Source: Thermoplasmata archaeon (GTDB taxonomy: Archaea > Thermoplasmatota > Thermoplasmata > Lutacidiplasmatales > UBA184). From it: a DNA stretch of 49,718 bases. A program made the position numbers and the translations under genes. The notes under the pieces are model-generated. The model did no database searches. It worked only from the letters and a program-made list of their open reading frames with translations, and had not been told where the DNA came from. The stretch is from assembly GCA_021828665.1 (NCBI GenBank), contig JAJZDH010000001.1, positions 1 to 49,718 on the forward strand, written 5' to 3'. This document shows positions 1-49,718 of this stretch, piece by piece; position 1 is the first letter of the stretch; each line of letters opens with the position of its first letter.

Positions 1-307
1 TCGAGCCCCCATCCCCTCGAGACCCACCGCGACCATCCTCGCCGAGCCTCCGGTCGGCGACGGGCCGGGACGGGACCCCGAGACATCGCATCGAGATCCA
101 CCGAGGACCGTAGAGGAAGGACGACCCCCCGTCGCAATCTCCCGTGCGGGGTCCCCTGCCGCCCGCTTCGAGGCGGCGGCTCCCTCGCGTTCCCACGGTG
201 AGGGCCGCGCCGCCGGGGGGACCCCGCATCGGGGGTCGCCCCGCACGCTCCTTTCGAGCCTCCTCGTTGGAGGCGCGGGGAGGTGCTCGGCACCGGGCTA
301 GGTGAGC

Positions 308-3300
308 TTACGCCGGAGGGCTTCCTCCGCCCTCGGATCCGGATGAATTCATGCTGCCATCGCTCTGCATCTTGGGAAGTTCCCCCGGATTGGACCCATC
401 GTAGGTCGACGTGGAGCTCGAGCTCGTGGTGGGGCTCGTCGAGGAGGTTCCCCGGCTACCCCCGCCTCCCCGCCGCGATAGCATCACGATGGCGATCGCC
501 GCGACGAGAATGAGGATCACCGCGATCGCCCCGTACAGATAGATCGGGTTCAGGCCTGTCGAGGTTGGGCCCTTGGGCGTAGGTGGACAGGTATTCGTCT
601 GCGTGCAGTTCGTGGGGGGTGGGGACTGTGTCAGCAGGATGGGAACGTAGGTGACATTCCCCGGCGACACCGCCACGGTGGCGAAGCTCAAGCTTTCATA
701 GCCACCGGCGGAGCCCGTGACATTGTAGAAGCCCTTTCCCGCCGGCTCCGTCACATTGAACAATCCCGTGACCAGGTTCACCGTGATGTAGTTCTGATTG
801 ATCTGGACGTGCCCGGTCACCGGGGTGATCGTGCCGTTGATCCACCCCTCGTTCGTGAGCTTGATCGTGAGCGGCGTGGTCTTCTCGGGCACGACGACCA
901 CATCCCATTTGAACAGGCTGTAGCCGGGCGCCGTCGCCGTCACCACATGCGTCCCCCCCGGGAGCTCGGCGGTGGTGAACGACCCCGCACTGACCGTCTG
1001 GGGGACGCCGTCGACCTGCACGAACGCGGTGGTGGGCACGACGGAGATATGGATGTAGCCACCGACCAGGGTCACGGCCACGGAGGTCGTCTGGCGGGGG
1101 TTCACGCTGACGTTATCGAAGAACGGGGCGTATCCGGTGAGACTCCCCTGCACCTCATACGTCCCCCAGGGGACGACCAGCGAAAAGATGCCGGGGGAGA
1201 TGATGCCGGGGGTCGTCCCGTTGATCGTCACGTTGGCCGCGGCCGGCGTGATGGTTCCATTGATCCATCCCGTGGTCCGCGGCAGCACCGCGGAGACCCG
1301 GACGACCTCGAACTGGGAGGTGGGCACCGTGGTCGTGTAGGTCTGGTAGTCCGGACCGGCCGAGATGGTGACCACGTACGACGGTCCCGCCGGGACGGTC
1401 TCGTTGTAGGCGTCCGTTGTCCCGTTGTGGGCCAGCAGGGCCGCCGCCGTCGACCCGATGTGCACCGAGAGGGAGGGGACATTCGGTCCCACGAACCCGA
1501 CGATGAACGCCGCCGGAACCGCGATGTAGTTCGCGGTGAGGCTGGCGCGCTGTCCGCCGTAGGTAAAGATGGCCGGATCCTGCAAACTGGTGGTCAACCC
1601 CGACCAACCGGAGAACTCGTAGACGTAGGTGCTGTTGTCGGAGGCGAACTGGGGCGCCTGGACCCGGACCGCGCTTCCGTTGAGGACCACGACCGACCCC
1701 GGCGCGGAGACGACGGAAGTGGTGGCCGGAGAACTGACCGAGACATTGATCCCGGCCACATTGCTCGAGACATTGACCAAGTGGAGATTGGCGGAGAAGA
1801 TCTGCTCGTTGAGATTCGCGCAGGTGACGTCACGGCAATCCGACCACGTGGCGTAGGCGCCATTCGAGGAACCCACGAGACCGGTGTTCGGACCGAAGTT
1901 CGCGAACCCGGAGGCCCCGGTCAGGCTCGTCTGATCGGAGACCTGGAAGATGGGCGACCACTTGGCTCCCCCATCGGTCGACACCACGGCCTGCTCGGTG
2001 AACTGGCCACTGGTGGAACTGGCCTCGTAGAAGGTGACCCAGAGGTACCCGTTCGCGTCGACCGTGATCTTCGGATCCGCATAGCTGGTGATGCCGGTGA
2101 GATTGGCCGTAAGGTAGACCGGGCTCGACCAGGTCGCGCCACCGTTCGAGCTGCTCGAATAGGCCACGCTCGGTTCGCCGATCGCCGAGAAGGACCGGTT
2201 GTCTCCCCAGACCAGGTACAGCGTGCCTTCATGGGAGGAGCCGGGAACCGTGTTGACCGCCAACGAATAGATGGGGGTCACTTGATAGTTGATGGAGTCG
2301 TCCGGAAGGCTCTTGACCAGGAACACCGAGGGCCCGATCAAGTTCTTCATGACGGACCAGGTGGAACCGTTGTCGGTCGATGTGGCGAGCGAGGTGGTGA
2401 AGCCCGCCGCGGTCGCGGCGACGGAGCCGTTGAGTCCCATGAGATACAGGTCGTAGCTCGGAGCCGGCCCCACGGAAAGGGTGGGGAAGAGCGTGTTGTT
2501 TCCGTGAAGGACGGGCGCCGACCAGGTGACCCCGCCATCCGTCGTCGTGGAGGTGTAGGTGTTGAACGAGGTGGCCGGCGGAGAGACGTACAGCTGGCAG
2601 GTTCCCGAGGAGGCCGACCAGAAGAATTTGCCGCCATAGTTGATCTTCTCTTCGGTCCACGCGACCGTCGCATCCCCGTTCACGGGGTTCATCGCGATCG
2701 ACGGAGTCCCGTACGTCGTGTTGCCTCCCAGGTACCCCGCCACGGCCGTTCCGCCGGTGCAGTTGGCCTGGTTCGTCGGAGCCGGAACAACAACATACAC
2801 GAACGGATTCCACTGGGAGATATCGGCGGTCTGGACCCAGTGAGCGCCTCCGTTCGGGGAGCGGGCCACGGCGACGCCCTGCGGCGCGGTGATATTGGCC
2901 GTGTTGTTGCAGGCGGAGATGGCGGTCGGGGGAAGAACCCCGCAAGCCTGGGTGAACAGGCCCGCCATGAGGAGGTTCCCGGTGCTGTTCGAGGCAAGGC
3001 TCAGCGGCTCGGCTCCCGGCGCGGCGAACGTGGGGTTGAAGAGGGCATTGCCGGCACCCCAGATCGAGCCATAATCCGATGCGCCGGTCTGGCTCCAGGT
3101 GGCGTTGGCCGGGGGCGTTGCGAAGGTGACGGTGCCCCCCACCGTCCGCACGAACTCCACGAGCCCGCTGTGGAAGAAGGAGGCGCTCGGCAGGAAGCCG
3201 CTGTCCCAACCCGTCAGGACGCTTCCGTTCGCAATGGAGTTCCAGCTGTAGATCGCGGTTTCGGTCGAGCTGTTGGACTTGCCGATCAGGGTGGTCGTGG

Positions 3301-3697
3301 AGGAGTAGCTCAGATTGAAGAGGAGCGTGTTCTGCGCCGTCGATCCGTCGGCGGGTCGGGCGAGCGACCGGCCGGCGAGGGACCCGGTCGGAAGATGGAC
3401 GGCCAGCGCCGAGAACGGCGTGGCTGCCGGGAGCGGGTGCGACGAGGGGGCGGCTCCAAAGTTGGCGGCGCCGGTCCGGGCTTCGGTCGCGAAGGGCACG
3501 ACGCTGCCCCTTGGCGCGGGGACCGCGCCGGGACCGAACGTGGAGCTCGAAAGGAGGGCTCCCGAGGGGGAGACCATCACCGCCACCACCAGAAGGACGA
3601 GGGACAGGAGGAGGAAACGACCCCAACGGCCCGAGAGGGGTCCGGAGAGTCTGTTCGCGAGTGGGGCTTCGTTGGTCAGCGTCTGCGATGAGTTCAT
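308..3697 (-). CDS. Membrane-anchored surface glycoprotein with BNR/Asp-box (sialidase-like) beta-propeller and C-terminal beta-sandwich (CarboxypepD_reg/PEGA-like) modules, 1129 aa
   Basis: Full ORF with an N-terminal hydrophobic signal/anchor (FLLLSLVLLVVAVMV). Five Asp-box motifs: SPNGGAHW, TTDGGVTW, STDNGSTW, SSNGGATW, STDGGAKW. Repeated GWINGTITP...ING beta-sandwich modules, then a Pro/Thr stalk and the TM helix IYLYGAIAVILILVAAIAIVML followed by RRGGGG and a Ser/Thr tail. Dozens of N-x-S/T sequons. Its ATG overlaps the upstream stop (tcat at 3694-3697 = ATGA). Confidence 0.85.
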   Translation of the reverse strand: MNSSQTLTNEAPLANRLSGPLSGRWGRFLLLSLVLLVVAVMVSPSGALLSSSTFGPGAVPAPRGSVVPFATEARTGAANFGAAPSSHPLPAATPFSALAVHLPTGSLAGRSLARPADGSTAQNTLLFNLSYSSTTTLIGKSNSSTETAIYSWNSIANGSVLTGWDSGFLPSASFFHSGLVEFVRTVGGTVTFATPPANATWSQTGASDYGSIWGAGNALFNPTFAAPGAEPLSLASNSTGNLLMAGLFTQACGVLPPTAISACNNTANITAPQGVAVARSPNGGAHWVQTADISQWNPFVYVVVPAPTNQANCTGGTAVAGYLGGNTTYGTPSIAMNPVNGDATVAWTEEKINYGGKFFWSASSGTCQLYVSPPATSFNTYTSTTTDGGVTWSAPVLHGNNTLFPTLSVGPAPSYDLYLMGLNGSVAATAAGFTTSLATSTDNGSTWSVMKNLIGPSVFLVKSLPDDSINYQVTPIYSLAVNTVPGSSHEGTLYLVWGDNRSFSAIGEPSVAYSSSSNGGATWSSPVYLTANLTGITSYADPKITVDANGYLWVTFYEASSTSGQFTEQAVVSTDGGAKWSPIFQVSDQTSLTGASGFANFGPNTGLVGSSNGAYATWSDCRDVTCANLNEQIFSANLHLVNVSSNVAGINVSVSSPATTSVVSAPGSVVVLNGSAVRVQAPQFASDNSTYVYEFSGWSGLTTSLQDPAIFTYGGQRASLTANYIAVPAAFIVGFVGPNVPSLSVHIGSTAAALLAHNGTTDAYNETVPAGPSYVVTISAGPDYQTYTTTVPTSQFEVVRVSAVLPRTTGWINGTITPAAANVTINGTTPGIISPGIFSLVVPWGTYEVQGSLTGYAPFFDNVSVNPRQTTSVAVTLVGGYIHISVVPTTAFVQVDGVPQTVSAGSFTTAELPGGTHVVTATAPGYSLFKWDVVVVPEKTTPLTIKLTNEGWINGTITPVTGHVQINQNYITVNLVTGLFNVTEPAGKGFYNVTGSAGGYESLSFATVAVSPGNVTYVPILLTQSPPPTNCTQTNTCPPTPKGPTSTGLNPIYLYGAIAVILILVAAIAIVMLSRRGGGGSRGTSSTSPTTSSSSTSTYDGSNPGELPKMQSDGSMNSSGSEGGGSPPA

Positions 3698-6600
3698 ACG
3701 TGTTCCTCAGGATTCGGAGTCTCCTCGGTGGGAGCCGAGATGCCTAGGCGCGGCTCCTCTTGAAGGTTTGCAGGGCCGGTCGACGGCTCGTCCATCGACG
3801 CCATCGATGCGCCGGGGGACGCGCTGGCGGGCGGCTCGCCGGGCGACGATCCGCGTCGTCGCCGGGCGAAAAGGACCGCCGCGACCAGGGCGGCGAGGCC
3901 GAGCAAGAGAACGCCCACCGCCAGGGTCGGGAAGGCGAAGTTCGTGAACGGGGGAGCGGTGCTGACGCTCAGGGTCGTGTTGGAATAGGCCAGCCGGCCG
4001 TACGGATCCTTGACCACCAGACGGACCTCAAACACGCCCGGGTGGGTGTAGTCGTGCGACGTGAAATTGGCCGGCGTCACCGCCGAGCTTCCGTCTCCGA
4101 AGTTCCAAGTGTAGGTGTACGTGTACGGTGGCACCGGGGTCGCCACGTTGGCCTGGAAGGGCACCTGCGAGTTCGTATACGATCCGGAGGGCGCCTGCAG
4201 GGTGACGACGGGGGGCACCGGCCCGAAGAGGAATTCGACCCAGCCGCTTCCCGTCAAATTGACCTCGGTGGCTCCGCCGCCCACCACGACGCCCGCGCTC
4301 GAATTCCAACCGGTCAGGTAGTCGCCCGCGCACCCCGTGGGATCCACCGCGTAATTTCCCTGGATCAGTTCGACCGACGAGTTGTTGAAGTACTCGGCTC
4401 CCTGGAAGAGGACACCACCGCACGCGGCGGGGGTGACGAGGAAGGTCAGCTGGTACTTGAGGGGGGAGAACAGCGCGGTCAGGATTCCGCTCCCTTCGAG
4501 GGTCAGCGTTCCGGGCCCGAGGAGGGCATCGGTGGTATTCTGCCAGCCGGAGAATCCATACCCGTTGCAGGCGGTGGCCCGCAACGGCACCGGCGCATTC
4601 TCCGGGATGGTGGCGGTCGCTCCATTGGTATAGTTCGCACCGTTGAGGGAGATCGTTCCGCAACGGCTCGGAAGCGTGTACAGGTAGGCGACCGCGAGCG
4701 GATGGAAGATCGCCGTGATGGAACCTGGACCGCTCACGAAGGCCGTGTTGCTTCCCGTGATCTGGATCCCGAGACCGATGGTCGACCAGCCCACGAAGCC
4801 CTCTCCCGCGCACGGAATGGCCCCCAGCGACCAGCTCGTATCCGGCGCCACGTAGGTGGACTGGGTGTCGGCATACGGGACACCCCCGAAGAGGATCTCG
4901 CCGCAGTGAGCCGGGTTGGTCACGAATCCCACCCAGGTCTTCGGAGTGCCCTTGCCGAACGTTGCAATGAGGAAGCCGCTTCCCTGGATGGCCACCCGGT
5001 TGCCGGTGACCTGGATGCCGCCCGAGCCGCTGAGACCCGTCGGATAGAACCCGGCGCAGGAGACCGGATAGGCGGTCGCGTTCGAGATCCCGGTCGCATT
5101 GAGGACGGTGTCGTTCCCGTACGTACCGTTGTAGGCCCCCCCGATCCACCGGATCCCTCCGCAGAATCCCGGAACGGTGATCACCGTGACCAATTTCAGG
5201 GGATAGTTGATCTCGGTCACGGTTCCGGTCTGCTGCACCGTGATCGCACCGGCCGATATGGAGATCCCGGGGGTAACCTCGAACGTCCGGAAACCGTAGT
5301 CCACGCAGGGAAGCTGCTCGATCGGGTACGGGGTTCCCGGTGCGACCGAGACGTTCGAATTGTTGACGTAGCCCGCCCCCCGGAACAAGATCCCGCCGCC
5401 GGGGCAGGACGCCGGTTGCACCTGGAAATCGAGCGTGATCGCCTGGCTGCTCGGGAGGTAGTTCGCGGTGATGGTCCCATTGCCCTGGAGGTACAGGACC
5501 GATCCCAGGATCGCGATCGTCGAGCTATTGGAGACGGTCCACCCCGAGAAGCTCGAAAGCGCGCAGGCCTGCTCGTCGAGAGTGTAGTTCTCATCGTCGA
5601 GGAGGGGAACCGAGGTGGCGAACGAATAGGAGGTCCCGTTGAGTACGATGGTCCCGCATCCGGACGGAGGGTTCGCGATGGCGAGGGAGAGGGTGTCCGT
5701 CGGGCGGATGTAGCGCCAGAACCCCTCCAGCGAGCCATTCGCGGTGATGGTGATCTCCCCCCGCGCCCCGGAAGGAACGGTGATGCCGGCCGACGCCGTC
5801 CAATGGCCGAAGACCCACGGGTAGCAGAGTTGGGCGGAGAGAGGGTAGGTGCCGGCCTCGATCGCGGCCGTCTGCCCGTTCGTATAGCGGGTCCCGTTCA
5901 GGACGATCGCCCCGCAGCTTCCGGCATTGATGGTCACCGAGACCGAGAAGGTCGGGATGGTTTCCCGCTGGACGAACATCGTCTTGAGGCCGGGCGCCGG
6001 AAGGCCGATCACTTCGCCTGCGCTATCGGTGGCCCACACCCGGTAACTGATCTTCCCATCCCCGCCGGTCGCCGGAATCGAGCCGCGGTAATACCCGTTC
6101 GAGAGGGTTCCGTTGGTCCGGTTCATGGTCGCGTTCCCGCCGCTCCCGTCCGGCAAGGTGTACGCCACCGAGACCTTCGAGATGTTTCCCAACACCTGCC
6201 CCAGGACGGTCACATTCAGTCCGGTGGAGGGAGCAACGAATCCACCGCGGGAACTGTTGGTGAGGGAAGTGAGGAAAAGCGGCACGAAGGCGGTCGGATA
6301 CCCGGTGGTCTGGTACTGGTTTCTCCCTCCGAAATTCTGGGTGGCCCAGGGTTTCTGGGTGGGGAAATTGAGCTGGCTTCCGTTGAAGGTGAACTCGGGA
6401 TAGTAGCCGGTGGTGGGGCCGAGGGGGCAAAGGATCCCGGAGATGGGGCTCGAAGCGCAGGCCCCGGTCAGCGACATCGGGGAGAACTCGGCAAACTGGC
6501 CCGAATAGGCCGTGCCGTTGAAGTATGTGGGAGGGTCCAGAACGACCGGGTCGGTGCTGTTGAGCGTCGATTCGGTATAGGAATAGCACGAATACGGCGC

Positions 6601-7578
6601 CGAGTAGTCGCAAAGATCCGCGCCGAAACTGACCCCCATCGGCTCGGAACTCCAATTAAGCGCGCAGTACAGGGAGCACGCCGCGCGGAACGCCGGTCGC
6701 AAGTTCCCGGCCCCCGTCGTGGTGTTGTTGAGGATCACGGAATCATGGAGGGATTGATACGAATCGTTGACATAGATGCGGAGGGGGGAGGTTCCGCTGG
6801 CGTTCCCGACGAACGTGACGTTGAGCTGGTGGCCGCCCTCGACACCGTAGGCCAGGAGCTGGCCCGATCCGCCTCCCAGGAGGTTCTCCATGCAGGCGAA
6901 GCTCGAGCTCACGCTGTTGTTCCAGGTGAATTCGTACGCCGCCGTCGATGGGCAACCGCCGCTGAGCCGGGCCGACCACACCGAAACCACCACGTCGTAG
7001 CTCGCCGACGAGGTGTTGCCGAGGAAGGAAACCTCGGCATAGGATTGGTTGTAGATCGAGCGGGCGTCTCCCGAGACGACCATGCCGAGGTCAAACCCGT
7101 CGAAGATGGATTGGATGCCACCGGAGACGTTGTCCGGTGGCAGGATGAGGGGGAACTCCACCCGGGCCGCCGAGCCCGGAACCGACGAATCGAAGCTCGC
7201 ATGGACCTCATCGTGGAAGGCGTACGAAAGCGGCGGTTGCGGATCGGCGAGGGCACAGGTCAGATTCACGGCGTTCGGGTAGGGGGGCGCGAGGGTGTAG
7301 TCCGAGCCTTGCACCCATTGGTACTCCTCGGTCGTCGTCGGGCACGTAAAGGAGGGGCGGACGAGCATCGAGGGCGAAGCCCCGCCGTATCGTCCCGAAG
7401 GCGCCACCGGACTCGGATGCAAGGAGGCGAGGGGGGGAGCGGCAGCCGACCCGACCCCGGCCACCCCCGGAACGTACGAACTGACGAGGAAGAGGACCAC
7501 GAGAGCGACGGCGAAAGCCCCGCTCCACCGAAGCCGGGACCCAGGCCCCGCCCGTCCCGAGGCCCGAACCTCAGTCAT
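3694..7578 (-). CDS. Membrane-anchored surface glycoprotein, 1294 aa: Cys-rich N-terminal region, seven tandem ~83-aa Cys-pair repeats, one PKD domain, C-terminal TM anchor
   Basis: I chose the internal ATG at 7578 (MTEVRASG...). It follows aaaGGAGGgaaggcggcc and overlaps the stop of the upstream small gene (ATGA at 7575-7578). Signal/anchor is FAVALVVLFLVSSYVPGVAG. The PKD signature is YTYTWNFGDGSS...HDYTHPGVFEVRLVVKDPYG. The TM is FAFPTLAVGVLLLGLAALVAAVLFA followed by RRRRG. The track ORF extends to 7752, but that extension is Arg/Gly/Pro-rich. Confidence 0.85.
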   Translation of the reverse strand: MTEVRASGRAGPGSRLRWSGAFAVALVVLFLVSSYVPGVAGVGSAAAPPLASLHPSPVAPSGRYGGASPSMLVRPSFTCPTTTEEYQWVQGSDYTLAPPYPNAVNLTCALADPQPPLSYAFHDEVHASFDSSVPGSAARVEFPLILPPDNVSGGIQSIFDGFDLGMVVSGDARSIYNQSYAEVSFLGNTSSASYDVVVSVWSARLSGGCPSTAAYEFTWNNSVSSSFACMENLLGGGSGQLLAYGVEGGHQLNVTFVGNASGTSPLRIYVNDSYQSLHDSVILNNTTTGAGNLRPAFRAACSLYCALNWSSEPMGVSFGADLCDYSAPYSCYSYTESTLNSTDPVVLDPPTYFNGTAYSGQFAEFSPMSLTGACASSPISGILCPLGPTTGYYPEFTFNGSQLNFPTQKPWATQNFGGRNQYQTTGYPTAFVPLFLTSLTNSSRGGFVAPSTGLNVTVLGQVLGNISKVSVAYTLPDGSGGNATMNRTNGTLSNGYYRGSIPATGGDGKISYRVWATDSAGEVIGLPAPGLKTMFVQRETIPTFSVSVTINAGSCGAIVLNGTRYTNGQTAAIEAGTYPLSAQLCYPWVFGHWTASAGITVPSGARGEITITANGSLEGFWRYIRPTDTLSLAIANPPSGCGTIVLNGTSYSFATSVPLLDDENYTLDEQACALSSFSGWTVSNSSTIAILGSVLYLQGNGTITANYLPSSQAITLDFQVQPASCPGGGILFRGAGYVNNSNVSVAPGTPYPIEQLPCVDYGFRTFEVTPGISISAGAITVQQTGTVTEINYPLKLVTVITVPGFCGGIRWIGGAYNGTYGNDTVLNATGISNATAYPVSCAGFYPTGLSGSGGIQVTGNRVAIQGSGFLIATFGKGTPKTWVGFVTNPAHCGEILFGGVPYADTQSTYVAPDTSWSLGAIPCAGEGFVGWSTIGLGIQITGSNTAFVSGPGSITAIFHPLAVAYLYTLPSRCGTISLNGANYTNGATATIPENAPVPLRATACNGYGFSGWQNTTDALLGPGTLTLEGSGILTALFSPLKYQLTFLVTPAACGGVLFQGAEYFNNSSVELIQGNYAVDPTGCAGDYLTGWNSSAGVVVGGGATEVNLTGSGWVEFLFGPVPPVVTLQAPSGSYTNSQVPFQANVATPVPPYTYTYTWNFGDGSSAVTPANFTSHDYTHPGVFEVRLVVKDPYGRLAYSNTTLSVSTAPPFTNFAFPTLAVGVLLLGLAALVAAVLFARRRRGSSPGEPPASASPGASMASMDEPSTGPANLQEEPRLGISAPTEETPNPEEHV
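4222..5955 (-). repeat. Seven tandem protein-level repeats (~80-85 aa each) inside CDS 3694..7578, resembling divergent InlB-B-repeat-type modules
   Basis: Recurrent pattern C-G-x-I-x-(L/F)-(N/G)-G-x-x-Y ... C-x-x-(Y/F)-x-F-x-G-W. Examples: SCGAIVLNGTRYTNG..LCYPWVFGHW, GCGTIVLNGTSYSF..ACALSSFSGW, HCGEILFGGVPYAD..PCAGEGFVGW, RCGTISLNGANYTNG..ACNGYGFSGW, ACGGVLFQGAEYFNN..GCAGDYLTGW. Each unit keeps two Cys about 30-35 residues apart. Confidence 0.7.
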
Positions 7579-8006
7579 GGCCGCCTTCCCTCCTTTGGAT
7601 CGAAGATCTCGAAGCTGGGTATATCCTTGAGGTGGCGGATGCGGCGGCCCTTGCCGCCCGTGCCGCCCGAGCTCTGGTACCACTCCTCGTAGGAATACAT
7701 TCCAAGCACTCCCCCCGAAATGGTGAGCGCGAACGGGACCAGCTCGGCCCACGTCGTGTGCGGGAGAGCCGAGGGGACGGCTCCCGAGATCCCGAGCCCG
7801 AGATAGACTCCGGCGGCGAAGAGCAGGATGCCGAGCAAGAGGAGCGCGAGCCAGGTGGAGCTATCGATGGGATCGCTCTCCGGTGCGGCCTTCCCGACGG
7901 GGGCCGCACCGACCGCTGGACGTGGCTCCGGAAAGTCCGAAGGGGCGTCGCGGCCGCCGTTCGAACCGGCTCCCGCCTCCGGCCGAGGTCCACCGCCCGC
8001 GTCCAT
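7575..8006 (-). CDS. Small membrane protein (143 aa, two predicted TM helices), translationally coupled to the downstream giant surface protein
   Basis: ATG at 8006. Disordered Gly/Pro N-terminus, then hydrophobic stretches WLALLLLGILLFAAGVYLGLGISGAV and WAELVPFALTISGGVLGMY, then a basic tail. Its TGA overlaps the ATG of the next gene (ATGA 7575-7578). The competing 179-aa ORF in another frame (7571..8110) is Arg-rich and unconvincing. Confidence 0.6.
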   Translation of the reverse strand: MDAGGGPRPEAGAGSNGGRDAPSDFPEPRPAVGAAPVGKAAPESDPIDSSTWLALLLLGILLFAAGVYLGLGISGAVPSALPHTTWAELVPFALTISGGVLGMYSYEEWYQSSGGTGGKGRRIRHLKDIPSFEIFDPKEGRRP

Positions 8007-8093
8007 CCCGATTCCTGCGAATGCCGCCGTGGGGCCTCGCCGTGGGGTTCACCGGCCCGCCGCGGGATCCGCCGGTCGTGGGGCCACAACGGC

Positions 8094-11000
8094 TTAGCCA
8101 CGCGTCCCATACGTCCGGATGAACTCCTCCGCCCACGCGAGCGTTTCCGGAGTGATGCTCGACTTCGTCTTCCCGACGGCGGCGAGGAGGTTGCTCATGC
8201 GGATGCCGACCACCTCGCTCTTCGGTTCCTTGGCGCCGACCTTGACCGCCCCCTTGCCGAACAGCCCGCCGACTCCCCCGGCGGGGGAGGCGGAAACCTC
8301 CGTCACGAGCTGCTCCCGCAGGGCGATCAGCTTCGCCTCATCGACACAATTGGCGATGTCGGCCCCGCTGAAGCCGTCCGAGCGCCGGGAAAGGTCCCCG
8401 AAGTCGACGCTCCCGTCCACGGGCACGCCCTTCAGATGGATCCGGAAGATATCCTGGCGGGCCGCGACATCGGGCGGCGGCACGTAGAAGATCTTGTCGA
8501 ACCGACCCGGTCGCAGCAGCGCCGGATCGAGCGTCTGGGGCCGGTTGGTGGTGGCGATGATGATGACCTTGTCCTTCGGCCGCAGCCCGTCCATTTCCGT
8601 CAGGAACTGGCTGACCGCCCGGGAGACTTCGGGGGTGCGCATCGATTCCTTCGACGCGAGGGCGTCAATCTCGTCGAAGAAGACGATGGACGGGGCATTC
8701 TCGCGCGCCCGGTAGAGCACATCCCGCACGGCCGCCTCGCTCTGCCCGGCGAGGGCGCTCACCAGCTCCGGACCGTTCACGATCTGCATCGGGACGTTGA
8801 GCTCGTTCGCCGCCGCCCGCATGATGTGGGTCTTCCCGCACCCCGGGGGACCGAAGAGGAGGATGCCCCGGCCGCTCTTGATCTTGTAGCTCTCCATGAG
8901 CTCGGGCCGGGTGAGCGGCAGTTCGACATACTCCCGGATCGCCTGCTTGATGTCGGTGAGCCCGCCGACATCGTCCCAGTGGACGACGATCTTGCGCTCC
9001 ATCCGCTGGGTCTGGTGCATCTTCCGCTCGTAGTCGAGCTTCATCGTCTCGTAGTCCGTGATCATCCGCAGCGAGATCGAGGGCTTGATCCGGGGCATGA
9101 CCTGGTTGAAGTCGTCCATGGTGATGACGCTGTCCGCCTTCGTCATCATCGACCTGCGGACGGCGATCGTGGCCGCCTCGCGCACCAGGTTGGCCAGATC
9201 GGCGCCGCTGAACCGCTCCGTCTTCTTCGCGATCTCGGAGAGATCGATGTCTCCCGCGACCGGTCGTCCGGAGAGGTGGACATGGATGATCTCCATGCGC
9301 TCGTTGAAGTCGGGGGGCGGCACGTAGATGATCTTGTCCAGCCGGCCAGGGCGCATCAGGGCCGGGTCGATCATGTCGGGCTTGTTGGTGGATCCGATGA
9401 CGATGACCCCCGCGGACTTGTCGATACCGTCCATCTCGCTCAGCAGGATGGAAAGGATGCGCGGCGTGACATCATCGGCGGTGTACATGTCCCGGCGCTT
9501 GGCCACCGCATCGATTTCATCCATGAACAGGATGCACGGGGAACGCTCCCGGGCCGTGCGCAGGAGATCGGCGACCCGGTTTTCGGACTCCCCGTACCAC
9601 TTGCTCATGAGGTCGGAGCACTTGATGGAGATCATCTCCACCCCGAGCTCGCTCGCGAGCGCCTTCATGAGCATCGTCTTCCCGCAGCCGGGGGGACCGA
9701 ACAGCAGAATCCCCTTCGGCGGCTCCAGCTTGAACCGGGTGGTCACGTCCTTGCGCATCAAGGGGATGATCATCGACTCCTTGATGTCCGCCTTGACATC
9801 GTGGAGCCCTCCGACCATCTCGAAGGTGGTCTTCTGCAGCCCCTTCATCTCGGCGACCCGGGAGCCGACGCTGGTGGCCCCGAGGCGGCTCGTGAAGTAG
9901 GACTCGAAGACATCCTTGAGGACCAGCCCTCCCGCGACGCACGTGATCATGGCCGGGATGAACAAGAGGGCGCCGATCATCCAGAGCGAGGTGTAGTTGA
10001 AGGCGACCATGCCCACCAGGGTGACCCCCGCGAGCACGGCCCCGGCGATCGCTCCCGACTGGAACAGGTTGCGCTCCGTCTGGCGCTCCCTTTCCTTGAA
10101 AGCGACGGTGACGATCCAGGCGGCGAATACCCACGCGCCGATCTGGGCCATGGGAATCGCGAGCTCCCCGAAGCCGCCGGAGCCCTGGACCAGCACCTGG
10201 AAGTTCGGGAACAGAAGGTTCGCGTAGGCCGAACCGATGCTGTTGAGCGTGAAGTACGGGATGGGAAGCGTCGGGAGCAGGGCCGCGGCGTGACCCGACA
10301 CCAGGGTGCGGCTTCCGTTCCCTCCGGGGCCCACCAGGTACCCAAAGATCGGCAGATTTCCGAGCGTGACGAAGAGGCTGATCAGGAGCCCGCCCGCCAC
10401 CGCCACCGCGAGGCCGAGATAGAGCGAGAAGATGAGGGCCATGAAGATCGGGACGGCGAACGACAGGCCCACGGGGGCGAGGAACAGCGTGAGCAGCGTT
10501 CCGAACGCGAACCGCCAATCGACGAGGCCCGCGTACAGGACCGGCAACACGGCGAAGAGGAAGACCAGCCCCAACGCCCCGCTCTGGTACGCCACTTCCG
10601 GAACCACGAGGAGCGTGAGGACCAGGAGGGCGAGCTGGGGGTATTTCCAGGCGATCGCCATCACCGCGCCCACGATCAGGATGACGTACGGCCAGGGATA
10701 GAACGGGAACATGAATCCCGCGAACGCCGCCGTGGCGCCGAGGAGCCCGACGACCAGGTTCCGGGGGTCCTTCGTCTGCTGGCGGACCCACTTCTCGAGC
10801 GGGGAAGCGAAGACGAACGCCCCGATCAGGCAGAGGATCCCGAGGATGATGAGGAAGAGGAACAAGCCGTCGTATTGCCAGTTGGGCACCGGCTGGATAT
10901 ACTGGCCACCGATGGCGACGGCGGAAGCCCCGGTGGGTCCGCCCTGCGAGATCGCCGCATGCGTCGCGTCCGCCGCGGCATCCAGCGTGAGATAGCTCAC

Positions 11001-11807
11001 CGAGCTGTAGACTCCCCCCGGTAGCTGGGTCTGGACGATGGTGAAGGTCATGAGCACCGAACTCCCCGCGGAGAGCCAGCCGAGCTGACCTTGGTAGGTG
11101 CCGAACAGATCGGTCGCGAGCGTCGATTGGGTGGTCGCCTGCAGCGACGGTTCGCCGGTGATGGAAGCGAAGGCGAGGGTCGTGATGCCGGAGCTGGAAT
11201 TGTACTGGACGGAAGAGACCTTGTCCTTGATGTAGACCGTGTCGCCCACCGACACGCCCTTCGTCAGGCGGACCACGTGGACCGCGGGATTCGCGTTCCA
11301 CATCTGGGCGCCCGAATCGGTCAGGAACTGGGAGGCCGTCTGCGTCCCGGTCGAATACGGCTGCCCGGCGATCTCGGAGTAGAAGGTGAAGCTGAGGGCG
11401 GCCCCCACGATGACCAGAAGAAGTCCCGCGATGGCGAGCGACACCCAGATGCGCCGACCGCTCTGGCCCTTGGCCGGAATCCCGACGCCGCTCCGTTTGG
11501 CGGGTGGGAGACGAACCTGAGCCACGGGGGCCCGAGCCGACGGGGTGGGTTTGATGGCGGTCCCGGGGCTCTTCGCCGAGGGCTGGATTCCCGTGGACGG
11601 CTTCGCCACGGTGCCGGAGGGGGCGGCCCGCGGAGCGGCACCGGGGGAGCCGGTCCCGGCCGGGGCGCTCGCCGGCCGGGCAGGGGCCGGAGCGGCGGGT
11701 CGGGCGGGCACCGGTGCCGGAGCCCCCGGTCCCGATACGGGTGTACCGGCCACAGGGCTGGGCGCGGCCGACGTGTTCTTCTTCTGGGGATTCGCTTCTC
11801 CGCTCAT
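8094..11807 (-). CDS. Cdc48/VCP-like double AAA+ ATPase fused to a large N-terminal polytopic membrane domain (1237 aa)
   Basis: ATG at 11807 is preceded by GGAGG 13 nt upstream. The C-terminal 577 aa (8097-9827) contain two complete AAA cassettes: Walker A GPPGCGKT twice, Walker B ILFMDEID and IVFFDEID, arginine-finger regions PALMRPGRLD and PALLRPGRFD. The N-terminal ~660 aa have a Pro/Ala-rich ~140-aa segment, a TM helix (IWVSLAIAGLLLVIVGAAL), a ~200-aa Ser/Thr-rich loop, and about ten more hydrophobic helices. Confidence 0.9.
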   Translation of the reverse strand: MSGEANPQKKNTSAAPSPVAGTPVSGPGAPAPVPARPAAPAPARPASAPAGTGSPGAAPRAAPSGTVAKPSTGIQPSAKSPGTAIKPTPSARAPVAQVRLPPAKRSGVGIPAKGQSGRRIWVSLAIAGLLLVIVGAALSFTFYSEIAGQPYSTGTQTASQFLTDSGAQMWNANPAVHVVRLTKGVSVGDTVYIKDKVSSVQYNSSSGITTLAFASITGEPSLQATTQSTLATDLFGTYQGQLGWLSAGSSVLMTFTIVQTQLPGGVYSSVSYLTLDAAADATHAAISQGGPTGASAVAIGGQYIQPVPNWQYDGLFLFLIILGILCLIGAFVFASPLEKWVRQQTKDPRNLVVGLLGATAAFAGFMFPFYPWPYVILIVGAVMAIAWKYPQLALLVLTLLVVPEVAYQSGALGLVFLFAVLPVLYAGLVDWRFAFGTLLTLFLAPVGLSFAVPIFMALIFSLYLGLAVAVAGGLLISLFVTLGNLPIFGYLVGPGGNGSRTLVSGHAAALLPTLPIPYFTLNSIGSAYANLLFPNFQVLVQGSGGFGELAIPMAQIGAWVFAAWIVTVAFKERERQTERNLFQSGAIAGAVLAGVTLVGMVAFNYTSLWMIGALLFIPAMITCVAGGLVLKDVFESYFTSRLGATSVGSRVAEMKGLQKTTFEMVGGLHDVKADIKESMIIPLMRKDVTTRFKLEPPKGILLFGPPGCGKTMLMKALASELGVEMISIKCSDLMSKWYGESENRVADLLRTARERSPCILFMDEIDAVAKRRDMYTADDVTPRILSILLSEMDGIDKSAGVIVIGSTNKPDMIDPALMRPGRLDKIIYVPPPDFNERMEIIHVHLSGRPVAGDIDLSEIAKKTERFSGADLANLVREAATIAVRRSMMTKADSVITMDDFNQVMPRIKPSISLRMITDYETMKLDYERKMHQTQRMERKIVVHWDDVGGLTDIKQAIREYVELPLTRPELMESYKIKSGRGILLFGPPGCGKTHIMRAAANELNVPMQIVNGPELVSALAGQSEAAVRDVLYRARENAPSIVFFDEIDALASKESMRTPEVSRAVSQFLTEMDGLRPKDKVIIIATTNRPQTLDPALLRPGRFDKIFYVPPPDVAARQDIFRIHLKGVPVDGSVDFGDLSRRSDGFSGADIANCVDEAKLIALREQLVTEVSASPAGGVGGLFGKGAVKVGAKEPKSEVVGIRMSNLLAAVGKTKSSITPETLAWAEEFIRTYGTRG

Positions 11808-11832
11808 CGCTCTTCGTTCTCCTCCGTTTCTT

Positions 11833-13656
11833 CTAAAGCGTAATTCGCCGTTGCTCTTCCTCGGCCTTCTTTCGGCGCTCTCGGAACCAGGGCCACACAA
11901 AGGCGAGGGCGATCACCGCCGCGCCGAGCCCCAGCACCGATCCGACCGGTACCGTGGGGATCGAGGAGACGGTCGTCTCGGAAACTGGGCCCGATGCCAC
12001 GTAGAACAGGACCGTGAACGGCGTGGAATTCGTGAGAATGACCGTGGTGGTGTAGCTCCGTCCGAACGCCGTGATTCCCAGCTGATACGCCCCGTACCCC
12101 AGCGCGAGGGTCTGGAGATCGGAGCCGTGGGGAATGACCGGGACGACAAACCCGAGCGGCGTCCCATCTCCCGTCTCGCTCCAGGAGGCGTTCGAAAGGG
12201 TGAAATTGAGGCCGGCCACGAGGCCGGTCCCGGCGATATCCAGCGCCTCCACATAGAAGACCTCGCGATCGGTGGGATAGGGGGTGGACGGGAAGCGGCC
12301 CGTGGAATAGGTGTAGTTTCGCGAGAAGACGGGGGTGCCGAAGATGTCCTTCGCACTCACAAAGAACGTGACCGAACTCTCCGGAGGCAACCCCGGGATG
12401 TTCGCGAACGACGAATTGGGGCTCGTCGGCGTCATCGGAAGGACTCCGGAGTGGGTGGCCTCTCCGTTCGCGAAGACGAAGTTCACCTGGGCCGATCCGA
12501 TCGTGATGTTCGGCTGCGGCTCGTGGATGGTGACATTCACGGCCGTCCCCACGCCCACGATTCCGTTCGCGGGCGGCAGGACATTGGGGTTGGTCGCGAG
12601 GATCAGATTCGAGAGCAGCCCCTGGTTCGGAAACTTCCAGCCACCATGGATGGACCAATTGAAGGTGTACTGCGGGCTGTAGAGGCGGTCGATGGCACCC
12701 CCTTCCCAGGGCAACCAGGCCGTTACGTTGAAACTCACGGTGGAATTGGGGTAGGGACCGATCGGTTGAAGGAGTTGGACCGTGGTGTGGTTCGCGGGCG
12801 CGAAGGCGGCCGTCCGGGTCGTGCTGGATCCCGACTGGTTCACCGAATAGGTGAGCTGGGCGGCGGGGATGGTGCCCACAAGTAGCCCTGGAGGGGCGAG
12901 AGCGTTGAGCGTGATCTGCAATCCCTGATCTGGATTCGGAGCGAAGCTCGGCGAGGCCAGGGCGGGAGGGTTCGTCGACAGTTGAATGCTGTTCGAGAAG
13001 TTCTCGGAACTCCACGGGCCCTGGACAAAGAACAGCCAGCTCGCGGTCAGCCCCGGCCCATCCGGATACGAGTACGGATTGGTAGAATAGATCACCGCGG
13101 GAGTCGCTCCGAGGCCGGTCAGCGTGAGGTTGAAGAGCACCGTATCTCCGGGCCAGAAGAAGCGGTAATCGTTGAAGAAGAAGGAGGCCTGGTTCGGGGA
13201 GCTGGAATTGACCAGCATCTGCTCCGTCCGGGGGTTCTGGGGAGAGTAGCTCGGAATGGGCGTCTGACGGTTCTGGACCGGCCATTCCGTCCCCCAGATC
13301 GTGACGTTGGCGTAGATGAGCGGTTTGTCCGTCGAGATGTTCATCCAAAACCCGTTGGCGTACTCGGGAACATCGTTGATCACCGGCTCGGTAGTGAATT
13401 GCGTCCCGAACGAAGGACTTCCGCCGGGAAGCGCGAACGTAACCTGCACGTCATGGGAGAAGTTCGAACTCCCCCAGAGCGGGGCCGGAGAGGCCGCGAT
13501 GGAGGCTCCACGGGGGACCCCCGCGGAGAAGGCGGGACGAGGCGGTTCCCGAGCGGATCCACCGACGGAGATTCCGCCAAGGAGCGCCGTCCCGCTGAGG
13601 ACCATGACGAGAGCCACCGCGACCGCGAGAACCGGACGTTCCGACAGGATCCTCAT
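11833..13656 (-). CDS. Membrane-anchored surface glycoprotein, 607 aa, paralogous in architecture to the upstream gene
   Basis: Internal ATG at 13656 (MRILSERPVLAVAVALVMVLSGTALLGG) overlaps the upstream stop (ATGA 13653-13656). Asn/Ser/Thr-rich with many N-x-S/T sequons. C-terminal TM VPVGSVLGLGAAVIALAFVWPWF, then the tail RERRKKAEEEQRRITL. The region upstream of 13656 in the track ORF is His/Arg/Pro-rich junk. Confidence 0.8.
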   Translation of the reverse strand: MRILSERPVLAVAVALVMVLSGTALLGGISVGGSAREPPRPAFSAGVPRGASIAASPAPLWGSSNFSHDVQVTFALPGGSPSFGTQFTTEPVINDVPEYANGFWMNISTDKPLIYANVTIWGTEWPVQNRQTPIPSYSPQNPRTEQMLVNSSSPNQASFFFNDYRFFWPGDTVLFNLTLTGLGATPAVIYSTNPYSYPDGPGLTASWLFFVQGPWSSENFSNSIQLSTNPPALASPSFAPNPDQGLQITLNALAPPGLLVGTIPAAQLTYSVNQSGSSTTRTAAFAPANHTTVQLLQPIGPYPNSTVSFNVTAWLPWEGGAIDRLYSPQYTFNWSIHGGWKFPNQGLLSNLILATNPNVLPPANGIVGVGTAVNVTIHEPQPNITIGSAQVNFVFANGEATHSGVLPMTPTSPNSSFANIPGLPPESSVTFFVSAKDIFGTPVFSRNYTYSTGRFPSTPYPTDREVFYVEALDIAGTGLVAGLNFTLSNASWSETGDGTPLGFVVPVIPHGSDLQTLALGYGAYQLGITAFGRSYTTTVILTNSTPFTVLFYVASGPVSETTVSSIPTVPVGSVLGLGAAVIALAFVWPWFRERRKKAEEEQRRITL

Positions 13657-15731
13657 AGGGTCACCCGCTTCTCCTGCTCCTTCCGACGTTCCGAAATGGC
13701 CCGCCACCACCAGACAATGGGGATCATCGCGCCCAAGGCGACGAGCAATCCCAGGGTCGGCCCGATCAGCACCGGAACGACCAACGGCGCGGGCGAGAAG
13801 GTTGCGGCCGGAGCCGTGGAATTGAGCCAAAAGAACAATTGATTCCCCGATTGCACAATCGTGTAATCGTTGGTCTGGGCCAGTGTCCCTTGGGCGACCA
13901 TCGGATTGGTCAGCTTCAGGAGAATCGAGATGGGAGGGCTCGCCTGGGAGGTTCCCGACGGCACGAAGGCTGCATCGGTGACGGTGATGTTGTAGGTAAT
14001 ATTGGCGGGGAGCAGCAGAGGGACTTCCGGGGACGCCGAGGAGTTGGGATAGGCGATCCCGTACAGGGTGCGGGCCCGAACATTGATGAATCCGCCGGAA
14101 GCCACGATGCTCACCGACGCCCCGCTCACCCAGGAATGGGTCCCGTTGTCGTAGACATAGATCCACACGAAGGCCAGATTCGATGCTTGCGCGGGGACCA
14201 CCTGCTGGAAGGTCTGGATACTGTAGCCGTACAGCGAGGACGTCTCCGGGGTGGACGCATAATCCCATACAGTTATGGTGAAATTGATGTACGAACCAAT
14301 GGGGATGGCCGGCAATACACCCTCCAGGTGCGTTGAATTGACTCGTTGCAAATAGAATTGACCGCCCACCTCTTCCTTGAGCGCCGGGAGGCTAAAGGAG
14401 TACTGAATGATGCCACTCCGGAGAGCGGTCCCCAGGTTCCGGCTGGCCACCAGCACCGAGACCGCGGTTCCGGGCGGAAGAACGACCGGATTGGTCACAG
14501 GGGGTTTCGGCATCGGACCGATCGTAGGGGGAATCCCGTTGCTGGGGGTCACCGTCACGGCGATGTCGTCCTGGAAGACCCCGGAAACGAAGGTGCCGTT
14601 CGAATGAACATAATATCCCTGCGTGGGGAGCGTGATCTGGTCCGGGGTGTACTTGGTCGTATCCACCGCGTCGTTGGCCACGATCGAGTAGGAAATGATG
14701 GTCCCCGGAATCTGCGCGTAGCTCGACGGAATGATCGCATACGTGGACGCGAGCCCATGAACTCCGACGCCCGGGGCCAGGAAGGGAATGGTCACATTTG
14801 GCAATGTGACCCCGTCCGGCAACGTCGCGTACAGATTCAACAGAGCACTTCCGATCGTGGCCGAATTGTTATCGACGTTGTCGGCGGCCGTGGTTCGAAT
14901 CGTGATGTTCGTCGAGTCATTCCAATTGGGAGTAATGGGGTTCTGGAAGACCTGGAGATCGAGCGTGGAGGCGTTCGGCCCCCCATACTGAGCGGCCTGC
15001 GGGTAGGGCGAAAACGCCCACGCGGTGGCGATGCGGTAGTGGAAGACGGGGCTCGACAGATGGGTGTAGACACCGGAGGGCTGCCGGGTCACGATATAGA
15101 TCGACCAGGAGACATACTCCCCCGGGAAGAAATTCGGAACCCCGGAGCTGTTCCCGTCAATGACGAGCTGATACCAATACTTGTACGTCCGGTTCGTCAC
15201 CCCCGACACCGAGCTCCAATAGTTGGAATTCGTGTTGGAATGCCAGATCGTCCCGTCGTAGGCATTCATGTACGGATCGCCGTTCCAAAGAACTCCGGAG
15301 ACGTTGATCCGAAGCGGCGTCTTGTTGCTGTTCCCGGTGGGAGAGGGGGGATTGATCGTCGTGAGGGGGTATTCGCTCTTGACATAGAATGAGATCGTGG
15401 CGTTGGGTAGGGGCAGCGTATTGGATGTCAGGTTGCCAGGGGTAGGGACCACGTTGTAGGATCCATTCTTGGCGGAAACGCAGATGGTGGTGTTGATCTT
15501 GAAGCAGGTGTAGTTGTCGGTGGGGTCGAGGGGACGCAGGGAAGTTTGGGGGCGAGCGTGGGACGAGGCCGCCGGCGTCGGGGAAGGAACGGCCGACGGC
15601 GCCCCCAACGAGCCGACCGCTCCCGGAAGGAGACCGGACGCTATCAGCGACAGAAGGACCAGAAGGATGGGAACGGCTCTCACCAAGTTCGAAACGTGCG
15701 GCCGGCTCACTGGATCAAAACTTTCCTTCAT
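13653..15731 (-). CDS. Membrane-anchored surface glycoprotein, ~692 aa
   Basis: First ATG at 15731 (MKESFDPVSRPHVSNLVRAVPILLVLLSLIASGLLPGAVG = signal/anchor). The track ORF starts at a TTG at 15809, which is a possible alternative. Asn-rich sequon-dense ectodomain. C-terminal TM LIGPTLGLLVALGAMIPIVWWW, then the tail RAISERRKEQEKRVTL. Confidence 0.8.
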   Translation of the reverse strand: MKESFDPVSRPHVSNLVRAVPILLVLLSLIASGLLPGAVGSLGAPSAVPSPTPAASSHARPQTSLRPLDPTDNYTCFKINTTICVSAKNGSYNVVPTPGNLTSNTLPLPNATISFYVKSEYPLTTINPPSPTGNSNKTPLRINVSGVLWNGDPYMNAYDGTIWHSNTNSNYWSSVSGVTNRTYKYWYQLVIDGNSSGVPNFFPGEYVSWSIYIVTRQPSGVYTHLSSPVFHYRIATAWAFSPYPQAAQYGGPNASTLDLQVFQNPITPNWNDSTNITIRTTAADNVDNNSATIGSALLNLYATLPDGVTLPNVTIPFLAPGVGVHGLASTYAIIPSSYAQIPGTIISYSIVANDAVDTTKYTPDQITLPTQGYYVHSNGTFVSGVFQDDIAVTVTPSNGIPPTIGPMPKPPVTNPVVLPPGTAVSVLVASRNLGTALRSGIIQYSFSLPALKEEVGGQFYLQRVNSTHLEGVLPAIPIGSYINFTITVWDYASTPETSSLYGYSIQTFQQVVPAQASNLAFVWIYVYDNGTHSWVSGASVSIVASGGFINVRARTLYGIAYPNSSASPEVPLLLPANITYNITVTDAAFVPSGTSQASPPISILLKLTNPMVAQGTLAQTNDYTIVQSGNQLFFWLNSTAPAATFSPAPLVVPVLIGPTLGLLVALGAMIPIVWWWRAISERRKEQEKRVTL

Positions 15732-16374
15732 ATCTACCGTTTCCCCGGTGACGTGGTTGGACTGCTGTCTCGCAGAAGGTCGTGGGTGATGGGCCGCTAG
15801 TCGCCTCAAGGGTTCCGTCGTGGGGGGACGCTTGGGGGGTTATAGACTTCTAGCCCTCGGGCTCGGGAGGATTGGCGGCGGTTGAGTTCCGGCGCCGCCT
15901 CTCCCGGGCCTGCTGGATCTCGAGTGAGGCGCGTGGAGGATCCCCCCACCTTCGGGCCCCAGGTGGAGGCCGATCTATCGAATCCCACGGCGAGCTCCTG
16001 GCCGGGGCCGGCCACGTCCCCCGACCTTGCCATGGAATCGACCGGGCCGGCCGCTATCGGCCCTCTCCCGGGAACCTACGGCGGGAAGGGAGTCCGCCCG
16101 ACCCGGCGCCTCGAGGACGCCCCCCGATTCCGACGCCGTCCATGGAATCTCGCCGCCTTCCGGAGGGAGCGAACGAGTTCCCGGGGATCCCGCGTGAAGC
16201 TTCTCCCGCTCCCTTTCCGCGGTCCCGTCCGGAGCTCCAGCGGTCCCCCCGGGACCGCTTGCCGGGCGGGTGGCCCGGCAGAGGGGCCCGTCTTCCCCGA
16301 TGGGAACCGGACCCACGACCCCGCGGGGAGGGGGAGCCCCGAGGGGGTCCGTCGGTCGGGGTGGCATGGTCGGC

Positions 16375-19300
16375 TCAGCGCTCCGGGGAATCCCGGGAGG
16401 GGGCGGACGGCCGGCGTAGCAGGACCACCGTGGCGATCGCGGCGCCGACGACGACCAGGAGCGCGATCAGCAGGTATCCGGTATCTCCGGTGAAACCGAG
16501 GAACCCGGGAACCTCCGTCGTGCCGGCCGGCTGGAAGGCGATCGACACGGTCACCGACTGGTTCCGGACGGAGAAGGAGCCGGTACGGGAAGCGGGGAGG
16601 AACCCGGGGACCGGGGAGATCTCGAACGAATACTGACCCGCCGTCTCCTCGAAGCGGACGGTCGTCCCGTTCGAAGTCGACGTGGAGGCGTTGGGTCCAC
16701 CCAGTACAGTGACCGACCAGGACTGACCGCTCGGAAGACCCACCTCGGCGAACGTCACCTCGAAATCGGCCGGGACGAAGGAGATGGTCTCCTCCTCTCC
16801 GGCGCCGGCCACGGAGAACTGGCCGTCGCGGGGGGACGCGTTGAACTCCGAGGGCCCCTCCACGACGAAGGAGTACGATCCGTTCGGTTCGGGAACGGTG
16901 AACTGGGATTCCTCGGCCGTGTGGTTGGACCCGTTCACCCGCACGGTCCAGTTCGTTCCGGACGGGAGTCCCGTCTCGCGGAAGGTGATCGGATACGCGA
17001 AGGGGGAGAAGAGGAGAGCCTTCGTGACGGGCGCATTCGCCACGGAGAAGGTCCCGGCCCGCGGCTCGGACGTGTACCCGGAGGGAGGGGAGATCGAAAA
17101 GGAGTAATTGCCGTCGGCGAGCCCGAAGACGATGGAGGGACCCGGGCTGCTCTGCCGGGTGCCGTTGACGGAGACCGACCAGTTCGCGCCGGCCGGCAAC
17201 CCCGCCTCCGAGAACGTGACCGCGTACGTCCGGGGCGGGGTCGTCGCCGGACCCCGGTAGGCGTAGAGGACGCGGTACATCGGGTTGTTGAGGGCGAGCG
17301 TGGCGGAGAAATCGAGATAGAAGCTCGAGCTCGCCGGATACTGCCCTTCGAAGCAGCTGTTGCCGCAGACCGTCCCGTCGAGCGACCGGTTCGTCCGCCG
17401 CACCGAGCCGTTCCAGGGATCGAACAGGAACTGGGTCCCGTTCGTCCAGGCGGTAGGCCCGTAGGATTGACCGAGCACGTAGTCGGAGGTGCTCACGTAC
17501 CGCTGGATCTCGAGCAGTTGACCGGAGGGGCCGGCGGTCCCGTTGTAGTCGGTGGTGCGCCGTTCGCCCTGAGTCGAGAGGTCCCCGTTCGGGCCGAACG
17601 GGAGGACATAGCTATAGGCCATGCTTCCGGCCCAGTACCCGGCCGAGAAGGCGATGGCACCGATGGACGCGTTGTAGGCGAGGCCGTCGACCCAGTTGAA
17701 CACGATCCCGTGGTCCACCGCGACCGTCGCCACCGACGTGAAATGGATCTCTCCCGACGCATCCCAGAGCGCGTCGAGCTGCTCGACGAGGTCGCCCGAG
17801 TCGCCGTGGGCTTCGACATTGATGAGCGCCTCGCGCTGCGGAAGCCAGTAGGCGTTGTTCGCCTCGAAGCAGGTGGCGGAGGGCCCGAATCCGAAACCGA
17901 GGGTGCCGGCGAGCCAGCTCCGGTGGTCGGCGAGATTGAACGCCTCGATGCTGCAGTTGGAGGAGAGGACCAGGACGGTATTGTTGCCCACGTACTCCGG
18001 TTGCTGGTTCGTGGGATCGACCGCCGCGGAGGTGTTCCAGAGGAGCACCTGCCCGTCGGTGACGTTGACCAGCTCGAGCGTCACATCGGCGCCGGCGGGG
18101 CTCGTGGTGCCGAAGAAGAGGGCGCGGTCCCCCGCGAGGAAGAACTCGTTGTCGAGCATTCCGTTGAGGGGGGAGCCGTACCCGAACCGCTGGTAGAGCG
18201 GGATCACCGGTGCGATCGAGCGGAAGGACCCGTTGGGGATCGCGACGTACCCGAATTGGGAGGAGTTGTCCACATAGTAGACTCCGAACGGAACCCCGGA
18301 ACTGCTCGCGAGCGTGGGCACCTGGGTCGAGACGGTGCCGGTCCGGAAGTAGCCCGTGAGCGGATCGAATCCGGGCAGGTCGTAGGTCCGCTCCTGGTAG
18401 CCGAGGAGCGGGGGGGTGATCGCGTGCACGGGCGCCGACAGTCCGGAGCTCCCGTTCTCGTTCCACGCCGCGACCGCGAAGCAGTAGTCCGCGCTGGAGC
18501 CGAGGCCGCCGACCCGGTACGCCGACACGACCCCCGCCGAGATCGAGCGGACCGGTCCGCGGAGGGGGCAGCTCCCCGGGGAATACCAGACGGTGAGGTT
18601 CGTCACGGTGCCGGTCGGATTCGTCCAGGCCAGATCCACGGTCGATCGGGTGACGTTTCCCACGACGAGCCCCGTCGGCGCGGAAGGGGGCGTCGTGGGG
18701 GACGATCCGGAAACCGTGAACGATAGCGCCGTCCAGTACGTGGAGTACGGTAGGATCCACCACGGGTCGGGCACGCGGAAGGAACCGTCCACGTAGGCCC
18801 AGGAGGCGGCTCCGTTCATCCCGTCCGTCGCGCTCCCGGGAGGATTGGCCGGTCCCCCGGTGTAGTTCCAGGTTCCGTAGACGGTCCCGAAGCCGGTCGG
18901 TCGGGTGCTGGCGAAGACACTGATGAGGGTGTCGCCGGCGGCCGTTCCGCTCAGCGGATCGTAGGGCGAATCGCTCGAACCCTGGCTTCCCGGACCGACG
19001 AGACGGGGGATTGGTCCGATCGCGGCCGGGAACAACCACCACTCCACCATCAGGAACCCCGACGACGAGATGCTGACATTGACCCAGCCCGGCGCGCTGG
19101 CCCGGGTCGCGTTCGCCCACATCGCGAACATCGAGGGGGAACTGGTGACCCCCGGGGTGCCCGGGGTCATGGTCCGGTTGCGGAACCAAAAGATGGCGCC
19201 CGGGTCAAAGGAGGAAGAGACCACGCGGGGCCCGGAACTCTGGTAGTCGAACACCACGGCGACGAACGTGTCGCCCACGGAGAAGTTCATGCCCGTACAG

Positions 19301-19563
19301 TTGAGCCCTGCCGTCGAGGCGGTCATCGAGCAGGAACCGTTGAAGACCGGAGTGAGCGGGCCGCCCCCGCCGGCCGTGGCCGGTGTCGGGGGGAGCGCTC
19401 CCCGAATCCCCGGGGGAAGCGCGCCGGCAGGGCGGCTGTCGGTAGCGGGTGTGGGCAGGAGGAGCAACGCCCCCACGAGCGTCCACGCGGCGAGAGGGAC
19501 GAAGCGGCCTCGAGCCCGGGAGCGGAAGCCCCCCGCTACCACCGCACGAAACGAGAGCCGCAT
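16375..19563 (-). CDS. Membrane-anchored surface protein with FN3 domain and three thermopsin-C-terminal-like GLPxGxxW repeats, ~1062 aa
   Basis: ATG at 19563 is preceded by GAGGTGAcc (SD-like). A GTG at 19569 is the alternative start. Signal is FVPLAAWTLVGALLLLPTPA. FN3-like segment PSAPTGLVVGNVTRSTVDLAWTNP...YCFAVAAWNENGSSG. Three ~77-aa repeats, then the TM GYLLIALLVVVGAAIATVVLL followed by RRP. Confidence 0.85.
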   Translation of the reverse strand: MRLSFRAVVAGGFRSRARGRFVPLAAWTLVGALLLLPTPATDSRPAGALPPGIRGALPPTPATAGGGGPLTPVFNGSCSMTASTAGLNCTGMNFSVGDTFVAVVFDYQSSGPRVVSSSFDPGAIFWFRNRTMTPGTPGVTSSPSMFAMWANATRASAPGWVNVSISSSGFLMVEWWLFPAAIGPIPRLVGPGSQGSSDSPYDPLSGTAAGDTLISVFASTRPTGFGTVYGTWNYTGGPANPPGSATDGMNGAASWAYVDGSFRVPDPWWILPYSTYWTALSFTVSGSSPTTPPSAPTGLVVGNVTRSTVDLAWTNPTGTVTNLTVWYSPGSCPLRGPVRSISAGVVSAYRVGGLGSSADYCFAVAAWNENGSSGLSAPVHAITPPLLGYQERTYDLPGFDPLTGYFRTGTVSTQVPTLASSSGVPFGVYYVDNSSQFGYVAIPNGSFRSIAPVIPLYQRFGYGSPLNGMLDNEFFLAGDRALFFGTTSPAGADVTLELVNVTDGQVLLWNTSAAVDPTNQQPEYVGNNTVLVLSSNCSIEAFNLADHRSWLAGTLGFGFGPSATCFEANNAYWLPQREALINVEAHGDSGDLVEQLDALWDASGEIHFTSVATVAVDHGIVFNWVDGLAYNASIGAIAFSAGYWAGSMAYSYVLPFGPNGDLSTQGERRTTDYNGTAGPSGQLLEIQRYVSTSDYVLGQSYGPTAWTNGTQFLFDPWNGSVRRTNRSLDGTVCGNSCFEGQYPASSSFYLDFSATLALNNPMYRVLYAYRGPATTPPRTYAVTFSEAGLPAGANWSVSVNGTRQSSPGPSIVFGLADGNYSFSISPPSGYTSEPRAGTFSVANAPVTKALLFSPFAYPITFRETGLPSGTNWTVRVNGSNHTAEESQFTVPEPNGSYSFVVEGPSEFNASPRDGQFSVAGAGEEETISFVPADFEVTFAEVGLPSGQSWSVTVLGGPNASTSTSNGTTVRFEETAGQYSFEISPVPGFLPASRTGSFSVRNQSVTVSIAFQPAGTTEVPGFLGFTGDTGYLLIALLVVVGAAIATVVLLRRPSAPSRDSPER
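16528..17226 (-). repeat. Three tandem ~75-81-aa protein repeats (F-x-E-x-GLP-x-G-x-x-W-x-V-x-V-x-G ... Y-S-F)
   Basis: The three units are YAVTFSEAGLPAGANWSVSVNG..GNYSFSISPPSGY, YPITFRETGLPSGTNWTVRVNG..GSYSFVVEGPSEF and FEVTFAEVGLPSGQSWSVTVLG..GQYSFEISPVPGF. The coordinates were converted from residue counts made by hand. Confidence 0.7.
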
Positions 19564-19855
19564 GGTCACCTCACCGCAGACGGCCGGCTCCTATCCCCGG
19601 CAGGGCATGTCGGGGGAGCGAACCCGGTTCGCTCGGGGACCCGGGAAGCTTCGTTCGCTGTGGATGCGGGCGGCAGGGTCCCGAACCTCGGTCCGAAGGA
19701 ACGACGAAAGGAGGGCCCCAGGGAATTCGCCGAGACGAATCCCCGCCCCGACCGCGGCCGACTTCCGAATCCTGCCGCCCGGGAGGCCCGGCCCCTGTCC
19801 GGGGCGCCCCCGGGCGCCCCGGTGCCGCCGGCGCCGCCGGGAGTCGACGACATGC

Positions 19856-22021
19856 CTATTCGAAGCGACCGATCCCCGAGCCGGAGGACTGCTGCCGACC
19901 GGCCTCGAACATCGACACGGCATTCTTGTTCTTCCCGGACATCGCGGCCACGGCCATGGAGATCGGCCGATTCCTCTGGGTCACCCGGATGAAGCCCGCC
20001 CCGAGGAAGCCGGCGGTGGCGGCCTGCAAGGCGACGTTCGCGACTCCCACCTGGGCGGCAATCCCGATGGGGGAGATGACCGGCAACGCGGGTGGGATCG
20101 CAATCGGGATGGGGGGTGGTACGATGGGAGGGGGCGGAGGCAGAGCGATCGGGGGCGGCCCGACGGGGGTCACCTCCACGGTCAGTACGGCCACGGGGAA
20201 CGATTCGACCACGGACGTCACGTTGGTGATCGGCAGGTACGCCGCCCACGAATACAGGCCGCCCACGGGCTGGCTACCGGCCACCGCGCAGGAGTACCCG
20301 AGGCAGGCATCGACCGGCACCGTGGCGAACGGCGGCCCGTTCACGATCACGTTGAACGAAACCGACCAGATATCCCCGATGTACATCTGGTTGGTCGAGG
20401 CATTGCTGCTCCAGTTCCAGCCGTAGGTGCTGTACACGCCGGACGCCCCGCTGCCGCTGAATCCCGTGTAGTTGGCCTGGACCGGCTCCGCGACGCAGTG
20501 CGTCGGACCGGCCCAGAGCACGCCGTTCCCCAGCGCGCACGACGAGGTGAAGTTGGGGCCCCCCAGCGATGCCGGGGCGATCTGGACGGCTCCGTAGGGC
20601 GCGAACTGGAACATGGGCTGGTGGGTGCCGTTCGCGACCAGCGTGGTCTCGATCGGTCCGAAGCCGATCCCGCGGAACGCCGCCAGCAACGTCGGGTTGT
20701 TGGTGTTGGGCGTGTAGGGGCTCCCGATGGGGACCTCCTGCAGCTGGCCGGTCTGCCCGTCCGGGCAGGAGAAGTAGTTGGGGCCGTTCCACGTCCCGCC
20801 CGTGGCGGCGGCCATGGCGCACCCGGCGAGGAGGATGTCCGTGGAGTCCTTCCAGGAGAGGACGCTGTTGGGACCACCGTTCGTCCGGCCGGCCACCCAT
20901 TGCTTGGAATACGGGTTGGTGACCCCGTTGTACAGGTCGATGACATCCACCGTGCACACCTTTCCGATCGAGTCCGTGCACTCCGGCGCGGTGCGGGCAA
21001 GACCGGCGATGGAGTCCGAGACATTGCCGTTGTTGGAACGGACCCAGCCTTCGCACTCCGGGCTCTGGACCGCCCCGAAGTTGTAGGACGGTTCGCATCC
21101 CGGACTCATGCAGTTCTGGCAGTAATTGGCATAGTCCGAGGAACTCGGGTAATAGTTGATCGTGAAGCTCGGATCCCGCGGAACCGTCGATCCCATCCAG
21201 ACGATGACATGGTGCGTGTTCGGCGACCAGTCGAGGCCGCTTCCGATGATGGTCCCGTAGAGCGCCGTGATCACCGAGGAGTGGAGGATGTTGTCCGAAA
21301 GGTCCGAATCGGAGTAGATGTACCCGCCGTCCAAGACATTGGCCTGGAAGGATCCCGCGACGGCGCTTCCGAAGTCGCTCGCCGGGACGAAGGAGGGGAT
21401 GTCGACATGGTACTCGAGCCCATCTCCGTCGTCAAAGTTGTCGAGCGTCGCAAAGTAGTCCACCATGGCGAAGGAGACCTGGCTGTGGGGATTCGCGGCC
21501 TGGATCGCCCCCGCGATCTGCTGGGCGTGGGCGACGAAGAACGGGACCCCGTTCGATTCGTCGCAGACCGCGCCGCCCCCCTGGGCGCAGACGTCGTTGC
21601 CAGGGTCGCCCGCGCTGGGATCGTAGACGCCATCGTAGGCGGTGGTCTCCACCACGAAGGCGACCTGCACGGCCGGCCACGCCTCAATCCCGTTCGGGGA
21701 GGCTTCGGCGGTCATGGTCACCCGGCTCACTCCGTTCCCCACCGCGCAGTCGGTCCCCCCGTAGGCGCAGACGGCTCTCGGATTGTCCGAGATGGAGAGC
21801 GTGAGCCCGGGAACCGCCTGGGCCGAGGGGACGGGAATGGCCGCCGGGGCGGCCAACGACACCAACGGCGTCGCATCCACCGGCGGGGCCGGCGCGATCG
21901 CCGGATGGATGGAACCCGTGCTCGTCGCCGGCACCGCCGGGCCGAAGGCCCCGATCAGCACCCCAAGGACAAATCCGGCCAATAGCAAGACCAGCGTTCG
22001 GCGCCCGAAGACCTTCCTCAT
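19856..22021 (-). CDS. Surface protein, 721 aa, Cys-rich ectodomain (possible vWA/Rossmann-like alpha/beta core), Pro-rich stalk and conserved C-terminal anchoring module
   Basis: ATG at 22021 overlaps the stop of the giant upstream gene (ATGA 22018-22021). Signal is MRKVFGRRTLVLLLAGFVLGVLIGAFG. Strand-like VAFVVETT and HVIVWMGST segments suggest a vWA-like fold, but this is a weak call because there is no DxSxS. The C-terminus is PPPIALPPPPPIVPPPIPIAIPP...ATAGFLGAGFIRVTQRNRPISMAVAA. It is homologous to the C-terminus of CDS 42126..44384. Confidence 0.85.
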   Translation of the reverse strand: MRKVFGRRTLVLLLAGFVLGVLIGAFGPAVPATSTGSIHPAIAPAPPVDATPLVSLAAPAAIPVPSAQAVPGLTLSISDNPRAVCAYGGTDCAVGNGVSRVTMTAEASPNGIEAWPAVQVAFVVETTAYDGVYDPSAGDPGNDVCAQGGGAVCDESNGVPFFVAHAQQIAGAIQAANPHSQVSFAMVDYFATLDNFDDGDGLEYHVDIPSFVPASDFGSAVAGSFQANVLDGGYIYSDSDLSDNILHSSVITALYGTIIGSGLDWSPNTHHVIVWMGSTVPRDPSFTINYYPSSSDYANYCQNCMSPGCEPSYNFGAVQSPECEGWVRSNNGNVSDSIAGLARTAPECTDSIGKVCTVDVIDLYNGVTNPYSKQWVAGRTNGGPNSVLSWKDSTDILLAGCAMAAATGGTWNGPNYFSCPDGQTGQLQEVPIGSPYTPNTNNPTLLAAFRGIGFGPIETTLVANGTHQPMFQFAPYGAVQIAPASLGGPNFTSSCALGNGVLWAGPTHCVAEPVQANYTGFSGSGASGVYSTYGWNWSSNASTNQMYIGDIWSVSFNVIVNGPPFATVPVDACLGYSCAVAGSQPVGGLYSWAAYLPITNVTSVVESFPVAVLTVEVTPVGPPPIALPPPPPIVPPPIPIAIPPALPVISPIGIAAQVGVANVALQAATAGFLGAGFIRVTQRNRPISMAVAAMSGKNKNAVSMFEAGRQQSSGSGIGRFE

Positions 22022-25000
22022 GGAGAACCCCCCTGAACCGTGGATTTGTTGCCGTCAAGCCGCTGGGGCGATGGATTCGTGGCCGGTGGGCTCCAGCCCG
22101 ACTCGGTCCTCCAGGGGCCGAGCCCGAGGTAGGCCACCACGCCGATGGCCGCAATGCCCGCCAGGAGGAGAGCCGATCCCAAGGTGAACCCACCCGAACC
22201 GCTCGTGGCCGTGGCCGAGACCGGGGTCAGGGCCAGGGTGGCGGGAAGGATCGCGGAGGACTTCGCCACGACCGGGCTGAAATTCGGCAGGTACCCGGCG
22301 GCCGACACATTGATCCGGTACGTCCCGAAATAGACCCGCGCCGAGAAGGTACCCTGGGCGGTGGTGAAGAGCGTGCCCTCCGACACCGGCAACCCATCCT
22401 CGGTGGCTCCCGAAATGACCACGGAAGCGTTCGCGATCGGGGCTCCCGTCAGGGAGTCCACCACCAGACCGGAGATCTCGGTGGATCCCGGGTAGAGCAG
22501 GATATTGCGCGTGACCGCCGCTCCCGAAATTCCGACCGATATGTTGACGGTTCCGTAGCCTCCGGCGTTGCTGGCGGTCACCGGTGGGGAGACCGTGATC
22601 GTGTAGGTCCCGTTGGGCAGGGCCACGGAATAGCTCCCCGTCGGGCCGGAGGAGGCGAGCTGGGTGCCGCCGACCACGATCCGGGCCTGGCTGATCGGCG
22701 CCCCGGTCAGCCCGTCGCTGATGAGGCCGCTCACCGTGTACACCGTCTGGGGAAGAGCGAACTCGATCCCGCTGAGGTCGGCGTGGACCGTGATCGTTCG
22801 GCTTTCGGCGCTGTATCCGTTCTGTTCCGCCGTCAACACGTAGACCCCCCAGGGAATCGAGAGCACGAACCCTCCCGAGGCGTTGGTGGCGGTGGCGAAG
22901 TTCGACCCGGCCGTCACCACGGCCCCATCGAGGGGGGTGGAATTCTCCCCGCCCACGACGCTGCCCTGCACCGAGTAGAGCAGATTGGTTCCCGTGGGGA
23001 TGAGGAAGATCGTGAAGATGGTCGTGACGATCCCCGCCAGCAGGACGACATGCACGTACGCGTCCTGGTAGTTCGGTCCCGCGACCACGAGCACGTACGG
23101 TCCGGGAGGGCCCGAAAGGGAGAACGCGCCGGAAGCGCTCACCGGGACGTTCCCGGTGCAGTTGCCGACGCTCCACCGCTCGCAGGCCTGGACCAGCGCA
23201 CCGACGACCGGTGCGTTCGTGTCCTGACCGAACACGGTGCCTTGGACCGTCCCCAGGGCCTCGAGGAAGATCGTTCCGATGCTCGCATACTCGCCCGGCC
23301 CCAAGGAGAGCGACAGGTACGTGGCATTGTATCCGGTCGCATTGAGGGCCAGGATGTAATTGCCGTACGGGACCGAGAGTTCAAACTGCCCGATCGAATC
23401 GGTCAGGACCGTGACAAAGCAGGGACCGGTCGGTTGACCGGGGAGGGCGATCGCGGAGCACATGCTCACGTTCGCCCCCACGACCGGGAGACCCGACGGG
23501 TCCCCGAGGAGCGTTCCGGTGACGGTGGCATACTGGTCGATCACGAAGTTTCCCGCCCATTCCCAGACATCGGACCGGACCAGGATGGTGCCGGGGGTGG
23601 TGTTCTCCGAGTATCCGGGCGCGGAGATCGCGATCGTGTCCCGGCCCGGGTCGGCCACCACCCAGAAGTAGCCGGTGCCGTTCGTCGTGACATTGCTGTT
23701 CTGGCAGGTCGGCGATGCGATCGGGCAGACCGACACCGTCGCCCCGTACAGCGGAACGTTCCCGGGGTAGACGAAGATCCGGCCGGCGACCACCCCGAGG
23801 CCGGTCAGATTGAGGGGGGTCAAGTTCCCCAGCTCCCCGACTCCGACCTTGACCCGGGTGTTGTTGGTCAGGTAGCCATTCAGGGTGACCGACACCTGAT
23901 CCACCGCGCCCGGTGGGGCATCGGACATGAAGAACCCGGCACCGTTGGAGATGATCCCCACGGTCCCGGAACCATTCGGGTTCGAGACGGTCGCCGAGGC
24001 CCCGTAGACCGGTACCCCGAGCGCCGAGTCGACCACCGTCCCCCATACCCATCCCCACGGCTGCAGCAGGATGGAACCGATCTGGGCGGAACTGCCGTTG
24101 ACGAAGGTGGTGGCGCTCTCGTTGACGCTGATGTTCTCCACCACCGTGCCATTGAAATCGGGAGCGGCGACGGTCAGCGTCAGATTCCTTCCGATCGGCG
24201 CGGTCATATTCACGAATCCATGGCCATCGGCCACGGCCGAGGCTCCCGAGACCACCGAGTCGTTCTTGGTGATCACGGTCGCCGTGGCGACGGCATACGG
24301 GACGACGCTCGACGTGCCCCCGAAGGCCGCCACCGAGGCATCCACCTGGAAATTCAGCCAACCGAAATGGGCGAGGGAGATCTTCGGCAATAGCCAGACG
24401 GCGGAGGCGGAGATGTTCTCGAGCAGGGAGAGGTTGTTCGCAAACCAGGCGAGCGGGAAGCGATACGAGAAGTTGTGGGGCATGTACGCCGACACCTGGG
24501 AGGCCGGGGTCAACCCGTTCGTGATGTTTCCCGGCGGCATGAAGATCGTGTACTCGCCGCCACCCCCCAGCGCCTCCGTGTACGTGAAGACGGCAAAGTT
24601 CGGCGTCGCCACCGTCAGGGCGATGCTGCCGAAGCGGACCGGAGTGGCGTTGTTGGTCGACCCGTCCCGCACCACGCCCGTGAACGCAGTGTAGATGACA
24701 TTCCCCATCACCAAGAACGGAAGGCTGCCGTTCTTGGTCGTGTTCCAGACGGTGTCGTTCTCGAGGAACCCCTGACGCGCCGATCCTTGACCGCCGCCGG
24801 AAGGCACCGAAAAGACGAGGTCCGCCTTGGAGTTGACCGCCGAGATGTTGAAGAATCCGCCGGAATCCGTTTCGCCAAGCGAAGTGATCTCATGATTGTG
24901 GCTCGCCACGGTGACCAGCGTCTGCACCCCGATCCCCTCGGAGATCGTCACCACGTTGCGCCAGGGATCCACCACGATCCGACCGCGAAGGTACCCCAAC

Positions 25001-28000
25001 GGAACGAGCCGGATGGTGCTCTCGTTGATGTAGGGCGCCGAACCGTTCACCGTCAGGAAGCCGGACCAGGGGTAATAGACCCCCGTATAGGTGACATTGA
25101 ACGAGTACGCTCCCACACCGAGGGTGAAGTTGAACTGGCCGATGTCGGAGATCGAGCTCGCCACGGTGACGGGCGTCCCGCCGCCCACGGGGTCCAGGCT
25201 GATGGTCGCCGAGGGGACTCCGAGTCCGGTGGAGTTGTCCACAATGAACCCGTAGACATACGCCGCCGAACCGTTCGTCGCATGCGGCCGGGACGCCGGG
25301 AGTCCCGCCGATCCCAGAATCGGCCGAAGGACGATCGTCGTGGCCGTATACGTCTGGCCCGGTTCGGTGACGTTGACCCAGGTGCTGTTGCTGAGATACC
25401 CGGGAGCGTTCGCCACGACCATGTACCCGCCGATCGGCAGATGGGCGGCAGGCAGCAGCGCGAAGTAGCTGCCGTTGGTGCTCGTCAGACCCGATCCGAT
25501 GATCGGCAGGCAACCGACCCCCTTGTTGGAGATCGGGCACACCTGGGCGGAGGAGGTATTGAGAGAGTACCCGTTGGGTCCGACCACCCGTCCCTCCAGA
25601 TAGGATTCCGGGGTCAGATAGATGGTCCGGGCATGGACGATCCCGGACCCGACATAGACCCACGTAAAATTGACCAGGAAATTCGGGGACGCGGCGTGCA
25701 CCAGAACCCAACCGGGAAGCGCCGTGATGGCATACGCCCCCGCCGCATCGGCCACCGTACCCCCGGAGGGTTCCGTATTGAGGCCGGCGGCGGAGAGGGA
25801 GACGGTGACCGCACCGGGTAGCGGCTCCCCGGTGAGGGCATCCAGCACCGTGCCGGTGATCTCGGCGCCCGTCAGATTGATGGAGGTGGCGTGGCGCGGG
25901 CTCGCGAGGTCCAGAGGTAGTGGAAGCTGGCTCCACACTCCGGGGGGCACGTACGCTACCGTGGAGTTCGAGGTGGACGTGAGTCCGGTGATGCTGATGA
26001 GGGAAGGGCCGGGGACCACCGGCACGCAGAAGTAGTAGTACGTTGCCGGACAGCCGGCGGGGTCCTCGTCCACATGCTGATAGTAGATGGTGATGTTGTT
26101 TTGGAGGTAGTACGTGTTGCCCGGCGCCGTCGCTCCGCACCAGCTGAGCTCGTCCGTCGAGCAGTCCGACGCACTCCACAACGCCGTCGAGGGGGCCACA
26201 TTCCCCAGAACGTAGGTTCCCGGCGTGAGACCCACGGAGCCGATGTTCAGGATCCGGTCCGGGGTCGCATTGATGTACGACCAGTTCCCGGTCACCGGTA
26301 GATCGCCGGGGATCGGCCAGGTCGGGATGGGCGGGTGGCAGGTCCCGGTGTCGTCGGGAAGGATATTGATCGAGTTCCGGAGCGGGGCGGCGATCATTTC
26401 GACGGTGTTATTCAGGTTGCCGCACCCCTGGCCTCCTTGGCACTCGGAGTTGGTCATATTGTAACCGCCGAAGGTATTCTGGGTCACCTGCGAGAACTTG
26501 AATCCGTCCAGACTGCACACGGTCTCGTACACGAGACCGGTGCCCCACTTCGCGATCGCGTTGGCCGCCGCCTTCGCGTAGGTCAGGGTGGGCGTCAGCT
26601 CGACGATTCCGTTCTGGATCAGGTTGATCCGGCCCATGTTGTAGGTATGGCCCGGCGCGAGTTCGGGGACGGTGATGTAGGTGGTATTGGAGATGTATCC
26701 GGTCGCATAGAACGTGATCAGATCCGGCGCCGCGGGGGCGATCGCGATCGGGGAAACCGGACCGGGAGAGCCGGGAAGTACGGTGACCGACCCTTCGTTG
26801 AAGCAGACCCCCGTGTTGTCGCGCTCGCAGGCCCTGATGGCGGCGAACGCAAAGAACGAGCCCAACCAGTTGTAGATCTCCTTTCCCGTGGTCGAGCTGT
26901 AGAGAGTGGCCGTCACCTTGACTCCCAGCTGGAGATACATCACATTTCCGCCGCCGATCCCCCAGTTGGTGGAATCCACCTGGCCGGGCTGGAGGTCGAC
27001 ATAGACATTGCTCGGGAAATAGAGACCGTTTCCCTGCACGGGCGTGAACGTGACCTCAGATGGCCCCGGAGGGACGAAGGTGCAGAAGTGTCCGGCCGAA
27101 TTCGTGTACGCCGAGGGTGACGCAATGATCCGCCCGTCCCGGCTCTGGCCGACCGCCTCGATATCGGCTACCGGTTCGTGGCCGGGATCGGCTCCCTCGA
27201 CGTAGCCGCAGATGCTGGCGTCCGGCACGAGAAAGATCGTGCCGACATCGTAGTTGCTTCCGGCCGAGATGTTGGTGAGCAGGGTGTAGTTGTCCAGGTA
27301 ACCTCCCGCCGTCACCTGGATCTGATCGGCCGGGACCAGCACGACGATCTTGAAATAGCCATTTTGGGTCGTCGTACCCGGGGCGCAGGTGGTCGTCGGA
27401 CAGGACAGGCCGACAGGGTAGGCTTGAACCGCGGCCCCCGGTACCGCAGTGACCGCGCCGTTGACGAGCGTCTTCACATATCCCCACGCCGTCGCCGTCT
27501 GGAGATTGGTCGTCGCGGCGCGGACCGAGGAAGCCTGGGTTCCGCTACCGGGATGGGCCGACGGGGCTTGGAGAACCCCCCAACCGGGCTGTCCGCTCGC
27601 GTTGGTCACATTGTTCCAGATGTTGAGCTGGAGGCCCGTGGGGTGGGGGAACAGGGAGGGAGTTGCCGCCAGTGTTTGGGAGGTGACCAGCGGCTCAGAT
27701 TGGGGATCTTGCCCGATATTGACCTGGGAGGGGCGAAGACCTGGACTGGAGGTCGGCCCGGAAGCGGCGACGTCCCGGAGGGCCGCGTTGCCTCCCGCTC
27801 CTGCACCGAGCCCGCTCGAGGTATTCGACGTCGTGCTTCCGGCGAACACCGAGATCACCGAGAGCGGGGAGAGGATCATGAGGGCGCCCACGCCCACCGC
27901 GAGGGCGATCGCCACGGCCCGCTGCCCCCGGTTCCACGGCACGAACGGGAGGCGGCGGCCGGTGGGGAACCGTTCGGTCCCGTTGTTCGTCAAACGATCT

Positions 28001-28026
28001 CCGAGGCCTTTCGCGGCGGCGCCCAT
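22018..28026 (-). CDS. Giant membrane-anchored surface protein, 2002 aa, built from >=14 CarboxypepD_reg/PEGA-like beta-sandwich modules
   Basis: Internal ATG at 28026 (MGAAAKGLG...AVAIALAVGVGALMILSPLSVISVFAG) lies 25 nt downstream of a consensus TATA box. The module signature G-x-(V/I)-x-D-x-x-(T/S)-G-x-P-(V/I)-x-x-A-x-V recurs, for example GTVLDALTGEPLPGAVTV, GFIVDNSTGLGVPSATISL, GTVVDSALGVPVYGASATV, GLISDGLTGAPISQARIVV and GLVVDSLTGAPIANASVVI. C-terminal TM is GSALLLAGIAAIGVVAYLGLG. Confidence 0.9.
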   Translation of the reverse strand: MGAAAKGLGDRLTNNGTERFPTGRRLPFVPWNRGQRAVAIALAVGVGALMILSPLSVISVFAGSTTSNTSSGLGAGAGGNAALRDVAASGPTSSPGLRPSQVNIGQDPQSEPLVTSQTLAATPSLFPHPTGLQLNIWNNVTNASGQPGWGVLQAPSAHPGSGTQASSVRAATTNLQTATAWGYVKTLVNGAVTAVPGAAVQAYPVGLSCPTTTCAPGTTTQNGYFKIVVLVPADQIQVTAGGYLDNYTLLTNISAGSNYDVGTIFLVPDASICGYVEGADPGHEPVADIEAVGQSRDGRIIASPSAYTNSAGHFCTFVPPGPSEVTFTPVQGNGLYFPSNVYVDLQPGQVDSTNWGIGGGNVMYLQLGVKVTATLYSSTTGKEIYNWLGSFFAFAAIRACERDNTGVCFNEGSVTVLPGSPGPVSPIAIAPAAPDLITFYATGYISNTTYITVPELAPGHTYNMGRINLIQNGIVELTPTLTYAKAAANAIAKWGTGLVYETVCSLDGFKFSQVTQNTFGGYNMTNSECQGGQGCGNLNNTVEMIAAPLRNSINILPDDTGTCHPPIPTWPIPGDLPVTGNWSYINATPDRILNIGSVGLTPGTYVLGNVAPSTALWSASDCSTDELSWCGATAPGNTYYLQNNITIYYQHVDEDPAGCPATYYYFCVPVVPGPSLISITGLTSTSNSTVAYVPPGVWSQLPLPLDLASPRHATSINLTGAEITGTVLDALTGEPLPGAVTVSLSAAGLNTEPSGGTVADAAGAYAITALPGWVLVHAASPNFLVNFTWVYVGSGIVHARTIYLTPESYLEGRVVGPNGYSLNTSSAQVCPISNKGVGCLPIIGSGLTSTNGSYFALLPAAHLPIGGYMVVANAPGYLSNSTWVNVTEPGQTYTATTIVLRPILGSAGLPASRPHATNGSAAYVYGFIVDNSTGLGVPSATISLDPVGGGTPVTVASSISDIGQFNFTLGVGAYSFNVTYTGVYYPWSGFLTVNGSAPYINESTIRLVPLGYLRGRIVVDPWRNVVTISEGIGVQTLVTVASHNHEITSLGETDSGGFFNISAVNSKADLVFSVPSGGGQGSARQGFLENDTVWNTTKNGSLPFLVMGNVIYTAFTGVVRDGSTNNATPVRFGSIALTVATPNFAVFTYTEALGGGGEYTIFMPPGNITNGLTPASQVSAYMPHNFSYRFPLAWFANNLSLLENISASAVWLLPKISLAHFGWLNFQVDASVAAFGGTSSVVPYAVATATVITKNDSVVSGASAVADGHGFVNMTAPIGRNLTLTVAAPDFNGTVVENISVNESATTFVNGSSAQIGSILLQPWGWVWGTVVDSALGVPVYGASATVSNPNGSGTVGIISNGAGFFMSDAPPGAVDQVSVTLNGYLTNNTRVKVGVGELGNLTPLNLTGLGVVAGRIFVYPGNVPLYGATVSVCPIASPTCQNSNVTTNGTGYFWVVADPGRDTIAISAPGYSENTTPGTILVRSDVWEWAGNFVIDQYATVTGTLLGDPSGLPVVGANVSMCSAIALPGQPTGPCFVTVLTDSIGQFELSVPYGNYILALNATGYNATYLSLSLGPGEYASIGTIFLEALGTVQGTVFGQDTNAPVVGALVQACERWSVGNCTGNVPVSASGAFSLSGPPGPYVLVVAGPNYQDAYVHVVLLAGIVTTIFTIFLIPTGTNLLYSVQGSVVGGENSTPLDGAVVTAGSNFATATNASGGFVLSIPWGVYVLTAEQNGYSAESRTITVHADLSGIEFALPQTVYTVSGLISDGLTGAPISQARIVVGGTQLASSGPTGSYSVALPNGTYTITVSPPVTASNAGGYGTVNISVGISGAAVTRNILLYPGSTEISGLVVDSLTGAPIANASVVISGATEDGLPVSEGTLFTTAQGTFSARVYFGTYRINVSAAGYLPNFSPVVAKSSAILPATLALTPVSATATSGSGGFTLGSALLLAGIAAIGVVAYLGLGPWRTESGWSPPATNPSPQRLDGNKSTVQGGSP

Positions 28027-28051
28027 CGTGGGTCCCACGACCGCGATTTCA

Positions 28052-28059
28052 ATTATAAA
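28052..28059 (-). promoter_or_regulatory. Archaeal TATA box (TTTATAAT) with upstream purine-rich AAAGG (BRE-like) for the 2002-aa gene; geometry implies a leaderless or near-leaderless mRNA
   Basis: Minus-strand reading is ccAAAGG-TTTATAAT-tgaaatcgcggtcgtgggacccacg-ATG. An 8-nt all-A/T box stands out in a very GC-rich context. There are 25 nt between the box and ATG 28026. Confidence 0.65.
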
Positions 28060-28549
28060 CCTTTGGCCGACGTAGTGGCGTACTCTCGACGGAGGACGTG
28101 CCGTACGTCGATCCGGTCGGCAACCCCCTTGCCGGCTTCCCAAATCCAGGATCGGGCCGGTCCGATCGGACACGGGTCACCGAGCCGGGGGAGGCGGCAC
28201 GCAAGCGGGCCGATGGGAGGCCGGAGGGCGCGGGCCCGGCCCACTTCCGTTCGCGCCGAAGTCGGACCCGGGGATCGGACGGGCCCGGCACCAAGGGAAC
28301 CGTCCGGTGAACCCGGCCCGACCGACCCGCGGCCGTTCGGTGGCCCCGGAGGAATGTTCCATCGGCCCACGGGAGGGGGGCCGTTTGCCGGCATCCGCCA
28401 AGGAGATCCGCGCGGCGCTTCGTTCCACAAGCGGCCGTGGATCCCCAGACCCCCCGCCGAGGAACGATCGGGACTGGGACTCCGGCGACATCGGCCGGGC
28501 GACCGGTTCGAAAGGAATAAGCGATGGGGGAGTTTCGGCCACCGGACCC

Positions 28550-29215
28550 ATGACCGAGATCCTTCCTGGGATTCACCAGATCGAGAACATCGATCCGTCG
28601 CCGGAGTTCACGACCCACGTCTATCTCTTGAAGAACCCGAAGAACGGCCACACCCTCATCGACAGCGGCCTTCCGGGGTCGGAGAAGGCGATCCTCGCGC
28701 ACCTGGACCGCATCGGCGTGCGCCCCCACGAGGTCACCTCCATCGTGGTCACGCATCTCCACAACGACCACACGGGCTCGCTCGTCGCGCTGAAGCGGCT
28801 TACGGGCGCCACGATCTACGCCCACTGGCTGGAAGCGGCGTTCATCGCCGGCCATCCACGCTACGATGGGCGGGGGATGCCGCCCGACCATCCGATCGAC
28901 GTGGACGTCCGGTTGCGGGACGGGGAGCTTCTTCCCGCGGCCGGTGGCTTGGTCGCCTACCACACCCCGGGGCATACTCCCGGGCACACCGCGTACTACC
29001 TGCCGGAACGCCGGATCCTCTTTTCCGGGGACCTCTTCTTCGGGACCCCGGCGCTGGCCCTCACGCCTCCAGAGTACACCCACCACATCCAGAGCGCCCA
29101 GATCTCGGCCCGCCGGATCCATGAACTCCGACCGGAGGCGATCCTGAGCTACCACGGGGGACCGTTCCCGAAGGGCGCAGGCCCCCTGCTCGCCCAGCTG
29201 CTGCCCCGGATGTAG
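28550..29215 (+). CDS. MBL-fold metallo-hydrolase (beta-lactamase superfamily), 221 aa
   Basis: Internal ATG at 28550 (MTEILPGIHQIEN...). Metal-binding motif THLHNDHTG, downstream HTPGHTPGH, and the typical LIDSG start of the fold. The upstream part of the track ORF is Arg/Pro-rich. An AAAGGAATAAG box lies about 30 nt upstream. Confidence 0.85.
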   Translation: MTEILPGIHQIENIDPSPEFTTHVYLLKNPKNGHTLIDSGLPGSEKAILAHLDRIGVRPHEVTSIVVTHLHNDHTGSLVALKRLTGATIYAHWLEAAFIAGHPRYDGRGMPPDHPIDVDVRLRDGELLPAAGGLVAYHTPGHTPGHTAYYLPERRILFSGDLFFGTPALALTPPEYTHHIQSAQISARRIHELRPEAILSYHGGPFPKGAGPLLAQLLPRM

Positions 29216-29250
29216 GCGGGGGCGCCCCCCCCCGCGCCCGGCTCCCGGGA

Positions 29251-29325
29251 TGGGACTGGCCAGATTCGAACTGGCGTCTCGGAGTCCCGAACCCCGAAGG
29301 ATGGACCAAGCTACCCCACAGTCCC
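29251..29325 (-). tRNA. tRNA-Pro (anticodon CGG), no encoded CCA
   Basis: The reverse complement reads GGGACTG TG GGGT AGCTTGGTCC ATCC TT CGGGG TTCGGGA CTCCG AGAC GCCAG TTCGAAT CTGGC CAGTCCC A. It has a 7-bp acceptor stem, a 5-bp T stem with a TTCGAAT loop, and a 5-bp anticodon stem with loop TT-CGG-GA. The D/anticodon junction is one nt longer than canonical in my hand fold, so the fold should be confirmed. Confidence 0.85.
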
Positions 29326-29359
29326 TTGGAGCCGGAGCGCGTCCGCCCACCCGCGAGCC

Positions 29360-29369
29360 GATATATGAA
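29360..29369 (-). promoter_or_regulatory. TATA-like box (TTCATATATC) upstream of tRNA-Pro
   Basis: This is the only A/T-rich patch in the flank. It sits about 35 nt upstream of the mature tRNA 5' end at 29325, which fits an archaeal promoter with a short leader. Confidence 0.55.
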
Positions 29370-30402
29370 CGTGTAGGCGGTCGGCTCCATCTCGGGTCGC
29401 CGGCCGCATCCCCCCTTCGGGTCTCGGTCGGCGTCGATCCTCGCCGACTCCGATGGGCGCCGCCTTCCCCGTCGGAAACGGCCGGGCCCCACCGCCACCG
29501 GATCCGAAAAAATCCTCGGGAACTCCTCCTCGGGCTTGTGGGGGGTTCGCGCCCCGACCCGGACCGCCTCCACCGCCGGTTCGGGGAGCCTCCTGGCAAT
29601 CTTCCTCGGCGAGGGCCGGGGACTCCCGACCTCCCGCAGAAACCCCCGACCACGATCCCTGCCACCACCGACGTCCGCCGGCAGCGGCCGCCCCCCCCTG
29701 GGCCGGAAGGGCCGGAGGGGAGTCCTCCCGCCCGGCAATCCGCAGGAGATGCGGATTCGTGGGGACCGGTGGCCCCGGACCGAAGGACCGCGAGGAGGGC
29801 GCGGCCGGGAACCCCCCGGCGCCGGCCCGGGAAGGGTGCGGGACCCCCGCGAAAACCCGCGCCCCGCCGCCGACGCCGATGCCTCGGGAACCCGAACCGC
29901 AGGGTACCCTTGGTCCGGGCCGATGCGTTGGAAGGGGTGGCGGCTTCCGGAGGAGGCGTCCTACGGCCGGGTCCGTACCGGGGCCGTCACGACCGCCCCG
30001 CGATCGACCGTTCCTCTCCTCGACCGGAAGGCGGCGTCGTCGACCCCTCGTCCCCTGGGACCGGAGGAAACCGGGGCCGGGGAGCCCCCGGGAGGGGAGG
30101 GGCGCCGGGGCCGCGATCCTCCGGAGCCGCCCGGCGCTCCGCCCCGAGGGTCTCGACGCCGGGGACGACCCCAGCGCGCCCCCGACAGGCGTCGCGGACG
30201 GCCGAGCCTTCCGGGGCGGGGGACCGGAACCGGAGCCCTCCGCGCAACTCTCCCCCGTCGGTGGTGTTTCCGACCACCCCCGTGGCTTCAAGTAGCGCGG
30301 CCCCGGTCCATCGTCCCCGTGCCGACCGGCGCGCCGCTTCCCGGACTCCCCGAACATCCGCAGATCTCCTGGTCGATCCCCGGGCTCCGGGAGGACCCCA
30401 CC

Positions 30403-31638
30403 ATGTGCCTGAGATGCCGCGCCGCCCAGATGCTCTGCGGCAAGCCGGTCTGCCCGATCCTCCTCCGCCACGAAGCGCTCCTCCGGACCCTCCCGTTCGG
30501 TGCGGGACGGGAATTCGCCGGGAGTTCCCCCCCGGCGCTGTTCGTGGGACGGTATGGGTACCCGAAGGTCTCTGTCGGCCCGCTGCTGAGCTCGAACCAC
30601 GGGGACACGCTCGTGTACGACACCCCCGAGGAGTGGGTGGGCCGCTCCGTGGCCGAGGTGGTCGGGTTCCGGATGGGGCTCATCCGGGGCACCCGCCCGA
30701 TCCGGGTCACGGAGGCGGAGGCGCCGGGCCGGGAGGCCGAGGAGCTCCAGCTCCTGGCGTTGGCCGCAGGCAGCGCCGAGGCCGAAGCGACCTTTCGCCG
30801 CCCTCCCCGCGGCCGCCTGACCCTCTCCGACGGAGCTCCCCCCACCGGCCCTTCCGCACCGATCGAACGGATCCGCCTGGAGGTCGGCCGCGTCGATGAA
30901 CGGATCGACCGGCTCTACCGGGATGGCCACGCGAGCGCCCGCACCGCCGTCCGGGAACTGTACGACCGGAAGGTCCCGGTCAGCCGGATCCAGAAGGCGC
31001 TGAGCGCCGGCACCCTGGGCCGGAGGGGACACCGGAGATTCGTACCGACCCGGTGGTCCATCACGGCCGTCGACGACCTCCTCGGGAAGGAGAACCTCGA
31101 ACGGGTGCGGAGGTTGCCGGAGCTCGGGGAGATCCGGGTCCAGACGCTCGAGGCGATCGGGAACCGCTGGATGGTGGTCCGTCTGCCGGGCGCCTACCGG
31201 TACGAATCCATCGAGGCGTGGTATCCCGAGACCTTCTGGAACCCCCATCCCTCCCGGATCCTGATCCTGGGGGACCGCGAGGGGTTCCGGGGGCGTCGGA
31301 ACTACGCCTCGATCGGGGGATGCTACTACGCTGCGCGGCTCGCCTGCTCCGAGGCGATGCAGCGGGACGGGCGCCAGGCCGGCGCCCTGGTCCTCCGGGA
31401 GGTCCATCCAGGCGAGATCCTGCCGCTCGGGGTATGGAATGTCCGGGAGCACGTCCGCGCCACCCTCCGCCGGCCCGCCCGCTCCCTAGGGGACATGGAG
31501 GAGCTCCTGTCCGAGATCGGCCGCTTCTTCGCGATCCCCGTCGACCGGTGGGTCCCGGCGAGCGCCCTCCTCCGGGAAACCCGCGTCCAGCGCCGCCTCG
31601 AGGATTTTGCGCCGGCGGAGCTCCACCCCTCCGCGTGA
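30403..31638 (+). CDS. nreA: Archaeal DNA repair protein NreA (Nre family), 411 aa
   Basis: Internal ATG at 30403 is preceded by GGGAGG with an 8-nt spacer. The N-terminus MCLRCRAAQMLCGKPVCPILL is the Cys-rich start typical of the Nre family. It is followed by FVGRYGYPKVSVGPL and a conserved C-terminal half (RFVPTRWSITAVDD, GGCYYAARL, LPLGVWNVRE). The 289 in-frame codons upstream are Arg/Pro/Gly-rich and judged non-coding. Confidence 0.85.
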   Translation: MCLRCRAAQMLCGKPVCPILLRHEALLRTLPFGAGREFAGSSPPALFVGRYGYPKVSVGPLLSSNHGDTLVYDTPEEWVGRSVAEVVGFRMGLIRGTRPIRVTEAEAPGREAEELQLLALAAGSAEAEATFRRPPRGRLTLSDGAPPTGPSAPIERIRLEVGRVDERIDRLYRDGHASARTAVRELYDRKVPVSRIQKALSAGTLGRRGHRRFVPTRWSITAVDDLLGKENLERVRRLPELGEIRVQTLEAIGNRWMVVRLPGAYRYESIEAWYPETFWNPHPSRILILGDREGFRGRRNYASIGGCYYAARLACSEAMQRDGRQAGALVLREVHPGEILPLGVWNVREHVRATLRRPARSLGDMEELLSEIGRFFAIPVDRWVPASALLRETRVQRRLEDFAPAELHPSA

Positions 31639-31669
31639 ACGGGCGATCCCCCCGTGCGGAGCCCGGTGG

Positions 31670-32602
31670 TCATCCGTACTGGGGATTGCCGCACCGCCCG
31701 CAGAACCGGTCGTCCGGCGTGAGAGGGGCGCGGCAGCGCGGGCAGGAGGTCGCCCCCGAAGGGGCGCCGCAACCGCGGCAGAACCGGTCGGAAGCGGATG
31801 CCGGTCGGCCGCACTGCCCGCAGGGCTGGAGCTCCGTCGCTTCGAGGGGAGCCGGGCCCCCTCCGGTCGGCCGGGGGGCCGCGGGACCGTGGGCCCCTTC
31901 GACCGTGGGGTCGGGGGGAGCCCCCTCCGGGAACGCGACCCCCTCGACCGTTCCCCCGACCGTCCGACGGCCCTTCAGGCCGAGCTTCCAGGCGGTCGCG
32001 TAGTCGCCCCGGGCGTAGGCCCGGAGCCCCTCATCGAGTTCCGCGCGGGCGGCCGCCCTCCGTTCCTCCCCCCCGGGGTCCCCTGCGGCCCGGGCCATCT
32101 CCCCGGCCAACAGGTTCAGCGCGAATCGGGCCTCCGCCTGGTGGGCCGGAAGACGGGACCCGGGCAGGGGCACGATCCCTCCCCCGGCATCGTCGCTCTC
32201 CGGTCCGGCCGGGCCCGTCGGCGGCTCCGAAGCGCCGTACGACGGTCGGGCCCCGGGGGCGTTGGATTCCGGCCGACCGGCCAGGAAACGGCTCCGGGCC
32301 GCGGCGGTGTGGAGGAGCGCCTCCGAGGGATCGCCCCGCCGTTCGGCCGCCTCGGCCCGGCCGAGCTCCTCCCGGAGCGCCGTCACCCCGGCCCCCTGCC
32401 GCTCGAGCCGGTCGATGGTGGCCCGGAGGAAGCGGATCTGGTTGAAGGCGCGATCCTCCTCGCTCTGGGTGGTCTCGGCGTGCCGCCGGGCGGCGGCCTG
32501 ACGTTGCCGGAACCGGTACAGGACGTAGACGAGGACCACGACGACGACGCTCAGGACGAGGAGCGTGGGGACGAACAGGGGCGAATTCCCTAGGATGGCC
32601 AC
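31670..32602 (-). CDS. Membrane-anchored protein with C-terminal double zinc-ribbon (DZR-like), 310 aa
   Basis: GTG start at 32602 is the first start after an in-frame TAA. N-terminal TM is LFVPTLLVLSVVVVVLVYVLY. A helical/charged middle precedes a C-terminus with four CxxC pairs (CGQCG...FCRGCG...CPRCR...FCGRCG). Confidence 0.7.
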   Translation of the reverse strand: MAILGNSPLFVPTLLVLSVVVVVLVYVLYRFRQRQAAARRHAETTQSEEDRAFNQIRFLRATIDRLERQGAGVTALREELGRAEAAERRGDPSEALLHTAAARSRFLAGRPESNAPGARPSYGASEPPTGPAGPESDDAGGGIVPLPGSRLPAHQAEARFALNLLAGEMARAAGDPGGEERRAAARAELDEGLRAYARGDYATAWKLGLKGRRTVGGTVEGVAFPEGAPPDPTVEGAHGPAAPRPTGGGPAPLEATELQPCGQCGRPASASDRFCRGCGAPSGATSCPRCRAPLTPDDRFCGRCGNPQYG

Positions 32603-32661
32603 GGACCGGGGGCCGGTCCGGAGGGGACCGGCGTCTCCGGTGAAGTAGGGGGGAGCCCGTA

Positions 32662-32670
32662 CTATTTAGA
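32662..32670 (-). promoter_or_regulatory. TATA-like box (TCTAAATAG) upstream of the DZR gene, giving a ~35-nt leader that contains two GC hairpins
   Basis: A/T-rich box located between the metK stop (32733) and the GTG at 32602. The leader carries GGACCGG-ggg-CCGGTCC (32603-32619) and CCGGAG...CTCCGG (32618-32640). Confidence 0.5.
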
Positions 32671-32732
32671 GGTCGGGCCGGCGGGGGGCCGTCCGCCACC
32701 GCCCCTCCCGAGGCCCGGGCGGGCCGGTCCGC

Positions 32733-33938
32733 TCAGAAGACCGAGATCTTCCCCGTCAGGAGCCGCTGCGGGATCGTGCCGATCTGGTCGAACCACTTCT
32801 GGGCCACGGCGTCGGCCCGGCCGGTGACCTCGGCGAGCTTGACTCCCTTGGCCGGCAGGAGCTGGATCGACGCCACCTGGGGCTCGTCGATCGGCTTTCC
32901 GATCTGCGAGAGGATCCGCACGTGGACCTCCTGGACGTCGCCCCCCGCCTCCTTGACGATCTCCTGGGCGATGAGGTGGCTCAGGACGTTGTAGATCTTC
33001 CCGACGTGGTTCACCGGGTTCTTGCCGGCCGTGGCCTCGAGGCTCATCGGGCGGTTCGGGGTGATGAGCCCGTTGGCGCGGTTCCCCCGTCCCACGCTGC
33101 CGTCGTCCCCCGCCTCCATCGACAGTCCCGTCACCGTGAGGTAGTACCGGCCGAGCTCCGGATCGTCCGCCGTGTTGACGTCGATGACCACCTTCTTCGT
33201 GGTGAGCTTCGCGGCCTGATCGGCCACCTTGTCGTGGATCTCCTCGAGCACCGAGGCGTACTCCTGGCCGTCGGCCATCTCGCGGTCGACGAGCGCCGCG
33301 GCCACGGTGAGGTGGATCGTCTCATCGGAACGGAACCCCATCACCTTGACATCCTCCCCGAGCGCCGGGAGCTTCTTCACGAGCTTGGTGGTGAGGAACC
33401 GCTCGGTCTCGAGGACCAGCCGTTCGGTGTCGGAGTACGGGGCGAACCCGACCCCGAAGGAGGTGTCGTTCGCGAGGACCGCCTTCTGCTCGAAGACCCC
33501 CCGGAGGTCCACCGATCCGCTGCCGATCTTGCAGTCGAACTCGACCTGCGAGTCGACCTCGAGGTGGGAACCCACGGAGGCGACGTACTTCTTGGCCGCA
33601 TCGAGCGCCGTCTGGCGGAACGGCAGCTTCTCGCCGTTGACCTCGGTGGTCGCCCGCCCGACCAGGAGGATGTAGATCGGCGCGGTGACCCGCCCCCCGC
33701 CGAACTTCGGCTCCGAGGCGCCGCCGACGATCTGCGTCTCGTCGGTGTTGTGGTGCAGGATCCGCCCGTACTCGTCGAGGTACATCCGGGAGAGGGCCCG
33801 GCTCACGCTCTCGGAGATCCCGTCGGCCATCGAATCGGGGTGCCCGATCCCCTTGCGCTCGACGAGCTCGATCTCCTGGTCCTCGATGTGCACGGAGCGC
33901 AACGGCTCGACTCGGATGTTCCGGCCCATACTCGCCAC
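32733..33938 (-). CDS. metK: S-adenosylmethionine synthetase, archaeal type (MAT)
   Basis: Strong family signature along the whole length: [100 protein letters not shown]. The start is either GTG at 33938 (MASMGRN) or ATG at 33929 (MGRNIRVE). Confidence 0.95.
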
Positions 33939-34070
33939 TCGGGGGGGGCGGAGTCGGGGGGCGCCTTAACCGTTGCGTGCGCCACCTTCCGCCGGGGCGG
34001 GGAGCCGACGGCGGGGGGACGGGAGCGCGCGGGAGCTCCGGGAACGCTCCTGCCCCCGGCCGGGAGCGGG

Positions 34071-35630
34071 CTACGCCGGCCGCATCGGTAGCCGGCCGTC
34101 CCGAGGCAGCGACGCCACCAGATGGGGTCCCTCCGGGAGGAACCCGAACCGCCGGTAGTACGGACGGGTGCCCACCGCGCTCGTCACGAACAGCCGGCGG
34201 TGCCCGGCCTCGGCCGCGATCGCGGCGGCCCGCGCGAGGAGCCGGCCGCCCAGCCCCCGGTGCTGGCCGGCGGAGGCGGCGTCGGTGGGACGGAGGCCGA
34301 TCGCCACCTCGGGGCCCAGCACCTTGAGCTCCCGGATCACGGGCGCCGCGAGCCCCCCGACGGTCTCCGGGGAAGGGAACCGCAGCCGGAGGAAGCCGGC
34401 CACCGCTTCGCTTTCGGGTTCCTCCTCGGAAAGGAAGATCTCGAGCCCGCCGGAGGCCGGATAGCGGCGCTCCACCGGGACGAACGCCGCCCCCGGCGCC
34501 ACCGGCCGGCGGCCGACTTCGCGGCATCTCAGGCAGCGGCAGCGCTCCCCGCTCCGGGCCATCTCGGCGATCGCCATCTGCCGGAGATTGCCGTGGCGCA
34601 CCCCGGCGGCGATGAGGCGGGCCGGGATGTCGCGCTGGATCCTCTGGATCCGGATCCACGGGGGGATCCGGGGCTTCATCCGGGCGAGGAGCCGGACGGC
34701 GGTTTCGGTGTCGTACGGCGTGTACCGGCCCGCCACGAACTCCGCATGGAGCGCCGTATCCGGAAGGACGAGCGTCGGGTACAGCTTGAGCATGTCCGGC
34801 GAGAGCGCGGGGTCGCTCACGATCCGCTCGAAATCCTCGAGGTCGCGCGCCGGGTCCATCCCCGGTAGCCCCAGCATGAGGTGGTAGCCGAGCTTGAGCC
34901 CCCGGTCCCGGGCCTCGCGGCTGGCCCGGAAGACCTCCGCGGCCCCGTGCGCCCGGCCCACCCGTTCGAGGACGTCGTCCCGAAGGCATTCGACCCCGAT
35001 CTCCACCCGGGTGACCCCTGCCGCGAGGAGATCGGGGAGGATCCGCCCGTCGCACCAGTCCGGCCGGGTCTCCACCGTCAGCCCGACGAGCCGGCGGGCC
35101 GCCGTCTCGTTGCGCGCCTGGGCCTCGCCGAGCGACGCCGAACGGCTCCCGTTCAGGCCGTCGAAGATCCCCCGGTACACCTCCTCCTGGTGCGCCCAGG
35201 GGCGGGACGGGAAGGTCCCCCCCTGGACGATCACCTCGACTTTGCTCGTGGGGTGGCCGAGCGCCTCGAGCGTCTCCAGGCGGTGGGCGGTGATCGCCCG
35301 GGCATCCCAGCCGAACTGGTGGGCCCGCAGCGCGCTCGGCTCCTCCCCCGTGTAGCTCTGGGGGGAGCGCTGCTCGAGACCGCCCGGACAGTACGCGCAT
35401 CGCCCGTGGGGGCACCGGGCCGGCGCGGTCATGACCGCCACCACCGCCACCCCCGAGAGCGTCCGGGTCGGTTTCCGGAGGATCGCGCCGAGGCGCGCCC
35501 GCTCCTCCGGCGGCAGCCCCCGGGCGAAGGCGACGTTGGTCGGGATCGCCCCGGAGCCGGGACCGGCCGCCTGGAGGCGGAGGCGCTTCGCGTCGTGGAT
35601 CGCGCCGGCGGCCGCGGTGGGGCGGTTCAT
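34071..35630 (-). CDS. elp3: Elp3-family radical SAM / GNAT acetyltransferase (archaeal tRNA wobble-uridine modification enzyme homolog), 519 aa
   Basis: Radical-SAM cluster region VAVMTAPARCPHGRCAYCPGG. Central TIM-barrel-like region (VEVIVQGGTF, TVETRPDWC, RVEIGVECL). C-terminal GNAT motif QHRGLGGRLLARAAAIAAEAG. The ATG overlaps the stop of the upstream gene (ATGA 35627-35630). Confidence 0.9.
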   Translation of the reverse strand: MNRPTAAAGAIHDAKRLRLQAAGPGSGAIPTNVAFARGLPPEERARLGAILRKPTRTLSGVAVVAVMTAPARCPHGRCAYCPGGLEQRSPQSYTGEEPSALRAHQFGWDARAITAHRLETLEALGHPTSKVEVIVQGGTFPSRPWAHQEEVYRGIFDGLNGSRSASLGEAQARNETAARRLVGLTVETRPDWCDGRILPDLLAAGVTRVEIGVECLRDDVLERVGRAHGAAEVFRASREARDRGLKLGYHLMLGLPGMDPARDLEDFERIVSDPALSPDMLKLYPTLVLPDTALHAEFVAGRYTPYDTETAVRLLARMKPRIPPWIRIQRIQRDIPARLIAAGVRHGNLRQMAIAEMARSGERCRCLRCREVGRRPVAPGAAFVPVERRYPASGGLEIFLSEEEPESEAVAGFLRLRFPSPETVGGLAAPVIRELKVLGPEVAIGLRPTDAASAGQHRGLGGRLLARAAAIAAEAGHRRLFVTSAVGTRPYYRRFGFLPEGPHLVASLPRDGRLPMRPA

Positions 35631-36781
35631 GGCGGGCCGAGCCAGTGGCGGGTCTCGCCGGTGAGGACGTACCGGACCTTTTGGAGGTCGGGGATCGACC
35701 GGGAGCCGGTGAGGAACATCGCGACCTTGAGCTCGTGGACGAGGTGGTGGAGCTCCTCCCGGGTGGCCTCGAGGGAGGTGGCGGCGGCGCGGAGGACCCC
35801 GCCCGCGGTCCCCGCGGCCCGGGCGCCGAGCGCGACCGCCCGGGCGACGTCGAGCCCGCTCCGGATCCCGCCGCTCGCGATGACGGGGAGGCCGAGCGGC
35901 ACCAGTTCCCGGACCGAGACCGGCGACGGGATCCCCCAGTCCCAGAAGGTCTTCCCGACCCGGACCTCCCGCCGCGCCCCCTGCGCGACCGCCCGGTGGT
36001 ACTCGACGGCGGCGAAGCTCGTGCCGCCGGTGCCGCTCGCGTCGAACCCGCGGACGCCCCGGCCCCGGAGCATCTCGCCCACCTCGCGGCTGAGGCCGGC
36101 GCCGGTCTCCTTGACCAGGACCGGCATCTCGGCGGCGAGCCGGCCGATCTCGTCGAGGGATCCCCGCGCCTTCCGGTCCCCTTCGGGCTGCACCATCTCC
36201 TGCAGGAAGTTCAGGTGGATCGCGAGGAGGTCGGCGCCGATGAGCTCCATCGCGGCCCGCGCCTCGCGCGGACCCACCACCGCCGTCCCCGGCCCCTGGG
36301 GGATGATCTGGGGCGCGCCCAGGTTCGCGAACTTCAACGGGACCTCGAAGCGCGCGACGCAGGAGTAGCTCTCGGGGAACTGCCCCTTGAGCACCGCGGC
36401 CCGCTCGCTGCCGACCCCGAGGGCGATCCCGACCTCCGCGGCCGCCTCGGCGAGGCGGCTGTTGATCCGGACGGCGTCCGGATAGCCGCCGGTCATCCCG
36501 GTGATGACGAGCGGCGCGGCGAGCCGGCGGCCGAACAGCTCGACCCGGGTGTCGATCTCGTCGAAATCGACCTCGGGCAGCGCCCGGTGGATCAGCTGGA
36601 CGTCGTCCCAGTAGCGGTACCGGCCCTCCACCGATTCCCCGAGGACGACCCGGACATGGTCGGCCTTGCGGTGGGTGAGCTGCCCGGCGGCCGGGTCCGG
36701 CCGCGGCGGATCAGGGAGGGGCGGCTCCGGACCAGCTCCCGTAGACCGTCTCCCCCCGAAGCGCCGCCGCCACCGTTCCAT
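35627..36781 (-). CDS. fni: Type 2 (FMN-dependent) isopentenyl-diphosphate delta-isomerase
   Basis: HRKADHV motif near the N-terminus, ITGMTGG, the FMN-binding TIM-barrel pattern (VKETGAGLS, ASGGIRSGLDVARAVALGA), and GxG-rich loops. ATG at 36781 would overlap the ipk 3' end by 71 nt. The first ~35 residues are Arg/Pro-rich, so the true start is uncertain. Confidence 0.88.
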   Translation of the reverse strand: MERWRRRFGGRRSTGAGPEPPLPDPPRPDPAAGQLTHRKADHVRVVLGESVEGRYRYWDDVQLIHRALPEVDFDEIDTRVELFGRRLAAPLVITGMTGGYPDAVRINSRLAEAAAEVGIALGVGSERAAVLKGQFPESYSCVARFEVPLKFANLGAPQIIPQGPGTAVVGPREARAAMELIGADLLAIHLNFLQEMVQPEGDRKARGSLDEIGRLAAEMPVLVKETGAGLSREVGEMLRGRGVRGFDASGTGGTSFAAVEYHRAVAQGARREVRVGKTFWDWGIPSPVSVRELVPLGLPVIASGGIRSGLDVARAVALGARAAGTAGGVLRAAATSLEATREELHHLVHELKVAMFLTGSRSIPDLQKVRYVLTGETRHWLGPP

Positions 36782-37526
36782 GACGGAGTCCGCTCATAAT
36801 ACCTGCGTCGGCGCCCATCGCGGAGATCTCGAGCATCGCCCGGATCTTGCCCCGGATGCCGCCGGTCGCGTCGGGGGCCCCGGGCGCCGGGATCAGCCGG
36901 TCGAGGAGTTCCGGGGTGACCCGGGGATGGATGCGGGGGCGGCCCGGGGCCCCGGGCGCCGCCACCAGGACCCCGTCGACATCGCTCGCGAAGAGGACGC
37001 GCTTGAGGCCGAGGTCGCGGGCGAGGCTCACGGCGATCGCATCGGCCGAGAGGATGGAGGTGCCCCAGCTCCGGTCGGCCACGACATCCCCGAAGCTCAC
37101 CGGCACCATCCCCTCCCCGATCGCCCACGCGAACGGACCGGTCGCCAGCGACTCGAGCCGTCCTTCCCGGTTCCACGCGAGGGGGGCCGGCGGGACCGAC
37201 CATGGCGAGAGGCCGGCCCGGACGAGCGCGGCGAGGACGGCCCGGTGCAGCCCCCGCACCTCGGCCGCCACGATGGAGGCGCCCCGGGCCCGCTGTCGCC
37301 CCGTCCCGGCCCGCGGCGGCTCGGTGAGGTGGAACCGGAGCGCGCCGGGATGGCCGAACGATCCCGCCCCGTGGAGCAGGACGATGGGACCGGAGGCCCC
37401 GTCCCGGATCTCCCCGGCGAGCCGTTCCAGGACCTTCGGGCGCAGGCGGGCCGGCCCGTTCTTCCGGGTGATGACGCTCCCCCCGAGCTTCAGCAGCACC
37501 GGCGGTCCCTCCGCCCGCGCCGGCAC
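36711..37526 (-). CDS. ipk: Isopentenyl phosphate kinase (amino-acid-kinase fold), 271 aa
   Basis: GTG start at 37526. LLKLGGSVIT, LLHGAGSFGHP, FGDVV and DATGGIRGK are typical of archaeal IPK. It is adjacent to fni, as in the archaeal alternative mevalonate pathway. Confidence 0.85.
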   Translation of the reverse strand: MPARAEGPPVLLKLGGSVITRKNGPARLRPKVLERLAGEIRDGASGPIVLLHGAGSFGHPGALRFHLTEPPRAGTGRQRARGASIVAAEVRGLHRAVLAALVRAGLSPWSVPPAPLAWNREGRLESLATGPFAWAIGEGMVPVSFGDVVADRSWGTSILSADAIAVSLARDLGLKRVLFASDVDGVLVAAPGAPGRPRIHPRVTPELLDRLIPAPGAPDATGGIRGKIRAMLEISAMGADAGIMSGLRHGTVAAALRGETVYGSWSGAAPP

Positions 37527-37547
37527 CCGAACCGCGGCCCTCCCCGG

Positions 37548-37781
37548 TCAGGCCGCCCGGTCGAGCCCGGCCCGCCGGTTCATGAGCATCGCCACGCCGA
37601 GGATCAGGAGACCGATGCCGGACAGGTAGGGCCACGTGAAGGTGACGATCCAGAGGAAGAGGAGGACGAGGCCGACCCCGCAGACGATCGCCGCCGCGAG
37701 GACGAACGGGACGGAGACCCAGCCGAGCGCCTGCCGCTCCTCCTCGTCCAGGGAGGAGGGTTCGTCCCCGTACGCCACCAT
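37548..37781 (-). CDS. Small 2-TM membrane protein (77 aa), hypothetical
   Basis: Internal ATG at 37781 (MVAYGDEPSSLDEEERQALGWVSVPFVLAAAIVCGVGLVLLFLWIVTFTWPYLSGIGLLILGVAMLM). It has two clear hydrophobic helices. The upstream part of the 230-aa track ORF is Arg/Pro/Gly-rich and overlaps the preceding gene. No clear SD or TATA box. Confidence 0.45.
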   Translation of the reverse strand: MVAYGDEPSSLDEEERQALGWVSVPFVLAAAIVCGVGLVLLFLWIVTFTWPYLSGIGLLILGVAMLMNRRAGLDRAA

Positions 37782-38055
37782 CGCCGGCGTCCGATGCGGC
37801 CCCGTGGGTAAGAACCTTGCGCTGGGGAGGAGGGCCGGGATCTCCCGGATCGAACCCCCGTCCCCGTTTCCTTCTGGCGGCGGTCCGTGCCGCGGCCGCG
37901 ACCTCCTCCGGCCCCATCCGCGCCCCCCGCCGCGGCGGGCGAACGGTAGGGCGCGCGAGGCGCCGCCCGGCGTTCCCCTCCCCGACGGCCCTCCCTTCCC
38001 CGACCTCGATCGCCCCGCACCACGGCGGGCGCTCCCGAATCGGGACCGGCGGCCG

Positions 38056-39234
38056 TTACCCGGCGGGGGTCGGCGGGCTCGCGAGGATCCTCCGGTAGAG
38101 GACCCCCTGGAGCGCGACGAGGTTCGAGACCGCCTGGCTGTCGGTCTCCTCGCCGGCGTCGGCATCGTCCATCGCCGGGGGCGGGGCCCCGGGCCGGTGG
38201 AACCGTTCGGTCGCGAGGCCGGCCACGATGGCGACGCCAAGGGCGGTGAGCGCGGCCGGCGCGCGGGCGAGATGCCGGTTCCGGGCGATCTCCGCCGCCT
38301 TGGTCACCCAGTCGAGGAGCTCCTCCGGCGAGAGATCGTGGCGTCCCACGAGGACCGACGCCGCCACGACCGGGGCGGGCAACCGGCCCCGGAGGAGGGC
38401 CGCGAGGGCGAGGACCTTCGGGACCCGGGCTTCCGCATCCTCCCGCAGGAGCAGGAGATGGAGCGCGGCGGGGCCGGCCTCCTTGCGGTCGGAGCCGGGA
38501 GCGAGGGCGTCGGTCAACTTCCGGAGCCGACCCTCGAACGCCGGATCGGCCGGCCGCCCGGCCAGGAGCGCGGCGGCCACATCGGAGCCCGCCTTCGCGC
38601 GCCAGCGGCCCCACTCGGCGAGGGGGGCTTCCGCGGCGAGCTTGGGATAGAGATGGAGGAGCGCGGCGACCGTCACCGGGTGGGACGGGGGGGGGACGGC
38701 GCGCCGGACCGTCGGCAAGGTGGTCATGAGATGCCCGTAGAAACGGCCGGTCGGCGCGCCCGACCGCATGAGGAGGACCGCGGCGAGCAGACGGTCCGGC
38801 GCCTCGCCCTCCAGCACGTCGATGAGACCCCAGCAGTTCCGGAACGACTCGGCCAGTTCGTCCGCTTCCAGATCCGCGTGGGCGACGCAGGTGGCGGCCA
38901 TCGGCATGTAATCGAACGACTCGGGAGGCGGCAGCGGACCGACGTCCCCGAGGAACGACTCGGCCGAGTGGGCGACCCGGTCCATCTCCTCGGCCAGCTC
39001 GGACATCTCCGTGGAGAGCGCCTCGAGCGGAAGGTCCCCCAAGCGGTACGACCGGAGCTCGAGCTCGGCCCGGACCGTCTCGCCGACGGGGGTGAGCGCC
39101 GCCCCCGATCCGGAGGAGGTGACGACCCGGTGGGCCAGCAACATCTCGTAGACGGGCCCGGAGGCGGGAGGGGCCGGCGTGGAGGAGGCCGCGCGCAGGA
39201 AATCGAGGACTTCGCGCGCGGAGATCTCGGTCAT
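38056..39234 (-). CDS. Hypothetical soluble alpha-helical protein, 392 aa, family not recognised
   Basis: ATG at 39234, balanced composition rich in Leu/Ala/Glu, TAA stop. An AAAGGGATTAACTAG box lies about 35 nt upstream. I see no recognisable motifs. Confidence 0.7.
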   Translation of the reverse strand: MTEISAREVLDFLRAASSTPAPPASGPVYEMLLAHRVVTSSGSGAALTPVGETVRAELELRSYRLGDLPLEALSTEMSELAEEMDRVAHSAESFLGDVGPLPPPESFDYMPMAATCVAHADLEADELAESFRNCWGLIDVLEGEAPDRLLAAVLLMRSGAPTGRFYGHLMTTLPTVRRAVPPPSHPVTVAALLHLYPKLAAEAPLAEWGRWRAKAGSDVAAALLAGRPADPAFEGRLRKLTDALAPGSDRKEAGPAALHLLLLREDAEARVPKVLALAALLRGRLPAPVVAASVLVGRHDLSPEELLDWVTKAAEIARNRHLARAPAALTALGVAIVAGLATERFHRPGAPPPAMDDADAGEETDSQAVSNLVALQGVLYRRILASPPTPAG

Positions 39235-39391
39235 CGGCGTCCGGTTGGGGGAGGATATGGGGTCAGCTAGTTAATCCCTTTGATACCGACCGACGGCCGC
39301 CTCCGCCGGAGGGATCGGCCGGGATGGACCGGAGCCGCGCCTTCCGGGTCCGGGGTCCGTTCCGGACCGGGCCGGCCGGGGGGCGGTCGGC

Positions 39392-39733
39392 TCAGTACGG
39401 CTCGAGGTCGCCCGTGATCGGGTCGATCTCCGCGGCCGGCGCCGGGCCGAGGCCGAGGCAGGTCTTCGTCCCCGGAGCGACCTCGTCGGACCCGGCATCC
39501 TCGACCATCGCCGAGGGGATCCCTCGGGCGGCCGCCTCGCGCTCGATCGCCTCGAGCTCCGCCAGGGTCGGCGCGAGGAGGAGGATCTTCCTCTGACCGG
39601 ATCGGCCCCACGCCTCCGCCCACGCCGGCCGCCGCCGGGCGGCGACGCCGCTCGCCCGCACGGCGGCGTCGGCGGCCTGGACCGCCGCCCGGACCGGCGC
39701 CATCCGGAGCTCCCCGCGAAGGACGAGAACCAT
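39392..39733 (-). other. pth2: Peptidyl-tRNA hydrolase Pth2 (archaeal/eukaryotic type) domain; possible independently translated 113-aa product from the internal ATG at 39733
   Basis: MVLVLRGELRMAPVRAAVQAADAAV...GQRKILLLAPTLAELEAIEREAAARGIPSAMVEDAGSDEVAPGTKTCLGLGPAPAAEIDPITGDLEPY. It is collinear with archaeal Pth2 from its first residue (hhhVR.DL.M..GK...Q..HA) to the C-terminal ID.ITG.L motif. The internal ATG is preceded by GGACGTGAag, which is one mismatch from GGAGGTGA. Confidence 0.8.
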
Positions 39734-42097
39734 CTTCACGTCCGTCGGTGGGGCCGGTCGGGATCCCGGCCCGATCGGCTCGCCGGCGGTCCCGCCCTCC
39801 CTGCCTCGCGGGGAAGGGCGGGCCCGGCTCCGGCGGCCCGGGGGCGACGAATCGGCCACCATCCGGGCCCCGACGAGCGCGAAGAGCCCGAGCCCCACGC
39901 CGGCGACGCCGAAGAGGGTGAGGACGGTGCCCACGGTGCCGTTGTACCACGCGACGGCGGGCGGCGGCACGGGCGCCTCTACCGTCACGTTGATCGACTG
40001 GGCGACCTCCCGGCCCGTGGCATCCCGGACGATCACCGACGCCTCGTAGGTGCCGGCGGCGGCGTAGGTGTGCGTCAGCGAGGCGTTCGGGGATCCGGCG
40101 CCGTCCCCCAGCGACCAGATGAAGGTGAACGGGGCGGTCCCCCCCGCGATGGCCGCGCCCAGCGTCACGGTGAGGTTGAACGGGGGCACGTTCGCCAGGA
40201 TCGCCACCTGGGGGTCCGAGTTCACGACGACGGTCACGCCGCCGCTGGCGAACGCGCCCACCGAATCGGCCACCCCGACGCGGGCCGTGAACTTCCCGGG
40301 ATCGGTATAGGCGTACTGCGGATCGGGTCCGCTGCCGGTACCCTGGCCCGGGCCGAACGCCCAGGAGTAGCTGAAGGGGGCGGTGCCGCCGTCGACCGCG
40401 GCGGCGAACGAGATCGGATCGCCCAGATCGGTGACGCGGGGCACCGCCTGCACCTCCGCGACGGCGACGAAGGGGTTCACCGCCTCGAGGAGGGAGGCGT
40501 TCGTCGCCACCCCCGTCGCGTTCACGAGGCTCACGGTGACATTGAAGAGACCGGGGCGGCCGAACGAATGGGTGGCGTTCGCGCCCTGGGAGTGGTTCCC
40601 GTCGGAGAAGTTCCAGAGGAAGGTCATGGGCGGCAGGCCGCCCGTGACGAACCCTTCGAAGGTCGTCGGGACGTCGACGGTGGTCGGGTTCGTGAGGGAG
40701 ATCACCGAGGCGGTCGGCGTGGGGACGACGACGATCGAGTTGAAGAGGGTGGCGGAGCCGTAGGTGGAGTCCCGGACGGTCACGGCGATGGCGAAGGTCC
40801 CGGTCTCGAAGGTGGGACAGGGGACCGCGGCCCGCGCGCTCGCGCCGGAGCATCCGGGCGGCAGGACCGCGTAGGTGTACGTGTACGGCAGCACCCCGCC
40901 CGCGGCGTACACGTGGATCCAGAAGGTATCCCCGACCACCACCGCCGGCCGCGAGACCGAGACGTTCTCGCCCGAGAACGCGTCCACGGCGGCCCAGGTG
41001 TTGCTCGGCACCGTCAGGCCGTACGGGGTCCCCACCGCGCCGCCCCAGTACAGGACCAGGTAGCCGGTCGCACCGTCGAAGGCGAGCGCCGGCTCCCCGG
41101 ACGGGGCCGGTGCCGCGCTGCCGACCTCCGTGATCCGGGCCCAGCCGGCGGCGGAGAATCCCCAGAGGGTGAGCGCGTCGGTCCCGGGGTCCTGGGAGAG
41201 GACGGCGCCGTCCTGGTAGGTGCTGTCGAAGGCGGCCGCCTCGGCGCCGGGGGGACTCACCGCCGTGGCGACCTCCGTCCAGGTCCGGTTCCGGTACTCC
41301 CAGGTGTCGTTGAGCGGCTGGCTGCCCTCCACGCCGCCCGTGAGGACCACCTCGCCGAGGAGCGGATCGGCGAAGAGCACCGCGCCGATCCGCGGCGCCG
41401 GCGACGGCCCCGCCACCGCGACCCGGGTCCAGTTCTCCCCGGCGAACTCCCAGGTGGTGCCGGAGGCGGAGAAGAGGAGGAGCCGCCCGGAGAACGGGTC
41501 GTAGGCGATCGAGCTCGGGAACTGCTGGAGCGGCGGCCGCCCCGGCCCGGAGAGGTTGCTCCACACCCCGCGGGAGAAGCCGTAGGTGAGCCCCCGTCCG
41601 AAGTCGTAGGCGACGACCCGGCTGCCGTTCGGGTCGTAGGTGAGCGCGGTGTCGGCGCCCGGCGGCGGGCCGTTGTCGCACGCGGCCCCCCCGAAGTTCC
41701 CCGGGCAGACCTCCTGCCAGGCTCCGTTCGCGTACGCCCAGGTGTCGCCCACCGGCTGGGCGGTGGTCGGGGAGACCCCTCCGAAGAGGAGAATCTCCCC
41801 ATCGAAGGCATCGTAGGCCATCGCCGCGCCGTACCGGCCCGGGGGGCTGGACCCGGGCGTCAAGTTCGCCCAGCTGTAGCTCGGGGGGATCCCCGGCGTG
41901 ATGCCGTGGGGGTGGGCCGCCGCCGGAACCGCCGGGGGGGCGGTGGCCGGCACGATCCGGTCGACGGCGACCGGGGAGGCGGGCCGGGGGGCGGGAACCG
42001 TCCCGTGGGCGGGGCCCACCGGGGGGAAGGCGAGGCAGAGCAGGACGACGGAGAGGACCGGCCCCAGACGGCCCGCCAGCGAAACGGCTCGGTACAT
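39392..42097 (-). CDS. Kelch beta-propeller / 4x PKD surface protein with TM helix, continuing in frame into a complete Pth2 peptidyl-tRNA hydrolase domain (901 aa as one ORF)
   Basis: Signal is LGPVLSVVLLCLAFPPVGPAHG. About six Kelch blades (GDTWAYANGAWQEV, GTTWEFAGENWTRV, NDTWEYRNRTWTEV...). PKD signatures: MTFLWNFSDGNHS..HSFGRPGLFNVTV, FSYSWAFGPG..YAYTDPGKFTARV, FTFIWSLGDGAG..HTYAAAGTYEASV. TM is VGTVLTLFGVAGVGLGLFALVGA (39866-39934). A 44-aa basic/Pro linker leads into the Pth2 domain with no intervening stop. Confidence 0.8.
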   Translation of the reverse strand: MYRAVSLAGRLGPVLSVVLLCLAFPPVGPAHGTVPAPRPASPVAVDRIVPATAPPAVPAAAHPHGITPGIPPSYSWANLTPGSSPPGRYGAAMAYDAFDGEILLFGGVSPTTAQPVGDTWAYANGAWQEVCPGNFGGAACDNGPPPGADTALTYDPNGSRVVAYDFGRGLTYGFSRGVWSNLSGPGRPPLQQFPSSIAYDPFSGRLLLFSASGTTWEFAGENWTRVAVAGPSPAPRIGAVLFADPLLGEVVLTGGVEGSQPLNDTWEYRNRTWTEVATAVSPPGAEAAAFDSTYQDGAVLSQDPGTDALTLWGFSAAGWARITEVGSAAPAPSGEPALAFDGATGYLVLYWGGAVGTPYGLTVPSNTWAAVDAFSGENVSVSRPAVVVGDTFWIHVYAAGGVLPYTYTYAVLPPGCSGASARAAVPCPTFETGTFAIAVTVRDSTYGSATLFNSIVVVPTPTASVISLTNPTTVDVPTTFEGFVTGGLPPMTFLWNFSDGNHSQGANATHSFGRPGLFNVTVSLVNATGVATNASLLEAVNPFVAVAEVQAVPRVTDLGDPISFAAAVDGGTAPFSYSWAFGPGQGTGSGPDPQYAYTDPGKFTARVGVADSVGAFASGGVTVVVNSDPQVAILANVPPFNLTVTLGAAIAGGTAPFTFIWSLGDGAGSPNASLTHTYAAAGTYEASVIVRDATGREVAQSINVTVEAPVPPPAVAWYNGTVGTVLTLFGVAGVGLGLFALVGARMVADSSPPGRRSRARPSPRGREGGTAGEPIGPGSRPAPPTDVKMVLVLRGELRMAPVRAAVQAADAAVRASGVAARRRPAWAEAWGRSGQRKILLLAPTLAELEAIEREAAARGIPSAMVEDAGSDEVAPGTKTCLGLGPAPAAEIDPITGDLEPY

Positions 42098-42125
42098 CGT
42101 GGTCGTCTCCCTCTCCCGGCCCGGT

Positions 42126-44384
42126 TCAGTCTCCGAAGATGGATCGGCGCGGCGGCGGGGGCGGGTTCTTCCCCTGGCGGCCGCCCGCGCGCGGCGGGTT
42201 GGTCGGGGCCTTCGCCCCGGGCCGGGCGGTCAACGCCCCGGAGGGGGCTGCCACCGCCATGCTCACCTTGCGCTTGACCCGAAGGCGGGTGAACCCCGCC
42301 GCGATCGCGCCGCTCGCGATCGGGGCCGGGGCGAGCAGCCCCGGGCCGGCGCCCGGCGGCACCGGAGTCGACCCCGGGGCCCCGGGAGGCACGACGGGGG
42401 CGGTGGCGGGGGGCGGGAGGATCGGGGAGGGGGGAGGCGGCGGCAGGACGTTCTGGATCGGCGGCGGAGGCGGCCCGCTCGGCGGCTCCAGGGTGAGCAG
42501 CCCCGGAGGGAACGATATCGATTCCACCGTGGAGTTCTCGAACGGCCGGACGGTGACGGAGGTGAAGCTTCCGTTCACCGCGGTGCTGCCGAGGCCGTAG
42601 CAGGAAGGGGTGATGCAGGCATCCACCGGATACGTCCCGAACGGCGGCGCGGTGGCGTAGGCGTTGAACGAGGCCGACCAGCGGGCCCGGTCCACGAACT
42701 GGTTGCGGTCGGGGGCGGCGCTCCATCCCCACTCCAGGCCCACGACCCCGGGGGCGATCGGCACGAGCGTGGTGTTGGTGTCGCAGTCGGTGGTGAACCC
42801 GATCGGATCGAAGCAGCTCGCGGTCGGATCGAGCCGGCTCAAGTTGGTGGAGAACCCGAGGTTCCCGAACGGGACGAAGAGCATCTCCGGCGCCGCCGGG
42901 AGCGCGACGGAGAGGTCGGGGACCGCCGGTCCCGGTTCGTAGACCGCCTCGAGGCTCAAGGTGATCCGGGTGACGTTCGTCGACGCCGGGCAGGAATCGG
43001 CATTCCCGATGCAGATCCCGGGCGGGTCGGCGGAGACCGAGAAGTCGAACCCCAGCGGCGGAGCGACGAAACTCCAGGTATCGTTGAGAAGGCCGCCCGG
43101 GAGGGTCCCGTTCGGCCACTGCTCCCCGCCGAAGGCGAGGAGGTAGCCGTCGGCGGCGTCGTAGGCGAGCGGCGAGAGGCCGAGCCGGAGGGTCGGGTTC
43201 ACCGTGGGGACCGGAAACCAGCTTCCCCCGAGGTACCCCCACGTCACGTTGACGGGCGTCCCGTACTGCGGGTAGACCTGCTCGCCGACGAGGACGACGT
43301 ACGCGACGGCCGGATCGTAGGCGACCCACGCTCCCCAGACGAACGGCGGGCTCGTCGCGGGGAACTCCTCGGACCAGTGCCCCCGGGCGTAGGTCCAGGT
43401 GACGTTCGGCTCGAGGCCCGCGAGACCGGGCGCACCGTTCCCGACCAGCAGCACGTACCCGTCGGCCGCGTCGTACGTCATCGACTCCTGGTAGGCGTCC
43501 GGCGGCGGGCCGTGGATCCCGAGCGGCGTCCAGCCGCTGCCCCGGAAGATCCAGGTGTCGTTCGCGACCCCCCCCGAGCCGAGGACCCCTCCGAACAGGA
43601 GGACGTAGCCGTCCCGGGCGTCGTAGGTGATCGGGGCATCGAGACGGGGCGAGGGACCGGCGATGTACAATTGGGTCCAGCGGCCGCCGGAGAAGGTCCA
43701 GGTGTCCCCGTTGACGGGGCAGCTGATCCGGGGGCAGGCGAGCTCGCCGCCGAAGAGCAGGACGACGCCGTCGGCGGCGTCGTAGACCAGGCTCTCCCCG
43801 ACGCGCGGCGAGGGACCGGAGATGTTGAGCCGGGTCCATTGGCCCCCGGCGTACGTCCACGTGTCGGCGTAGGCGCCCGCACAGCCGGCCTGGCAGACGG
43901 GCGCCGTCAAGGTGGCGTTGCTGCCGCCGAAGAGCACCACCTCGGAAGCGGCGATGTCGTAGACCATCTGGGCGTCGGTGCGGGGGCTCGGGGCCCGGGA
44001 GGTGTTGATGCGCTGCCAGGTAGGCCCGGAGAGGGCGGCGCCCGGCCGCTCGGCGCCGCCGATCCCCGGGCAGGTGGCGGCGTACGGACCGGAGAGCCGG
44101 CACCCGGAGACGGGGGGGCTCGCGACGGTGGGGGCGGCCGCGAGGGAGGCGAGGGCCTCGGCCAGCGGACCGCCCGCGGGGCGGTCGGCGACCGGAGCCG
44201 CCCCGGCCGCCGGCACGGTGGCGGGGAGGAGCGAGGCGAGGAGGCAGACGAGAAGGCCGAGGATGGCGAGGCCCCGGGCAAGGTGGCCGTCCCGGCGGGA
44301 AGGGCCGGGCCGTCGTCCGGCGCGCGCCGCCGCCGCGCCGTCCTCCCGTTCCGCCTCCCCGGCGCTACGCGACGACGCTGACAT
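42126..44384 (-). CDS. Kelch beta-propeller surface protein with conserved membrane-proximal module, Pro-rich stalk and C-terminal anchoring module, ~752 aa
   Basis: First ATG at 44384 (MSASSRSAGE...). The track ORF starts at a TTG at 44429. Signal/anchor is LAILGLLVCLLASLLPATVPAAG. Six blades: ADTWTYAGGQWTRL, GDTWTFSGGRWTQL, NDTWIFRGSGWTPL, NVTWTYARGHWSEE, NVTWGYLGGSWFPV, NDTWSF. The C-terminus is homologous to that of CDS 19856..22021. The start overlaps the upstream gene by 20 nt. Confidence 0.8.
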   Translation of the reverse strand: MSASSRSAGEAEREDGAAAARAGRRPGPSRRDGHLARGLAILGLLVCLLASLLPATVPAAGAAPVADRPAGGPLAEALASLAAAPTVASPPVSGCRLSGPYAATCPGIGGAERPGAALSGPTWQRINTSRAPSPRTDAQMVYDIAASEVVLFGGSNATLTAPVCQAGCAGAYADTWTYAGGQWTRLNISGPSPRVGESLVYDAADGVVLLFGGELACPRISCPVNGDTWTFSGGRWTQLYIAGPSPRLDAPITYDARDGYVLLFGGVLGSGGVANDTWIFRGSGWTPLGIHGPPPDAYQESMTYDAADGYVLLVGNGAPGLAGLEPNVTWTYARGHWSEEFPATSPPFVWGAWVAYDPAVAYVVLVGEQVYPQYGTPVNVTWGYLGGSWFPVPTVNPTLRLGLSPLAYDAADGYLLAFGGEQWPNGTLPGGLLNDTWSFVAPPLGFDFSVSADPPGICIGNADSCPASTNVTRITLSLEAVYEPGPAVPDLSVALPAAPEMLFVPFGNLGFSTNLSRLDPTASCFDPIGFTTDCDTNTTLVPIAPGVVGLEWGWSAAPDRNQFVDRARWSASFNAYATAPPFGTYPVDACITPSCYGLGSTAVNGSFTSVTVRPFENSTVESISFPPGLLTLEPPSGPPPPPIQNVLPPPPPSPILPPPATAPVVPPGAPGSTPVPPGAGPGLLAPAPIASGAIAAGFTRLRVKRKVSMAVAAPSGALTARPGAKAPTNPPRAGGRQGKNPPPPPRRSIFGD

Positions 44385-47300
44385 CCGTCCATCCTGAGGT
44401 CGTGTAGCTCCAGAGATCCCCTTGGCCAAAGCCGGCGATCCCCCCGGGGATGGCCCCGGAGAGCCCCGAGTACCCGGCCGGCGACGGGGAGGTCAACCCC
44501 CCGAACAGGAGATCGGCGCCGTCCGGGCCCGAGAACGGATCGAAGACCATGCCGGCACCCGAGCGCGCCCCGAGCGGCGCGGGACCGACGACCGGACCGG
44601 ACCAGGTCCCCGAGGCGGGATGGTAGATCTGGAGCTCGTCGACCGGCTGGCCCGAGACCCCCACGCCACCGTAGACGAGCATCTCGTCGAGCCCGGTGTC
44701 GAAGCTCGCCGCCGGGTCGAAGACGGCCCGCGGTCCCGGGGAGAGCTCGGACCACCCGAGCTGGATCGAGATCCCGGAGGGGGCGGCCGGGGGCGGTGGC
44801 GGGAGGGCCGGGAGCGCCCAGAGCGCATCCTGGACGCCCCCGGCCGCGGGGGCCATCCCGCCGTACAACAGGTAGGTCGCGGAGAGCGGGTCGAACACCA
44901 TCCGGCCGCCGAAGCTCGCCGGGGGGCCGATCTTCGGCATGGTGTCCTGGCTCCACGACCCGTTGAAGAAGCTCCACGCGTCGCCCAGGGCGCCGGAGCC
45001 GTTCCAGCCGCCGTAGACCAGGGTGATGTTGGCGAACGGGAACTCCGAGGCCACCGCGGCATCGGCCCGGGCCGGGGGGCCGCCGGAGATCGTCACGTTC
45101 GACCAGCCGGCGCCCGTGAATTCCCAGGTGTCGTTCAGCGGGGCGGTGCAGGCCCCGTTGTTCGCGGCGTTGTCCGGGCAACCGCCCCAGAGCAGGATCC
45201 CGTCCCCGCTCGGGGCGTCGAAGAACAGGATCGGGTCCCACCGGGGCGACGGCCCGCAGGTCGCCCCGCAGACCTCCTTCCACAGACCCCCGGCGAAGAT
45301 CCAGGTCGTCGCGGTGGACGGGCCGAGGTTGCAGGCTCCCGGCACGAACGTGCCGCCGCAGCCGCCGAAGAGGAGGACGTACCGGTCCACGGGGTTGTCG
45401 ACCAGGGTCGCGCCGAATTCCGGTAGCGGAGCCGTCGGTGGCGGTTGGAGGGCGGTCGACGGGAGCGGCTGCCATCCTCCGGACCGGAACGCCCAGCCCA
45501 TCCCGCCCTCCAGCGCGTTCGAGGTGCCGATCCCCCCCCAGAGGAGCGGGGCCTGGAGCCCGGGATTGTACGACAGGGTGGCGAGGTAGACGGCCGGAGG
45601 GGCGGCGGTGGTCCGAAGCTCGGTCCAGACGCCCCCGCCGGTCGCATTGAAGCGCCACGTGTCCGCGAGCGGGCAGGGCCGGCCGCAACCACCGAAGAGG
45701 AGGAGCCCGCCGAGCTCCGGGTCGTCCGAGAAAGCAGCCTCCTGCCGGGCCGGCGGACCCTCGGTGCGGCAGGAGAGCGAACTGCAGGCGGTCCATTGAC
45801 CGCCGCCGAAGGTCCACGTATCCGCCATCGGACAGATCGCGAAGCCGCAACCACCGAAGAGGACGAGCTTCCCGGCGGTGGAATCGTAGGCGAAGGAGGC
45901 GCCGTCCCGCGGGGCCGGGGCGTGCCGGGTCCCCACCTCCGTCCAGACCCAGTCGGAGAGGGCGGCCAGGTACTGGAGGGTCCACGTGTCGCCGAGCAGC
46001 CCGACCGGTCCGTAGCCGCCGAAGAGGACCACCTCCCCCGAACTGGTGTTGAACGCCATGGCGGCGGAGCTCCGGGGCGAAGGGACCGCCCCCTCCGGTC
46101 GGAGCTGCTGCCAGCGGCCGTGGCCGTACTGCCAAAGGTCGTTCAGGTACCCTCCCGAGGAGTTCTGGCCACCGAACAAAAGGACCGATCCGTTGTCGAG
46201 GGTGGTCGCCGTCAGGCTGGCCCCGAACCGCTCCGGGGGGGAGGGAGTTCCGGCCGGAGGGACCGCCACCTGCCAGGCGTCCGACCGGGTCGCGGGGGAG
46301 TACGGGTCGAAGGTCCAGGTCGACCGGTTGCCGCAGCTGAAGCCGCATCCGGAGAAGAGGAGGGTCGCGTTGTCGCTCGCGTCGTACGCCGACGCCGCCC
46401 CGTATTCGGGCGGCGGGAAGGACTGCGGACCGATGAGCCCGGAGTAGGGGAACTCCTCGGGCGGCGCGGAGAGCGGGTTCGCCGCCCAGGTGTCCCCGAG
46501 CGGCGACCCGATCGTGGAGGTGCCCCCGAAGAGGACCACTCCCCCGTACGGGGTGCCGACCAGCCCCGCGTCGTATCGGGGGACCGGGGCGGTGACGGCG
46601 CCGAAGGCCCCCGTGATCGCGCCGGGGACCGCCGGGCCGTCCCAACCGTCCTGGGGAGACCCCCATCCGGGGGGGGCGGCGAACGGCATCCAGTGCAACG
46701 GGGAGCCGCCGAAGACCCACCATCCCGCGCCGGGCTCCGTCGCATTCCCGAGGACGGTGCCGTTCGCTCCGATCCCGCCGAACATGAGCGCCGCTCCGGC
46801 GAGGCCGCCGCCGGAGTAGCTCGTGAGCGCGGCATCGTACCGCGGCGTGGGGCACGGATAGTGCGCGGAGCAGTTGACGGCGTTGAAATATTCCCACCAG
46901 GAGCCGTCGTAGAACAGCCACGTGTCCCCGAGCAGGCGCGCGCCGCGGTCGCAGTCCACGACACTGTTCTGGCATCCCCCGAACAGGACGACCCCGCCGG
47001 AGGTCCCGAGCTGGGCCATCGCGGCACCGAACCGCTTCGGAGGATTGAACGCCGGTCCGGGCGGAGTGTACACCTGCTGCCAGCGGCCGCTCCGGAACGC
47101 CCACGTGTCGCCGGCGGGACAGGAGCGCAGCGCGCATCCTCCGAACAGGATGACCTCCTGATCGGAGCCGTCGTACGCCATGCTCGCCTGGAACCGCGCC
47201 GTGGGCGATGCGAAGGAGGAGATGGCGGTCCATCGACCGACACCCCCGCTCGGATCCAGGTAGCTCCAGGTATCCGACAAGAGCTCGTACGGTCCCGGGC

Positions 47301-48132
47301 AGCTGTTGTTGGCGAGCATGGTGAGGGAACCGTTCGCGCACCCCCCGAACAGGAGCGTGTAGCCGTCCCCGTAATCGTACGTCATCGCCGCACCCCAGCG
47401 CGGCCCGGGACACCGCGAGGCGGAGCAGGCGAGGTAGGGGGTCACGTTCCACCAGGTGTGGTCGCCCACATCGAACTGCCAGGTGTCCCCGTACACCGAG
47501 GTGTTGTAGGCGGGGTAGCCCGGCACCAGGGTCCCACCGTCGGTGGCGGCCCCCCCGAAGAGGAGCACATCGAACCGGGTTCCGTTGAGGAAGAGGGCGA
47601 GCGAGGCCCCCACCCGGGGGCTCGGACCGCCGCCGGGAACCGCCAAGGCGCCGGGCGCCGCCGAACGGCCCGCGCGGAGCCCGGGGGCGACCGCGGGCCC
47701 CGGGGTCGCGAGGGAGGCCGGCACCGGGCCGGTCGCCGGGTTCTGGAGCCCGCACTGGGCCTCGGAGCCGGTGCGGACGCAGTGCATCGGGACGCCGCGG
47801 GCCGGTCCGCTCCCGTTGTCCAAGGAGGCGATGGCGGCGGTCAGGCCGCCCGTGCCGCCGCCCGCGCCGGCGGGGGACGAGATCGGCGCCCCGACGGTGC
47901 CGGGGCCGGCGGGCAAGGTGCCCGGGATCCCCGTCGCCACGAGGAGCGCGACGGCCAAGAGCGCGAGCCGCCACGGGCGGAGGCCCCTCCGGCCCCCCCG
48001 AATCCGCCTCGGACCGGGGCCGGGACCCTCGGTGGCGGCGGTCCGAGAAGGGAGGCCCGGGTCGGGAGCTCGAGGTCCCGTGGCCGCCGTGGCGTTCTCC
48101 ACGTTCCAGCGGACGGCGGGGGGCTCACGCAT
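44365..48132 (-). CDS. Multi-propeller Kelch-repeat secreted/N-terminally anchored protein, 1255 aa, ~18 blades, no C-terminal TM
   Basis: Internal ATG at 48132 (MREPPAVRWN...WRLALLAVALLVATGIPGTLPAG). About 18 copies of the blade signature (G/N/A)DTW.F..G.W, for example GDTWQFDVGDHTWWNV, GDTWAFRSGRWQQV, GDTWLFYDGSWWEY, ADTWTFGGGQWTAC, NDTWEFTGAGWSNV, GDLWSYTTSGWTDV. The track ORF's upstream 200 codons are His/Arg/Pro-rich and overlap, in another frame, the clearly real 4-TM gene at 48282..48707. Confidence 0.85.
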   Translation of the reverse strand: MREPPAVRWNVENATAATGPRAPDPGLPSRTAATEGPGPGPRRIRGGRRGLRPWRLALLAVALLVATGIPGTLPAGPGTVGAPISSPAGAGGGTGGLTAAIASLDNGSGPARGVPMHCVRTGSEAQCGLQNPATGPVPASLATPGPAVAPGLRAGRSAAPGALAVPGGGPSPRVGASLALFLNGTRFDVLLFGGAATDGGTLVPGYPAYNTSVYGDTWQFDVGDHTWWNVTPYLACSASRCPGPRWGAAMTYDYGDGYTLLFGGCANGSLTMLANNSCPGPYELLSDTWSYLDPSGGVGRWTAISSFASPTARFQASMAYDGSDQEVILFGGCALRSCPAGDTWAFRSGRWQQVYTPPGPAFNPPKRFGAAMAQLGTSGGVVLFGGCQNSVVDCDRGARLLGDTWLFYDGSWWEYFNAVNCSAHYPCPTPRYDAALTSYSGGGLAGAALMFGGIGANGTVLGNATEPGAGWWVFGGSPLHWMPFAAPPGWGSPQDGWDGPAVPGAITGAFGAVTAPVPRYDAGLVGTPYGGVVLFGGTSTIGSPLGDTWAANPLSAPPEEFPYSGLIGPQSFPPPEYGAASAYDASDNATLLFSGCGFSCGNRSTWTFDPYSPATRSDAWQVAVPPAGTPSPPERFGASLTATTLDNGSVLLFGGQNSSGGYLNDLWQYGHGRWQQLRPEGAVPSPRSSAAMAFNTSSGEVVLFGGYGPVGLLGDTWTLQYLAALSDWVWTEVGTRHAPAPRDGASFAYDSTAGKLVLFGGCGFAICPMADTWTFGGGQWTACSSLSCRTEGPPARQEAAFSDDPELGGLLLFGGCGRPCPLADTWRFNATGGGVWTELRTTAAPPAVYLATLSYNPGLQAPLLWGGIGTSNALEGGMGWAFRSGGWQPLPSTALQPPPTAPLPEFGATLVDNPVDRYVLLFGGCGGTFVPGACNLGPSTATTWIFAGGLWKEVCGATCGPSPRWDPILFFDAPSGDGILLWGGCPDNAANNGACTAPLNDTWEFTGAGWSNVTISGGPPARADAAVASEFPFANITLVYGGWNGSGALGDAWSFFNGSWSQDTMPKIGPPASFGGRMVFDPLSATYLLYGGMAPAAGGVQDALWALPALPPPPPAAPSGISIQLGWSELSPGPRAVFDPAASFDTGLDEMLVYGGVGVSGQPVDELQIYHPASGTWSGPVVGPAPLGARSGAGMVFDPFSGPDGADLLFGGLTSPSPAGYSGLSGAIPGGIAGFGQGDLWSYTTSGWTDVSVVA

Positions 48133-48281
48133 CTCGTCATCAAACCCGTCGGGTGCGCATAATGGTTTGTTCCGAACGGTTCCGGACGGCCCCGCGGACG
48201 CCGCGATAACCGCTCCGATCCCGCGCGAGGCCCGTCGCTGCGGCAGAAGCTCCGGCTCTCCGCGGGCGGGGGAGTCCGTCC

Positions 48282-48707
48282 TCAGGCACCGACGCCTTGC
48301 TTCGGCTTTTCCCCGCCACCCGAGCTGATGCCTTCGCCGTGCCCCTGACCGGCGGTGAAGGAGAAGATGAGCAGGAACGTCACGGCGATGACGAAGGCGA
48401 TGATGATGATGGCGTCGAGAGGAATCGTCTGGGGGTTCGTGTACGTGAACCCCGACCCGAGGAACGGTATGGGCGACTTGGGGGCGAGGAAGGTGAAGAT
48501 CCCCCAGGTCACACCGATGAAGATGAGGGTGATGGAGATGTCCCGGTCGCTGTAGGGGTAATCCTCGGGAAGCTTCCCGTACCGGAGGACCAGGAACAGG
48601 AACATCAGGAACAAGGTGATCAGCAAGGTGTACGCGAGGAAGACTCCGATCGCGAGATAGAGGACGGCAAAGACCGTCAGCGCAATGGCATAGAGCGGGA
48701 CATCCAT
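48282..48707 (-). CDS. Small integral membrane protein, 141 aa, four predicted TM helices
   Basis: MDVPLYAIALTVFAVLYLAIGVFLAYTLLITLFLMFLFLVL...ITLIFIGVTWGIFTFLA...LDAIIIIAFVIAVTFLLIFSF, then a Gly-rich tail. GGAG lies about 10 nt upstream of the ATG, and a TTTAAGAG box lies about 35 nt upstream. The DNA is locally less GC-rich, consistent with Ile/Phe/Leu-rich coding. Confidence 0.7.
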   Translation of the reverse strand: MDVPLYAIALTVFAVLYLAIGVFLAYTLLITLFLMFLFLVLRYGKLPEDYPYSDRDISITLIFIGVTWGIFTFLAPKSPIPFLGSGFTYTNPQTIPLDAIIIIAFVIAVTFLLIFSFTAGQGHGEGISSGGGEKPKQGVGA

Positions 48708-48742
48708 CGGAACGCACTCCGTTCGGGACCAAAGAAGGGCAC

Positions 48743-48750
48743 CTCTTAAA
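48743..48750 (-). promoter_or_regulatory. TATA-like box (TTTAAGAG) for the 4-TM gene / Kelch island
   Basis: Minus-strand reading is gcagAGG-TTTAAGAG-gtgcccttctttggtcccgaacGGAGtgcgttccg-ATG. The box is about 35 nt from the ATG, leaving a short leader that carries an SD. Confidence 0.5.
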
Positions 48751-49022
48751 CCTCTGCCGAGAACCTCGGCCCCGGCCCTTCCCGACCCGCTTCCGGCGGG
48801 TCCGGGGGCCTTTCGGTGGGAGGGCCGAGGCGAGGCGACGACCGGAACCGCCGCCGTCGGAGTTCTCGAGCCCCCTGGCCGCCGGAGCAGGACCGATCTT
48901 CGACCGACCCGATCCGCGCCGTCCGTGGGACCGAGGCTCCGCGAGCCGGTGGAGGGAACGATCCGGCCGCCCGTCGTCGGGCCGGAGGGTGGCGGCGGCC
49001 CGGCTTCACCGGGACCACTTCA

Positions 49023-49030
49023 TTTAAATA
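49023..49030 (+). promoter_or_regulatory. Consensus archaeal TATA box (TTTAAATA) for the plus-strand surface-protein gene
   Basis: Perfect TTTAWATA-type box. The first ATG (49033) is only 2 nt downstream, too close to be transcribed. The second in-frame ATG (49054) follows the box by 23 nt, which fits a leaderless mRNA. Confidence 0.65.
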
Positions 49031-49053
49031 CAATGAACACGGCAATCGTTCGT

Positions 49054-49718
49054 ATGCACCGTTCCCTCCTCGCCGTGGCCGCCCTCGGACTGATCGCCGT
49101 GCTCCTCGTGAGCATGAATGCCGGACCCCTGAACTCCGGCGGCGTGGCGACCCACCCCGCCCGGACCGAAGCGACGTGGCGCACCGCGGCGGGGGGAACC
49201 GTCCGGGTGGGCACCGTGGACCCGTACGGCGGGGCCACCTCCTCGTTCTCCCCGGGCCTCTACTCCGGGGAAGTGTACTTCTACGCCTACGACCCGTCCG
49301 ACAGCCGCGCGACGGTCACCATCACCGACCAGAACAGCTCCCGGGACGGTGTCCCGGTCCCGGCGGACCGGTGGGTCGTCACCTTCAACGCGTCGACCTA
49401 CCCGCCGTACACGAACCTGAGCACCACCTGGGGGGCCCACTACCAGCTCCCCTTCTCCCTGACCTCGGGAGGCACCTGGAACATCTCCATCAACGGCACG
49501 AACGGCGGTAGCTACTCGACCTCGTTCACGGTGTCGACGTACTATGTCTCCACCTACTCCGACCGCTCCGTCTATCTGCCCGGAGAGCCGGTGGTCGTGA
49601 GCTACCAGGCCACGGCGACGGTCAACGGGTCCCCCATCGCCTCGGTCCGATCGGTCCAGGCCACGGCCTCCTACCGCAACATCAACAACGTGTTCGTTCC
49701 GATCTTCTCGGGTTCCAA
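49054..49718 (+). CDS. Secreted/surface glycoprotein, 5' partial view (runs off the window end)
   Basis: This gene is not in the supplied track because no stop is reached. My translation: MHRSLLAVAALGLIAVLLVSMNAGPLNSGG...TVTITDQNSSRDGVPVPADRWVVTFNASTYPPYTNLSTTW...WNISINGTNGGSYSTSFTVSTYYVSTY... It has a signal peptide, several N-x-S/T sequons, GC-rich third codon positions, and stays open to 49718. The alternative start is ATG 49033. Confidence 0.75.
   Translation, partial: MHRSLLAVAALGLIAVLLVSMNAGPLNSGGVATHPARTEATWRTAAGGTVRVGTVDPYGGATSSFSPGLYSGEVYFYAYDPSDSRATVTITDQNSSRDGVPVPADRWVVTFNASTYPPYTNLSTTWGAHYQLPFSLTSGGTWNISINGTNGGSYSTSFTVSTYYVSTYSDRSVYLPGEPVVVSYQATATVNGSPIASVRSVQATASYRNINNVFVPIFSGS

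Follow-up and report, generated by a model that had tools for sequence, protein, structure and literature searches.

Which function could be served by a gene cluster that combines very large surface proteins with an AAA+ ATPase? This question is raised by positions 308-28026 of the window, i.e. the whole stretch of 49,718 nucleotides analyzed here, and its carrier is a soil Thermoplasmata archaeon.

Organization and conservation of the gene cluster

The minus strand of this region carries nine ORFs, G1 to G9 (Table 1), at the positions given in the preliminary description, and none of them is a pseudogene, since all reading frames are intact and lack internal stops. The four ATGA overlaps (3694-3697, 7575-7578, 13653-13656 and 22018-22021) were found again, as was the 25-nt spacer between G5 and G4 (11808-11832) with the SD sequence GGAGGAG, whereas the 87-nt gap between G4 and G3 (8007-8093) had been overlooked. 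The internal genes are preceded by SD sequences or start in ATGA overlaps, while the first gene, G9, is leaderless. The sequence TTTATAAT at 28059-28052 is the sole intergenic window in the cluster with at least 7/8 A+T; this P1 box precedes the ATG of G9 by 25 nt, and the G9 orthologs in loci L088 and L005 are preceded by a P1-like element with the ATG 27-30 nt downstream of it. Hence, the view that the only strong promoter box lies at the far upstream end is correct regarding P1 as sole strongly AT-rich box, but it missed the weaker box P2, whose position upstream of G6 is kept in relatives, with the equivalents CTAGAGGTTTTTAGCC (L019, L058, L044), CTAGAGGTTTATATGC (L028) and GAGAGGTCTATATCC (L063). 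The conservation of this promoter-like element suggests that the cluster comprises two transcription units rather than one.

Table 1. Features of the gene cluster in the window
Feature	Description	Position	Strand	Basis
P1	BRE/TATA promoter of G9 (CCAAAGGTTTATAAT)	28052..28066	-	sequence read; leaderless mRNA
G9	surface glycoprotein, 2002 aa	22018..28026	-	Pfam CarboxypepD_reg; TM and sequon analysis
G8	VWA-like adhesin, 721 aa	19856..22021	-	homologs, hhalign, Foldseek
G7	fn3 and GLPxGxxW-repeat glycoprotein, 1062 aa	16375..19563	-	Pfam fn3, DUF5979
P2	BRE/TATA-like box (GGCTAGAAGTCTATAACC), probable internal promoter upstream of G6	15839..15856	-	sequence read
G6	beta-sandwich ectodomain and C-terminal TM helix, 692 aa	13653..15731	-	fused-ectodomain HMM
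G5	beta-sandwich ectodomain and C-terminal TM helix, 607 aa	11833..13656	-	fused-ectodomain HMM
G4, N-terminal half	aa 1-634	9906..11807	-	hydropathy profile; AF2 model
G4, C-terminal half	aa 635-1237	8094..9905	-	Pfam AAA x2, AAA_lid_3 x2
G3	small 2-TM protein, 143 aa	7575..8006	-	aligned with L002 and L004 orthologs
G2	glycoprotein, 1294 aa	3694..7578	-	Pfam PKD_4, Flg_new_2
G1	glycoprotein, 1129 aa	308..3697	-	Pfam BNR_2, PEGA

The related genomes comprise close, mid-distance and distant ones, all carriers are uncultured MAGs, and the counts for close and mid-distance genomes refer to informative loci with sufficient flank. The order G9-G8-G6-G5-G4-G3-G2-G1 is colinear and on the same strand in 31/31 informative close loci from 37 related species-level genomes, which argues for one conserved functional module, as had been anticipated; G7 is the only window-specific gene. 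In mid-distance genomes, G6-G5-G4 and a small TM gene are retained, and G8, G9, G2 and G1 are not found nearby. The distant clade shows the order giant Ig-repeat adhesin, VWA protein with polyproline stalk, fused AAA+ protein and small TM protein, with the VWA gene in 16/22 and the giant adhesin in 14/22 of the loci examined; the adhesins of the two clades have no detectable sequence homology to each other. The base composition, whose comparison with the flank had been proposed before, does differ (GC 0.60-0.69 in the cluster vs 0.71-0.75, GC3 0.78-0.91 vs 0.92-0.96), however, mostly at codon positions 1 and 2, i.e. it is largely driven by amino-acid composition. In view of its conservation across an order, the cluster is no island if this word denotes acquired DNA; judged by these comparisons, the cluster is inherited vertically in Lutacidiplasmatales-type Thermoplasmata and was not recently acquired.

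The membrane ATPase G4 and its predicted subunits

G4 is the key gene of the cluster. According to sequence comparisons, it is a tandem Cdc48/VAT-like AAA+ ATPase, in which a membrane domain of about 10 helices takes the place of the N-domain. Its C-terminal half consists of a linker, a D1 AAA domain with the pore loop KWYG, a D2 AAA domain with the pore loop ALAG and a conserved C-terminus (F[IM]xxYGTRx). The translation contains two Walker A (GPPGCGKT) and two DEID Walker B motifs as well as RPGR arginine fingers, the Pfam AAA matches reach 290 bits, and VAT of Thermoplasma is the closest solved relative in the PDB (614 bits). Thus, tandem D1-D2 domains, lids, Walker motifs and arginine fingers are shared with the type II classic AAA unfoldases VAT, Cdc48 and p97 (TIGR01243). 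However, G4 lacks CDC48_N and has instead a region of about 650 aa with a Pro/Ala-rich part, TM1, the ectodomain and the approximately 10-helix domain, it scores below the family cut-off (540 vs 802.65), an aromatic pore loop exists in D1 only, and the C-terminus ends with ...YGTRG and not with an HbYX motif. A protease domain is absent from G4, which gave no M41 match in Pfam and scores below the cut-off of TIGR01241 (464.8 vs 600). The hydropathy profile of the N-terminal half indicates a cytoplasmic Pro/Ala-rich stretch, TM1, an ectodomain of about 160 aa and the polytopic domain, in which the motifs PFYPW, DW[RK]F and YQS are invariant. This half is represented by 34 representative clusters among 1.84e9 proteins, and its AF2 model (pLDDT 75, pTM 0.78) found no matching fold in the PDB (best E = 0.23, TM-score <=0.19). 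Because the linker between the last TM helix and D1 comprises only about 35 aa, the ring has to be positioned right at the membrane. At least 91 species genomes, without exception from Thermoplasmatota, encode a member of the G4 family; in this phylum, the Thermoplasmata possess no PAN and depend on ATPases of the Cdc48 type (PMC3493965). Membrane-anchored archaeal AAA proteins of unknown function have been described as MBA from Sulfolobus (Serek-Heuberger et al. 2009, via PMC3493965), and as far as this source describes them they form a cluster separate from Cdc48, PAN, AMA and Vps4 (PMC3493965). The MBA family was described from Crenarchaeota, whereas the G4 family was found only in Thermoplasmatota.

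Gene arrangement and fusion both link G5 and its paralog G6 to the motor. Wherever the flank of a close or mid-distance genome is long enough, G5 (25/25 close and 14/14 mid-distance loci), G6 (22/22 and 12/12) and G4 are neighbours. In the distant P0135, P0138, P0141, P0144, P0146-P0150 and others, the N-terminus of the membrane AAA+ protein itself is formed by a G5/G6-like ectodomain, a TM helix and a basic linker. An HMM of these fused N-termini matched G5 with 120.8 bits over aa 213-603, including TM helix and tail, and G6, for which Pfam gave zero matches, with 87.5 bits; reciprocally, the G5-family HMM matched the fused N-termini with 30-71 bits. Given that the AAA+ part of distant relatives carries such an ectodomain with its TM helix and basic tail at the N-terminus, G5 and G6 are most likely subunits of the AAA+ complex and not ordinary coat proteins, with G5 as a probable extracellular subunit. 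The fusion supports a role as subunits and not as substrates, and it gives no hint on the identity of the substrates. In an alignment of the small protein G3 with its orthologs from L002 and L004 (117 aa), 23 columns are invariant, and G3 displays the conserved cytoplasmic motif IP.[FV]E[IV]F.P; a small multi-TM gene also comes after the AAA gene in the mid-distance and the distant loci, where the likeness to G3 is positional.

The VWA-like protein and the giant glycoproteins

The preliminary description assigned the same layout to all large products. N-terminal signal/anchor sequences, a single strong TM helix at the C-terminus with basic residues behind it, and enriched N-x-S/T sequons (z = 4.5-9.3 vs 2000 shuffles) indeed characterize G1, G2, G5, G6, G7 and G9, but not G8. 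The latter has a signal peptide, a beta-sandwich, a polyproline stalk, a weakly hydrophobic, Gly/Ala-rich anchor segment and the conserved C-terminus GIG[RK]FE, and its sequons are not enriched (z = 0.7, 2000 shuffles). More than 377 homologs (50-66% identity) exist exclusively in Thermoplasmata, one of them (P0011/L007) away from any AAA gene. G8 itself does not reach the Pfam VWA threshold, while its positional orthologs in distant loci do (53.7 and 54.8 bits), and hhalign linked G8 to that VWA family with 98.7% probability (E = 4e-16). In Foldseek, a model of moderate quality (pLDDT 63) retrieved PitA, SpaC and RrgA (E = 2e-9 to 5e-8) and integrin beta (E = 2.5e-6). Based on these matches, G8 is a VWA adhesin similar to the beta subunits of integrins and to tip pilins: as in RrgA, SpaC, PitA, GBS104 and integrin beta, the VWA/betaI domain is predicted to be inserted in beta-sandwich domains, and a stalked cell-surface adhesin is also found among the Gram-positive tip pilins. 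In contrast to them, the MIDAS motif DxSxS is changed to ExTxY in the degenerate strand FVVETTAYDG, and polyproline stalk and weak C-terminal segment serve as anchor without sortase/LPXTG or an alpha/beta heterodimer.

G9 (orthologs in 19/20 close loci) contains nine CarboxypepD_reg domains (213.6 bits, 9 stretches) and 60 sequons (z = 9.3), and its TM helix precedes a variable basic/Pro-rich cytoplasmic tail. G2 (30/30) combines InlB-B-like Cys-pair repeats (Flg_new_2, 34.6 bits) with PKD (PKD_4, 46.9 bits), 40 sequons (z = 9.1) and a variable acidic/Pro-rich tail. G1 (20/24) has a BNR propeller (BNR_2, 39.7 bits), PEGA/CarboxypepD_reg domains (PEGA, 40.4 bits) and the tail motif LPK[LM]QSDGSM, common to L063, L044 and L035. 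G7 (fn3 36.4 bits; DUF5979 with GLPxGxxW repeats 26.5 bits) follows a strong SD sequence (GGTGAGGTGA) and was absent from the cluster in 80 of 80 related loci; by this comparison it is a lineage-specific insertion into the G8-G6 gap. Most earlier fold calls were therefore supported by Pfam (BNR_2, Flg_new_2, PKD, fn3, DUF5979, CarboxypepD_reg, AAA), and VWA, Ig-like, PKD, BNR and CarboxypepD_reg ectodomains fit the adhesive surface role proposed there. Also in agreement, PGF-CTERM and the other NCBIfam sorting-signal models had zero matches in the cluster proteins. The seven large proteins are, however, not equivalent, because G5/G6 correspond to ectodomains fused to AAA+ elsewhere, G8 is VWA-like and G7 is an insertion. 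Cytoplasmic tails are conserved (...ERRxKAExEQRR[IV]TL-COOH in G5 and ...RRKxEE[KR]R[IV]TL-COOH in G6, sharing R[IV]TL-COOH; GIG[RK]FE-COOH in G8; LPKLQSDGSM in G1) while the ectodomains diverged (35-45% identity), which implies cytoplasmic partners.

Possible action of the surface apparatus

Classic AAA proteins that are tethered to a membrane, among them FtsH, Msp1, ERAD Cdc48, Pex1/6 and Ycf2-FtsHi, pull polypeptides towards the ATPase. FtsH/m-AAA, Msp1/ATAD1, Bcs1, Ycf2-FtsHi and ERAD Hrd1-Cdc48 resemble G4 in the N-terminal TM tether with an extracytoplasmic domain between, and a polypeptide would be expected to be pulled out of or across the membrane; in this regard, the archaeal surface with its N-glycoproteins is the topological equivalent of the ER lumen. 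G4 differs from them by two AAA rings instead of one, the missing protease domain, an extensive polytopic domain where those have 1-2 helices and an operon that also holds dedicated extracellular partners and adhesins, and no ubiquitin-like system is evident. We tentatively propose, as a quite conceivable reading, a Thermoplasmatota-specific surface apparatus in which a trans-membrane AAA+ complex works on adhesins with a C-terminal anchor, which it would probably pull on or extract. We infer that G4, G5, G6 and G3 form one trans-membrane core, in which helices of G4 itself would hold the ring immediately beneath the membrane, G5 and G6 would provide the extracellular beta-sandwich part and G3 the small TM protein. 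Clients or partners might be the integrin-like G8 and the giant repeat adhesins G9, G2, G1 and here also G7, held by their C-terminal segments with exposed cytoplasmic tails. The membrane-proximal D1 ring with the sole aromatic pore loop could grip these tails or membrane-embedded segments and pull them ATP-driven towards the cytoplasm, and the outcome would be an FtsH/Msp1/ERAD-Cdc48-like dislocase retracting, remodelling or removing surface adhesins. The presence of VWA protein and giant adhesin beside the motor in the distant clade, too, speaks for the adhesin link; on the other side, the mid-distance genomes show that adhesins are not obligatory neighbours. Moreover, the moderate model quality and degenerate MIDAS of G8 weigh against the reading, and moving a 2000-aa glycosylated ectodomain through the membrane is energetically demanding. 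The absence of an HbYX motif and of a protease domain, which could have accounted for what becomes of an extracted protein, also counts against it.

The ATPase could be a dedicated biogenesis factor, as suggested earlier, but we do not prefer this view, because a classic AAA unfoldase ring with its sole aromatic pore loop towards the membrane points to pulling or extraction. It belongs to the somewhat improbable scenario of a static glycoprotein coat or glycocalyx substituting for an S-layer, with G4 and G3 as assembly chaperones without later action. Sequon-dense, TM-anchored ectodomains, tight operon structure, conserved synteny, the lack of sortase-type signals and the abundant, conserved, apparently single-copy G8 and G5 families would suit such a coat. 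However, the ordinary signal/anchor sequences let Sec-dependent export be expected, for which AAA+ is unneeded, and we know of no classic AAA unfoldase acting as membrane insertase; furthermore, the G5/G6-ATPase fusion is easier to reconcile with a lasting complex than with a chaperone that binds its clients transiently, and G8 is of the adhesin type and not a lattice former. It seems distinctly unlikely that G4 is a general quality-control dislocase in place of FtsH, which archaea lack, with the adhesins nearby only due to shared regulation of envelope genes. Despite the FtsH-like succession of TM, ectodomain, TM and AAA, the mid-distance loci without adhesins and the occurrence of G8 away from G4, the linkage of G5/G6 to G4 is absolute and backed by fusion, the combination of motor, VWA protein and giant adhesin in two clades whose adhesins lack detectable sequence homology is unlikely by chance, and a housekeeping role would be expected beyond part of one phylum.

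We give an equally small chance to a force-transmitting adhesion or motility device, in which the AAA+ ring pulls the G5/G6/G8 tails cyclically or moves its own ectodomain, thereby switching adhesin conformation like integrin inside-out activation or shifting adhesins along the surface, comparable in function to the gliding legs of Mycoplasma or to the coupling of TRAP with a motor in Apicomplexa. The gliding machinery of Mycoplasma mobile consists of Gli123, Gli349 and Gli521 with an internal, F1-ATPase-like motor encoded elsewhere; very large, co-encoded TM-anchored surface proteins and a cytoplasmic ATPase motor are common to both systems, but a relationship in sequence or fold is lacking and no motility is known from these archaea. 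The integrin-beta/tip-pilin-like protein on its stalk with a conserved aromatic-acidic C-terminus, leg-like giant repeat proteins, the physical fusion of ectodomain and motor in relatives, the invariant polar motifs of the G4 membrane domain and the maintenance of the whole set across two distant clades are in line with force transmission. Nevertheless, homology to known motility proteins is missing, to our knowledge no AAA protein passes force through a membrane on to a domain outside, and neither motility nor surface structures have been observed in these uncultured archaea.

Returning to the dislocase-like apparatus, the pairing of integrin-like and giant glycosylated surface proteins with a membrane Cdc48-type motor is a combination without earlier description. 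Hence, the product of this cluster may represent a new kind of cell-surface machine.

Organization and inheritance of the cluster

The nine genes of the cluster, numbered G1 to G9 from low to high coordinate and transcribed from G9 to G1, are intact ORFs on the minus strand (see table); the window itself is part of a metagenomic contig (ENA ERZ27237206, k141_449527). Four ATGA overlaps and one 25-nt spacer with an SD, as reported in the preliminary description, were found exactly at the junctions, to which an 87-nt gap between G4 and G3 has to be added that was missing from its list; a conserved element was looked for within this gap and none was found. The layout formerly ascribed to all large products, i.e. 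a signal or anchor sequence, a sequon-enriched ectodomain and, near the C-terminus, a single TM helix followed by a basic stop-transfer, applies to G1, G2, G5, G6, G7 and G9 (sequon enrichment z = 4.5-9.3 versus shuffles), but not to the VWA-like protein G8, which shows no sequon enrichment and carries a polyproline stalk and a weakly hydrophobic Gly/Ala end. The earlier fold assignments were confirmed by Pfam, and the reported absence of a PGF-CTERM/archaeosortase-type signal agrees with NCBIfam, where none of the eight proteins besides G4 had a match at E <= 0.01. Moreover, S-layer and sorting-signal families gave no matches among the cluster proteins.

The host is a high-GC archaeon, whose housekeeping genes in the window are of archaeal type, namely Nre, archaeal MetK, Elp3 and type-2 IPP isomerase. 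Homologs of the cluster genes came exclusively from MAGs of Thermoplasmata, among which Lutacidiplasmatales of acid soils are numerous (PMC9287336). When the membrane domain of G4 was scanned as a profile against one genome per GTDB species, 91 loci were obtained, all from Thermoplasmatota. The best 80 of these 91 loci were compared with the window proteins by tblastn and fell into a close group (G4 identity at least 64%, 37 species), a mid-distance group (50-63%, 16 genomes) and a distant group (about 40%, 27, mostly low GC). Strand and gene order were identical in 31 of 31 informative close loci. Among close loci with sufficiently long flanks, G9 was present in 19/20, G8 in 19/21, G6 in 22/22, G5 in 25/25, G2 in 30/30 and G1 in 20/24, and the mid-distance group has kept G6-G5-G4 (G6 12/12, G5 14/14) together with a small TM gene. 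In hmmsearch, the small 2-TM protein G3 gave no significant match to the small TM proteins encoded at distant loci (E = 0.12). G7 was not found by tblastn in the relatives' clusters among the best 80 of 91 loci; since the window's two large gaps also lie on either side of it, G7 is a lineage-specific insertion in the G8-G6 intergenic region. No convincing target-site duplication was found around G7. An inverted repeat occurs in the G8-G7 gap.

This conservation across related genomes characterizes the cluster as an old, vertically inherited module and refutes the notion of an island in the sense of acquired DNA. The GC content, for which a composition check had been suggested, is below that of the flank; however, the difference resides mainly in codon positions 1 and 2, with GC3 still at 0.78-0.91, and reflects the Asn/Ser/Thr/Tyr-rich proteins. 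Horizontal acquisition was hence rejected given the order-wide colinearity, the mostly amino-acid-related GC effect and the lack of detectable flanking repeats. A defence system was rejected as well, because the PADLOC and NCBIfam matches were sub-threshold and generic for AAA: the IteA score of Ietis (IetA/IteA) reached 220.3 bits versus an equivalog cut-off of 510, and although this system also comprises a partner protease, IetS, the PADLOC matches were limited to AAA domains, with none for the neighbour genes. An Rfam scan of the whole window returned a tRNA-Pro only. Directly downstream of G1, past window position 1, an Orc1/Cdc6 gene is located, near which a replication origin may lie.

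The G9 promoter lies so close to the ATG that a leaderless mRNA can be deduced, and the element is kept upstream of G9 orthologs. The preliminary description had proposed a single co-expressed run. The promoter upstream of G9 agrees with it, but a second box with the G9-promoter consensus was found upstream of G6, where its position is kept in at least five relatives; two transcription units, G9-G8(-G7) and G6-G5-G4-G3-G2-G1, are therefore likely, as judged from these elements. The boundary between the units matches the evolutionary boundary between an ancient core and an adhesin module. For this analysis AT-rich boxes and oligo-T tracts were scanned and the sigma-70/intrinsic-terminator scanner was left aside, the host being archaeal; a T5 tract on the coding strand was absent from positions 1-29000. 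In two relatives the starts of the G9 orthologs appear to be called too far downstream, since the conserved BRE/TATA box has an ATG 27-30 nt behind it, which suggests that the genes are longer and leaderless.

Features of the window and of loci from relatives (L numbers; L001 is the source contig)
Feature	Position	Strand	Remarks
Cluster G1-G9	308-28026	-	nine ORFs
G4, membrane AAA+ protein	8094-11807	-	
G9 promoter, CCAAAGGTTTATAAT	28066-28052	-	25 nt from ATG
Second box, GGCTAGAAGTCTATAACC	15856-15839	-	upstream of G6
Inverted repeat, 19 nt	19667-19685 / 19763-19781		arms 84% complementary, 77 nt apart
tRNA-Pro (CGG)	29251-29325	-	1.2 kb upstream of G9 promoter; no integration signs seen
G1 cytoplasmic tail	308-470	-	LPK[LM]QSDGSM kept in L063, L044 and L035 orthologs, tail otherwise variable
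ORF, 901 aa	39392-42097	-	signal peptide, Kelch propeller, three PKD, TM helix, C-terminal PTH2 (97.7 bits)
Kelch-repeat protein	42126-44429	-	41% identity to G8 over 82 aa
Long ORF, up to 1455 aa	44365-48732	-	Kelch-repeat array (200.6 bits, 6 stretches); start uncertain
AT-rich box	49019-49034		sole one near the long ORF, upstream of its listed start
Orc1/Cdc6 gene	L001 21888-23291	opposite to G1	
G9 ortholog starts	L088 ~3562-3605; L005 ~4001-4045		
G4 orthologs in two ORFs	L002 10001-13536; L004 4148-7664		711+380 aa; 705+468 aa; break within or just after D1
Fused G4 homolog	L066 8759-12892		weak C-terminal SAP match (22.1 bits, below cut-off 23.9)

The membrane AAA+ protein G4 and its probable extracellular parts

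Residues 640-1237 of G4 represent a tandem classic AAA cassette (PF00004 twice, 290 bits; PF17862 twice, 93.5 bits), in which D1 and D2 alike possess the Walker motifs A (GPPGCGKT) and B (DEID) as well as arginine fingers of the form RPGR. The closest solved relative of the cassette is the unfoldase VAT of Thermoplasma (614 bits), aligned to its D1 and D2. The tandem AAA arrangement, the Walker motifs, the SRH arginine fingers and AAA_lid_3 are common to G4 and CDC48/VAT (TIGR01243); however, G4 scores 540 bits against the cut-off of 802.65 and has no Pfam match to CDC48_N or CDC48_2, the substrate/adaptor-binding N domain. G4 also remained below the PAN family cut-off. According to PMC3493965, proteasome-activating archaeal AAA proteins (PAN, Cdc48, AMA) dock to the 20S proteasome by a C-terminal HbYX motif. 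Instead of HbYX, G4 ends with F[IM]xxYGTR[GATQ], placing Tyr at -5, a pattern derived from close and mid-distance orthologs among 47 examined. The comparison with FtsH (TIGR01241), in which a single AAA domain precedes an M41 zinc-protease domain, yielded 464.8 bits versus a cut-off of 600, with the AAA domain alone matched and no match to Peptidase_M41; the TM-ectodomain-TM arrangement ahead of the AAA part is present in G4 as well, but about eight more helices follow. MoxR-VWA pairs differ by a single AAA_3/AAA_5 domain and a cytoplasmic VWA partner, whereas PF00004 is the top match of G4. The closest architectural precedents are FtsH-type membrane AAA proteins and the uncharacterised membrane-bound AAA (MBA) proteins of Sulfolobus, the latter judged from their mention in PMC3493965.

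The N-terminal ~640-650 residues comprise a cytoplasmic Pro/Ala-rich stretch, TM1 (aa 116-148), an ectodomain of ~160 aa (~150-308) placed before TM2 (309-339), and a ~10-helix domain marked by the invariant motifs PFYPW, DW[RK]F and YQS. Among 1.84 billion representative proteins, searched exhaustively with HMMER, only 34 clusters possessed this membrane domain. Its AlphaFold model is of acceptable quality (pLDDT 75, pTM 0.78) and gave no fold match in the PDB with Foldseek (best E = 0.23), so the domain appears to adopt a new fold. The linker between the last helix and D1 is only ~35 residues long, and an aromatic pore loop exists in D1 only (KWYG, with ALAG in D2); hence, the predicted gripping ring must be situated directly beneath the membrane. 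G4 is a membrane-integral and apparently catalytically competent double AAA ring. Two relatives have their G4 ortholog spread over two ORFs, which could be due to frameshifts in the assembly or to a true division of the gene.

In its distant members the G4 family reaches a greater length (1275-1400 aa), as the conserved membrane domain is preceded by a signal peptide, an ectodomain of ~400 aa, a TM helix and a linker rich in Lys. A profile of these fused N-termini matched G5 with 120.8 bits (aa 213-603, including the TM helix and tail) and G6 with 87.5 bits, while the other window proteins remained unmatched. Reciprocally, the matches of a G5-family profile to the fused proteins were confined to their N-terminal 34-400 residues (30-71 bits). 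These profile matches constitute a classic fusion (Rosetta-stone) link of G5 and G6 to G4, which together with their absolute adjacency to G4 indicates that these beta-sandwich proteins are probably separate-chain versions of the extracellular part of the motor. Hardly any variation occurs in their cytoplasmic tails (...ERRxKAExEQRR[IV]TL-COOH and ...RRKxEE[KR]R[IV]TL-COOH), in contrast to the ectodomains with an identity of only 35-45%. Neither G5 nor G8 was matched by sequence in the PDB.

G8 and the recurring adhesin partners

Among the extracellular proteins of the cluster G8 is the best conserved; its homologs number more than 377, at 50-66% identity. Pfam detected no family in G8 itself at E <= 0.01, leaving it below the VWA gathering score. 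In distant loci, however, the fused motor gene is directly preceded by one for a protein of 460-540 aa, which passes Pfam VWA and shares the polyproline stalk and C-terminal anchor with G8. The two families were connected by profile-profile alignment (hhalign; 98.7% probability, E = 4e-16), which spans the N-terminal sandwich as well as the first VWA strand. The aligned strand of G8, FVVETTAYDG, reads ExTxY instead of the MIDAS motif DxSxS; E125, T126, D130 and G131 are invariant across 30 homologs, and the orthologs end with the conserved ...GIG[RK]FE-COOH. The AlphaFold model of moderate quality (pLDDT 63) matched the VWA tip pilins PitA, SpaC, RrgA and GBS104 in Foldseek (E = 2e-9 to 3e-7, probability 1.0) and integrin beta subunits (E from 2.5e-6), at low TM-scores of 0.2-0.45. 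By its modelled VWA alpha/beta fold and the profile alignment, G8 is predicted to be a VWA adhesin, whose signal peptide places the VWA domain outside the cell, different from the cytoplasmic partner in MoxR-VWA pairs.

A Kelch-repeat protein of the window has a terminal beta-sandwich, polyproline stalk and weak anchor like those of G8, and it cross-matches the G8 position in every relative; this module looks like a reusable stalk-and-anchor device of the lineage. In its 901-aa neighbour a surface protein is, oddly, fused to a cytoplasmic translation-rescue enzyme, the peptidyl-tRNA hydrolase PTH2.

When 22 distant loci were examined, 14-16 of them showed the order giant Ig-repeat adhesin, VWA protein, fused ectodomain-membrane-AAA and small multi-TM protein. 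Their giant adhesins (Big_7, Big_13 or cadherin-like, 2000-2400 aa) showed no detectable homology to G9, G2 and G1, large repeat glycoproteins of the window; the pairing of motor, VWA protein and giant adhesin therefore recurs with different adhesin families, which argues for a functional link rather than chance neighbourhood.

Possible function and significance

G4 is coupled genetically and by fusion to an extracellular beta-sandwich module, and recurrently to VWA proteins and giant adhesins, the partner proteins having conserved cytoplasmic tails. It might well be that G4, G5, G6 and G3 form one trans-membrane complex, in which the D1 ring would engage tails or membrane segments and pull them inward. 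To our knowledge, all characterised membrane-tethered classic AAA proteins pull inward (FtsH, Msp1, Cdc48 in ERAD, Pex1/6, Ycf2-FtsHi). By this analogy we favour, still tentatively, an adhesin dislocase or retraction machine. A chaperone for coat assembly seems unlikely, and we consider a force transducer for adhesion or motility and a general quality-control dislocase equally improbable, each more so than the chaperone. The most far-reaching version, a new class of archaeal cell-surface machine in which a Cdc48 homolog, embedded in the membrane and topped by an extracellular crown, couples cytoplasmic ATP hydrolysis to integrin-like and giant adhesins, either as ERAD-like retrotranslocon for surface N-glycoproteins or as trans-membrane generator of adhesion or gliding force, is possible but doubtful.

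By curated criteria the cluster falls outside CDC48, FtsH and PAN, and it matches neither PGF-CTERM, MoxR-VWA nor defence systems. Membrane-tethered AAA unfoldases are known as a class. Archaea lack FtsH as far as we know. The family and its operon are without description in the searchable literature, which covers few subscription papers; the same applies to a membrane Cdc48, a Thermoplasmatota AAA/VWA cluster and archaeal integrin-like systems. The G4 family marks Thermoplasmatota that are widespread in soils, sediments and the sea (at least 91 species) and have uncharacterised cell envelopes, and through G8 archaea would gain an integrin-beta-like family of VWA adhesins. A membrane-built Cdc48-type unfoldase tied to extracellular domains and adhesins would be a concrete candidate for the removal or remodelling of archaeal surface glycoproteins, which bears on the question of whether Cdc48-driven glycoprotein extraction (ERAD) has an archaeal precedent. 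If it acts as a retrotranslocon, it may be a prokaryotic counterpart of Cdc48-driven dislocation.

Follow-up and report, generated by a model that had tools for sequence, protein, structure and literature searches.

A polytopic membrane core fused to classical AAA cassettes: a possible motor for a co-encoded cell-surface complex in Thermoplasmatota

Within the window (the whole stretch of 49,718 nucleotides of Thermoplasmata archaeon DNA analysed here), one gene encodes a 1237-aa protein in which a Pro/Ala-rich N-terminus, a transmembrane helix (TM1), a 165-aa ectodomain, TM2 and a polytopic core of ~300 aa precede two classical AAA cassettes, D1 and D2. We see about an even chance that this protein serves a heteromeric complex at the cell surface as its motor and membrane platform, pulling on the tails or anchors of the surface proteins encoded with it. 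Comparison with its relatives shows that the conserved engine of the family, and its invariant unit, is the membrane core together with D1, D2 not being part of it. The ten-helix core itself appears to be a previously undescribed domain, and no description of a core-AAA surface machine was found in the literature.

8094..11807, (-) strand: gene of the 1237-aa membrane-core/double-AAA protein, stop codon at 8094-8096, with full-length copies on other contigs
11821..11825, (-) strand: GGAGG Shine-Dalgarno-like element, 13 nt 5' of ATG 11807

The reading frame is uninterrupted and ends in ..FIRTYGTRG*, with a GC3 of 0.90 along its entire length. The gene has its own Shine-Dalgarno element (GGAGG, 11825-11821) and lies 25 nt behind a surface-protein gene (stop TAG at 11835-11833, ATPase start at ATG 11807), both as claimed in an earlier reading made from the sequence alone. 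That sequence-only reading had also proposed the fusion of a polytopic membrane domain to the AAA part, while pointing to a possible chimeric join near 9828. Such a join, or two genes read through as one, might be suspected at this position from the metagenomic origin of the window's contig and from the fragmentation of some relatives (P0001, P0005, P0006 and P0008). However, the contigs of the fragmented relatives show evident frameshifts in several genes, the frame and GC3 of the present gene are unbroken, and the identical core-to-D1 junction recurs in 47 proteins from Thermoplasmatota MAGs. Since the junction is shared by 47 proteins, chimera and read-through are refuted, the chance of an artefact being negligible, and the fusion is confirmed as a recurrent one. 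Copies of 1237-1238 aa in the same 90%-identity cluster come from contigs of 17.8 to 91 kb, including the window's own 49.7-kb contig.

9888..10790, (-) strand: family-defining polytopic core, aa 340-640 (alignment, AlphaFold, motifs; no Pfam or PDB match)
10692-10706, (-) strand: core motif PFYPW
10578-10592, (-) strand: core motif AYQSG
10509-10520, (-) strand: core motif DWRF
10356-10370, (-) strand: core motif VTLGN
9828..9887, (-) strand: juxtamembrane linker conserved in the family alignment (..YFTSRLG..VGxRVAEM..), aa 641-660, preceding the D1 span

Hydropathy and AlphaFold helices place eight full and two short helices in the core (aa ~349-633), and the AlphaFold model of the core is confident (pLDDT 83). 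The core has no match in Pfam, and Foldseek found no fold match for its model in the PDB; the N-terminal domain thus does not correspond to that of a characterised AAA-fused family, a possibility that had been raised earlier. The window ATPase matches the core profile at 2e-103 and carries, about 50 aa ahead of D1 Walker A, the family motifs PFYPW, YQ, DW[KR]F and VT.GN. The spacing between core motifs and D1 is constant across all relatives, and the core is always joined to D1 via a conserved linker of ~30 aa. The conserved motifs cluster at both membrane faces; the only invariant polar residue is the Q of YQ, the D and K/R of DW[KR]FG being retained in most members, and this near-absence of invariant polar residues gives little information on a channel or groove.

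11463..11807, (-) strand: basic N-terminal stretch rich in Pro and Ala, aa 1-115 (composition); predicted to be disordered and to lie in the cytoplasm
11379..11456, (-) strand: TM1, aa 118-143, hydropathy peak 2.62
10884..11378, (-) strand: small clade-specific ectodomain, aa 144-308, with sequon N203 (hydropathy; no A/B-type homology)
10803..10883, (-) strand: TM2, aa 309-335 (hydropathy and AlphaFold helices)

Ahead of the core, the Pro/Ala-rich segment described earlier is present but is ~115 aa rather than ~140 aa long (aa 1-140: A 0.21, P 0.18, 15 K+R and 1 D+E; aa 1-117: 13 K+R versus 1 D+E). The external loop likewise exists, at ~165 aa instead of ~200, and is Ser/Thr-rich in part only (T 0.20 and S 0.16 in aa 141-165, each about 0.09 in aa 166-360). 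The TM1-ectodomain-TM2 part is missing from most relatives, and no homology to the A/B-type ectodomain discussed below could be detected for aa 144-308. That several helices precede the AAA part was read correctly: hydropathy and AlphaFold predict 12 in all, namely TM1, TM2 and the eight full and two short helices of the core. The basic N-terminus and the loops KWVRQQTKDP and KERERQT are predicted to lie inside, the transmembrane part has three sequons, N203, N497 and N604, each in a loop predicted to be outside, and the final core helix is predicted to end inside, about 30 aa ahead of D1; with so short a linker, the ring must lie near the membrane.

8988..9827, (-) strand: D1 AAA cassette, aa 661-940 as delimited here, the Pfam AAA domain itself starting at aa 700
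9672-9698, (-) strand: D1 Walker A
9582-9605, (-) strand: D1 pore loop SKWYGESE
9510-9533, (-) strand: D1 Walker B
9336-9353, (-) strand: D1 RPGRLD, Arg-finger region
8097..8987, (-) strand: D2 AAA cassette, C-terminus ..TYGTRG
8826-8852, (-) strand: D2 Walker A
8736-8756, (-) strand: D2 pore loop ALAGQSE, no aromatic residue
8664-8687, (-) strand: D2 Walker B
8496-8513, (-) strand: D2 RPGRFD, Arg-finger region

For the AAA part the two analyses agree on motif coordinates, Walker A (GPPGCGKT, present twice), Walker B (ILFMDEID and IVFFDEID), Arg-finger regions and the aromatic D1 versus non-aromatic D2 pore loop. Pfam finds AAA (PF00004) and AAA_lid_3 (PF17862) twice each, PF00004 being the best family at 2.9e-87 and AAA_5 reaching 1.3e-13. 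The cassettes are both Cdc48-like, as had been said: each alone aligns to positions 450-731 of TIGR01243, which make up the CDC48 model's D2 half, and is likewise closest to VAT D2, the best PDB matches being Thermoplasma VAT and p97. Walker A, Walker B and the pore loop S[KR]WYGESE of D1 are intact in 47/47 relatives, whereas D2 is intact in the window's clade only and degenerate or absent in most relatives, including fused forms.

Like Cdc48, p97 and VAT, the protein has two tandem classical cassettes, each with a lid domain, one ring being aromatic and the other lacking the aromatic residue in the manner of p97 D1, whose pore loop is KLAGESE. It differs in that a membrane domain replaces the double-psi-barrel/beta-clam N domain (aa 1-660 consist of the Pro/Ala-rich part and membrane helices, and CDC48_N and CDC48_2 are absent among the best 25 of 43 Pfam matches, all within aa 683-1098), in that both cassettes are D2-like with the aromatic loop in the first ring, and in its tail. 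The C-terminus, with Tyr at -5, is indeed not of the HbYX type, and relatives end in ..YGTRQ, ..YGTRT or ..YGQRG. The whole protein scores 540 bits, below the TIGR01243 (CDC48/VAT family) cut-off of 802.65. NSF is a type II AAA protein that keeps one ring as its conserved engine while its other ring degenerates to a structural role, and it works on TM-anchored proteins via cytoplasmic helical segments. The division into one engine ring and one degenerating ring recalls this arrangement, a likeness that we claim for the AAA cassettes alone, as NSF is soluble, requires SNAP adaptors and has a Cdc48-type N domain.

As in FtsH, Yme1 and AFG3L2, a classical AAA ring is tethered to the membrane through TM helices that lie at the N-terminal end on either side of an extracytoplasmic domain. 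FtsH nevertheless differs in having two TM helices rather than 12, a single cassette rather than two, and no dedicated partner subunits; about 10 further helices follow the TM1-ectodomain-TM2 part here, Peptidase_M41 is absent among the best 25 of 43 Pfam matches, and the TIGR01241 score (465, AAA part only) is below the cut-off of 600, so that neither the layout nor the family assignment of FtsH applies. To our knowledge, archaea generally lack FtsH, and one could imagine the protein standing in for it in general membrane-protein quality control, pulling out any damaged or unassembled protein for a cytosolic protease. Membership of the cassettes in the Cdc48/PAN/FtsH similarity group and a membrane-anchored ring with an aromatic D1 pore loop would fit this role, which we nonetheless regard as distinctly unlikely. 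A housekeeping function predicts wide spread, whereas the profile including TM1-ectodomain-TM2 retrieved 40 representatives among 1.84 billion cluster representatives, most of them with the core or the N-terminal region of the window's clade, and the organism-labelled members are all from Thermoplasmatota MAGs. Moreover, the ATPase has neither a protease domain nor an HbYX tail, and its gene always belongs to a dedicated operon together with those of specific surface subunits, one of which is often fused to the ATPase. Among archaeal AAA proteins with a membrane anchor, those of the MBA group are reportedly arranged as TM, extracellular domain, TM and AAA, resembling aa 118-335 of the window protein, and are said to have a single cassette and no polytopic core, unlike the window protein, in a comparison by description only. 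With this membrane-bound AAA group of Sulfolobus on record (Serek-Heuberger et al. 2009, cited in PMC3493965), it would be too strong to say that all characterised archaeal AAA proteins are soluble.

11833..13653, (-) strand: partner subunit B, with signal anchor, ectodomain, TM anchor and tail ..RERRKKAEEEQRRITL; its start overlaps the A stop by 1 nt
13653..15731, (-) strand: partner subunit A, a paralogue of B, with ectodomain, TM anchor and tail ..SERRKEQEKRVTL (profile and hhalign)

Most family ATPases carry at their N-terminus an Ig-like ectodomain homologous to A and B (hhalign 98-99.9%, E 1e-14 to 1e-35, these being pairwise values from shallow alignments), while the remaining window surface proteins reach <=4% against the ectodomain of fused members. 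A and B match the ectodomain profile at 3e-26 and 4e-34, and the AB profile at 6e-201 and 4e-234, with hhalign values of 98.5-99.9%. An A/B-type ectodomain, fused or encoded directly upstream as in the window, characterises the family; in split forms one or two ecto subunits lie immediately 5', with overlapping start and stop codons in some. Since this ectodomain is part of the ATPase polypeptide in most members, A and B are probably stoichiometric partner subunits and not mere neighbours. The earlier view of the surface neighbours as clients of the ATPase stands as regards recurrent linkage, but A and B would not simply be candidate substrates. The cytoplasmic tail said to be common to both (..ERRKEQEKRVTL and ..ERRKKAEEEQRRITL) is real, ending in ..KRVTL in A and ..RRITL in B. 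Separate ecto subunits share the tail RRKK..E.E..[KR]R[IV]T[LV]-COOH, and in paired ecto subunits (11 loci plus the window) [KR]R[IV]T[LV]-COOH ends 24 of the 25 tails, despite ectodomain identities of only 24-40%; tails of single-ecto split forms (L006, L008, L030 and L048) are not conserved.

22018..28173, (-) strand: giant surface protein, 2051 aa, nine CarboxypepD_reg stretches and C-terminal TM anchor; 4-nt overlap with the C1 gene
19856..22021, (-) strand: C1 subunit, 721 aa, with ectodomain, poly-Pro stalk, hydrophobic AGFLGAGF and tail ..RPISMAVAA..GIGRFE
16375..19569, (-) strand: fn3/DUF5979 anchored surface protein, 1064 aa, between C1 and A
7575..8006, (-) strand: small two-TM protein, 143 aa, directly downstream of the ATPase gene (GC3 0.79; ATGA overlap with the next gene)
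3694..7578, (-) strand: PKD/Flg_new_2 anchored surface protein, true start ATG 7578
308..3697, (-) strand: BNR/PEGA anchored surface protein, 1129 aa, last gene of the same-strand run

The conserved operon runs from a giant repeat surface protein through a VWA-type subunit and ectodomain/core/AAA to a small membrane protein, the last three being conserved in about 25 loci. Giant repeat proteins are linked in the window, L001/L002 and about 20 fused-type loci, and linkage to large anchored surface proteins, proposed earlier, is thus recurrent across the family. VWA subunits have the MIDAS motif in 23/27 cases, and those of related loci must be extracellular, as they carry signal anchors and C-terminal anchors; cytoplasmic C-termini of VWA-type and giant subunits are also conserved. 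C1 is the counterpart of the VWA subunit by position only, the similarity between them being partial (96% over 36 columns). The 143-aa protein, again by position only, corresponds to the ~100-120-aa membrane protein of related loci, and no homology to the 'Dsmall' family was detectable for it.

Extracellular ligand-binding domains as constant partners, together with the gathering of conserved core motifs at both membrane faces and a D1 N-terminal face predicted to look toward the membrane, could be taken to mean that six cores form the channel of an AAA-driven retrotranslocon or importer, in which VWA and Ig-like subunits capture polypeptides and D1 threads them into the cytoplasm; substrate is known to pass through classical AAA rings from the N-terminal to the C-terminal face. 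We find this very unlikely, because there is no sign of a pore, the core has no conserved polar lining residues, an importer of this type has no precedent, and giant anchored proteins with long cytoplasmic tails better suit an adhesion complex than a feeding device. It is also unlikely, if less so, that the ATPase acts once in biogenesis as a chaperone that folds, inserts or oligomerises the giant surface proteins and their partners and stays outside the mature machine. The operon does tie it to giant surface proteins, and AAA+/VWA pairs often mature other proteins, as with MoxR-VWA and a predicted archaeal secretion/surface system (arCOG01314) comprising an AAA+ ATPase, a secreted Ig-like and vWA protein, and Ig-like membrane or S-layer proteins (Makarova, Galperin and Koonin 2015, PMC5898192). 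The likeness to the latter is in the operon-level combination only: its ATPase is of the soluble MoxR/GvpN class, ours belongs to the classical AAA proteins and is continuous with a polytopic core and an ectodomain, and no family other than VWA was found in common. MoxR-VWA membership, which calls for an ATPase of COG0714 (AAA_3/AAA_5 type), was rejected on the Pfam scores (PF00004 2.9e-87 versus AAA_5 1.3e-13) and because the VWA partners are extracellular, not cytoplasmic. Against a transient role, the ectodomain is permanently fused to the ATPase in most members, which argues for a stable complex, and ordinary N-terminal signal anchors are present on the 2051-aa protein, A, B, C1 and the VWA subunits of related loci (as surveyed in the N-termini in hand, giant proteins of fused-type loci being N-terminally cut), so that export itself probably proceeds via Sec.

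For the motor and membrane platform that we favor, classical AAA proteins suggest how it may work. A hexameric ring would sit against the cytoplasmic membrane face with the N-terminal face of D1 toward the membrane, and the D1 pore would grip conserved cytoplasmic tails or membrane anchors of surface proteins from the same operon (for the window, the ..KRVTL and ..RRITL tails of A and B), although the conserved tails could instead be static docking peptides. ATP hydrolysis would then draw tails or anchors toward the cytosol, with the core as intramembrane platform, and D2, intact here with its non-aromatic pore loop, may add hydrolysis or ring stability, as in the second rings of NSF and p97. 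One outcome would be that the surface proteins encoded alongside are specifically extracted and turned over. Extraction begins at cytosolic tails of anchored proteins in Msp1/ATAD1 and in Hrd1-Cdc48 ERAD. Msp1/ATAD1, a classical AAA protein at the membrane with a KWYGES-type pore loop, offers a working model for this branch, although it has a single TM helix and a single cassette. ERAD combines a soluble ATPase with a membrane component that is a protein of its own (Hrd1/Derlin), whereas the membrane domain here is part of the ATPase chain and is of unrelated sequence and fold. The turnover branch is weakened by the lack of a protease and of a proteasome-docking motif, and the N-face-to-C-face movement in classical rings disfavors an 'insertion' role; the role proposed earlier, an unfoldase or translocase for extracting, inserting or quality-controlling surface proteins, is one that we can only infer. 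The other outcome, force across the membrane that would remodel or reset an extracellular adhesin assembly, is slightly favored because the ectodomain is built into the ATPase in most members, and the complex would, as far as our searches reach, be restricted to Thermoplasmatota.

The gene on the minus strand at 8094-11807 is an intact ORF for a 1237-aa product ending in ..FIRTYGTRG, whose ATG lies 25 nt beyond the stop of the upstream gene (TAG, 11835-11833) and is preceded by a GGAGG 13 nt on its 5' side. Pfam recognizes two AAA domains (PF00004), each followed by an AAA_lid_3, and the motifs expected of such ATPases are in place: GPPGCGKT twice as Walker A, ILFMDEID and IVFFDEID as Walker B, as well as RPGRLD and RPGRFD. 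The membrane part, for which Kyte-Doolittle hydropathy and an AlphaFold model agree, runs from a basic N-terminus rich in Pro and Ala through TM1 (aa 118-143), a loop of 165 aa and TM2 (309-335) to eight full-length and two short helices, which extend to residue ~633. The pore-loop positions of the two cassettes, called D1 and D2 in their order after the membrane part, are as follows.

9582-9605, minus strand: pore loop of D1, SKWYGESE
8736-8756, minus strand: ALAGQSE, at the pore-loop position of D2

The sequence-only reading had described a Cdc48-like double AAA ATPase joined to a membrane domain, and the ORF, the Pfam domains and the helices bear this description out. Its positions for the D1 pore loop and the D2 ALAGQSE match ours, and its overall layout holds, with minor corrections needed only in the segment lengths.

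That the two halves were brought together by an assembly join can be dismissed, since copies of the same architecture occur on other contigs and the fusion recurs throughout the family. The 90% cluster of the window ATPase contains copies of 1237-1238 aa on contigs of 17.8 to 91 kb, among them the 49.7-kb contig of the window. A word-index search with the membrane part returned 8 proteins only, those with an organism label all being from Thermoplasmata MAGs, and several of these matches run on into the AAA domains; a second such search, with the 23-sequence alignment A2 as query, gave only 4 fragments. Exhaustive HMMER searching of 1.84 billion cluster representatives yielded 40 matches to the membrane-part profile, of which the long ones (880-1400 aa) have in common only a polytopic core of ~320 aa, always located ~50 residues before the D1 Walker A. 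Scanning GTDB species genomes for a sequence pattern added 40 further loci; 37 are labelled Thermoplasmata, Thermoplasmatota, Thermoplasmatales, Methanomassiliicoccales or Methanobacteriota, the last being an NCBI phylum label, and three are labelled 'uncultured archaeon' only. The pattern, PFYPWW[MVL][IV], came from a narrower alignment (A3) and is blind to window-type members, which carry PFYPWP instead, so that the 40 loci are a lower bound biased towards forms in which ectodomain, core and AAA part make up one polypeptide. All loci found are on MAG or metagenome contigs. Source annotations of the family read 'AAA family ATPase', 'ATP-binding protein', 'SpoVK/Ycf46/Vps4 family AAA+-type ATPase' or 'hypothetical protein' only, a full-text literature search found no description of a core-AAA fusion, and a survey of ESCRT and Cdc48 (PMC11188069) makes no mention of one. 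The core-AAA fusion is a real, recurrent and undescribed architecture.

The two cassettes have fared differently in the family. D1 retains both Walker motifs and its pore loop, S[KR]WYGESE, in 47 of 47 proteins; D2 is intact in the window's clade only, and the other forms are without a Walker B in D2, show an aberrant P-loop there or have an acidic tail in its place. Since D1 is invariant and D2 variable, the conserved unit is the core plus D1. In the window ATPase, D1 and D2 share 46% identity, and each taken alone is closest to the D2 half of Cdc48/VAT, followed by PAN and FtsH, with the whole protein scoring under the CDC48, PAN and FtsH cut-offs. Two ATPases with a degenerate D2 (L018, 4732-8892; L022, 4729-8862, protein P0020) have an extra C-terminal segment, ..LEDVCREFGLKPYGKKIVLQERLHDYL.., which by eye looks like a SAP-type motif.

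In the membrane core we see a candidate for a new fold of membrane proteins. A Pfam scan of all 23 cores gave no credible match. Whereas AlphaFold on the shallow 8-sequence alignment A1 reached a pLDDT of 45 and was set aside, the model built on alignment A2 has a pLDDT of 83.4 and a pTM of 0.84; Foldseek comparison of this model with the PDB produced nothing credible (best match E 0.66, TM-score 0.12; highest query-normalised TM-score 0.25). Most of the conserved positions are Pro, Gly or aromatic residues, as in PFYPW(W), YQ..(E)FG, DW[KR]FG, G..VP, VT.GN and P...W; the only invariant residues are P, F, Q and G, with Y, W, P and G nearly invariant, and none of them appears catalytic. An archaeosortase-like core or another intramembrane protease was considered and ruled out, as there is no invariant Cys, His or Ser and there are no Asp or Glu pairs. 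For the topology, we infer an inside position for the N-terminus and for the loops KWVRQQTKDP and KERERQT, and an outside one for the 165-aa domain, a 53-aa loop and FNYTS, an arrangement consistent with the positive-inside rule. It is also consistent with the three N-glycosylation sequons of the transmembrane part (N203, N497 and N604), all of which fall in predicted outside loops; a fourth, N11, is in the predicted cytoplasmic N-terminus. As the last helix ends inside, ~30 residues before D1, the ring would lie near the membrane, its N-terminal face turned to the bilayer.

Directly upstream of the ATPase gene are two paralogous genes, whose orthologues occupy the same position in related loci.

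13653-15731: subunit A, upstream of B and its paralogue
11833-13653: subunit B, directly upstream of the ATPase gene, paralogue of A

Most family members begin with an ectodomain of ~380 aa made of two novel beta-rich repeats and a CarboxypepD_reg-like domain. Profile-profile comparison identifies this fused ectodomain as a homologue of the C-terminal ectodomains of A and B, at a probability of 98-99.9% and with E between 1e-14 and 1e-35; the other surface proteins of the window reach at most 4% probability in the same comparison. The small ectodomain of the window ATPase itself (aa 144-308) was also tried as a relative of the A/B ectodomain and ruled out (<1% probability). In L006, L008, L030 and L048 the gene immediately upstream of that of the ATPase specifies one short version of the A/B-type ectodomain protein, and in L006 and L008 the two genes overlap by 4 nt. 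Fusion and fission of this kind between ectodomain and ATPase are a classic genomic sign of a physical complex, and A and B are therefore best read as subunits of a complex with the window ATPase. In the loci with paired subunits (the window and 11 others), 24 of 25 tails end in RRKK..E.E..[KR]R[IV]T[LV]-COOH straight after the TM anchor, with only 24-40% identity between the ectodomains. A close relative, L001 (ERZ25039587 contig_61128), has frameshifts in the ATPase gene, in subunit A and in the tail of subunit B, which reflect either many assembly indel errors or decay of the whole operon.

Home-made profiles run over all loci revealed a recurrent order: a VWA-type subunit, the ectodomain-core-AAA unit (fused or split), and a small membrane protein of ~100-120 aa with three helices. 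In the VWA-type subunit, a signal anchor and an Ig-like part are combined with a VWA domain (MIDAS motif DxSxS in 23 of 27) and a Pro-rich stalk; there is also a short hydrophobic segment, AGFxGLGI, and a basic tail with KQKVAVG. or LGYT.NER at its end. Upstream of the VWA gene, some 20 loci encode a protein of >1000 aa whose Ig repeats are of the Big_7/Big_13 type; it is anchored at its C-terminus and its cytoplasmic tail is long and charged. The link with large anchored surface proteins that was noticed from the window sequence therefore recurs across loci, with a giant protein whose repeat type varies. In the window, one strand carries in order a 2051-aa CarboxypepD_reg protein, C1, an fn3 protein, A, B, the ATPase, a 143-aa two-helix protein, a PKD protein and a BNR/PEGA protein. 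C1 (721 aa), the positional counterpart of the VWA subunit, has a Pro stalk, AGF.. and a tail ..SMAVAA..GIGRFE, and its similarity to VWA is partial only (96% over 36 columns). Homology of the 143-aa protein to the small membrane protein of related loci is unsupported (1%).

Further observations concern these neighbours. The 143-aa gene (7575-8006, minus strand) has an ATGA overlap with the true start (7578) of the PKD protein; the 1352-aa ORF listed from 7752 is over-extended, as its first 180 nt show a GC3 of only 0.51. There are further overlaps, of 1 nt between A and B and of 4 nt between the 2051-aa gene and that of C1, and by the look of it the genes of this long run on one strand are translationally coupled. 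C1 (19856-22021, minus strand) has its C-terminal module in common with a Kelch-repeat surface protein of 767 aa (42126-44429, minus strand), namely a poly-Pro stalk, AGF.R and then [RK]..SMAVAA (41% identity over 82 aa; C1 profile 3e-29), and K.KVAVG, the same kind of motif, is at the ends of VWA subunits in distant loci; such motifs may serve the ATPase complex as a shared signal for docking. In L028, L031, L032, L034-L039 and L047 the tails of the giant Ig proteins end in acidic-Trp motifs (..NWEDEGSK, ..GWIDE..DDFYD), and the single-cassette ATPases of these loci likewise end acidic-Trp (..DWEGS, ..DDDWD), which suggests a cytoplasmic binding partner shared by both. The cytoplasmic tail of the giant Ig protein of L015 (122-3289) holds a helix-hairpin-helix/RNA_pol_A_CTD-like domain (Pfam, aa 954-1019), a type unexpected in a surface-protein tail; by eye the L019, L020 and L046 tails resemble it, and the group ends ..SVMEADLPSDKE. 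Giant FG-GAP proteins (integrin-alpha-type propellers, 2644 and 2875 aa) adjoin the operon in two distant loci (L005, 7842-15776; L008, 18275-18673), and L008 also has two TPR/DUF835 proteins beside it. The window is archaeal, as it carries Nre, an archaeal-type AdoMet synthetase and PTH2. One ORF of 901 aa (39392-42097, minus strand) joins Kelch and PKD repeats to a peptidyl-tRNA hydrolase PTH2 domain at its C-terminus; probably the mechanical listing of ORFs ran two genes together here, or the ORF is a trap for annotation. The surface-protein operon (1-28000) has a G+C of 0.60-0.70, which rises to 0.71-0.76 from ~28 kb on (to 49718). Surface proteins rich in Ser, Thr and Asn make up all of the low-GC part, so that the step may be due to amino-acid composition; an island gained by horizontal transfer is a possible alternative.

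Classical AAA proteins form hexameric rings that move substrate from the N-face to the C-face, starting on free cytosolic tails. By analogy, the window ATPase would form a hexameric ring under the membrane, with the core as an intramembrane platform, and pull on the tails or anchors of the co-encoded surface proteins. We give this model about an even chance; together with what is established for classical AAA proteins, it builds on the domain make-up, the invariance of core and D1, the complex-type linkage and the conserved cytoplasmic C-termini of the partners. The outcome could be force transmission that remodels an extracellular assembly, or dedicated extraction and turnover of surface proteins. 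The former is slightly favoured, since most members have the ectodomain built into the ATPase itself, which rules it out as a substrate to be disposed of. The earlier proposal of an unfoldase or translocase acting on the surrounding glycoproteins is partly upheld, and is sharpened in that the neighbours are read as subunits of a system whose function is deduced. A housekeeping role like that of FtsH would fit a membrane-anchored AAA protein but is unlikely because the family is rare and its operon dedicated; an import channel or a pure assembly chaperone is possible. Anti-phage defence was rejected, as PADLOC matches generic AAA only and the partners match nothing.

In its mode of action, the window ATPase would work like the membrane-anchored classical AAA unfoldases (FtsH, Msp1, and Cdc48 in ERAD), and its ring asymmetry would be similar to that of NSF and p97. 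It differs from FtsH in having no protease and from Msp1, which has one TM anchor and one cassette, in having 12 predicted helices and two cassettes; without an N domain and with a score under the cut-off, it is no member of CDC48/VAT. MoxR-VWA systems use the wrong class of ATPase for a match. Among described systems, the one that comes nearest as a whole is the secretion/surface system predicted around arCOG01314, which combines a MoxR ATPase with an Ig-vWA protein (PMC5898192). Membrane-bound AAA proteins of archaea are on record in the MBA of Sulfolobus (cited in PMC3493965). The membrane-part profile search of the 1.84 billion cluster representatives gave no link to them. The Sulfolobus proteins have one cassette and are not known to have a polytopic core. 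The core-AAA protein varies the theme of the membrane-anchored AAA unfoldase in a new way, as part of a surface system of several subunits that is itself conserved.

Two types of classical AAA unfoldase are known to act at membranes, those anchored by one or two helices (FtsH, Msp1) and soluble ones that are recruited by a separate membrane protein (Cdc48 with Hrd1). In the core-AAA family the motor is continuous with a large membrane domain, for which neither Pfam nor the solved structures contain a relative; most members have an extracellular domain fused on as well, and a fixed set of surface partners accompanies the motor. A bolder reading, which we consider rather unlikely, is a new kind of transmembrane mechanical device in which a Cdc48-type ring, set into the membrane by its own polytopic domain, would pull the cytoplasmic tails of giant adhesins and of VWA and Ig-like receptor subunits; if true, ATP hydrolysis inside would alter the conformation, adhesion state or position of proteins outside, and archaea would have an ATP-driven equivalent of inside-out coupling in integrins, or of the way in which motor and leg are coupled in mycoplasma gliding. 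A possible variant is an AAA-driven retrotranslocon that would bring extracellular polypeptide across the membrane. Thermoplasmata include wall-less members, and these uncultured lineages may be among them. Since all loci come from MAGs or metagenomes, no cultured representative of the lineages is in hand, and little is known about their envelope. The conserved C-terminal tails provide directly testable binding predictions, the system is compact and self-contained enough for studying how an AAA ring is coupled to events in or across a membrane, and the family points to an uncharacterised cell-surface machine in Thermoplasmatota.

Follow-up and report, generated by a model that had tools for sequence, protein, structure and literature searches.

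In a surface-protein island of a Thermoplasmata archaeon, two otherwise different proteins, a Cys-rich protein (protein A) and a Kelch protein (protein B), had been predicted to end in the same C-terminal unit, which raises the question of whether such a unit is a locally duplicated stretch, a plain membrane anchor, a signal for a processing enzyme or a part that contacts some partner. The organism belongs to the Lutacidiplasmatales (formerly TMEG), abundant, uncultured archaea of acid soils whose cell surface is, to our knowledge, wholly uncharacterised. Both ORFs, 19856..22021 for A and 42126..44384 for B, were found at these positions on the minus strand of the window, by which we mean the whole 49.7-kb stretch of DNA analysed; all features given below lie on that strand. 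The likely start of protein B is the ATG at 44384, giving 752 aa, since an orthologue of exactly this length (P0247) is 96 % identical to it.

The predicted collinearity of the two C-termini was borne out. With the C-terminus of B as query, a single alignment of 167 aa (36.5 % identity, E=3e-16) runs through the stalk into SMAVAA, and every segment scored above all shuffled controls. The first segment, 41 % identical over 82 aa by BLASTP (E=3e-14), has a local alignment score of 162 as compared to 27 +/- 5 for shuffled sequences, a value reached by 0 of 2000 shuffles, and the third segment, the tail, scores 56 against 25.2 +/- 4.7 (reached by 0 of 5000). The homologous region was found to exceed the one first proposed, as an N-terminal piece of A matches residues 460-495 of B (767-aa numbering) at E=0.002, with a score of 64 against 23.5 +/- 4.7 (0 of 5000 shuffles). 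The domain concerned, which we call the leg domain, is one unbroken piece in B (~442-633) and two pieces in A (68-107 and 511-616), separated by an insert of ~400 aa. No ORF of the window other than A and B carries the module.

Protein A begins with a helix (residues 6-25), followed by the N-terminal strands of the shared beta-sandwich leg domain (68-107; 21701..21820), which are assigned from the match to B and from the AlphaFold2 model (strands at 73-107, pLDDT >90) and include a conserved cysteine pair, C85 and C92. A loop of the leg domain holds a Cys-rich vWA-like alpha/beta domain (108-510; 20492..21700), recognised by Foldseek and by its alternating strands and helices of high pLDDT; this domain is cargo and lies outside the shared module. 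The C-terminal part of the leg domain (511-616; 20174..20491), identical with the first segment of the original prediction and defined by the BLASTP match to B, carries the motifs WNWS, GPP..VPVDAC..C and SFP, and among 91 members of the A family W535, N536, W537, S538 and C578 are invariant and C573 is nearly so. Next comes a stalk (617-650; 20072..20173), apparent from the sequence, Pro-rich across the family and modelled at low pLDDT. It leads into a Gly/Ala-rich hydrophobic, predicted transmembrane segment (651-678; 19988..20071), PIGIAAQVGVANVALQAATAGFLGAGFI, delimited by its entropy and hydropathy, and a basic, predicted cytoplasmic tail (679-721; 19859..19987), RVTQRNRPISMAVAA...S-x-F-E...GIGRFE-COOH, identified by conserved residues and charge.

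In protein B (752-aa numbering), a Kelch beta-propeller (~115-441; 43062..44042) was detected with Pfam Kelch families, AlphaFold2 and Foldseek, its model matching the Kelch domains of KLHDC2 and LZTR1 at a TM-score of about 0.7; the propeller is cargo. It is followed by the contiguous leg beta-sandwich domain (442-633; 42486..43061), homologous to both pieces in A and all-beta in the model (pLDDT about 90), and by a stalk that is proline-rich in sequence (634-679; 42348..42485). The weakly hydrophobic Gly/Ala/Pro-rich segment (680-699; 42288..42347), GPGLLAPAPIASGAIAAGFT, ends in the AAGF-x-R common to A, which is kept in 11 orthologues of B. The basic tail (700-752; 42129..42287), RLRVKRKVSMAVAAPSG ... 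RRSIFGD-COOH, is defined by charge and by its alignment to the tail of A; in the orthologues of B the last residues read S[RK]F[EG][DE]. For stalk, membrane segment and tail the AlphaFold2 confidence is low in both proteins. Given its small length, its Pro content and its weak hydrophobicity, the segment of B is a doubtful membrane span and may, being marginally hydrophobic, be a re-entrant or amphipathic anchor.

The AlphaFold2 model of A shows the vWA-like domain inserted in the beta-sandwich, and Foldseek related it to pilus-tip adhesins, a vWA protein and integrin beta chains. The top matches were PitA, SpaC, RrgA and GBS104 (E 2e-10 to 4e-7), while integrin beta chains were matched with about 550-600 columns aligned and E values of 4e-8 to 5e-6, a likeness at the fold level only. 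A thus has the layout of a vWA domain inserted in an Ig-like stalk, and the split homology of the sandwich around the insert agrees with it. The Gram-positive adhesins named above likewise carry a vWA adhesin domain within an Ig-like beta-sandwich stalk domain; however, each has an LPXTG signal and is linked to pili through sortases, whereas A is archaeal, has a long conserved tail and is predicted to be membrane-anchored. LPXTG is absent from the C-terminal sequences of A and B, which also have no NCBIfam LPXTG match. No Pfam family, including vWA (PF00092 and relatives), matched A at E<=0.01, and the profile of the A family gave only chance-level matches against PDB sequences, so that the vWA likeness holds at the level of fold only. 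The canonical MIDAS motif DxSxS is absent after the first vWA strand of A, where the sequence reads E125-T126-T127-A-Y, with E125 and T126 invariant and T127 near-invariant.

An exhaustive HMM search recovered 126 cluster representatives (105 at E<=1e-10), placing the module in more than 100 sequence clusters besides those of A and B. About 95 of the 126 keep the whole arrangement, nearly all of them in one of two cargo families, 48 being Kelch-type and 46 A-type, and the named carriers are all Thermoplasmata. A word-indexed search with the B module alone found nothing, probably as Pro-rich words swamped the selection of candidates. The related loci were sampled with the A-family alignment, so that the genome-wide sampling covers A-type loci. 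For the module neither Pfam nor NCBIfam has a model, and nothing on it was found in the literature on integrin-like archaeal proteins, Thermoplasmata surface proteins and membrane-anchored Cdc48-type ATPases; surface proteins are not discussed in the Lutacidiplasmatales paper. The C-terminal unit of A and B is undescribed so far. It defines two large, multi-copy families of Lutacidiplasmatales surface proteins, and its HMM could be used to annotate hundreds of 'hypothetical' proteins and to flag candidate adhesins.

Within the module, a Gly/Ala-rich hydrophobic segment of 20-28 residues has AAGF-x-R at its end, beyond which come a basic cluster and the short motif [IV][SA]M-x-VAA. The segment is Ala/Gly-rich as originally described, but it is not broken by basic residues, the basic cluster coming only after AAGF-x-R. 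It is the most conserved region of the A family, with a mean entropy of 0.85 bits and 11 of its 28 columns conserved to at least 90 %, as compared to 1.08 bits for the vWA-like core and 2.61 bits for the N-terminal signal/anchor. Small residues form a ladder along it, with small-xxx-small spacing, and Gln/Asn are conserved in it. The tail beyond it spans 30-53 residues across the module proteins and has a fixed length per class (30 or 37-41 aa, A belonging to the latter). N684, P686, S703 and F705 are invariant in the tail of A, A692, G718, F720 and E721 are near-invariant, and the extreme C-terminus is conserved as GRF[ED] or RGx[DE]. What A and B have in common is confined to the tail and to that end of the hydrophobic segment which is predicted to face the cytoplasm. 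Charges are distributed asymmetrically, with no K/R in the 15 residues before the segment of A and three in the first 15 after it, and none before the segment of B and five in the first 15 residues of its tail. All N-x-S/T sequons lie N-terminal of the stalk. We infer that the segment spans the membrane, with the tail in the cytoplasm and the protein left uncleaved.

Conserved positions of the A segment are spread all round the helical wheel and favour no single face. This fits burial in a helix bundle and also a non-helical or processed state; a dimer model with one interacting face is unsupported by such a scatter. Two resemblances, of the internal ...VAA to degradation tags and of the terminal RGxD to RGD, were considered and dropped, as no evidence supported them.

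Taken with the spread of the module, this pattern leads us to propose, with a probability of roughly 55 %, that the unit of leg, stalk, membrane segment and tail, common to two old surface-protein families of Lutacidiplasmatales type, makes sequence-specific contacts with a partner. Both C-termini are best read as a type I anchor in which the membrane helix and the tail enter into specific contacts. Its outermost part would be the disulfide-containing, sequon-bearing beta-sandwich leg, placed after the Kelch propeller in B and hosting the vWA-like insert in A. A proline-rich spacer of 35-50 residues would come next, then the Gly/Ala-rich transmembrane helix, and on the inside a basic cluster close to the membrane and a cytoplasmic tail that has a fixed length and an aromatic-acidic C-terminus. 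Such a unit would hold an adhesin-like head off the membrane by a fixed distance, in a cell that is probably wall-less, while helix and tail would engage a partner within or beneath the membrane in a sequence-specific manner. Since the membrane segment is the best-conserved part, the unit probably couples the proteins to a partner within or beneath the membrane. Candidates are the same helix in further copies, members of the other family, or some shared protein of the membrane or the cytoplasm. The extracellular head is under weaker constraint than the membrane segment and the cytoplasmic end, an unusual pattern that points to a partner still to be discovered, either within the membrane or beneath it.

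Simpler origins and functions have to be weighed against this proposal. The A and B genes lie 22 kb apart in one surface-protein island, as might be expected after a recent local duplication or gene conversion between them, yet the modules of A and B are 34-41 % identical to one another and 50-97 % identical to their own orthologues elsewhere, and those of the window rank 106th-170th in one another's match lists. Each module clusters with its own family. Grouping by family holds in 201 of 209 cases for the leg domain and in 197 of 209 for the tail, so that the module is old and vertically inherited, not recently duplicated, and we count the duplication as already refuted, with next to no probability remaining. 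An ordinary anchor, conserved merely by slow divergence in a narrow clade or by the composition bias of a 69 % GC genome, would suit the narrowness of the clade and the preference of high GC for Ala, Gly and Pro. It is nevertheless strongly disfavoured and in our estimate very improbable, because the N-terminal hydrophobic signal of the same A-family proteins is nearly unconserved, because both families retain the same motifs despite divergence to about 35 % identity, and because neighbouring proteins of the same genome have classical, unrelated anchors. The latter reach Kyte-Doolittle 19-residue maxima of 2.2-3.1, against 1.74 for A and 1.26 for B, in line with the original prediction that the hydrophobic stretch is unlike the classic anchors of the island and no plain anchor. 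As these neighbours use ordinary, far more hydrophobic anchors, the odd sequence of the A and B segments is no requirement of the membrane of this archaeon.

The original prediction leaned instead towards a sorting or processing signal, by which a sortase-, archaeosortase- or rhombosortase-like enzyme would cut off the tail and attach the protein to a lipid or an envelope polymer. The module is indeed C-terminal, and a Pro-rich stalk, a Gly/Ala-rich, helix-destabilised hydrophobic segment and basic residues follow one another in it, as linker, hydrophobic segment and basic residues do in the archaeosortase/exosortase signals (PGF-CTERM, PEF-CTERM, PEP-CTERM, GlyGly-CTERM) of large glycosylated surface proteins. 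The segment is as highly conserved as an enzyme substrate would be. The other island proteins anchor differently, one of them with a faint GVDTG-CTERM resemblance, so that several anchoring routes may coexist. However, known tripartite signals end in a short basic cluster, which is discarded after cleavage, and signature motifs of the sortase type lie at the outer end of the hydrophobic segment. In the present module AAGF-x-R, the signature common to A and B, lies at the inner end of the segment, no motif marks its outer edge, and instead of a terminal basic cluster there is a tail with an invariant S-x-F and a conserved final G-R-F-E, motifs being conserved to its last residue. A tail so long and conserved would be wasted on a discarded propeptide, which counts against a sorting signal. 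An NCBIfam scan of the full proteins at E<=0.1 and of the isolated tails at E<=10 returned no family, curated CTERM sorting models included, in agreement with the original view that the ending is neither PGF-CTERM nor a type IV pilin signal. Neither the window nor the conserved neighbourhoods looked at encode an archaeosortase or another candidate processing enzyme. A sortase-type signal is therefore unlikely, and the module points to anchoring and coupling of surface proteins by a route other than archaeosortase.

A further alternative, which we regard as doubtful, is that A, with the layout of a beta subunit, and a Kelch protein such as B, with that of an alpha subunit, form an integrin-like heterodimeric receptor in which the shared leg, helix and tail join the chains and pass a signal across the membrane. 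A matches integrin beta chains (E about 1e-7) as well as pilus adhesins of the same inserted-vWA topology, and like an integrin beta chain it has a vWA-type domain in a beta-sandwich loop, a spacer, one hydrophobic segment and a short conserved tail, predicted to be cytoplasmic; B of the same genome has the same membrane-proximal layout under a propeller. Like an integrin alpha chain, B has a beta-propeller head, then a leg of beta-sandwich type and a single hydrophobic segment; its conserved G-F-x-R, which lies where the membrane is predicted to end on the inner side, we take to resemble the integrin alpha GFFKR, in three residues only. Foldseek aligned it loosely to integrin alpha-X over 638 columns (E=5e-10), but this match ranked 47th. 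Each chain has one hydrophobic segment towards its C-terminus, with small-xxx-small spacing and the AGF-x-R border motif. Linkage of the A and B clusters is seen in two related MAGs though the intervening DNA differs, assembly DAHUZZ contains both, and in three loci (L062, L080, L082) a Kelch gene is followed after 3-8 nt by a divergent A paralogue. Against such a pairing, sequence-level similarity to integrins or vWA is absent, and the propeller of B is Kelch-type, with 6-bladed Kelch domains as best matches, rather than a seven-bladed FG-GAP propeller, and a single leg domain follows it where integrins have thigh, calf-1 and calf-2. A has E-T-T for DxSxS, a proline stalk instead of PSI domain, EGF repeats (no Pfam EGF match) and beta-tail domain, and no NPxY in its tail. 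Membrane segments and tails are homologous between A and B, whereas those of the two integrin chains are not. The conserved operon partner of A is a CarboxypepD_reg giant and no Kelch protein, and in L080 and L082 the Kelch genes that adjoin A paralogues have neither the module nor any anchor. A gene adjoining a B-type gene in L086, examined as a candidate A-type gene, proved to encode another Kelch protein. A Lutacidiplasmatales two-chain receptor, in which the A and B families are joined via leg, glycine-zipper-like helix and tail and the tails are read by a machine of the cytoplasm or the membrane, possibly the AAA+ ATPase of the operon, likewise seems unlikely to us; if real, it would couple the two sides of a wall-less archaeon's membrane mechanically or by signalling, and would have arisen independently of metazoan integrins. 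The vWA-in-sandwich and propeller-plus-sandwich proteins form a concrete prokaryotic parallel to integrin architecture.

Returning to the proposed partner contacts, the operon of A offers one specific candidate. The order giant-A-X1-X2-AAA-PKD is conserved in about 35 of 78 loci. X1 and X2, for which Pfam and NCBIfam gave no family, are predicted type I membrane proteins with R[VI]TL tails, so that three type I proteins of the operon have conserved cytoplasmic C-termini. The ATPase combines about 10 predicted TM helices with two Cdc48-type AAA domains, and could, in the manner of Cdc48 or FtsH, engage the unstructured, basic, fixed-length tails of A and B as well as those of X1 and X2 for assembly, extraction or turnover of these large surface proteins. 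Substrate engagement by FtsH and ClpX is the established reference for the reach of a tail into an AAA+ pore, and by that measure tails of 30-50 residues could reach it. The predicted contact between tail and ATPase is nevertheless rather improbable, since B and most A paralogues are encoded away from the ATPase gene and since it would leave the top conservation of the membrane segment unexplained.

A predicted archaeal surface system of vWA, Ig-like and AAA+ proteins, the arCOG01314 system, has been described earlier (Makarova, Galperin and Koonin 2015, PMC5898192). The leg-stalk-segment-tail module is not mentioned for it, and it has a soluble MoxR/GvpN-type ATPase and other arCOGs, whereas the ATPase found here is a polytopic membrane protein with two Cdc48-type domains. 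In both systems, operons bring an AAA+ ATPase together with secreted vWA and Ig-like proteins and with proteins of membrane or S-layer-like kind.

The C-terminal module common to the Cys-rich surface protein A (19856..22021, minus strand, 721 aa) and the Kelch surface protein B (42126..44384, minus strand, 752 aa from its ATG) is probably a clade-restricted form of a C-terminal membrane anchor that bears a docking tail and belongs to adhesin-like proteins; it stands out by its conservation pattern and architecture. The similarity on which the original prediction was based is real according to both BLASTP and shuffle tests. In segment 1, the part of the shared leg domain before the stalk, A and B are 41 % identical over 82 aa (E=3e-14; score 162 against 27 +/- 5 for shuffled controls), and the B C-terminus as query gives a single collinear alignment of 167 aa (E=3e-16), crossing the stalk and reaching SMAVAA. 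The tails score 56 against 25 +/- 4.7, with 0 of 5000 shuffles as high. An N-terminal piece of the domain, missed originally, matches between A 72-107 and B 460-495 (E=0.002; score 64 against 23.5 +/- 4.7, 0/5000 shuffles), which indicates that the shared extracellular domain is contiguous in B (~442-633) and split in A (68-107 and 511-616), where an insert of ~400 residues separates the two parts. A longer ORF for B, with a TTG start at 44429, is probably over-called, since the orthologue P0247, with 96 % identity, likewise has 752 aa; from sequence comparison, the ATG at 44384 fits the orthologues.

The AlphaFold2 model of A, computed on a 91-sequence alignment, has pLDDT above 90 for residues ~68-620, with strands 73-107 and 514-616 on either side of a large alternating strand/helix region. 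Its best Foldseek matches in the PDB (E ~1e-7 to 1e-10) are the pilus-tip adhesins PitA, SpaC, RrgA and GBS104, a bacterial vWA protein and many integrin beta chains, all with a vWA-type domain inserted in a beta-sandwich. B is modelled as a Kelch propeller (TM-score ~0.7 to KLHDC2 and LZTR1) followed by an all-beta leg domain, and one loose alignment of 638 columns with integrin alpha-X spans both. Family profiles found nothing among PDB sequences, and the likeness to known structures is at the fold level only. Model confidence is low for the stalk, membrane segment and tail of both proteins.

Scans of Pfam and NCBIfam yielded no model that covers the module. Further carriers were recovered with HMMER, run exhaustively over 1.8 billion cluster representatives, in which a profile built from two sequences, A and B, detected 126 proteins (105 at E<=1e-10). 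The whole arrangement is kept in ~95 of them; another ~20 have the extracellular domain alone and continue into PKD-like repeats and an anchor of the classical kind (TM plus RRR), so that domain and tail are separable. By their N-terminal cargo, the carriers fall in essence into a Kelch-type family (48) and an A-type family (46). The A family is large: more than 377 proteins match A along its entire length at 50-65 % identity, every one of them labelled 'hypothetical' and from Thermoplasmata. Relatives of A include 'Ca. Lutacidiplasma silvani' and further MAGs from acid soil, and genomes have 3-4 A paralogues each. Among Kelch proteins, the module is restricted to true orthologues of B (11 among the best 120 matches). 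Recent duplication or conversion between A and B is refuted as an explanation by the grouping of both halves by family (domain half 201/209, tail half 197/209); A and B rank beyond 100th in each other's match lists and, judged from these sequences, the module has a long history in both families.

Column entropy across 91 A-family members identifies the C-terminal hydrophobic segment as the most conserved region of the protein, at a mean of 0.85 bits, compared with 1.08 for the vWA-like core, 1.48 and 1.40 for the N-piece and C-part of the sandwich, 1.59 for the Pro stalk, 1.62 for the tail, 2.61 for the N-terminal signal/anchor and 2.92 for the N-terminal linker. G671 is invariant, G653, V658, G659, Q666, A670, A675, G676 and F677 are ~97-99 % conserved, and L665 and A667 ~90 %. 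A ladder of small residues (G659, V663, A667, G671, A675) runs through the segment, and the conserved positions lie all round the helix and on no single face. The stretch, originally described as short and interrupted by basic residues, is in fact 28 residues long in A and 20 in B, ends in AAGF-x-R and is followed by the basic cluster; it is, as had been stated, unlike the classical anchors of its neighbours, and much less hydrophobic (KD19 maximum 1.74 in A and 1.26 in B versus 2.2-3.1). The 15 residues before it contain no K/R in either protein, the 15 after it contain 3 (A) and 5 (B), and all sequons are N-terminal of the stalk; both proteins would be of type I with a cytoplasmic tail. In the tail of A, N684, P686, S703 and F705 are invariant and A692, G718, F720 and E721 nearly so. 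Counted after AGF-x-R, tails of all carriers have 30 residues if ending in ...[VI]RGx[DE] and 37-41 if in ...G[IV]GRF[ED]; those of B orthologues have 41-56 and end in S[RK]F[EG][DE]. A large B-like subfamily (P0152, P0155, P0165, P0168, P0174, P0179, P0184, P0187, P0202, P0216 and others) has a ~30-residue tail ending in ...[VI]RG-x-[DE] (RGED, RGAD, RGSD and so on), unlike the GRF[ED] class.

Orthologues of A occur in a conserved operon at ~35 of 78 loci (L006-L083), and the operon is also present in L002 and L004. In the window it covers 3694..28173 on the minus strand, in the order CarboxypepD_reg-repeat giant (~2000 aa; 22018..28173), A, the membrane proteins X1 (13653..15752) and X2 (11833..13650), a membrane AAA+ ATPase (8094..11648) and a PKD protein (3694..7752), all on that strand, and differs by an extra gene for a 1064-aa protein (16375..19569) between A and X1. 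The stop of the giant overlaps the start of A as ATGA (22018-22021). The operon seems to specify a surface-assembly system not yet described. Its X1 and X2 proteins, type I paralogues without a Pfam match, have cytoplasmic C-termini (13653..13720 and 11833..11900), ...WW-x-QIRARRK-x-EE[KR]R[VI]TL-COOH, that are nearly invariant in ~35 genomes (loci L006-L083); beside the end of A, this is the second conserved cytoplasmic terminus of the operon. In the first ~670 residues of the ATPase there are an extracellular loop domain and TM helices, predicted to number ~10; this polytopic part, without a Pfam match, is fused to two Cdc48/PAN-type AAA+ domains and no protease domain. The ATPase is 69 % identical to its L002 orthologue in spite of the distance between the genomes, and is far more conserved than the neighbouring genes.

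We consider the most likely function of the module (probability about 0.55) to be that of a specialised unit for type I anchoring and coupling, in which the membrane helix and the cytoplasmic tail would make sequence-specific contacts. A plain anchor is highly improbable. The earlier reading was an unrecognised sortase-type processing signal, other than PGF-CTERM; curated CTERM models had no match on isolated tails even at E<=10. In sortase, archaeosortase and exosortase signals, the signature stands at the outer side of the hydrophobic segment, and a short basic cluster, later discarded, forms the end, whereas A and B share a signature at the inner edge of the segment and in a tail that is long and conserved to its last residue. 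No candidate processing enzyme is encoded in the window or in the conserved neighbourhoods of related loci, and with these findings such a signal becomes unlikely.

B lies within its own conserved run of Kelch genes, and two related MAGs show the A cluster linked to the B cluster although the intervening DNA differs. Divergent A paralogues begin 3-8 nt beyond the stop codon of a same-strand Kelch-propeller gene (L062 782..5005; L080 1..3103; L082 7283..11881), so that a Kelch/vWA-type pairing recurs as an operon; the Kelch proteins concerned in L080 and L082 have no C-terminal anchor. Together with the operon of A, these arrangements motivate two hypotheses without proving either, each a special case or a rival of the coupling unit: an integrin-like pairing of A with B, which is possible and rather doubtful, and use of the module as a handle for the membrane AAA+ ATPase, which is improbable.

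A different recurring C-terminal anchor is present in the 1064-aa protein (16375..16530) and in P0191, P0196 and P0199, consisting of [PT]-x-FLG[LF]-x(2-4)-[DE]GY, a strongly hydrophobic TM segment and RRR. It has a faint, sub-threshold match to the NCBIfam model GVDTG-CTERM (E=0.074, 13.4 bits against a cutoff of 29) and may be a true sorting signal of other island proteins.

The window (49.7 kb, 68.8 % GC), from a Thermoplasmata archaeon of the Lutacidiplasmatales type, is consistent with the published description of Lutacidiplasmatales (GC ~69 %, genome ~2.1 Mb; PMC9287336). Its minus strand carries a run of very large genes for membrane or surface proteins rich in N-glycosylation sequons, and a housekeeping stretch at 28-39 kb encodes a metallo-beta-lactamase, Nre, a zinc ribbon, AdoMet synthetase, an Elp3-like radical SAM protein and an FMN dehydrogenase. 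A 901-aa ORF (39392..42097, minus strand) combines a Kelch propeller, three PKD domains, a TM segment and a complete peptidyl-tRNA hydrolase PTH2 domain (787-899); its orthologues in L005 and L084 (766 and 769 aa) end after the TM segment, without PTH2. The possible explanations are a real fusion, loss of a stop codon, or additional translation of PTH2 from a start within the ORF. Upstream of B, a Kelch ORF of 1455 aa (44365..48732, minus strand) corresponds to two separate genes of 450 and 601 aa at locus L084 of a related MAG, and its called N-terminal ~400 residues look non-genic in the window, indicating that simple ORF calling over-extends gene starts in this high-GC region. In L084, an rve-family integrase/transposase gene (14923..15873) lies directly downstream of the B/Kelch-PKD pair and may account for the rearrangement that, by comparison with the window, has occurred between the A cluster and the B cluster.

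Follow-up and report, generated by a model that had tools for sequence, protein, structure and literature searches.

The stretch of DNA analysed here (the window, 49,718 nt) is part of a metagenome-assembled contig of a Thermoplasmata archaeon. In agreement with what had been read from the bare sequence, the open reading frame (ORF), the Pfam matches and the hydropathy profile all describe a 901-aa surface protein that continues through a transmembrane (TM) helix and a 44-aa linker into a Pth2 (PTH2 family) domain without a stop codon (Table 1). The protein has the features of a type-I Kelch-PKD surface protein, namely a signal peptide, a Kelch and PKD ectodomain and a C-terminal TM helix, with one exception to that pattern, a tail of 157 aa against 15-30 aa in unfused orthologs. 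In Pfam, PKD_4 (PF18911) and PKD (PF00801) match three stretches apiece, while the NCBIfam model TIGR00864 matches aa 381-571; the Kelch region is also kept in the orthologs P0122 and P0123. Only two hydrophobic segments were found in the ORF, the signal (aa 4-32) and the TM helix (about aa 720-745). Because the 44 aa behind the helix hold nine R/K and four D/E residues, the linker is predicted to face the cytoplasm, and the tail as a whole is presumably cytoplasmic. The GC3 of the fusion frame is 0.83-1.0 throughout, the linker included. A GC3-based gene scan of the window was too noisy for annotation, since antisense frames likewise have high GC3. The window also carries tandem Kelch/PKD paralogs. 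As stated in the sequence-only reading, no second pth2 was found in the window besides the fused domain; neither SRP54 nor p179 was found there.

Table 1 Features of the Kelch-PKD-Pth2 fusion, in positions of the window
Feature	Position	Strand	Basis or remark
Whole fusion ORF	39392..42097	(-)	901 aa; stop TGA at 39392-39394; no internal stops
N-terminal signal/hydrophobic segment, aa 1-32	42002..42097	(-)	Kyte-Doolittle peak, aa 4-32
Kelch-type beta-propeller region, ~aa 75-370, extracellular	40988..41875	(-)	Pfam Kelch and Beta-prop matches, aa 74-287
PKD repeats, ~aa 381-706, extracellular	39980..40960	(-)	PF18911, PF00801, TIGR00864
Single TM helix, ~aa 721-744	39866..39937	(-)	Top hydropathy segment
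Arg/Pro/Gly-rich linker, 44 aa, aa 745-788, predicted cytoplasmic, fast-evolving	39734..39865	(-)	
Remnant of canonical pth2 5' region within the linker	39734..39793	(-)	37/60 nt identical to canonical L092 upstream
SD-like GGACGTGA, candidate internal ribosome-binding site	39736..39743	(-)	2 bases upstream of ATG 39733
Pth2-like domain, aa 789-901	39395..39733	(-)	PF01981, PDB matches, AF2 model, paralogy
Codons V802-R803, in place of invariant Gly-Lys (SsPth2 G17-K18)	39689..39694	(-)	1XTY alignment
Codon D810, in place of invariant His (SsPth2 H25); Asn in P0193	39668..39670	(-)	
Codon D867, xDAG Asp (SsPth2 D86); unchanged in window, Glu in 96% clade	39497..39499	(-)	
Codon D871, in place of invariant Thr (SsPth2 T90)	39485..39487	(-)	Alignment

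The fusion is genuine at the DNA level. A read-through ORF of 901/902 aa was found on seven contigs drawn from NCBI MAGs (DAHV/DAIF accessions), ENA assemblies (k141_ contig names) and Logan; one of its products, P0121, has 901 aa, is 96% identical to the window ORF and contains PF01981. The seven fusions split into two clades about 3% apart, with 77-80 nt differences per 2706 nt. Over 471 nt compared in the seven assemblies there is no frameshift and the sole indel is of 3 nt, whereas the adjoining 157-nt intergenic region has a 5-nt indel that separates the two clades. The frame is disrupted in 0/6 fusion DNA copies, and the linker of P0192 carries a 3-nt in-frame insertion (+1 aa, +R). The proposal that two neighbouring genes were joined by a sequencing or assembly error, through a missing stop or a false frameshift, has nothing specific in its favour other than the metagenomic origin of the contig, and is refuted by one open frame shared among seven contigs, three assembly sources and two clades, in-frame variant included, which leaves it next to no probability. 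Used alone as a query, the 113-aa domain returned none of the 901-aa fusions, while the full-length query did, so that a lack of long matches to the domain is no evidence against such fusions.

The C-terminal 113 aa had been assigned to the PTH2 family without a database search, and HMM search confirmed the match: PF01981 covers aa 787-899 and profile positions 1-113 of 115, with a score of 97.7 bits (cut-off 23; E 6.6e-28). Of the NCBIfam models, TIGR00283 passes (87.5 bits, cut-off 82), while the equivalog NF003314 fails (101 bits, cut-off 126). The best PDB matches reach E 9e-23 (1wn2). The Pth2 alpha/beta fold is predicted to be intact, since the AF2 model of the fused domain has a pLDDT of 95 and Foldseek aligns it to 1wn2 with a TM score of 0.95 and an rmsd of 1.1 Å, with further matches to 1q7s, 2zv3, 1rlk, 3erj and 1xty, although the model is driven by the alignment of canonical relatives and is no proof that the mutated domain folds.

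The claim of a full-length Pth2 domain holds for its length but not for its active site, where invariant PTH2 residues are missing. The domain substitutions G14V, K15R, H22D and T83D map to G17, K18, H25 and T90 of SsPth2. These four residues are invariant (76/76) among related species, and each of the four solved Pth2 structures with alignments shown has them too. Gly is replaced by Val, Lys by Arg and Thr by Asp in 7/7 fusions, and the His likewise in 7/7 (by Asp, or by Asn in P0193). The Gln and the Lys of GQxK are unchanged, as is the second Thr (GTKTC), and of the 38 columns with 95% conservation or more, 31 still have the conserved residue. Replacement of formerly invariant residues goes on within the fusion clade (D867E, D810N, P887S), as if decay were still under way. 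Fromant et al. are said to have assigned, in 2005, a catalytic role to K18 and D86 of SsPth2. The position of D867 and SsPth2 D86 probably corresponds to D174 of yeast Pth2, where D174A is hydrolase-dead (PMC9892010); in the human enzyme the network comprises K81/Q85/D145/T157 (PMC10217894), K81 being the counterpart of SsPth2 K18. The fused copy has lost the invariant Gly-Lys, His and Thr, one clade has changed the Asp as well, and in all likelihood the domain no longer works as a hydrolase. K→R and D→E are chemically conservative changes, and some residual activity may persist.

A comparison of orthologous loci, as suggested in the sequence-only reading, took in the sister species GCA_054637415.1. 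There the surface gene, an unfused Kelch-PKD ortholog of 769 aa, ends with its own stop and is followed by an rve-family gene and then by a 400-aa gene; no pth2 lies there, no pth2 remnants were found in a search of this syntenic locus, and the pth2 of that species is located at the SRP54 locus. DNA homology between the fusion and this ortholog spans the TM helix and ends right after it. The compared loci indicate that the ancestral state of the surface gene is unfused.

The decisive check, also one proposed in the sequence-only reading, was a genome-wide search for another pth2, which found a canonical copy at the SRP54 locus. A canonical free-standing pth2, in the conserved order SRP54-p179-pth2-ABC transporter, accompanies the fusion in three MAGs, GCA_027315865.1 (fusion L098, canonical L093), GCA_027315895.1 (L101, L092) and GCA_027377395.1 (L099, L087), and in two assemblies, ERZ27237336 (L084, L089) and ERZ27237364 (L100, L090), a co-occurrence that depends, genome by genome, on MAG binning. 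The canonical variants P0198 and P0197 match up consistently with the two fusion clades, and GCA_027315945.1 also holds P0198 (L094). The fused domain is about 79-81% identical in amino acids to the canonical pth2 of the same genomes. All 120 relatives among the matches listed measure 113-143 aa, and 80 relative pth2 loci proved free-standing in an alignment-based scan of genome contigs. A free-standing pth2 of this group has about 113-128 aa, its own start and SD and a place in the SRP54-p179-pth2 locus; the fused copy lies at another locus, with start and SD degraded. Placement and identity mark the fused domain as a paralog of canonical pth2, a second copy and not the essential Pth2 of the cell. 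The dS of the fused copy is 0.24 against the pth2 of L003, which shares 99% identity with the canonical copy, and 0.66-0.79 against the sister species, so the duplication is recent. L003 (81% identical, with a shared downstream flank) was itself considered as the orthologous unfused locus and rejected. Over nt 306-796 it shares 99% identity with the canonical copy of the SRP54 locus, yet its 3' end is of the fusion-locus type, which makes L003 either a chimeric contig or a recombinant. Rate analysis redone with genuine canonical loci in place of L003 gave an unchanged result.

The idea that the fusion tethers Pth2 to the membrane thus survives as a genuine fusion in DNA but not as a tethering of the essential enzyme, because the fused copy is a duplicate with active-site substitutions and the canonical copy is retained. 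That the fusion nevertheless anchors an active hydrolase in the membrane, in the manner of the N-terminally anchored eukaryotic PTRH2/Pth2 (PMC9892010), would agree with the full-length family match, the TIGR00283 score, the intact predicted fold and the residues that are kept or conservatively replaced; with all four invariant residues altered, H→D and T→D non-conservatively, NF003314 below its cut-off, rapid replacement on the stem branch (see below) and the housekeeping copy kept elsewhere, we regard it as highly improbable.

The 5' end of the fused copy tells of its former start. In this clade, Pth2 natively starts at an ATG or TTG that precedes the KMVLVL methionine by 13 codons and follows a GGAGG-type SD. 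In the fused copy this start is lost: the canonical SD GGGAGGG reads GGCGAGC, the native TTG reads GGG, and the N-extension of 13 codons is likewise diverged. The remnant of this region in the linker aligns to the canonical L092 upstream without gaps, with identity well above a background of 18.5 ± 3.7 nt. Met789 (ATG 39733), taken as the Pth2 start in the sequence-only reading, is accordingly an ATG with an SD-like site in front of it but not the native start.

The SD-like site itself stands as described: GGACGTGA matches GGAGGTGA at 7/8 positions and is spaced from its ATG exactly as GAGGTGA-cc-ATG at the start (19563) of gene 16375..19563. The canonical paralog has CGACCTCA at this position, and the three substitutions are all towards GGAGGTGA. 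Ribosomes might therefore also start at ATG 39733 (or GTG 39739) and release a free 113-aa Pth2-like protein, and the slower change of the domain than of the linker (see below) is the pattern expected if the domain alone matters. Against such a nested gene, one-mismatch SD-like octamers are common in the window (92 observed, 65 expected by chance), and the mismatch of GGACGTGA falls inside the GGAGG core; its conservation in 6/6 fusion DNAs is to be read against a divergence of only 3%. The linker is 80% GC and has no AT-rich promoter-like stretch, so a free product would require internal initiation on the long mRNA; it would share the altered active site, in genomes that already have a canonical pth2. 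We consider a free isoform unlikely.

Rates of change separate two phases in the history of the fused domain. On the fusion stem branch we counted 26 N : 8 S substitutions (omega ~1.25), in sharp contrast to 3 N : 9 S on the canonical branch (omega 0.13; Fisher p = 0.004). In the crown of the fusion clades the count is 5 N : 7 S (omega ~0.27, P = 0.026 under neutrality), a difference from the stem of p = 0.038. Replacement was fast on the stem and has been slower since the clades split. Between clades, the domain (omega 0.21-0.27) changes more slowly than the linker (7 N : 4 S, omega ~0.75), although the crown signal of purifying selection comprises 12 substitutions and its difference from the linker is not significant (Fisher p = 0.41).

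These data bear on whether the tail is more than a relic, that is, a duplicated pth2 fused after stop loss, functionless and decaying, and translated merely since stops are rare in DNA of 69% GC. The stem rate, the vanished SD and start, the loss of four invariant active-site residues and the further losses within the clade would all suit a relic. Another frame is also open across the entire pth2 region (ORF 39267..41681) and in relatives up to 228 codons upstream of pth2 are open in its frame, so openness alone is weak evidence, and an in-frame placement would arise by chance one time in three. A relic agrees less well with the slowed crown, with the absence of frameshifts next to an intergenic region that did take up a 5-nt indel, and with the conserved columns still kept. 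We hold it to be a doubtful explanation, though one of appreciable weight. Since the frame is intact and amino acid change has slowed since the clade split, we read the tail as folded, tolerated and probably weakly selected, and it may retain a function. Our preferred reading, at a probability of roughly 0.55, is that a young duplication and fusion produced a folded, non-catalytic Pth2-like cytoplasmic tail, for example a binding or dimerising module.

By this preferred reading, the housekeeping pth2 would have been duplicated in a recent ancestor of the species, and the duplicate, together with a little of the 5' leader, would have come to lie directly downstream of the Kelch-PKD gene. The stop of the surface gene would then have been lost, as would the SD and start codon of the pth2 copy, so that ribosomes translating the type-I membrane protein would now read past the TM helix, through a basic, disordered linker, and on to a Pth2 fold that faces the cytoplasm. 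Essential peptidyl-tRNA hydrolase activity would be left to the canonical SRP54-locus pth2, and relief from this role would have let the fused copy change as fast as it did at Gly-Lys, His, Thr and, in one clade, Asp. More specifically, the tail might be an exapted non-catalytic pseudoenzyme on a surface receptor, possibly also made as a free isoform from ATG 39733, that would either dimerise or bind a partner such as tRNA or the ribosome, and thereby link a Kelch-PKD sensor or adhesin to translation or quality control. Such a tail, an idea we put forward as quite unlikely, would parallel the hydrolase-independent role of anchored yeast Pth2.

What at first appears to be an essential translation factor joined to a surface protein is a duplicated copy of its domain, and the fusion offers a datable, species-level case of the birth of a multidomain protein by duplication, loss of a stop and a start, active-site remodelling and possibly renewed constraint. 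Automatic annotation will call the ORF "PKD domain protein" or "aminoacyl-tRNA hydrolase", and either name is misleading. We take TIGR00283 to be in use as an archaeal single-copy marker; if it is, the fused copy, which is still above the cut-off, may be counted as a duplicate and inflate contamination estimates of these MAGs. The natural set of substitutions (K→R, H→D, T→D, D→E) could also help to separate Pth2 residues needed for catalysis from those needed for folding only.

Compared with known systems, the fused domain shares its predicted fold and full-length match with archaeal Pth2 (1XTY of S. solfataricus, 1WN2 of P. horikoshii, 2ZV3 of M. jannaschii and 1RLK of T. acidophilum). It differs from them in that it is not free-standing, lacks its own start and SD, and is a second copy next to an intact canonical gene, with active-site residues replaced. 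Pseudoenzyme domains originate from duplicates that go on to lose their catalytic residues, and the fused domain resembles them in being the paralog of an enzyme that is still intact, in its conserved (predicted) fold and substituted catalytic residues, and in a burst of change before constraint set in; compared with pseudoenzymes generally, its renewed constraint is statistically weak, with 12 substitutions, and its function putative. Other PTH2 fusions in public data include GT2-Pth2, Peptidase_C15-UBA-Pth2, D123-Pth2, RRM-Pth2 and Pth2-ParcG, PTH2 being mostly C-terminal, and no Kelch-PKD-TM partner was found among these multidomain proteins. The Kelch/PKD orthologs P0122 (769 aa) and P0123 (771 aa), at a syntenic locus, are 69-70% identical to the fusion over aa 1-745 and share its architecture from the signal peptide through the Kelch propeller and PKD repeats to the C-terminal TM helix, with a basic tail behind it; they end 15-30 aa past the helix, whereas the fusion runs on for 157 aa into the Pth2 fold.

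There is an architectural likeness to the anchored Pth2 of eukaryotes (PTRH2, Bit1; yeast Pth2 of the mitochondrial outer membrane), in which a single TM segment likewise lies N-terminal to a cytoplasm-facing domain. Eukaryotic Pth2/PTRH2 has a short N-terminal anchor and keeps its catalytic residues; in the fusion a TM helix also precedes the domain, but this anchor is the C-terminal TM helix of a 745-aa extracellular Kelch-PKD protein, and the domain behind it has altered catalytic residues. The fusion arose independently and very recently, at the species level, and as the nearest relative of the fused domain is the organism's own archaeal pth2, this domain is not orthologous to PTRH2/Bit1. 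Yeast Pth2 also acts, by way of its anchor, in a role for which hydrolase activity is dispensable (PMC9892010), and thus provides a precedent for non-catalytic use of the Pth2 fold.

The fusion gene is open through all 901 codons, and Pfam, NCBIfam and hydropathy analysis bore out both the coordinates and the description that the sequence-only reading had assigned to it. Pfam placed Kelch-type propeller matches over aa 74-287, three stretches each of PKD_4 and PKD, and PTH2 (PF01981) over aa 787-899, corresponding to profile positions 1-113 of 115 with an E of 6.6e-28. The NCBIfam model TIGR00283 was passed (87.5 against a cut-off of 82), while the stricter equivalog model NF003314 was not reached (101 against 126). 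Hydropathy revealed only two segments, a signal-like N-terminus (aa 4-32) and one TM helix. Since R/K outnumber D/E by 9 to 4 in the 44-aa linker, the Pth2-like tail is predicted to be cytoplasmic. GC3 stays at 0.83-1.0 in the fusion frame, linker included.

Features of the fusion gene and its surroundings in the window
Feature	Position (nt)	Strand	Remark
tRNA-Pro(CGG)	29251-29325	-	sole RNA gene found in the window (ARAGORN, Rfam)
Intergenic region	39235-39391		between fusion gene and 392-aa gene
Fusion gene	39392..42097	-	Kelch-PKD, TM, Pth2-like
Internal ATG	39733	-	first codon of the Pth2-like domain
GGACGTGA	39736-39743		2 nt upstream of the internal ATG
TM helix	39866-39937	-	aa 720-745; hydropathy
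Kelch-repeat gene	42126-44429	-	called 752 aa in relatives; end overlaps next gene
Kelch-repeat gene	44365-48732	-	called 1255 aa in relatives

Two more tandem Kelch-repeat surface-protein genes lie directly upstream of the fusion gene. The 767-aa Kelch ORF, with its stop just 28 nt ahead of the fusion gene ATG, has a low-complexity Pro/Gly/Arg tail of ~50 aa beyond a hydrophobic segment and a basic stretch. On the other side, the one AT-rich stretch in the vicinity, TATCAAAGGGATTAACTAG, lies in the intergenic region and is conserved in all fusion loci. This stretch may act as promoter for the 392-aa gene, whose transcription would in that case not depend on the fusion gene.

Searching with the full-length protein retrieved a homologue (P0121) of 901 aa, 96% identical and with PF01981 present, whose 90% cluster contains seven proteins (901-902 aa), each on a different contig, with NCBI MAGs, ENA assemblies and Logan as sources. 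These fall into two clades, the window clade and a 96% clade, separated by 77-80 nt differences over 2706 nt and by a 5-nt indel in the adjoining 157-nt intergenic region. The same reading frame is open in every member, and the one length change in the linker, an additional Arg in P0192, is a 3-nt indel that keeps the frame. Together, the seven contigs, the two clades and this in-frame indel refute the earlier suggestion that a sequencing error had removed a stop. When the 113-aa domain alone served as query, a word-indexed protein search missed the fusions despite 96-100% identity over the query; they were retrieved only with the full-length query, and domain-only searches can miss long multidomain carriers.

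Relatives of the Pth2-like domain are free-standing, both among the matches listed (120/120, 113-143 aa, Thermoplasmata) and among the pth2 loci fetched from GTDB species representatives (80/80). The closest cluster (P0001, P0197 and P0198), about 79-81% identical to the fused domain, occupies a conserved locus consisting of SRP54, p179 (a 179-aa membrane/coiled-coil protein), pth2 and then an ABC transporter. The second pth2 copy that the sequence-only reading had proposed to look for outside the fusion is indeed present, as fusion and canonical loci co-occur in five assemblies: GCA_027315865.1 (fusion L098, canonical L093), GCA_027315895.1 (L101, L092), GCA_027377395.1 (L099, L087), ERZ27237336 (L084, L089) and ERZ27237364 (L100, L090). 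Canonical P0198 is consistently paired with the window clade and P0197 with the 96% clade, and inter-clade divergence is alike at the two loci (dS 0.02-0.06). The fused domain is not the organism's housekeeping Pth2, whose gene remains at the SRP54 locus. What seemed striking, the joining of an essential enzyme to a surface protein, falls away because a canonical copy exists elsewhere in the same genomes.

In public data, canonical pth2 of the clade is annotated in two length classes, 113 aa and 125-128 aa (L086, L092, others; P0001-P0120). Most relatives start 13 codons upstream of KMVLVL (a "GR.SMP" pattern), and this upstream start is a conserved ATG or TTG behind a GGAGG-type SD (TTG with GGGAGG in L092 and L003), which suggests that many of the 113-aa annotations are truncated and that the genuine protein is the longer form. 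Separately, two other Thermoplasmata MAGs have two pth2 loci each. The nearly identical pair in JOPF193 (L046, L048) is probably bin redundancy; the pair in SMAG_U10668 (L008, L061), which differ in sequence and both retain the GK and H residues, may represent a genuine second copy or else contamination.

The sister species GCA_054637415.1 has a syntenic array (Kelch genes, Kelch-PKD, 400-aa gene, 78-aa gene, AA_kinase). Its ortholog P0122, of 769 aa, ends 30 aa past the TM helix; no pth2 remnant was found at this syntenic locus, and the sister pth2 is located at the SRP54 locus. At the DNA level, the fusion and the sister ortholog are homologous up to and including the TM helix but not beyond it, and homology to canonical pth2 reaches at least 60 nt upstream of the internal ATG, with 37/60 positions identical in an ungapped alignment (background 18.5 +/- 3.7). 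Within these 60 nt, the canonical SD GGGAGGG reads GGCGAGC and the canonical TTG start reads GGG. The fused copy shows a dS of 0.24 to L003 (pth2 99% identical to canonical) versus 0.66-0.79 to the sister species, and so arose by duplication within the window's lineage, after the sister-species split and before the split of the two fusion clades.

In the sister species, the unfused Kelch-PKD ortholog and the 400-aa gene are separated by an rve-family (integrase/transposase) gene (L085:10759-11709), which takes the same position as the pth2 copy in the window's lineage, and the site downstream of the Kelch-PKD gene may be a rearrangement hot spot. L003 itself, a 902-nt contig (ENA ERZ27237044 k141_899934), is a three-part mosaic over nt 1-902. 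From nt 306 to 796 the contig shows 99% identity to the pth2 of the canonical SRP54 locus, a stretch that takes in 150 nt from the 3' end of p179; the last ORF codons and nt 797-902 match the downstream flank of the fusion locus (L084 type); and nt 1-305 match neither the canonical nor the fusion locus. Either L003 is an assembly chimera joining the two paralogs, or it represents a real recombinant strain in which an intact pth2 precedes the 392-aa gene.

Thirty-eight alignment columns are at least 95% conserved among 76 related species; the window domain matches 31 and misses seven. Of those missed, four are invariant (76/76), and the changes there, G14V, K15R, H22D and T83D, are common to all seven fusions; D867E is additionally found in the 96% clade and D810N in P0193. 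Alignment to solved structures equates the four positions with G17, K18, H25 and T90 of S. solfataricus Pth2 (SsPth2), and window D867 with D86. Work by Fromant et al. in 2005 reportedly assigned a catalytic role to SsPth2 K18 and D86. The predicted fold of the domain is intact (pLDDT 95, TM 0.95 to 1wn2), in a model whose alignment consists of canonical relatives. In human Pth2, K81, Q85, D145 and T157 form a putative active-site network (PMC10217894), and the D174A variant of yeast Pth2 is reported to lack hydrolase activity (PMC9892010); we infer that D174 corresponds to the Asp of xDAG, given where it lies in the 208-aa protein.

With substitutions polarised using the sister species as outgroup, the fusion stem carries 26 nonsynonymous and 8 synonymous changes (omega approx. 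1.25), versus 3 and 9 on the canonical branch (approx. 0.13; Fisher p = 0.004). In the fusion crown, the counts are 5:7 for the Pth2 part (approx. 0.27), 7:4 for the linker (approx. 0.75) and 25:29 for the ectodomain (approx. 0.38). The crown Pth2 part was compared with neutrality (P = 0.026), with the stem (p = 0.038) and with the linker (p = 0.41). This pattern suggests a burst of replacements followed by constraint, the constraint half being based on 12 changes. The tail could be a weakly selected non-catalytic module or, alternatively, a passenger heading to decay.

It is also possible that the tail is produced as a free isoform, as the sequence-only reading had considered in proposing a nested gene. 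GGACGTGA has the same spacing as GAGGTGA-cc-ATG at the gene start 19563, and the canonical paralog has CGACCTCA at that position, with 3/3 differences towards GGAGGTGA. On the other hand, one-mismatch octamers are common in the window (92 vs 65 expected), the mismatch of GGACGTGA falls in the GGAGG core, and no AT-rich promoter-like stretch was found in the 80% GC linker. Any internal isoform would have the same altered active site as the fused domain.

The best-supported reading is a young duplication and fusion, in which a Kelch-PKD type-I surface protein acquired a pth2 copy as its cytoplasmic tail, and this copy lost its own translation signals and catalytic residues. Yeast Pth2 offers a precedent for a hydrolase-independent, membrane-anchor-dependent role of the Pth2 fold (PMC9892010). 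The processes behind the fusion, namely duplication, stop loss and pseudoenzyme formation, are already known. Other PTH2 fusions exist in public data, but none of these has the Kelch-PKD-TM architecture; the Kelch-PKD-TM-Pth2 arrangement is new and confined to one species-level clade.
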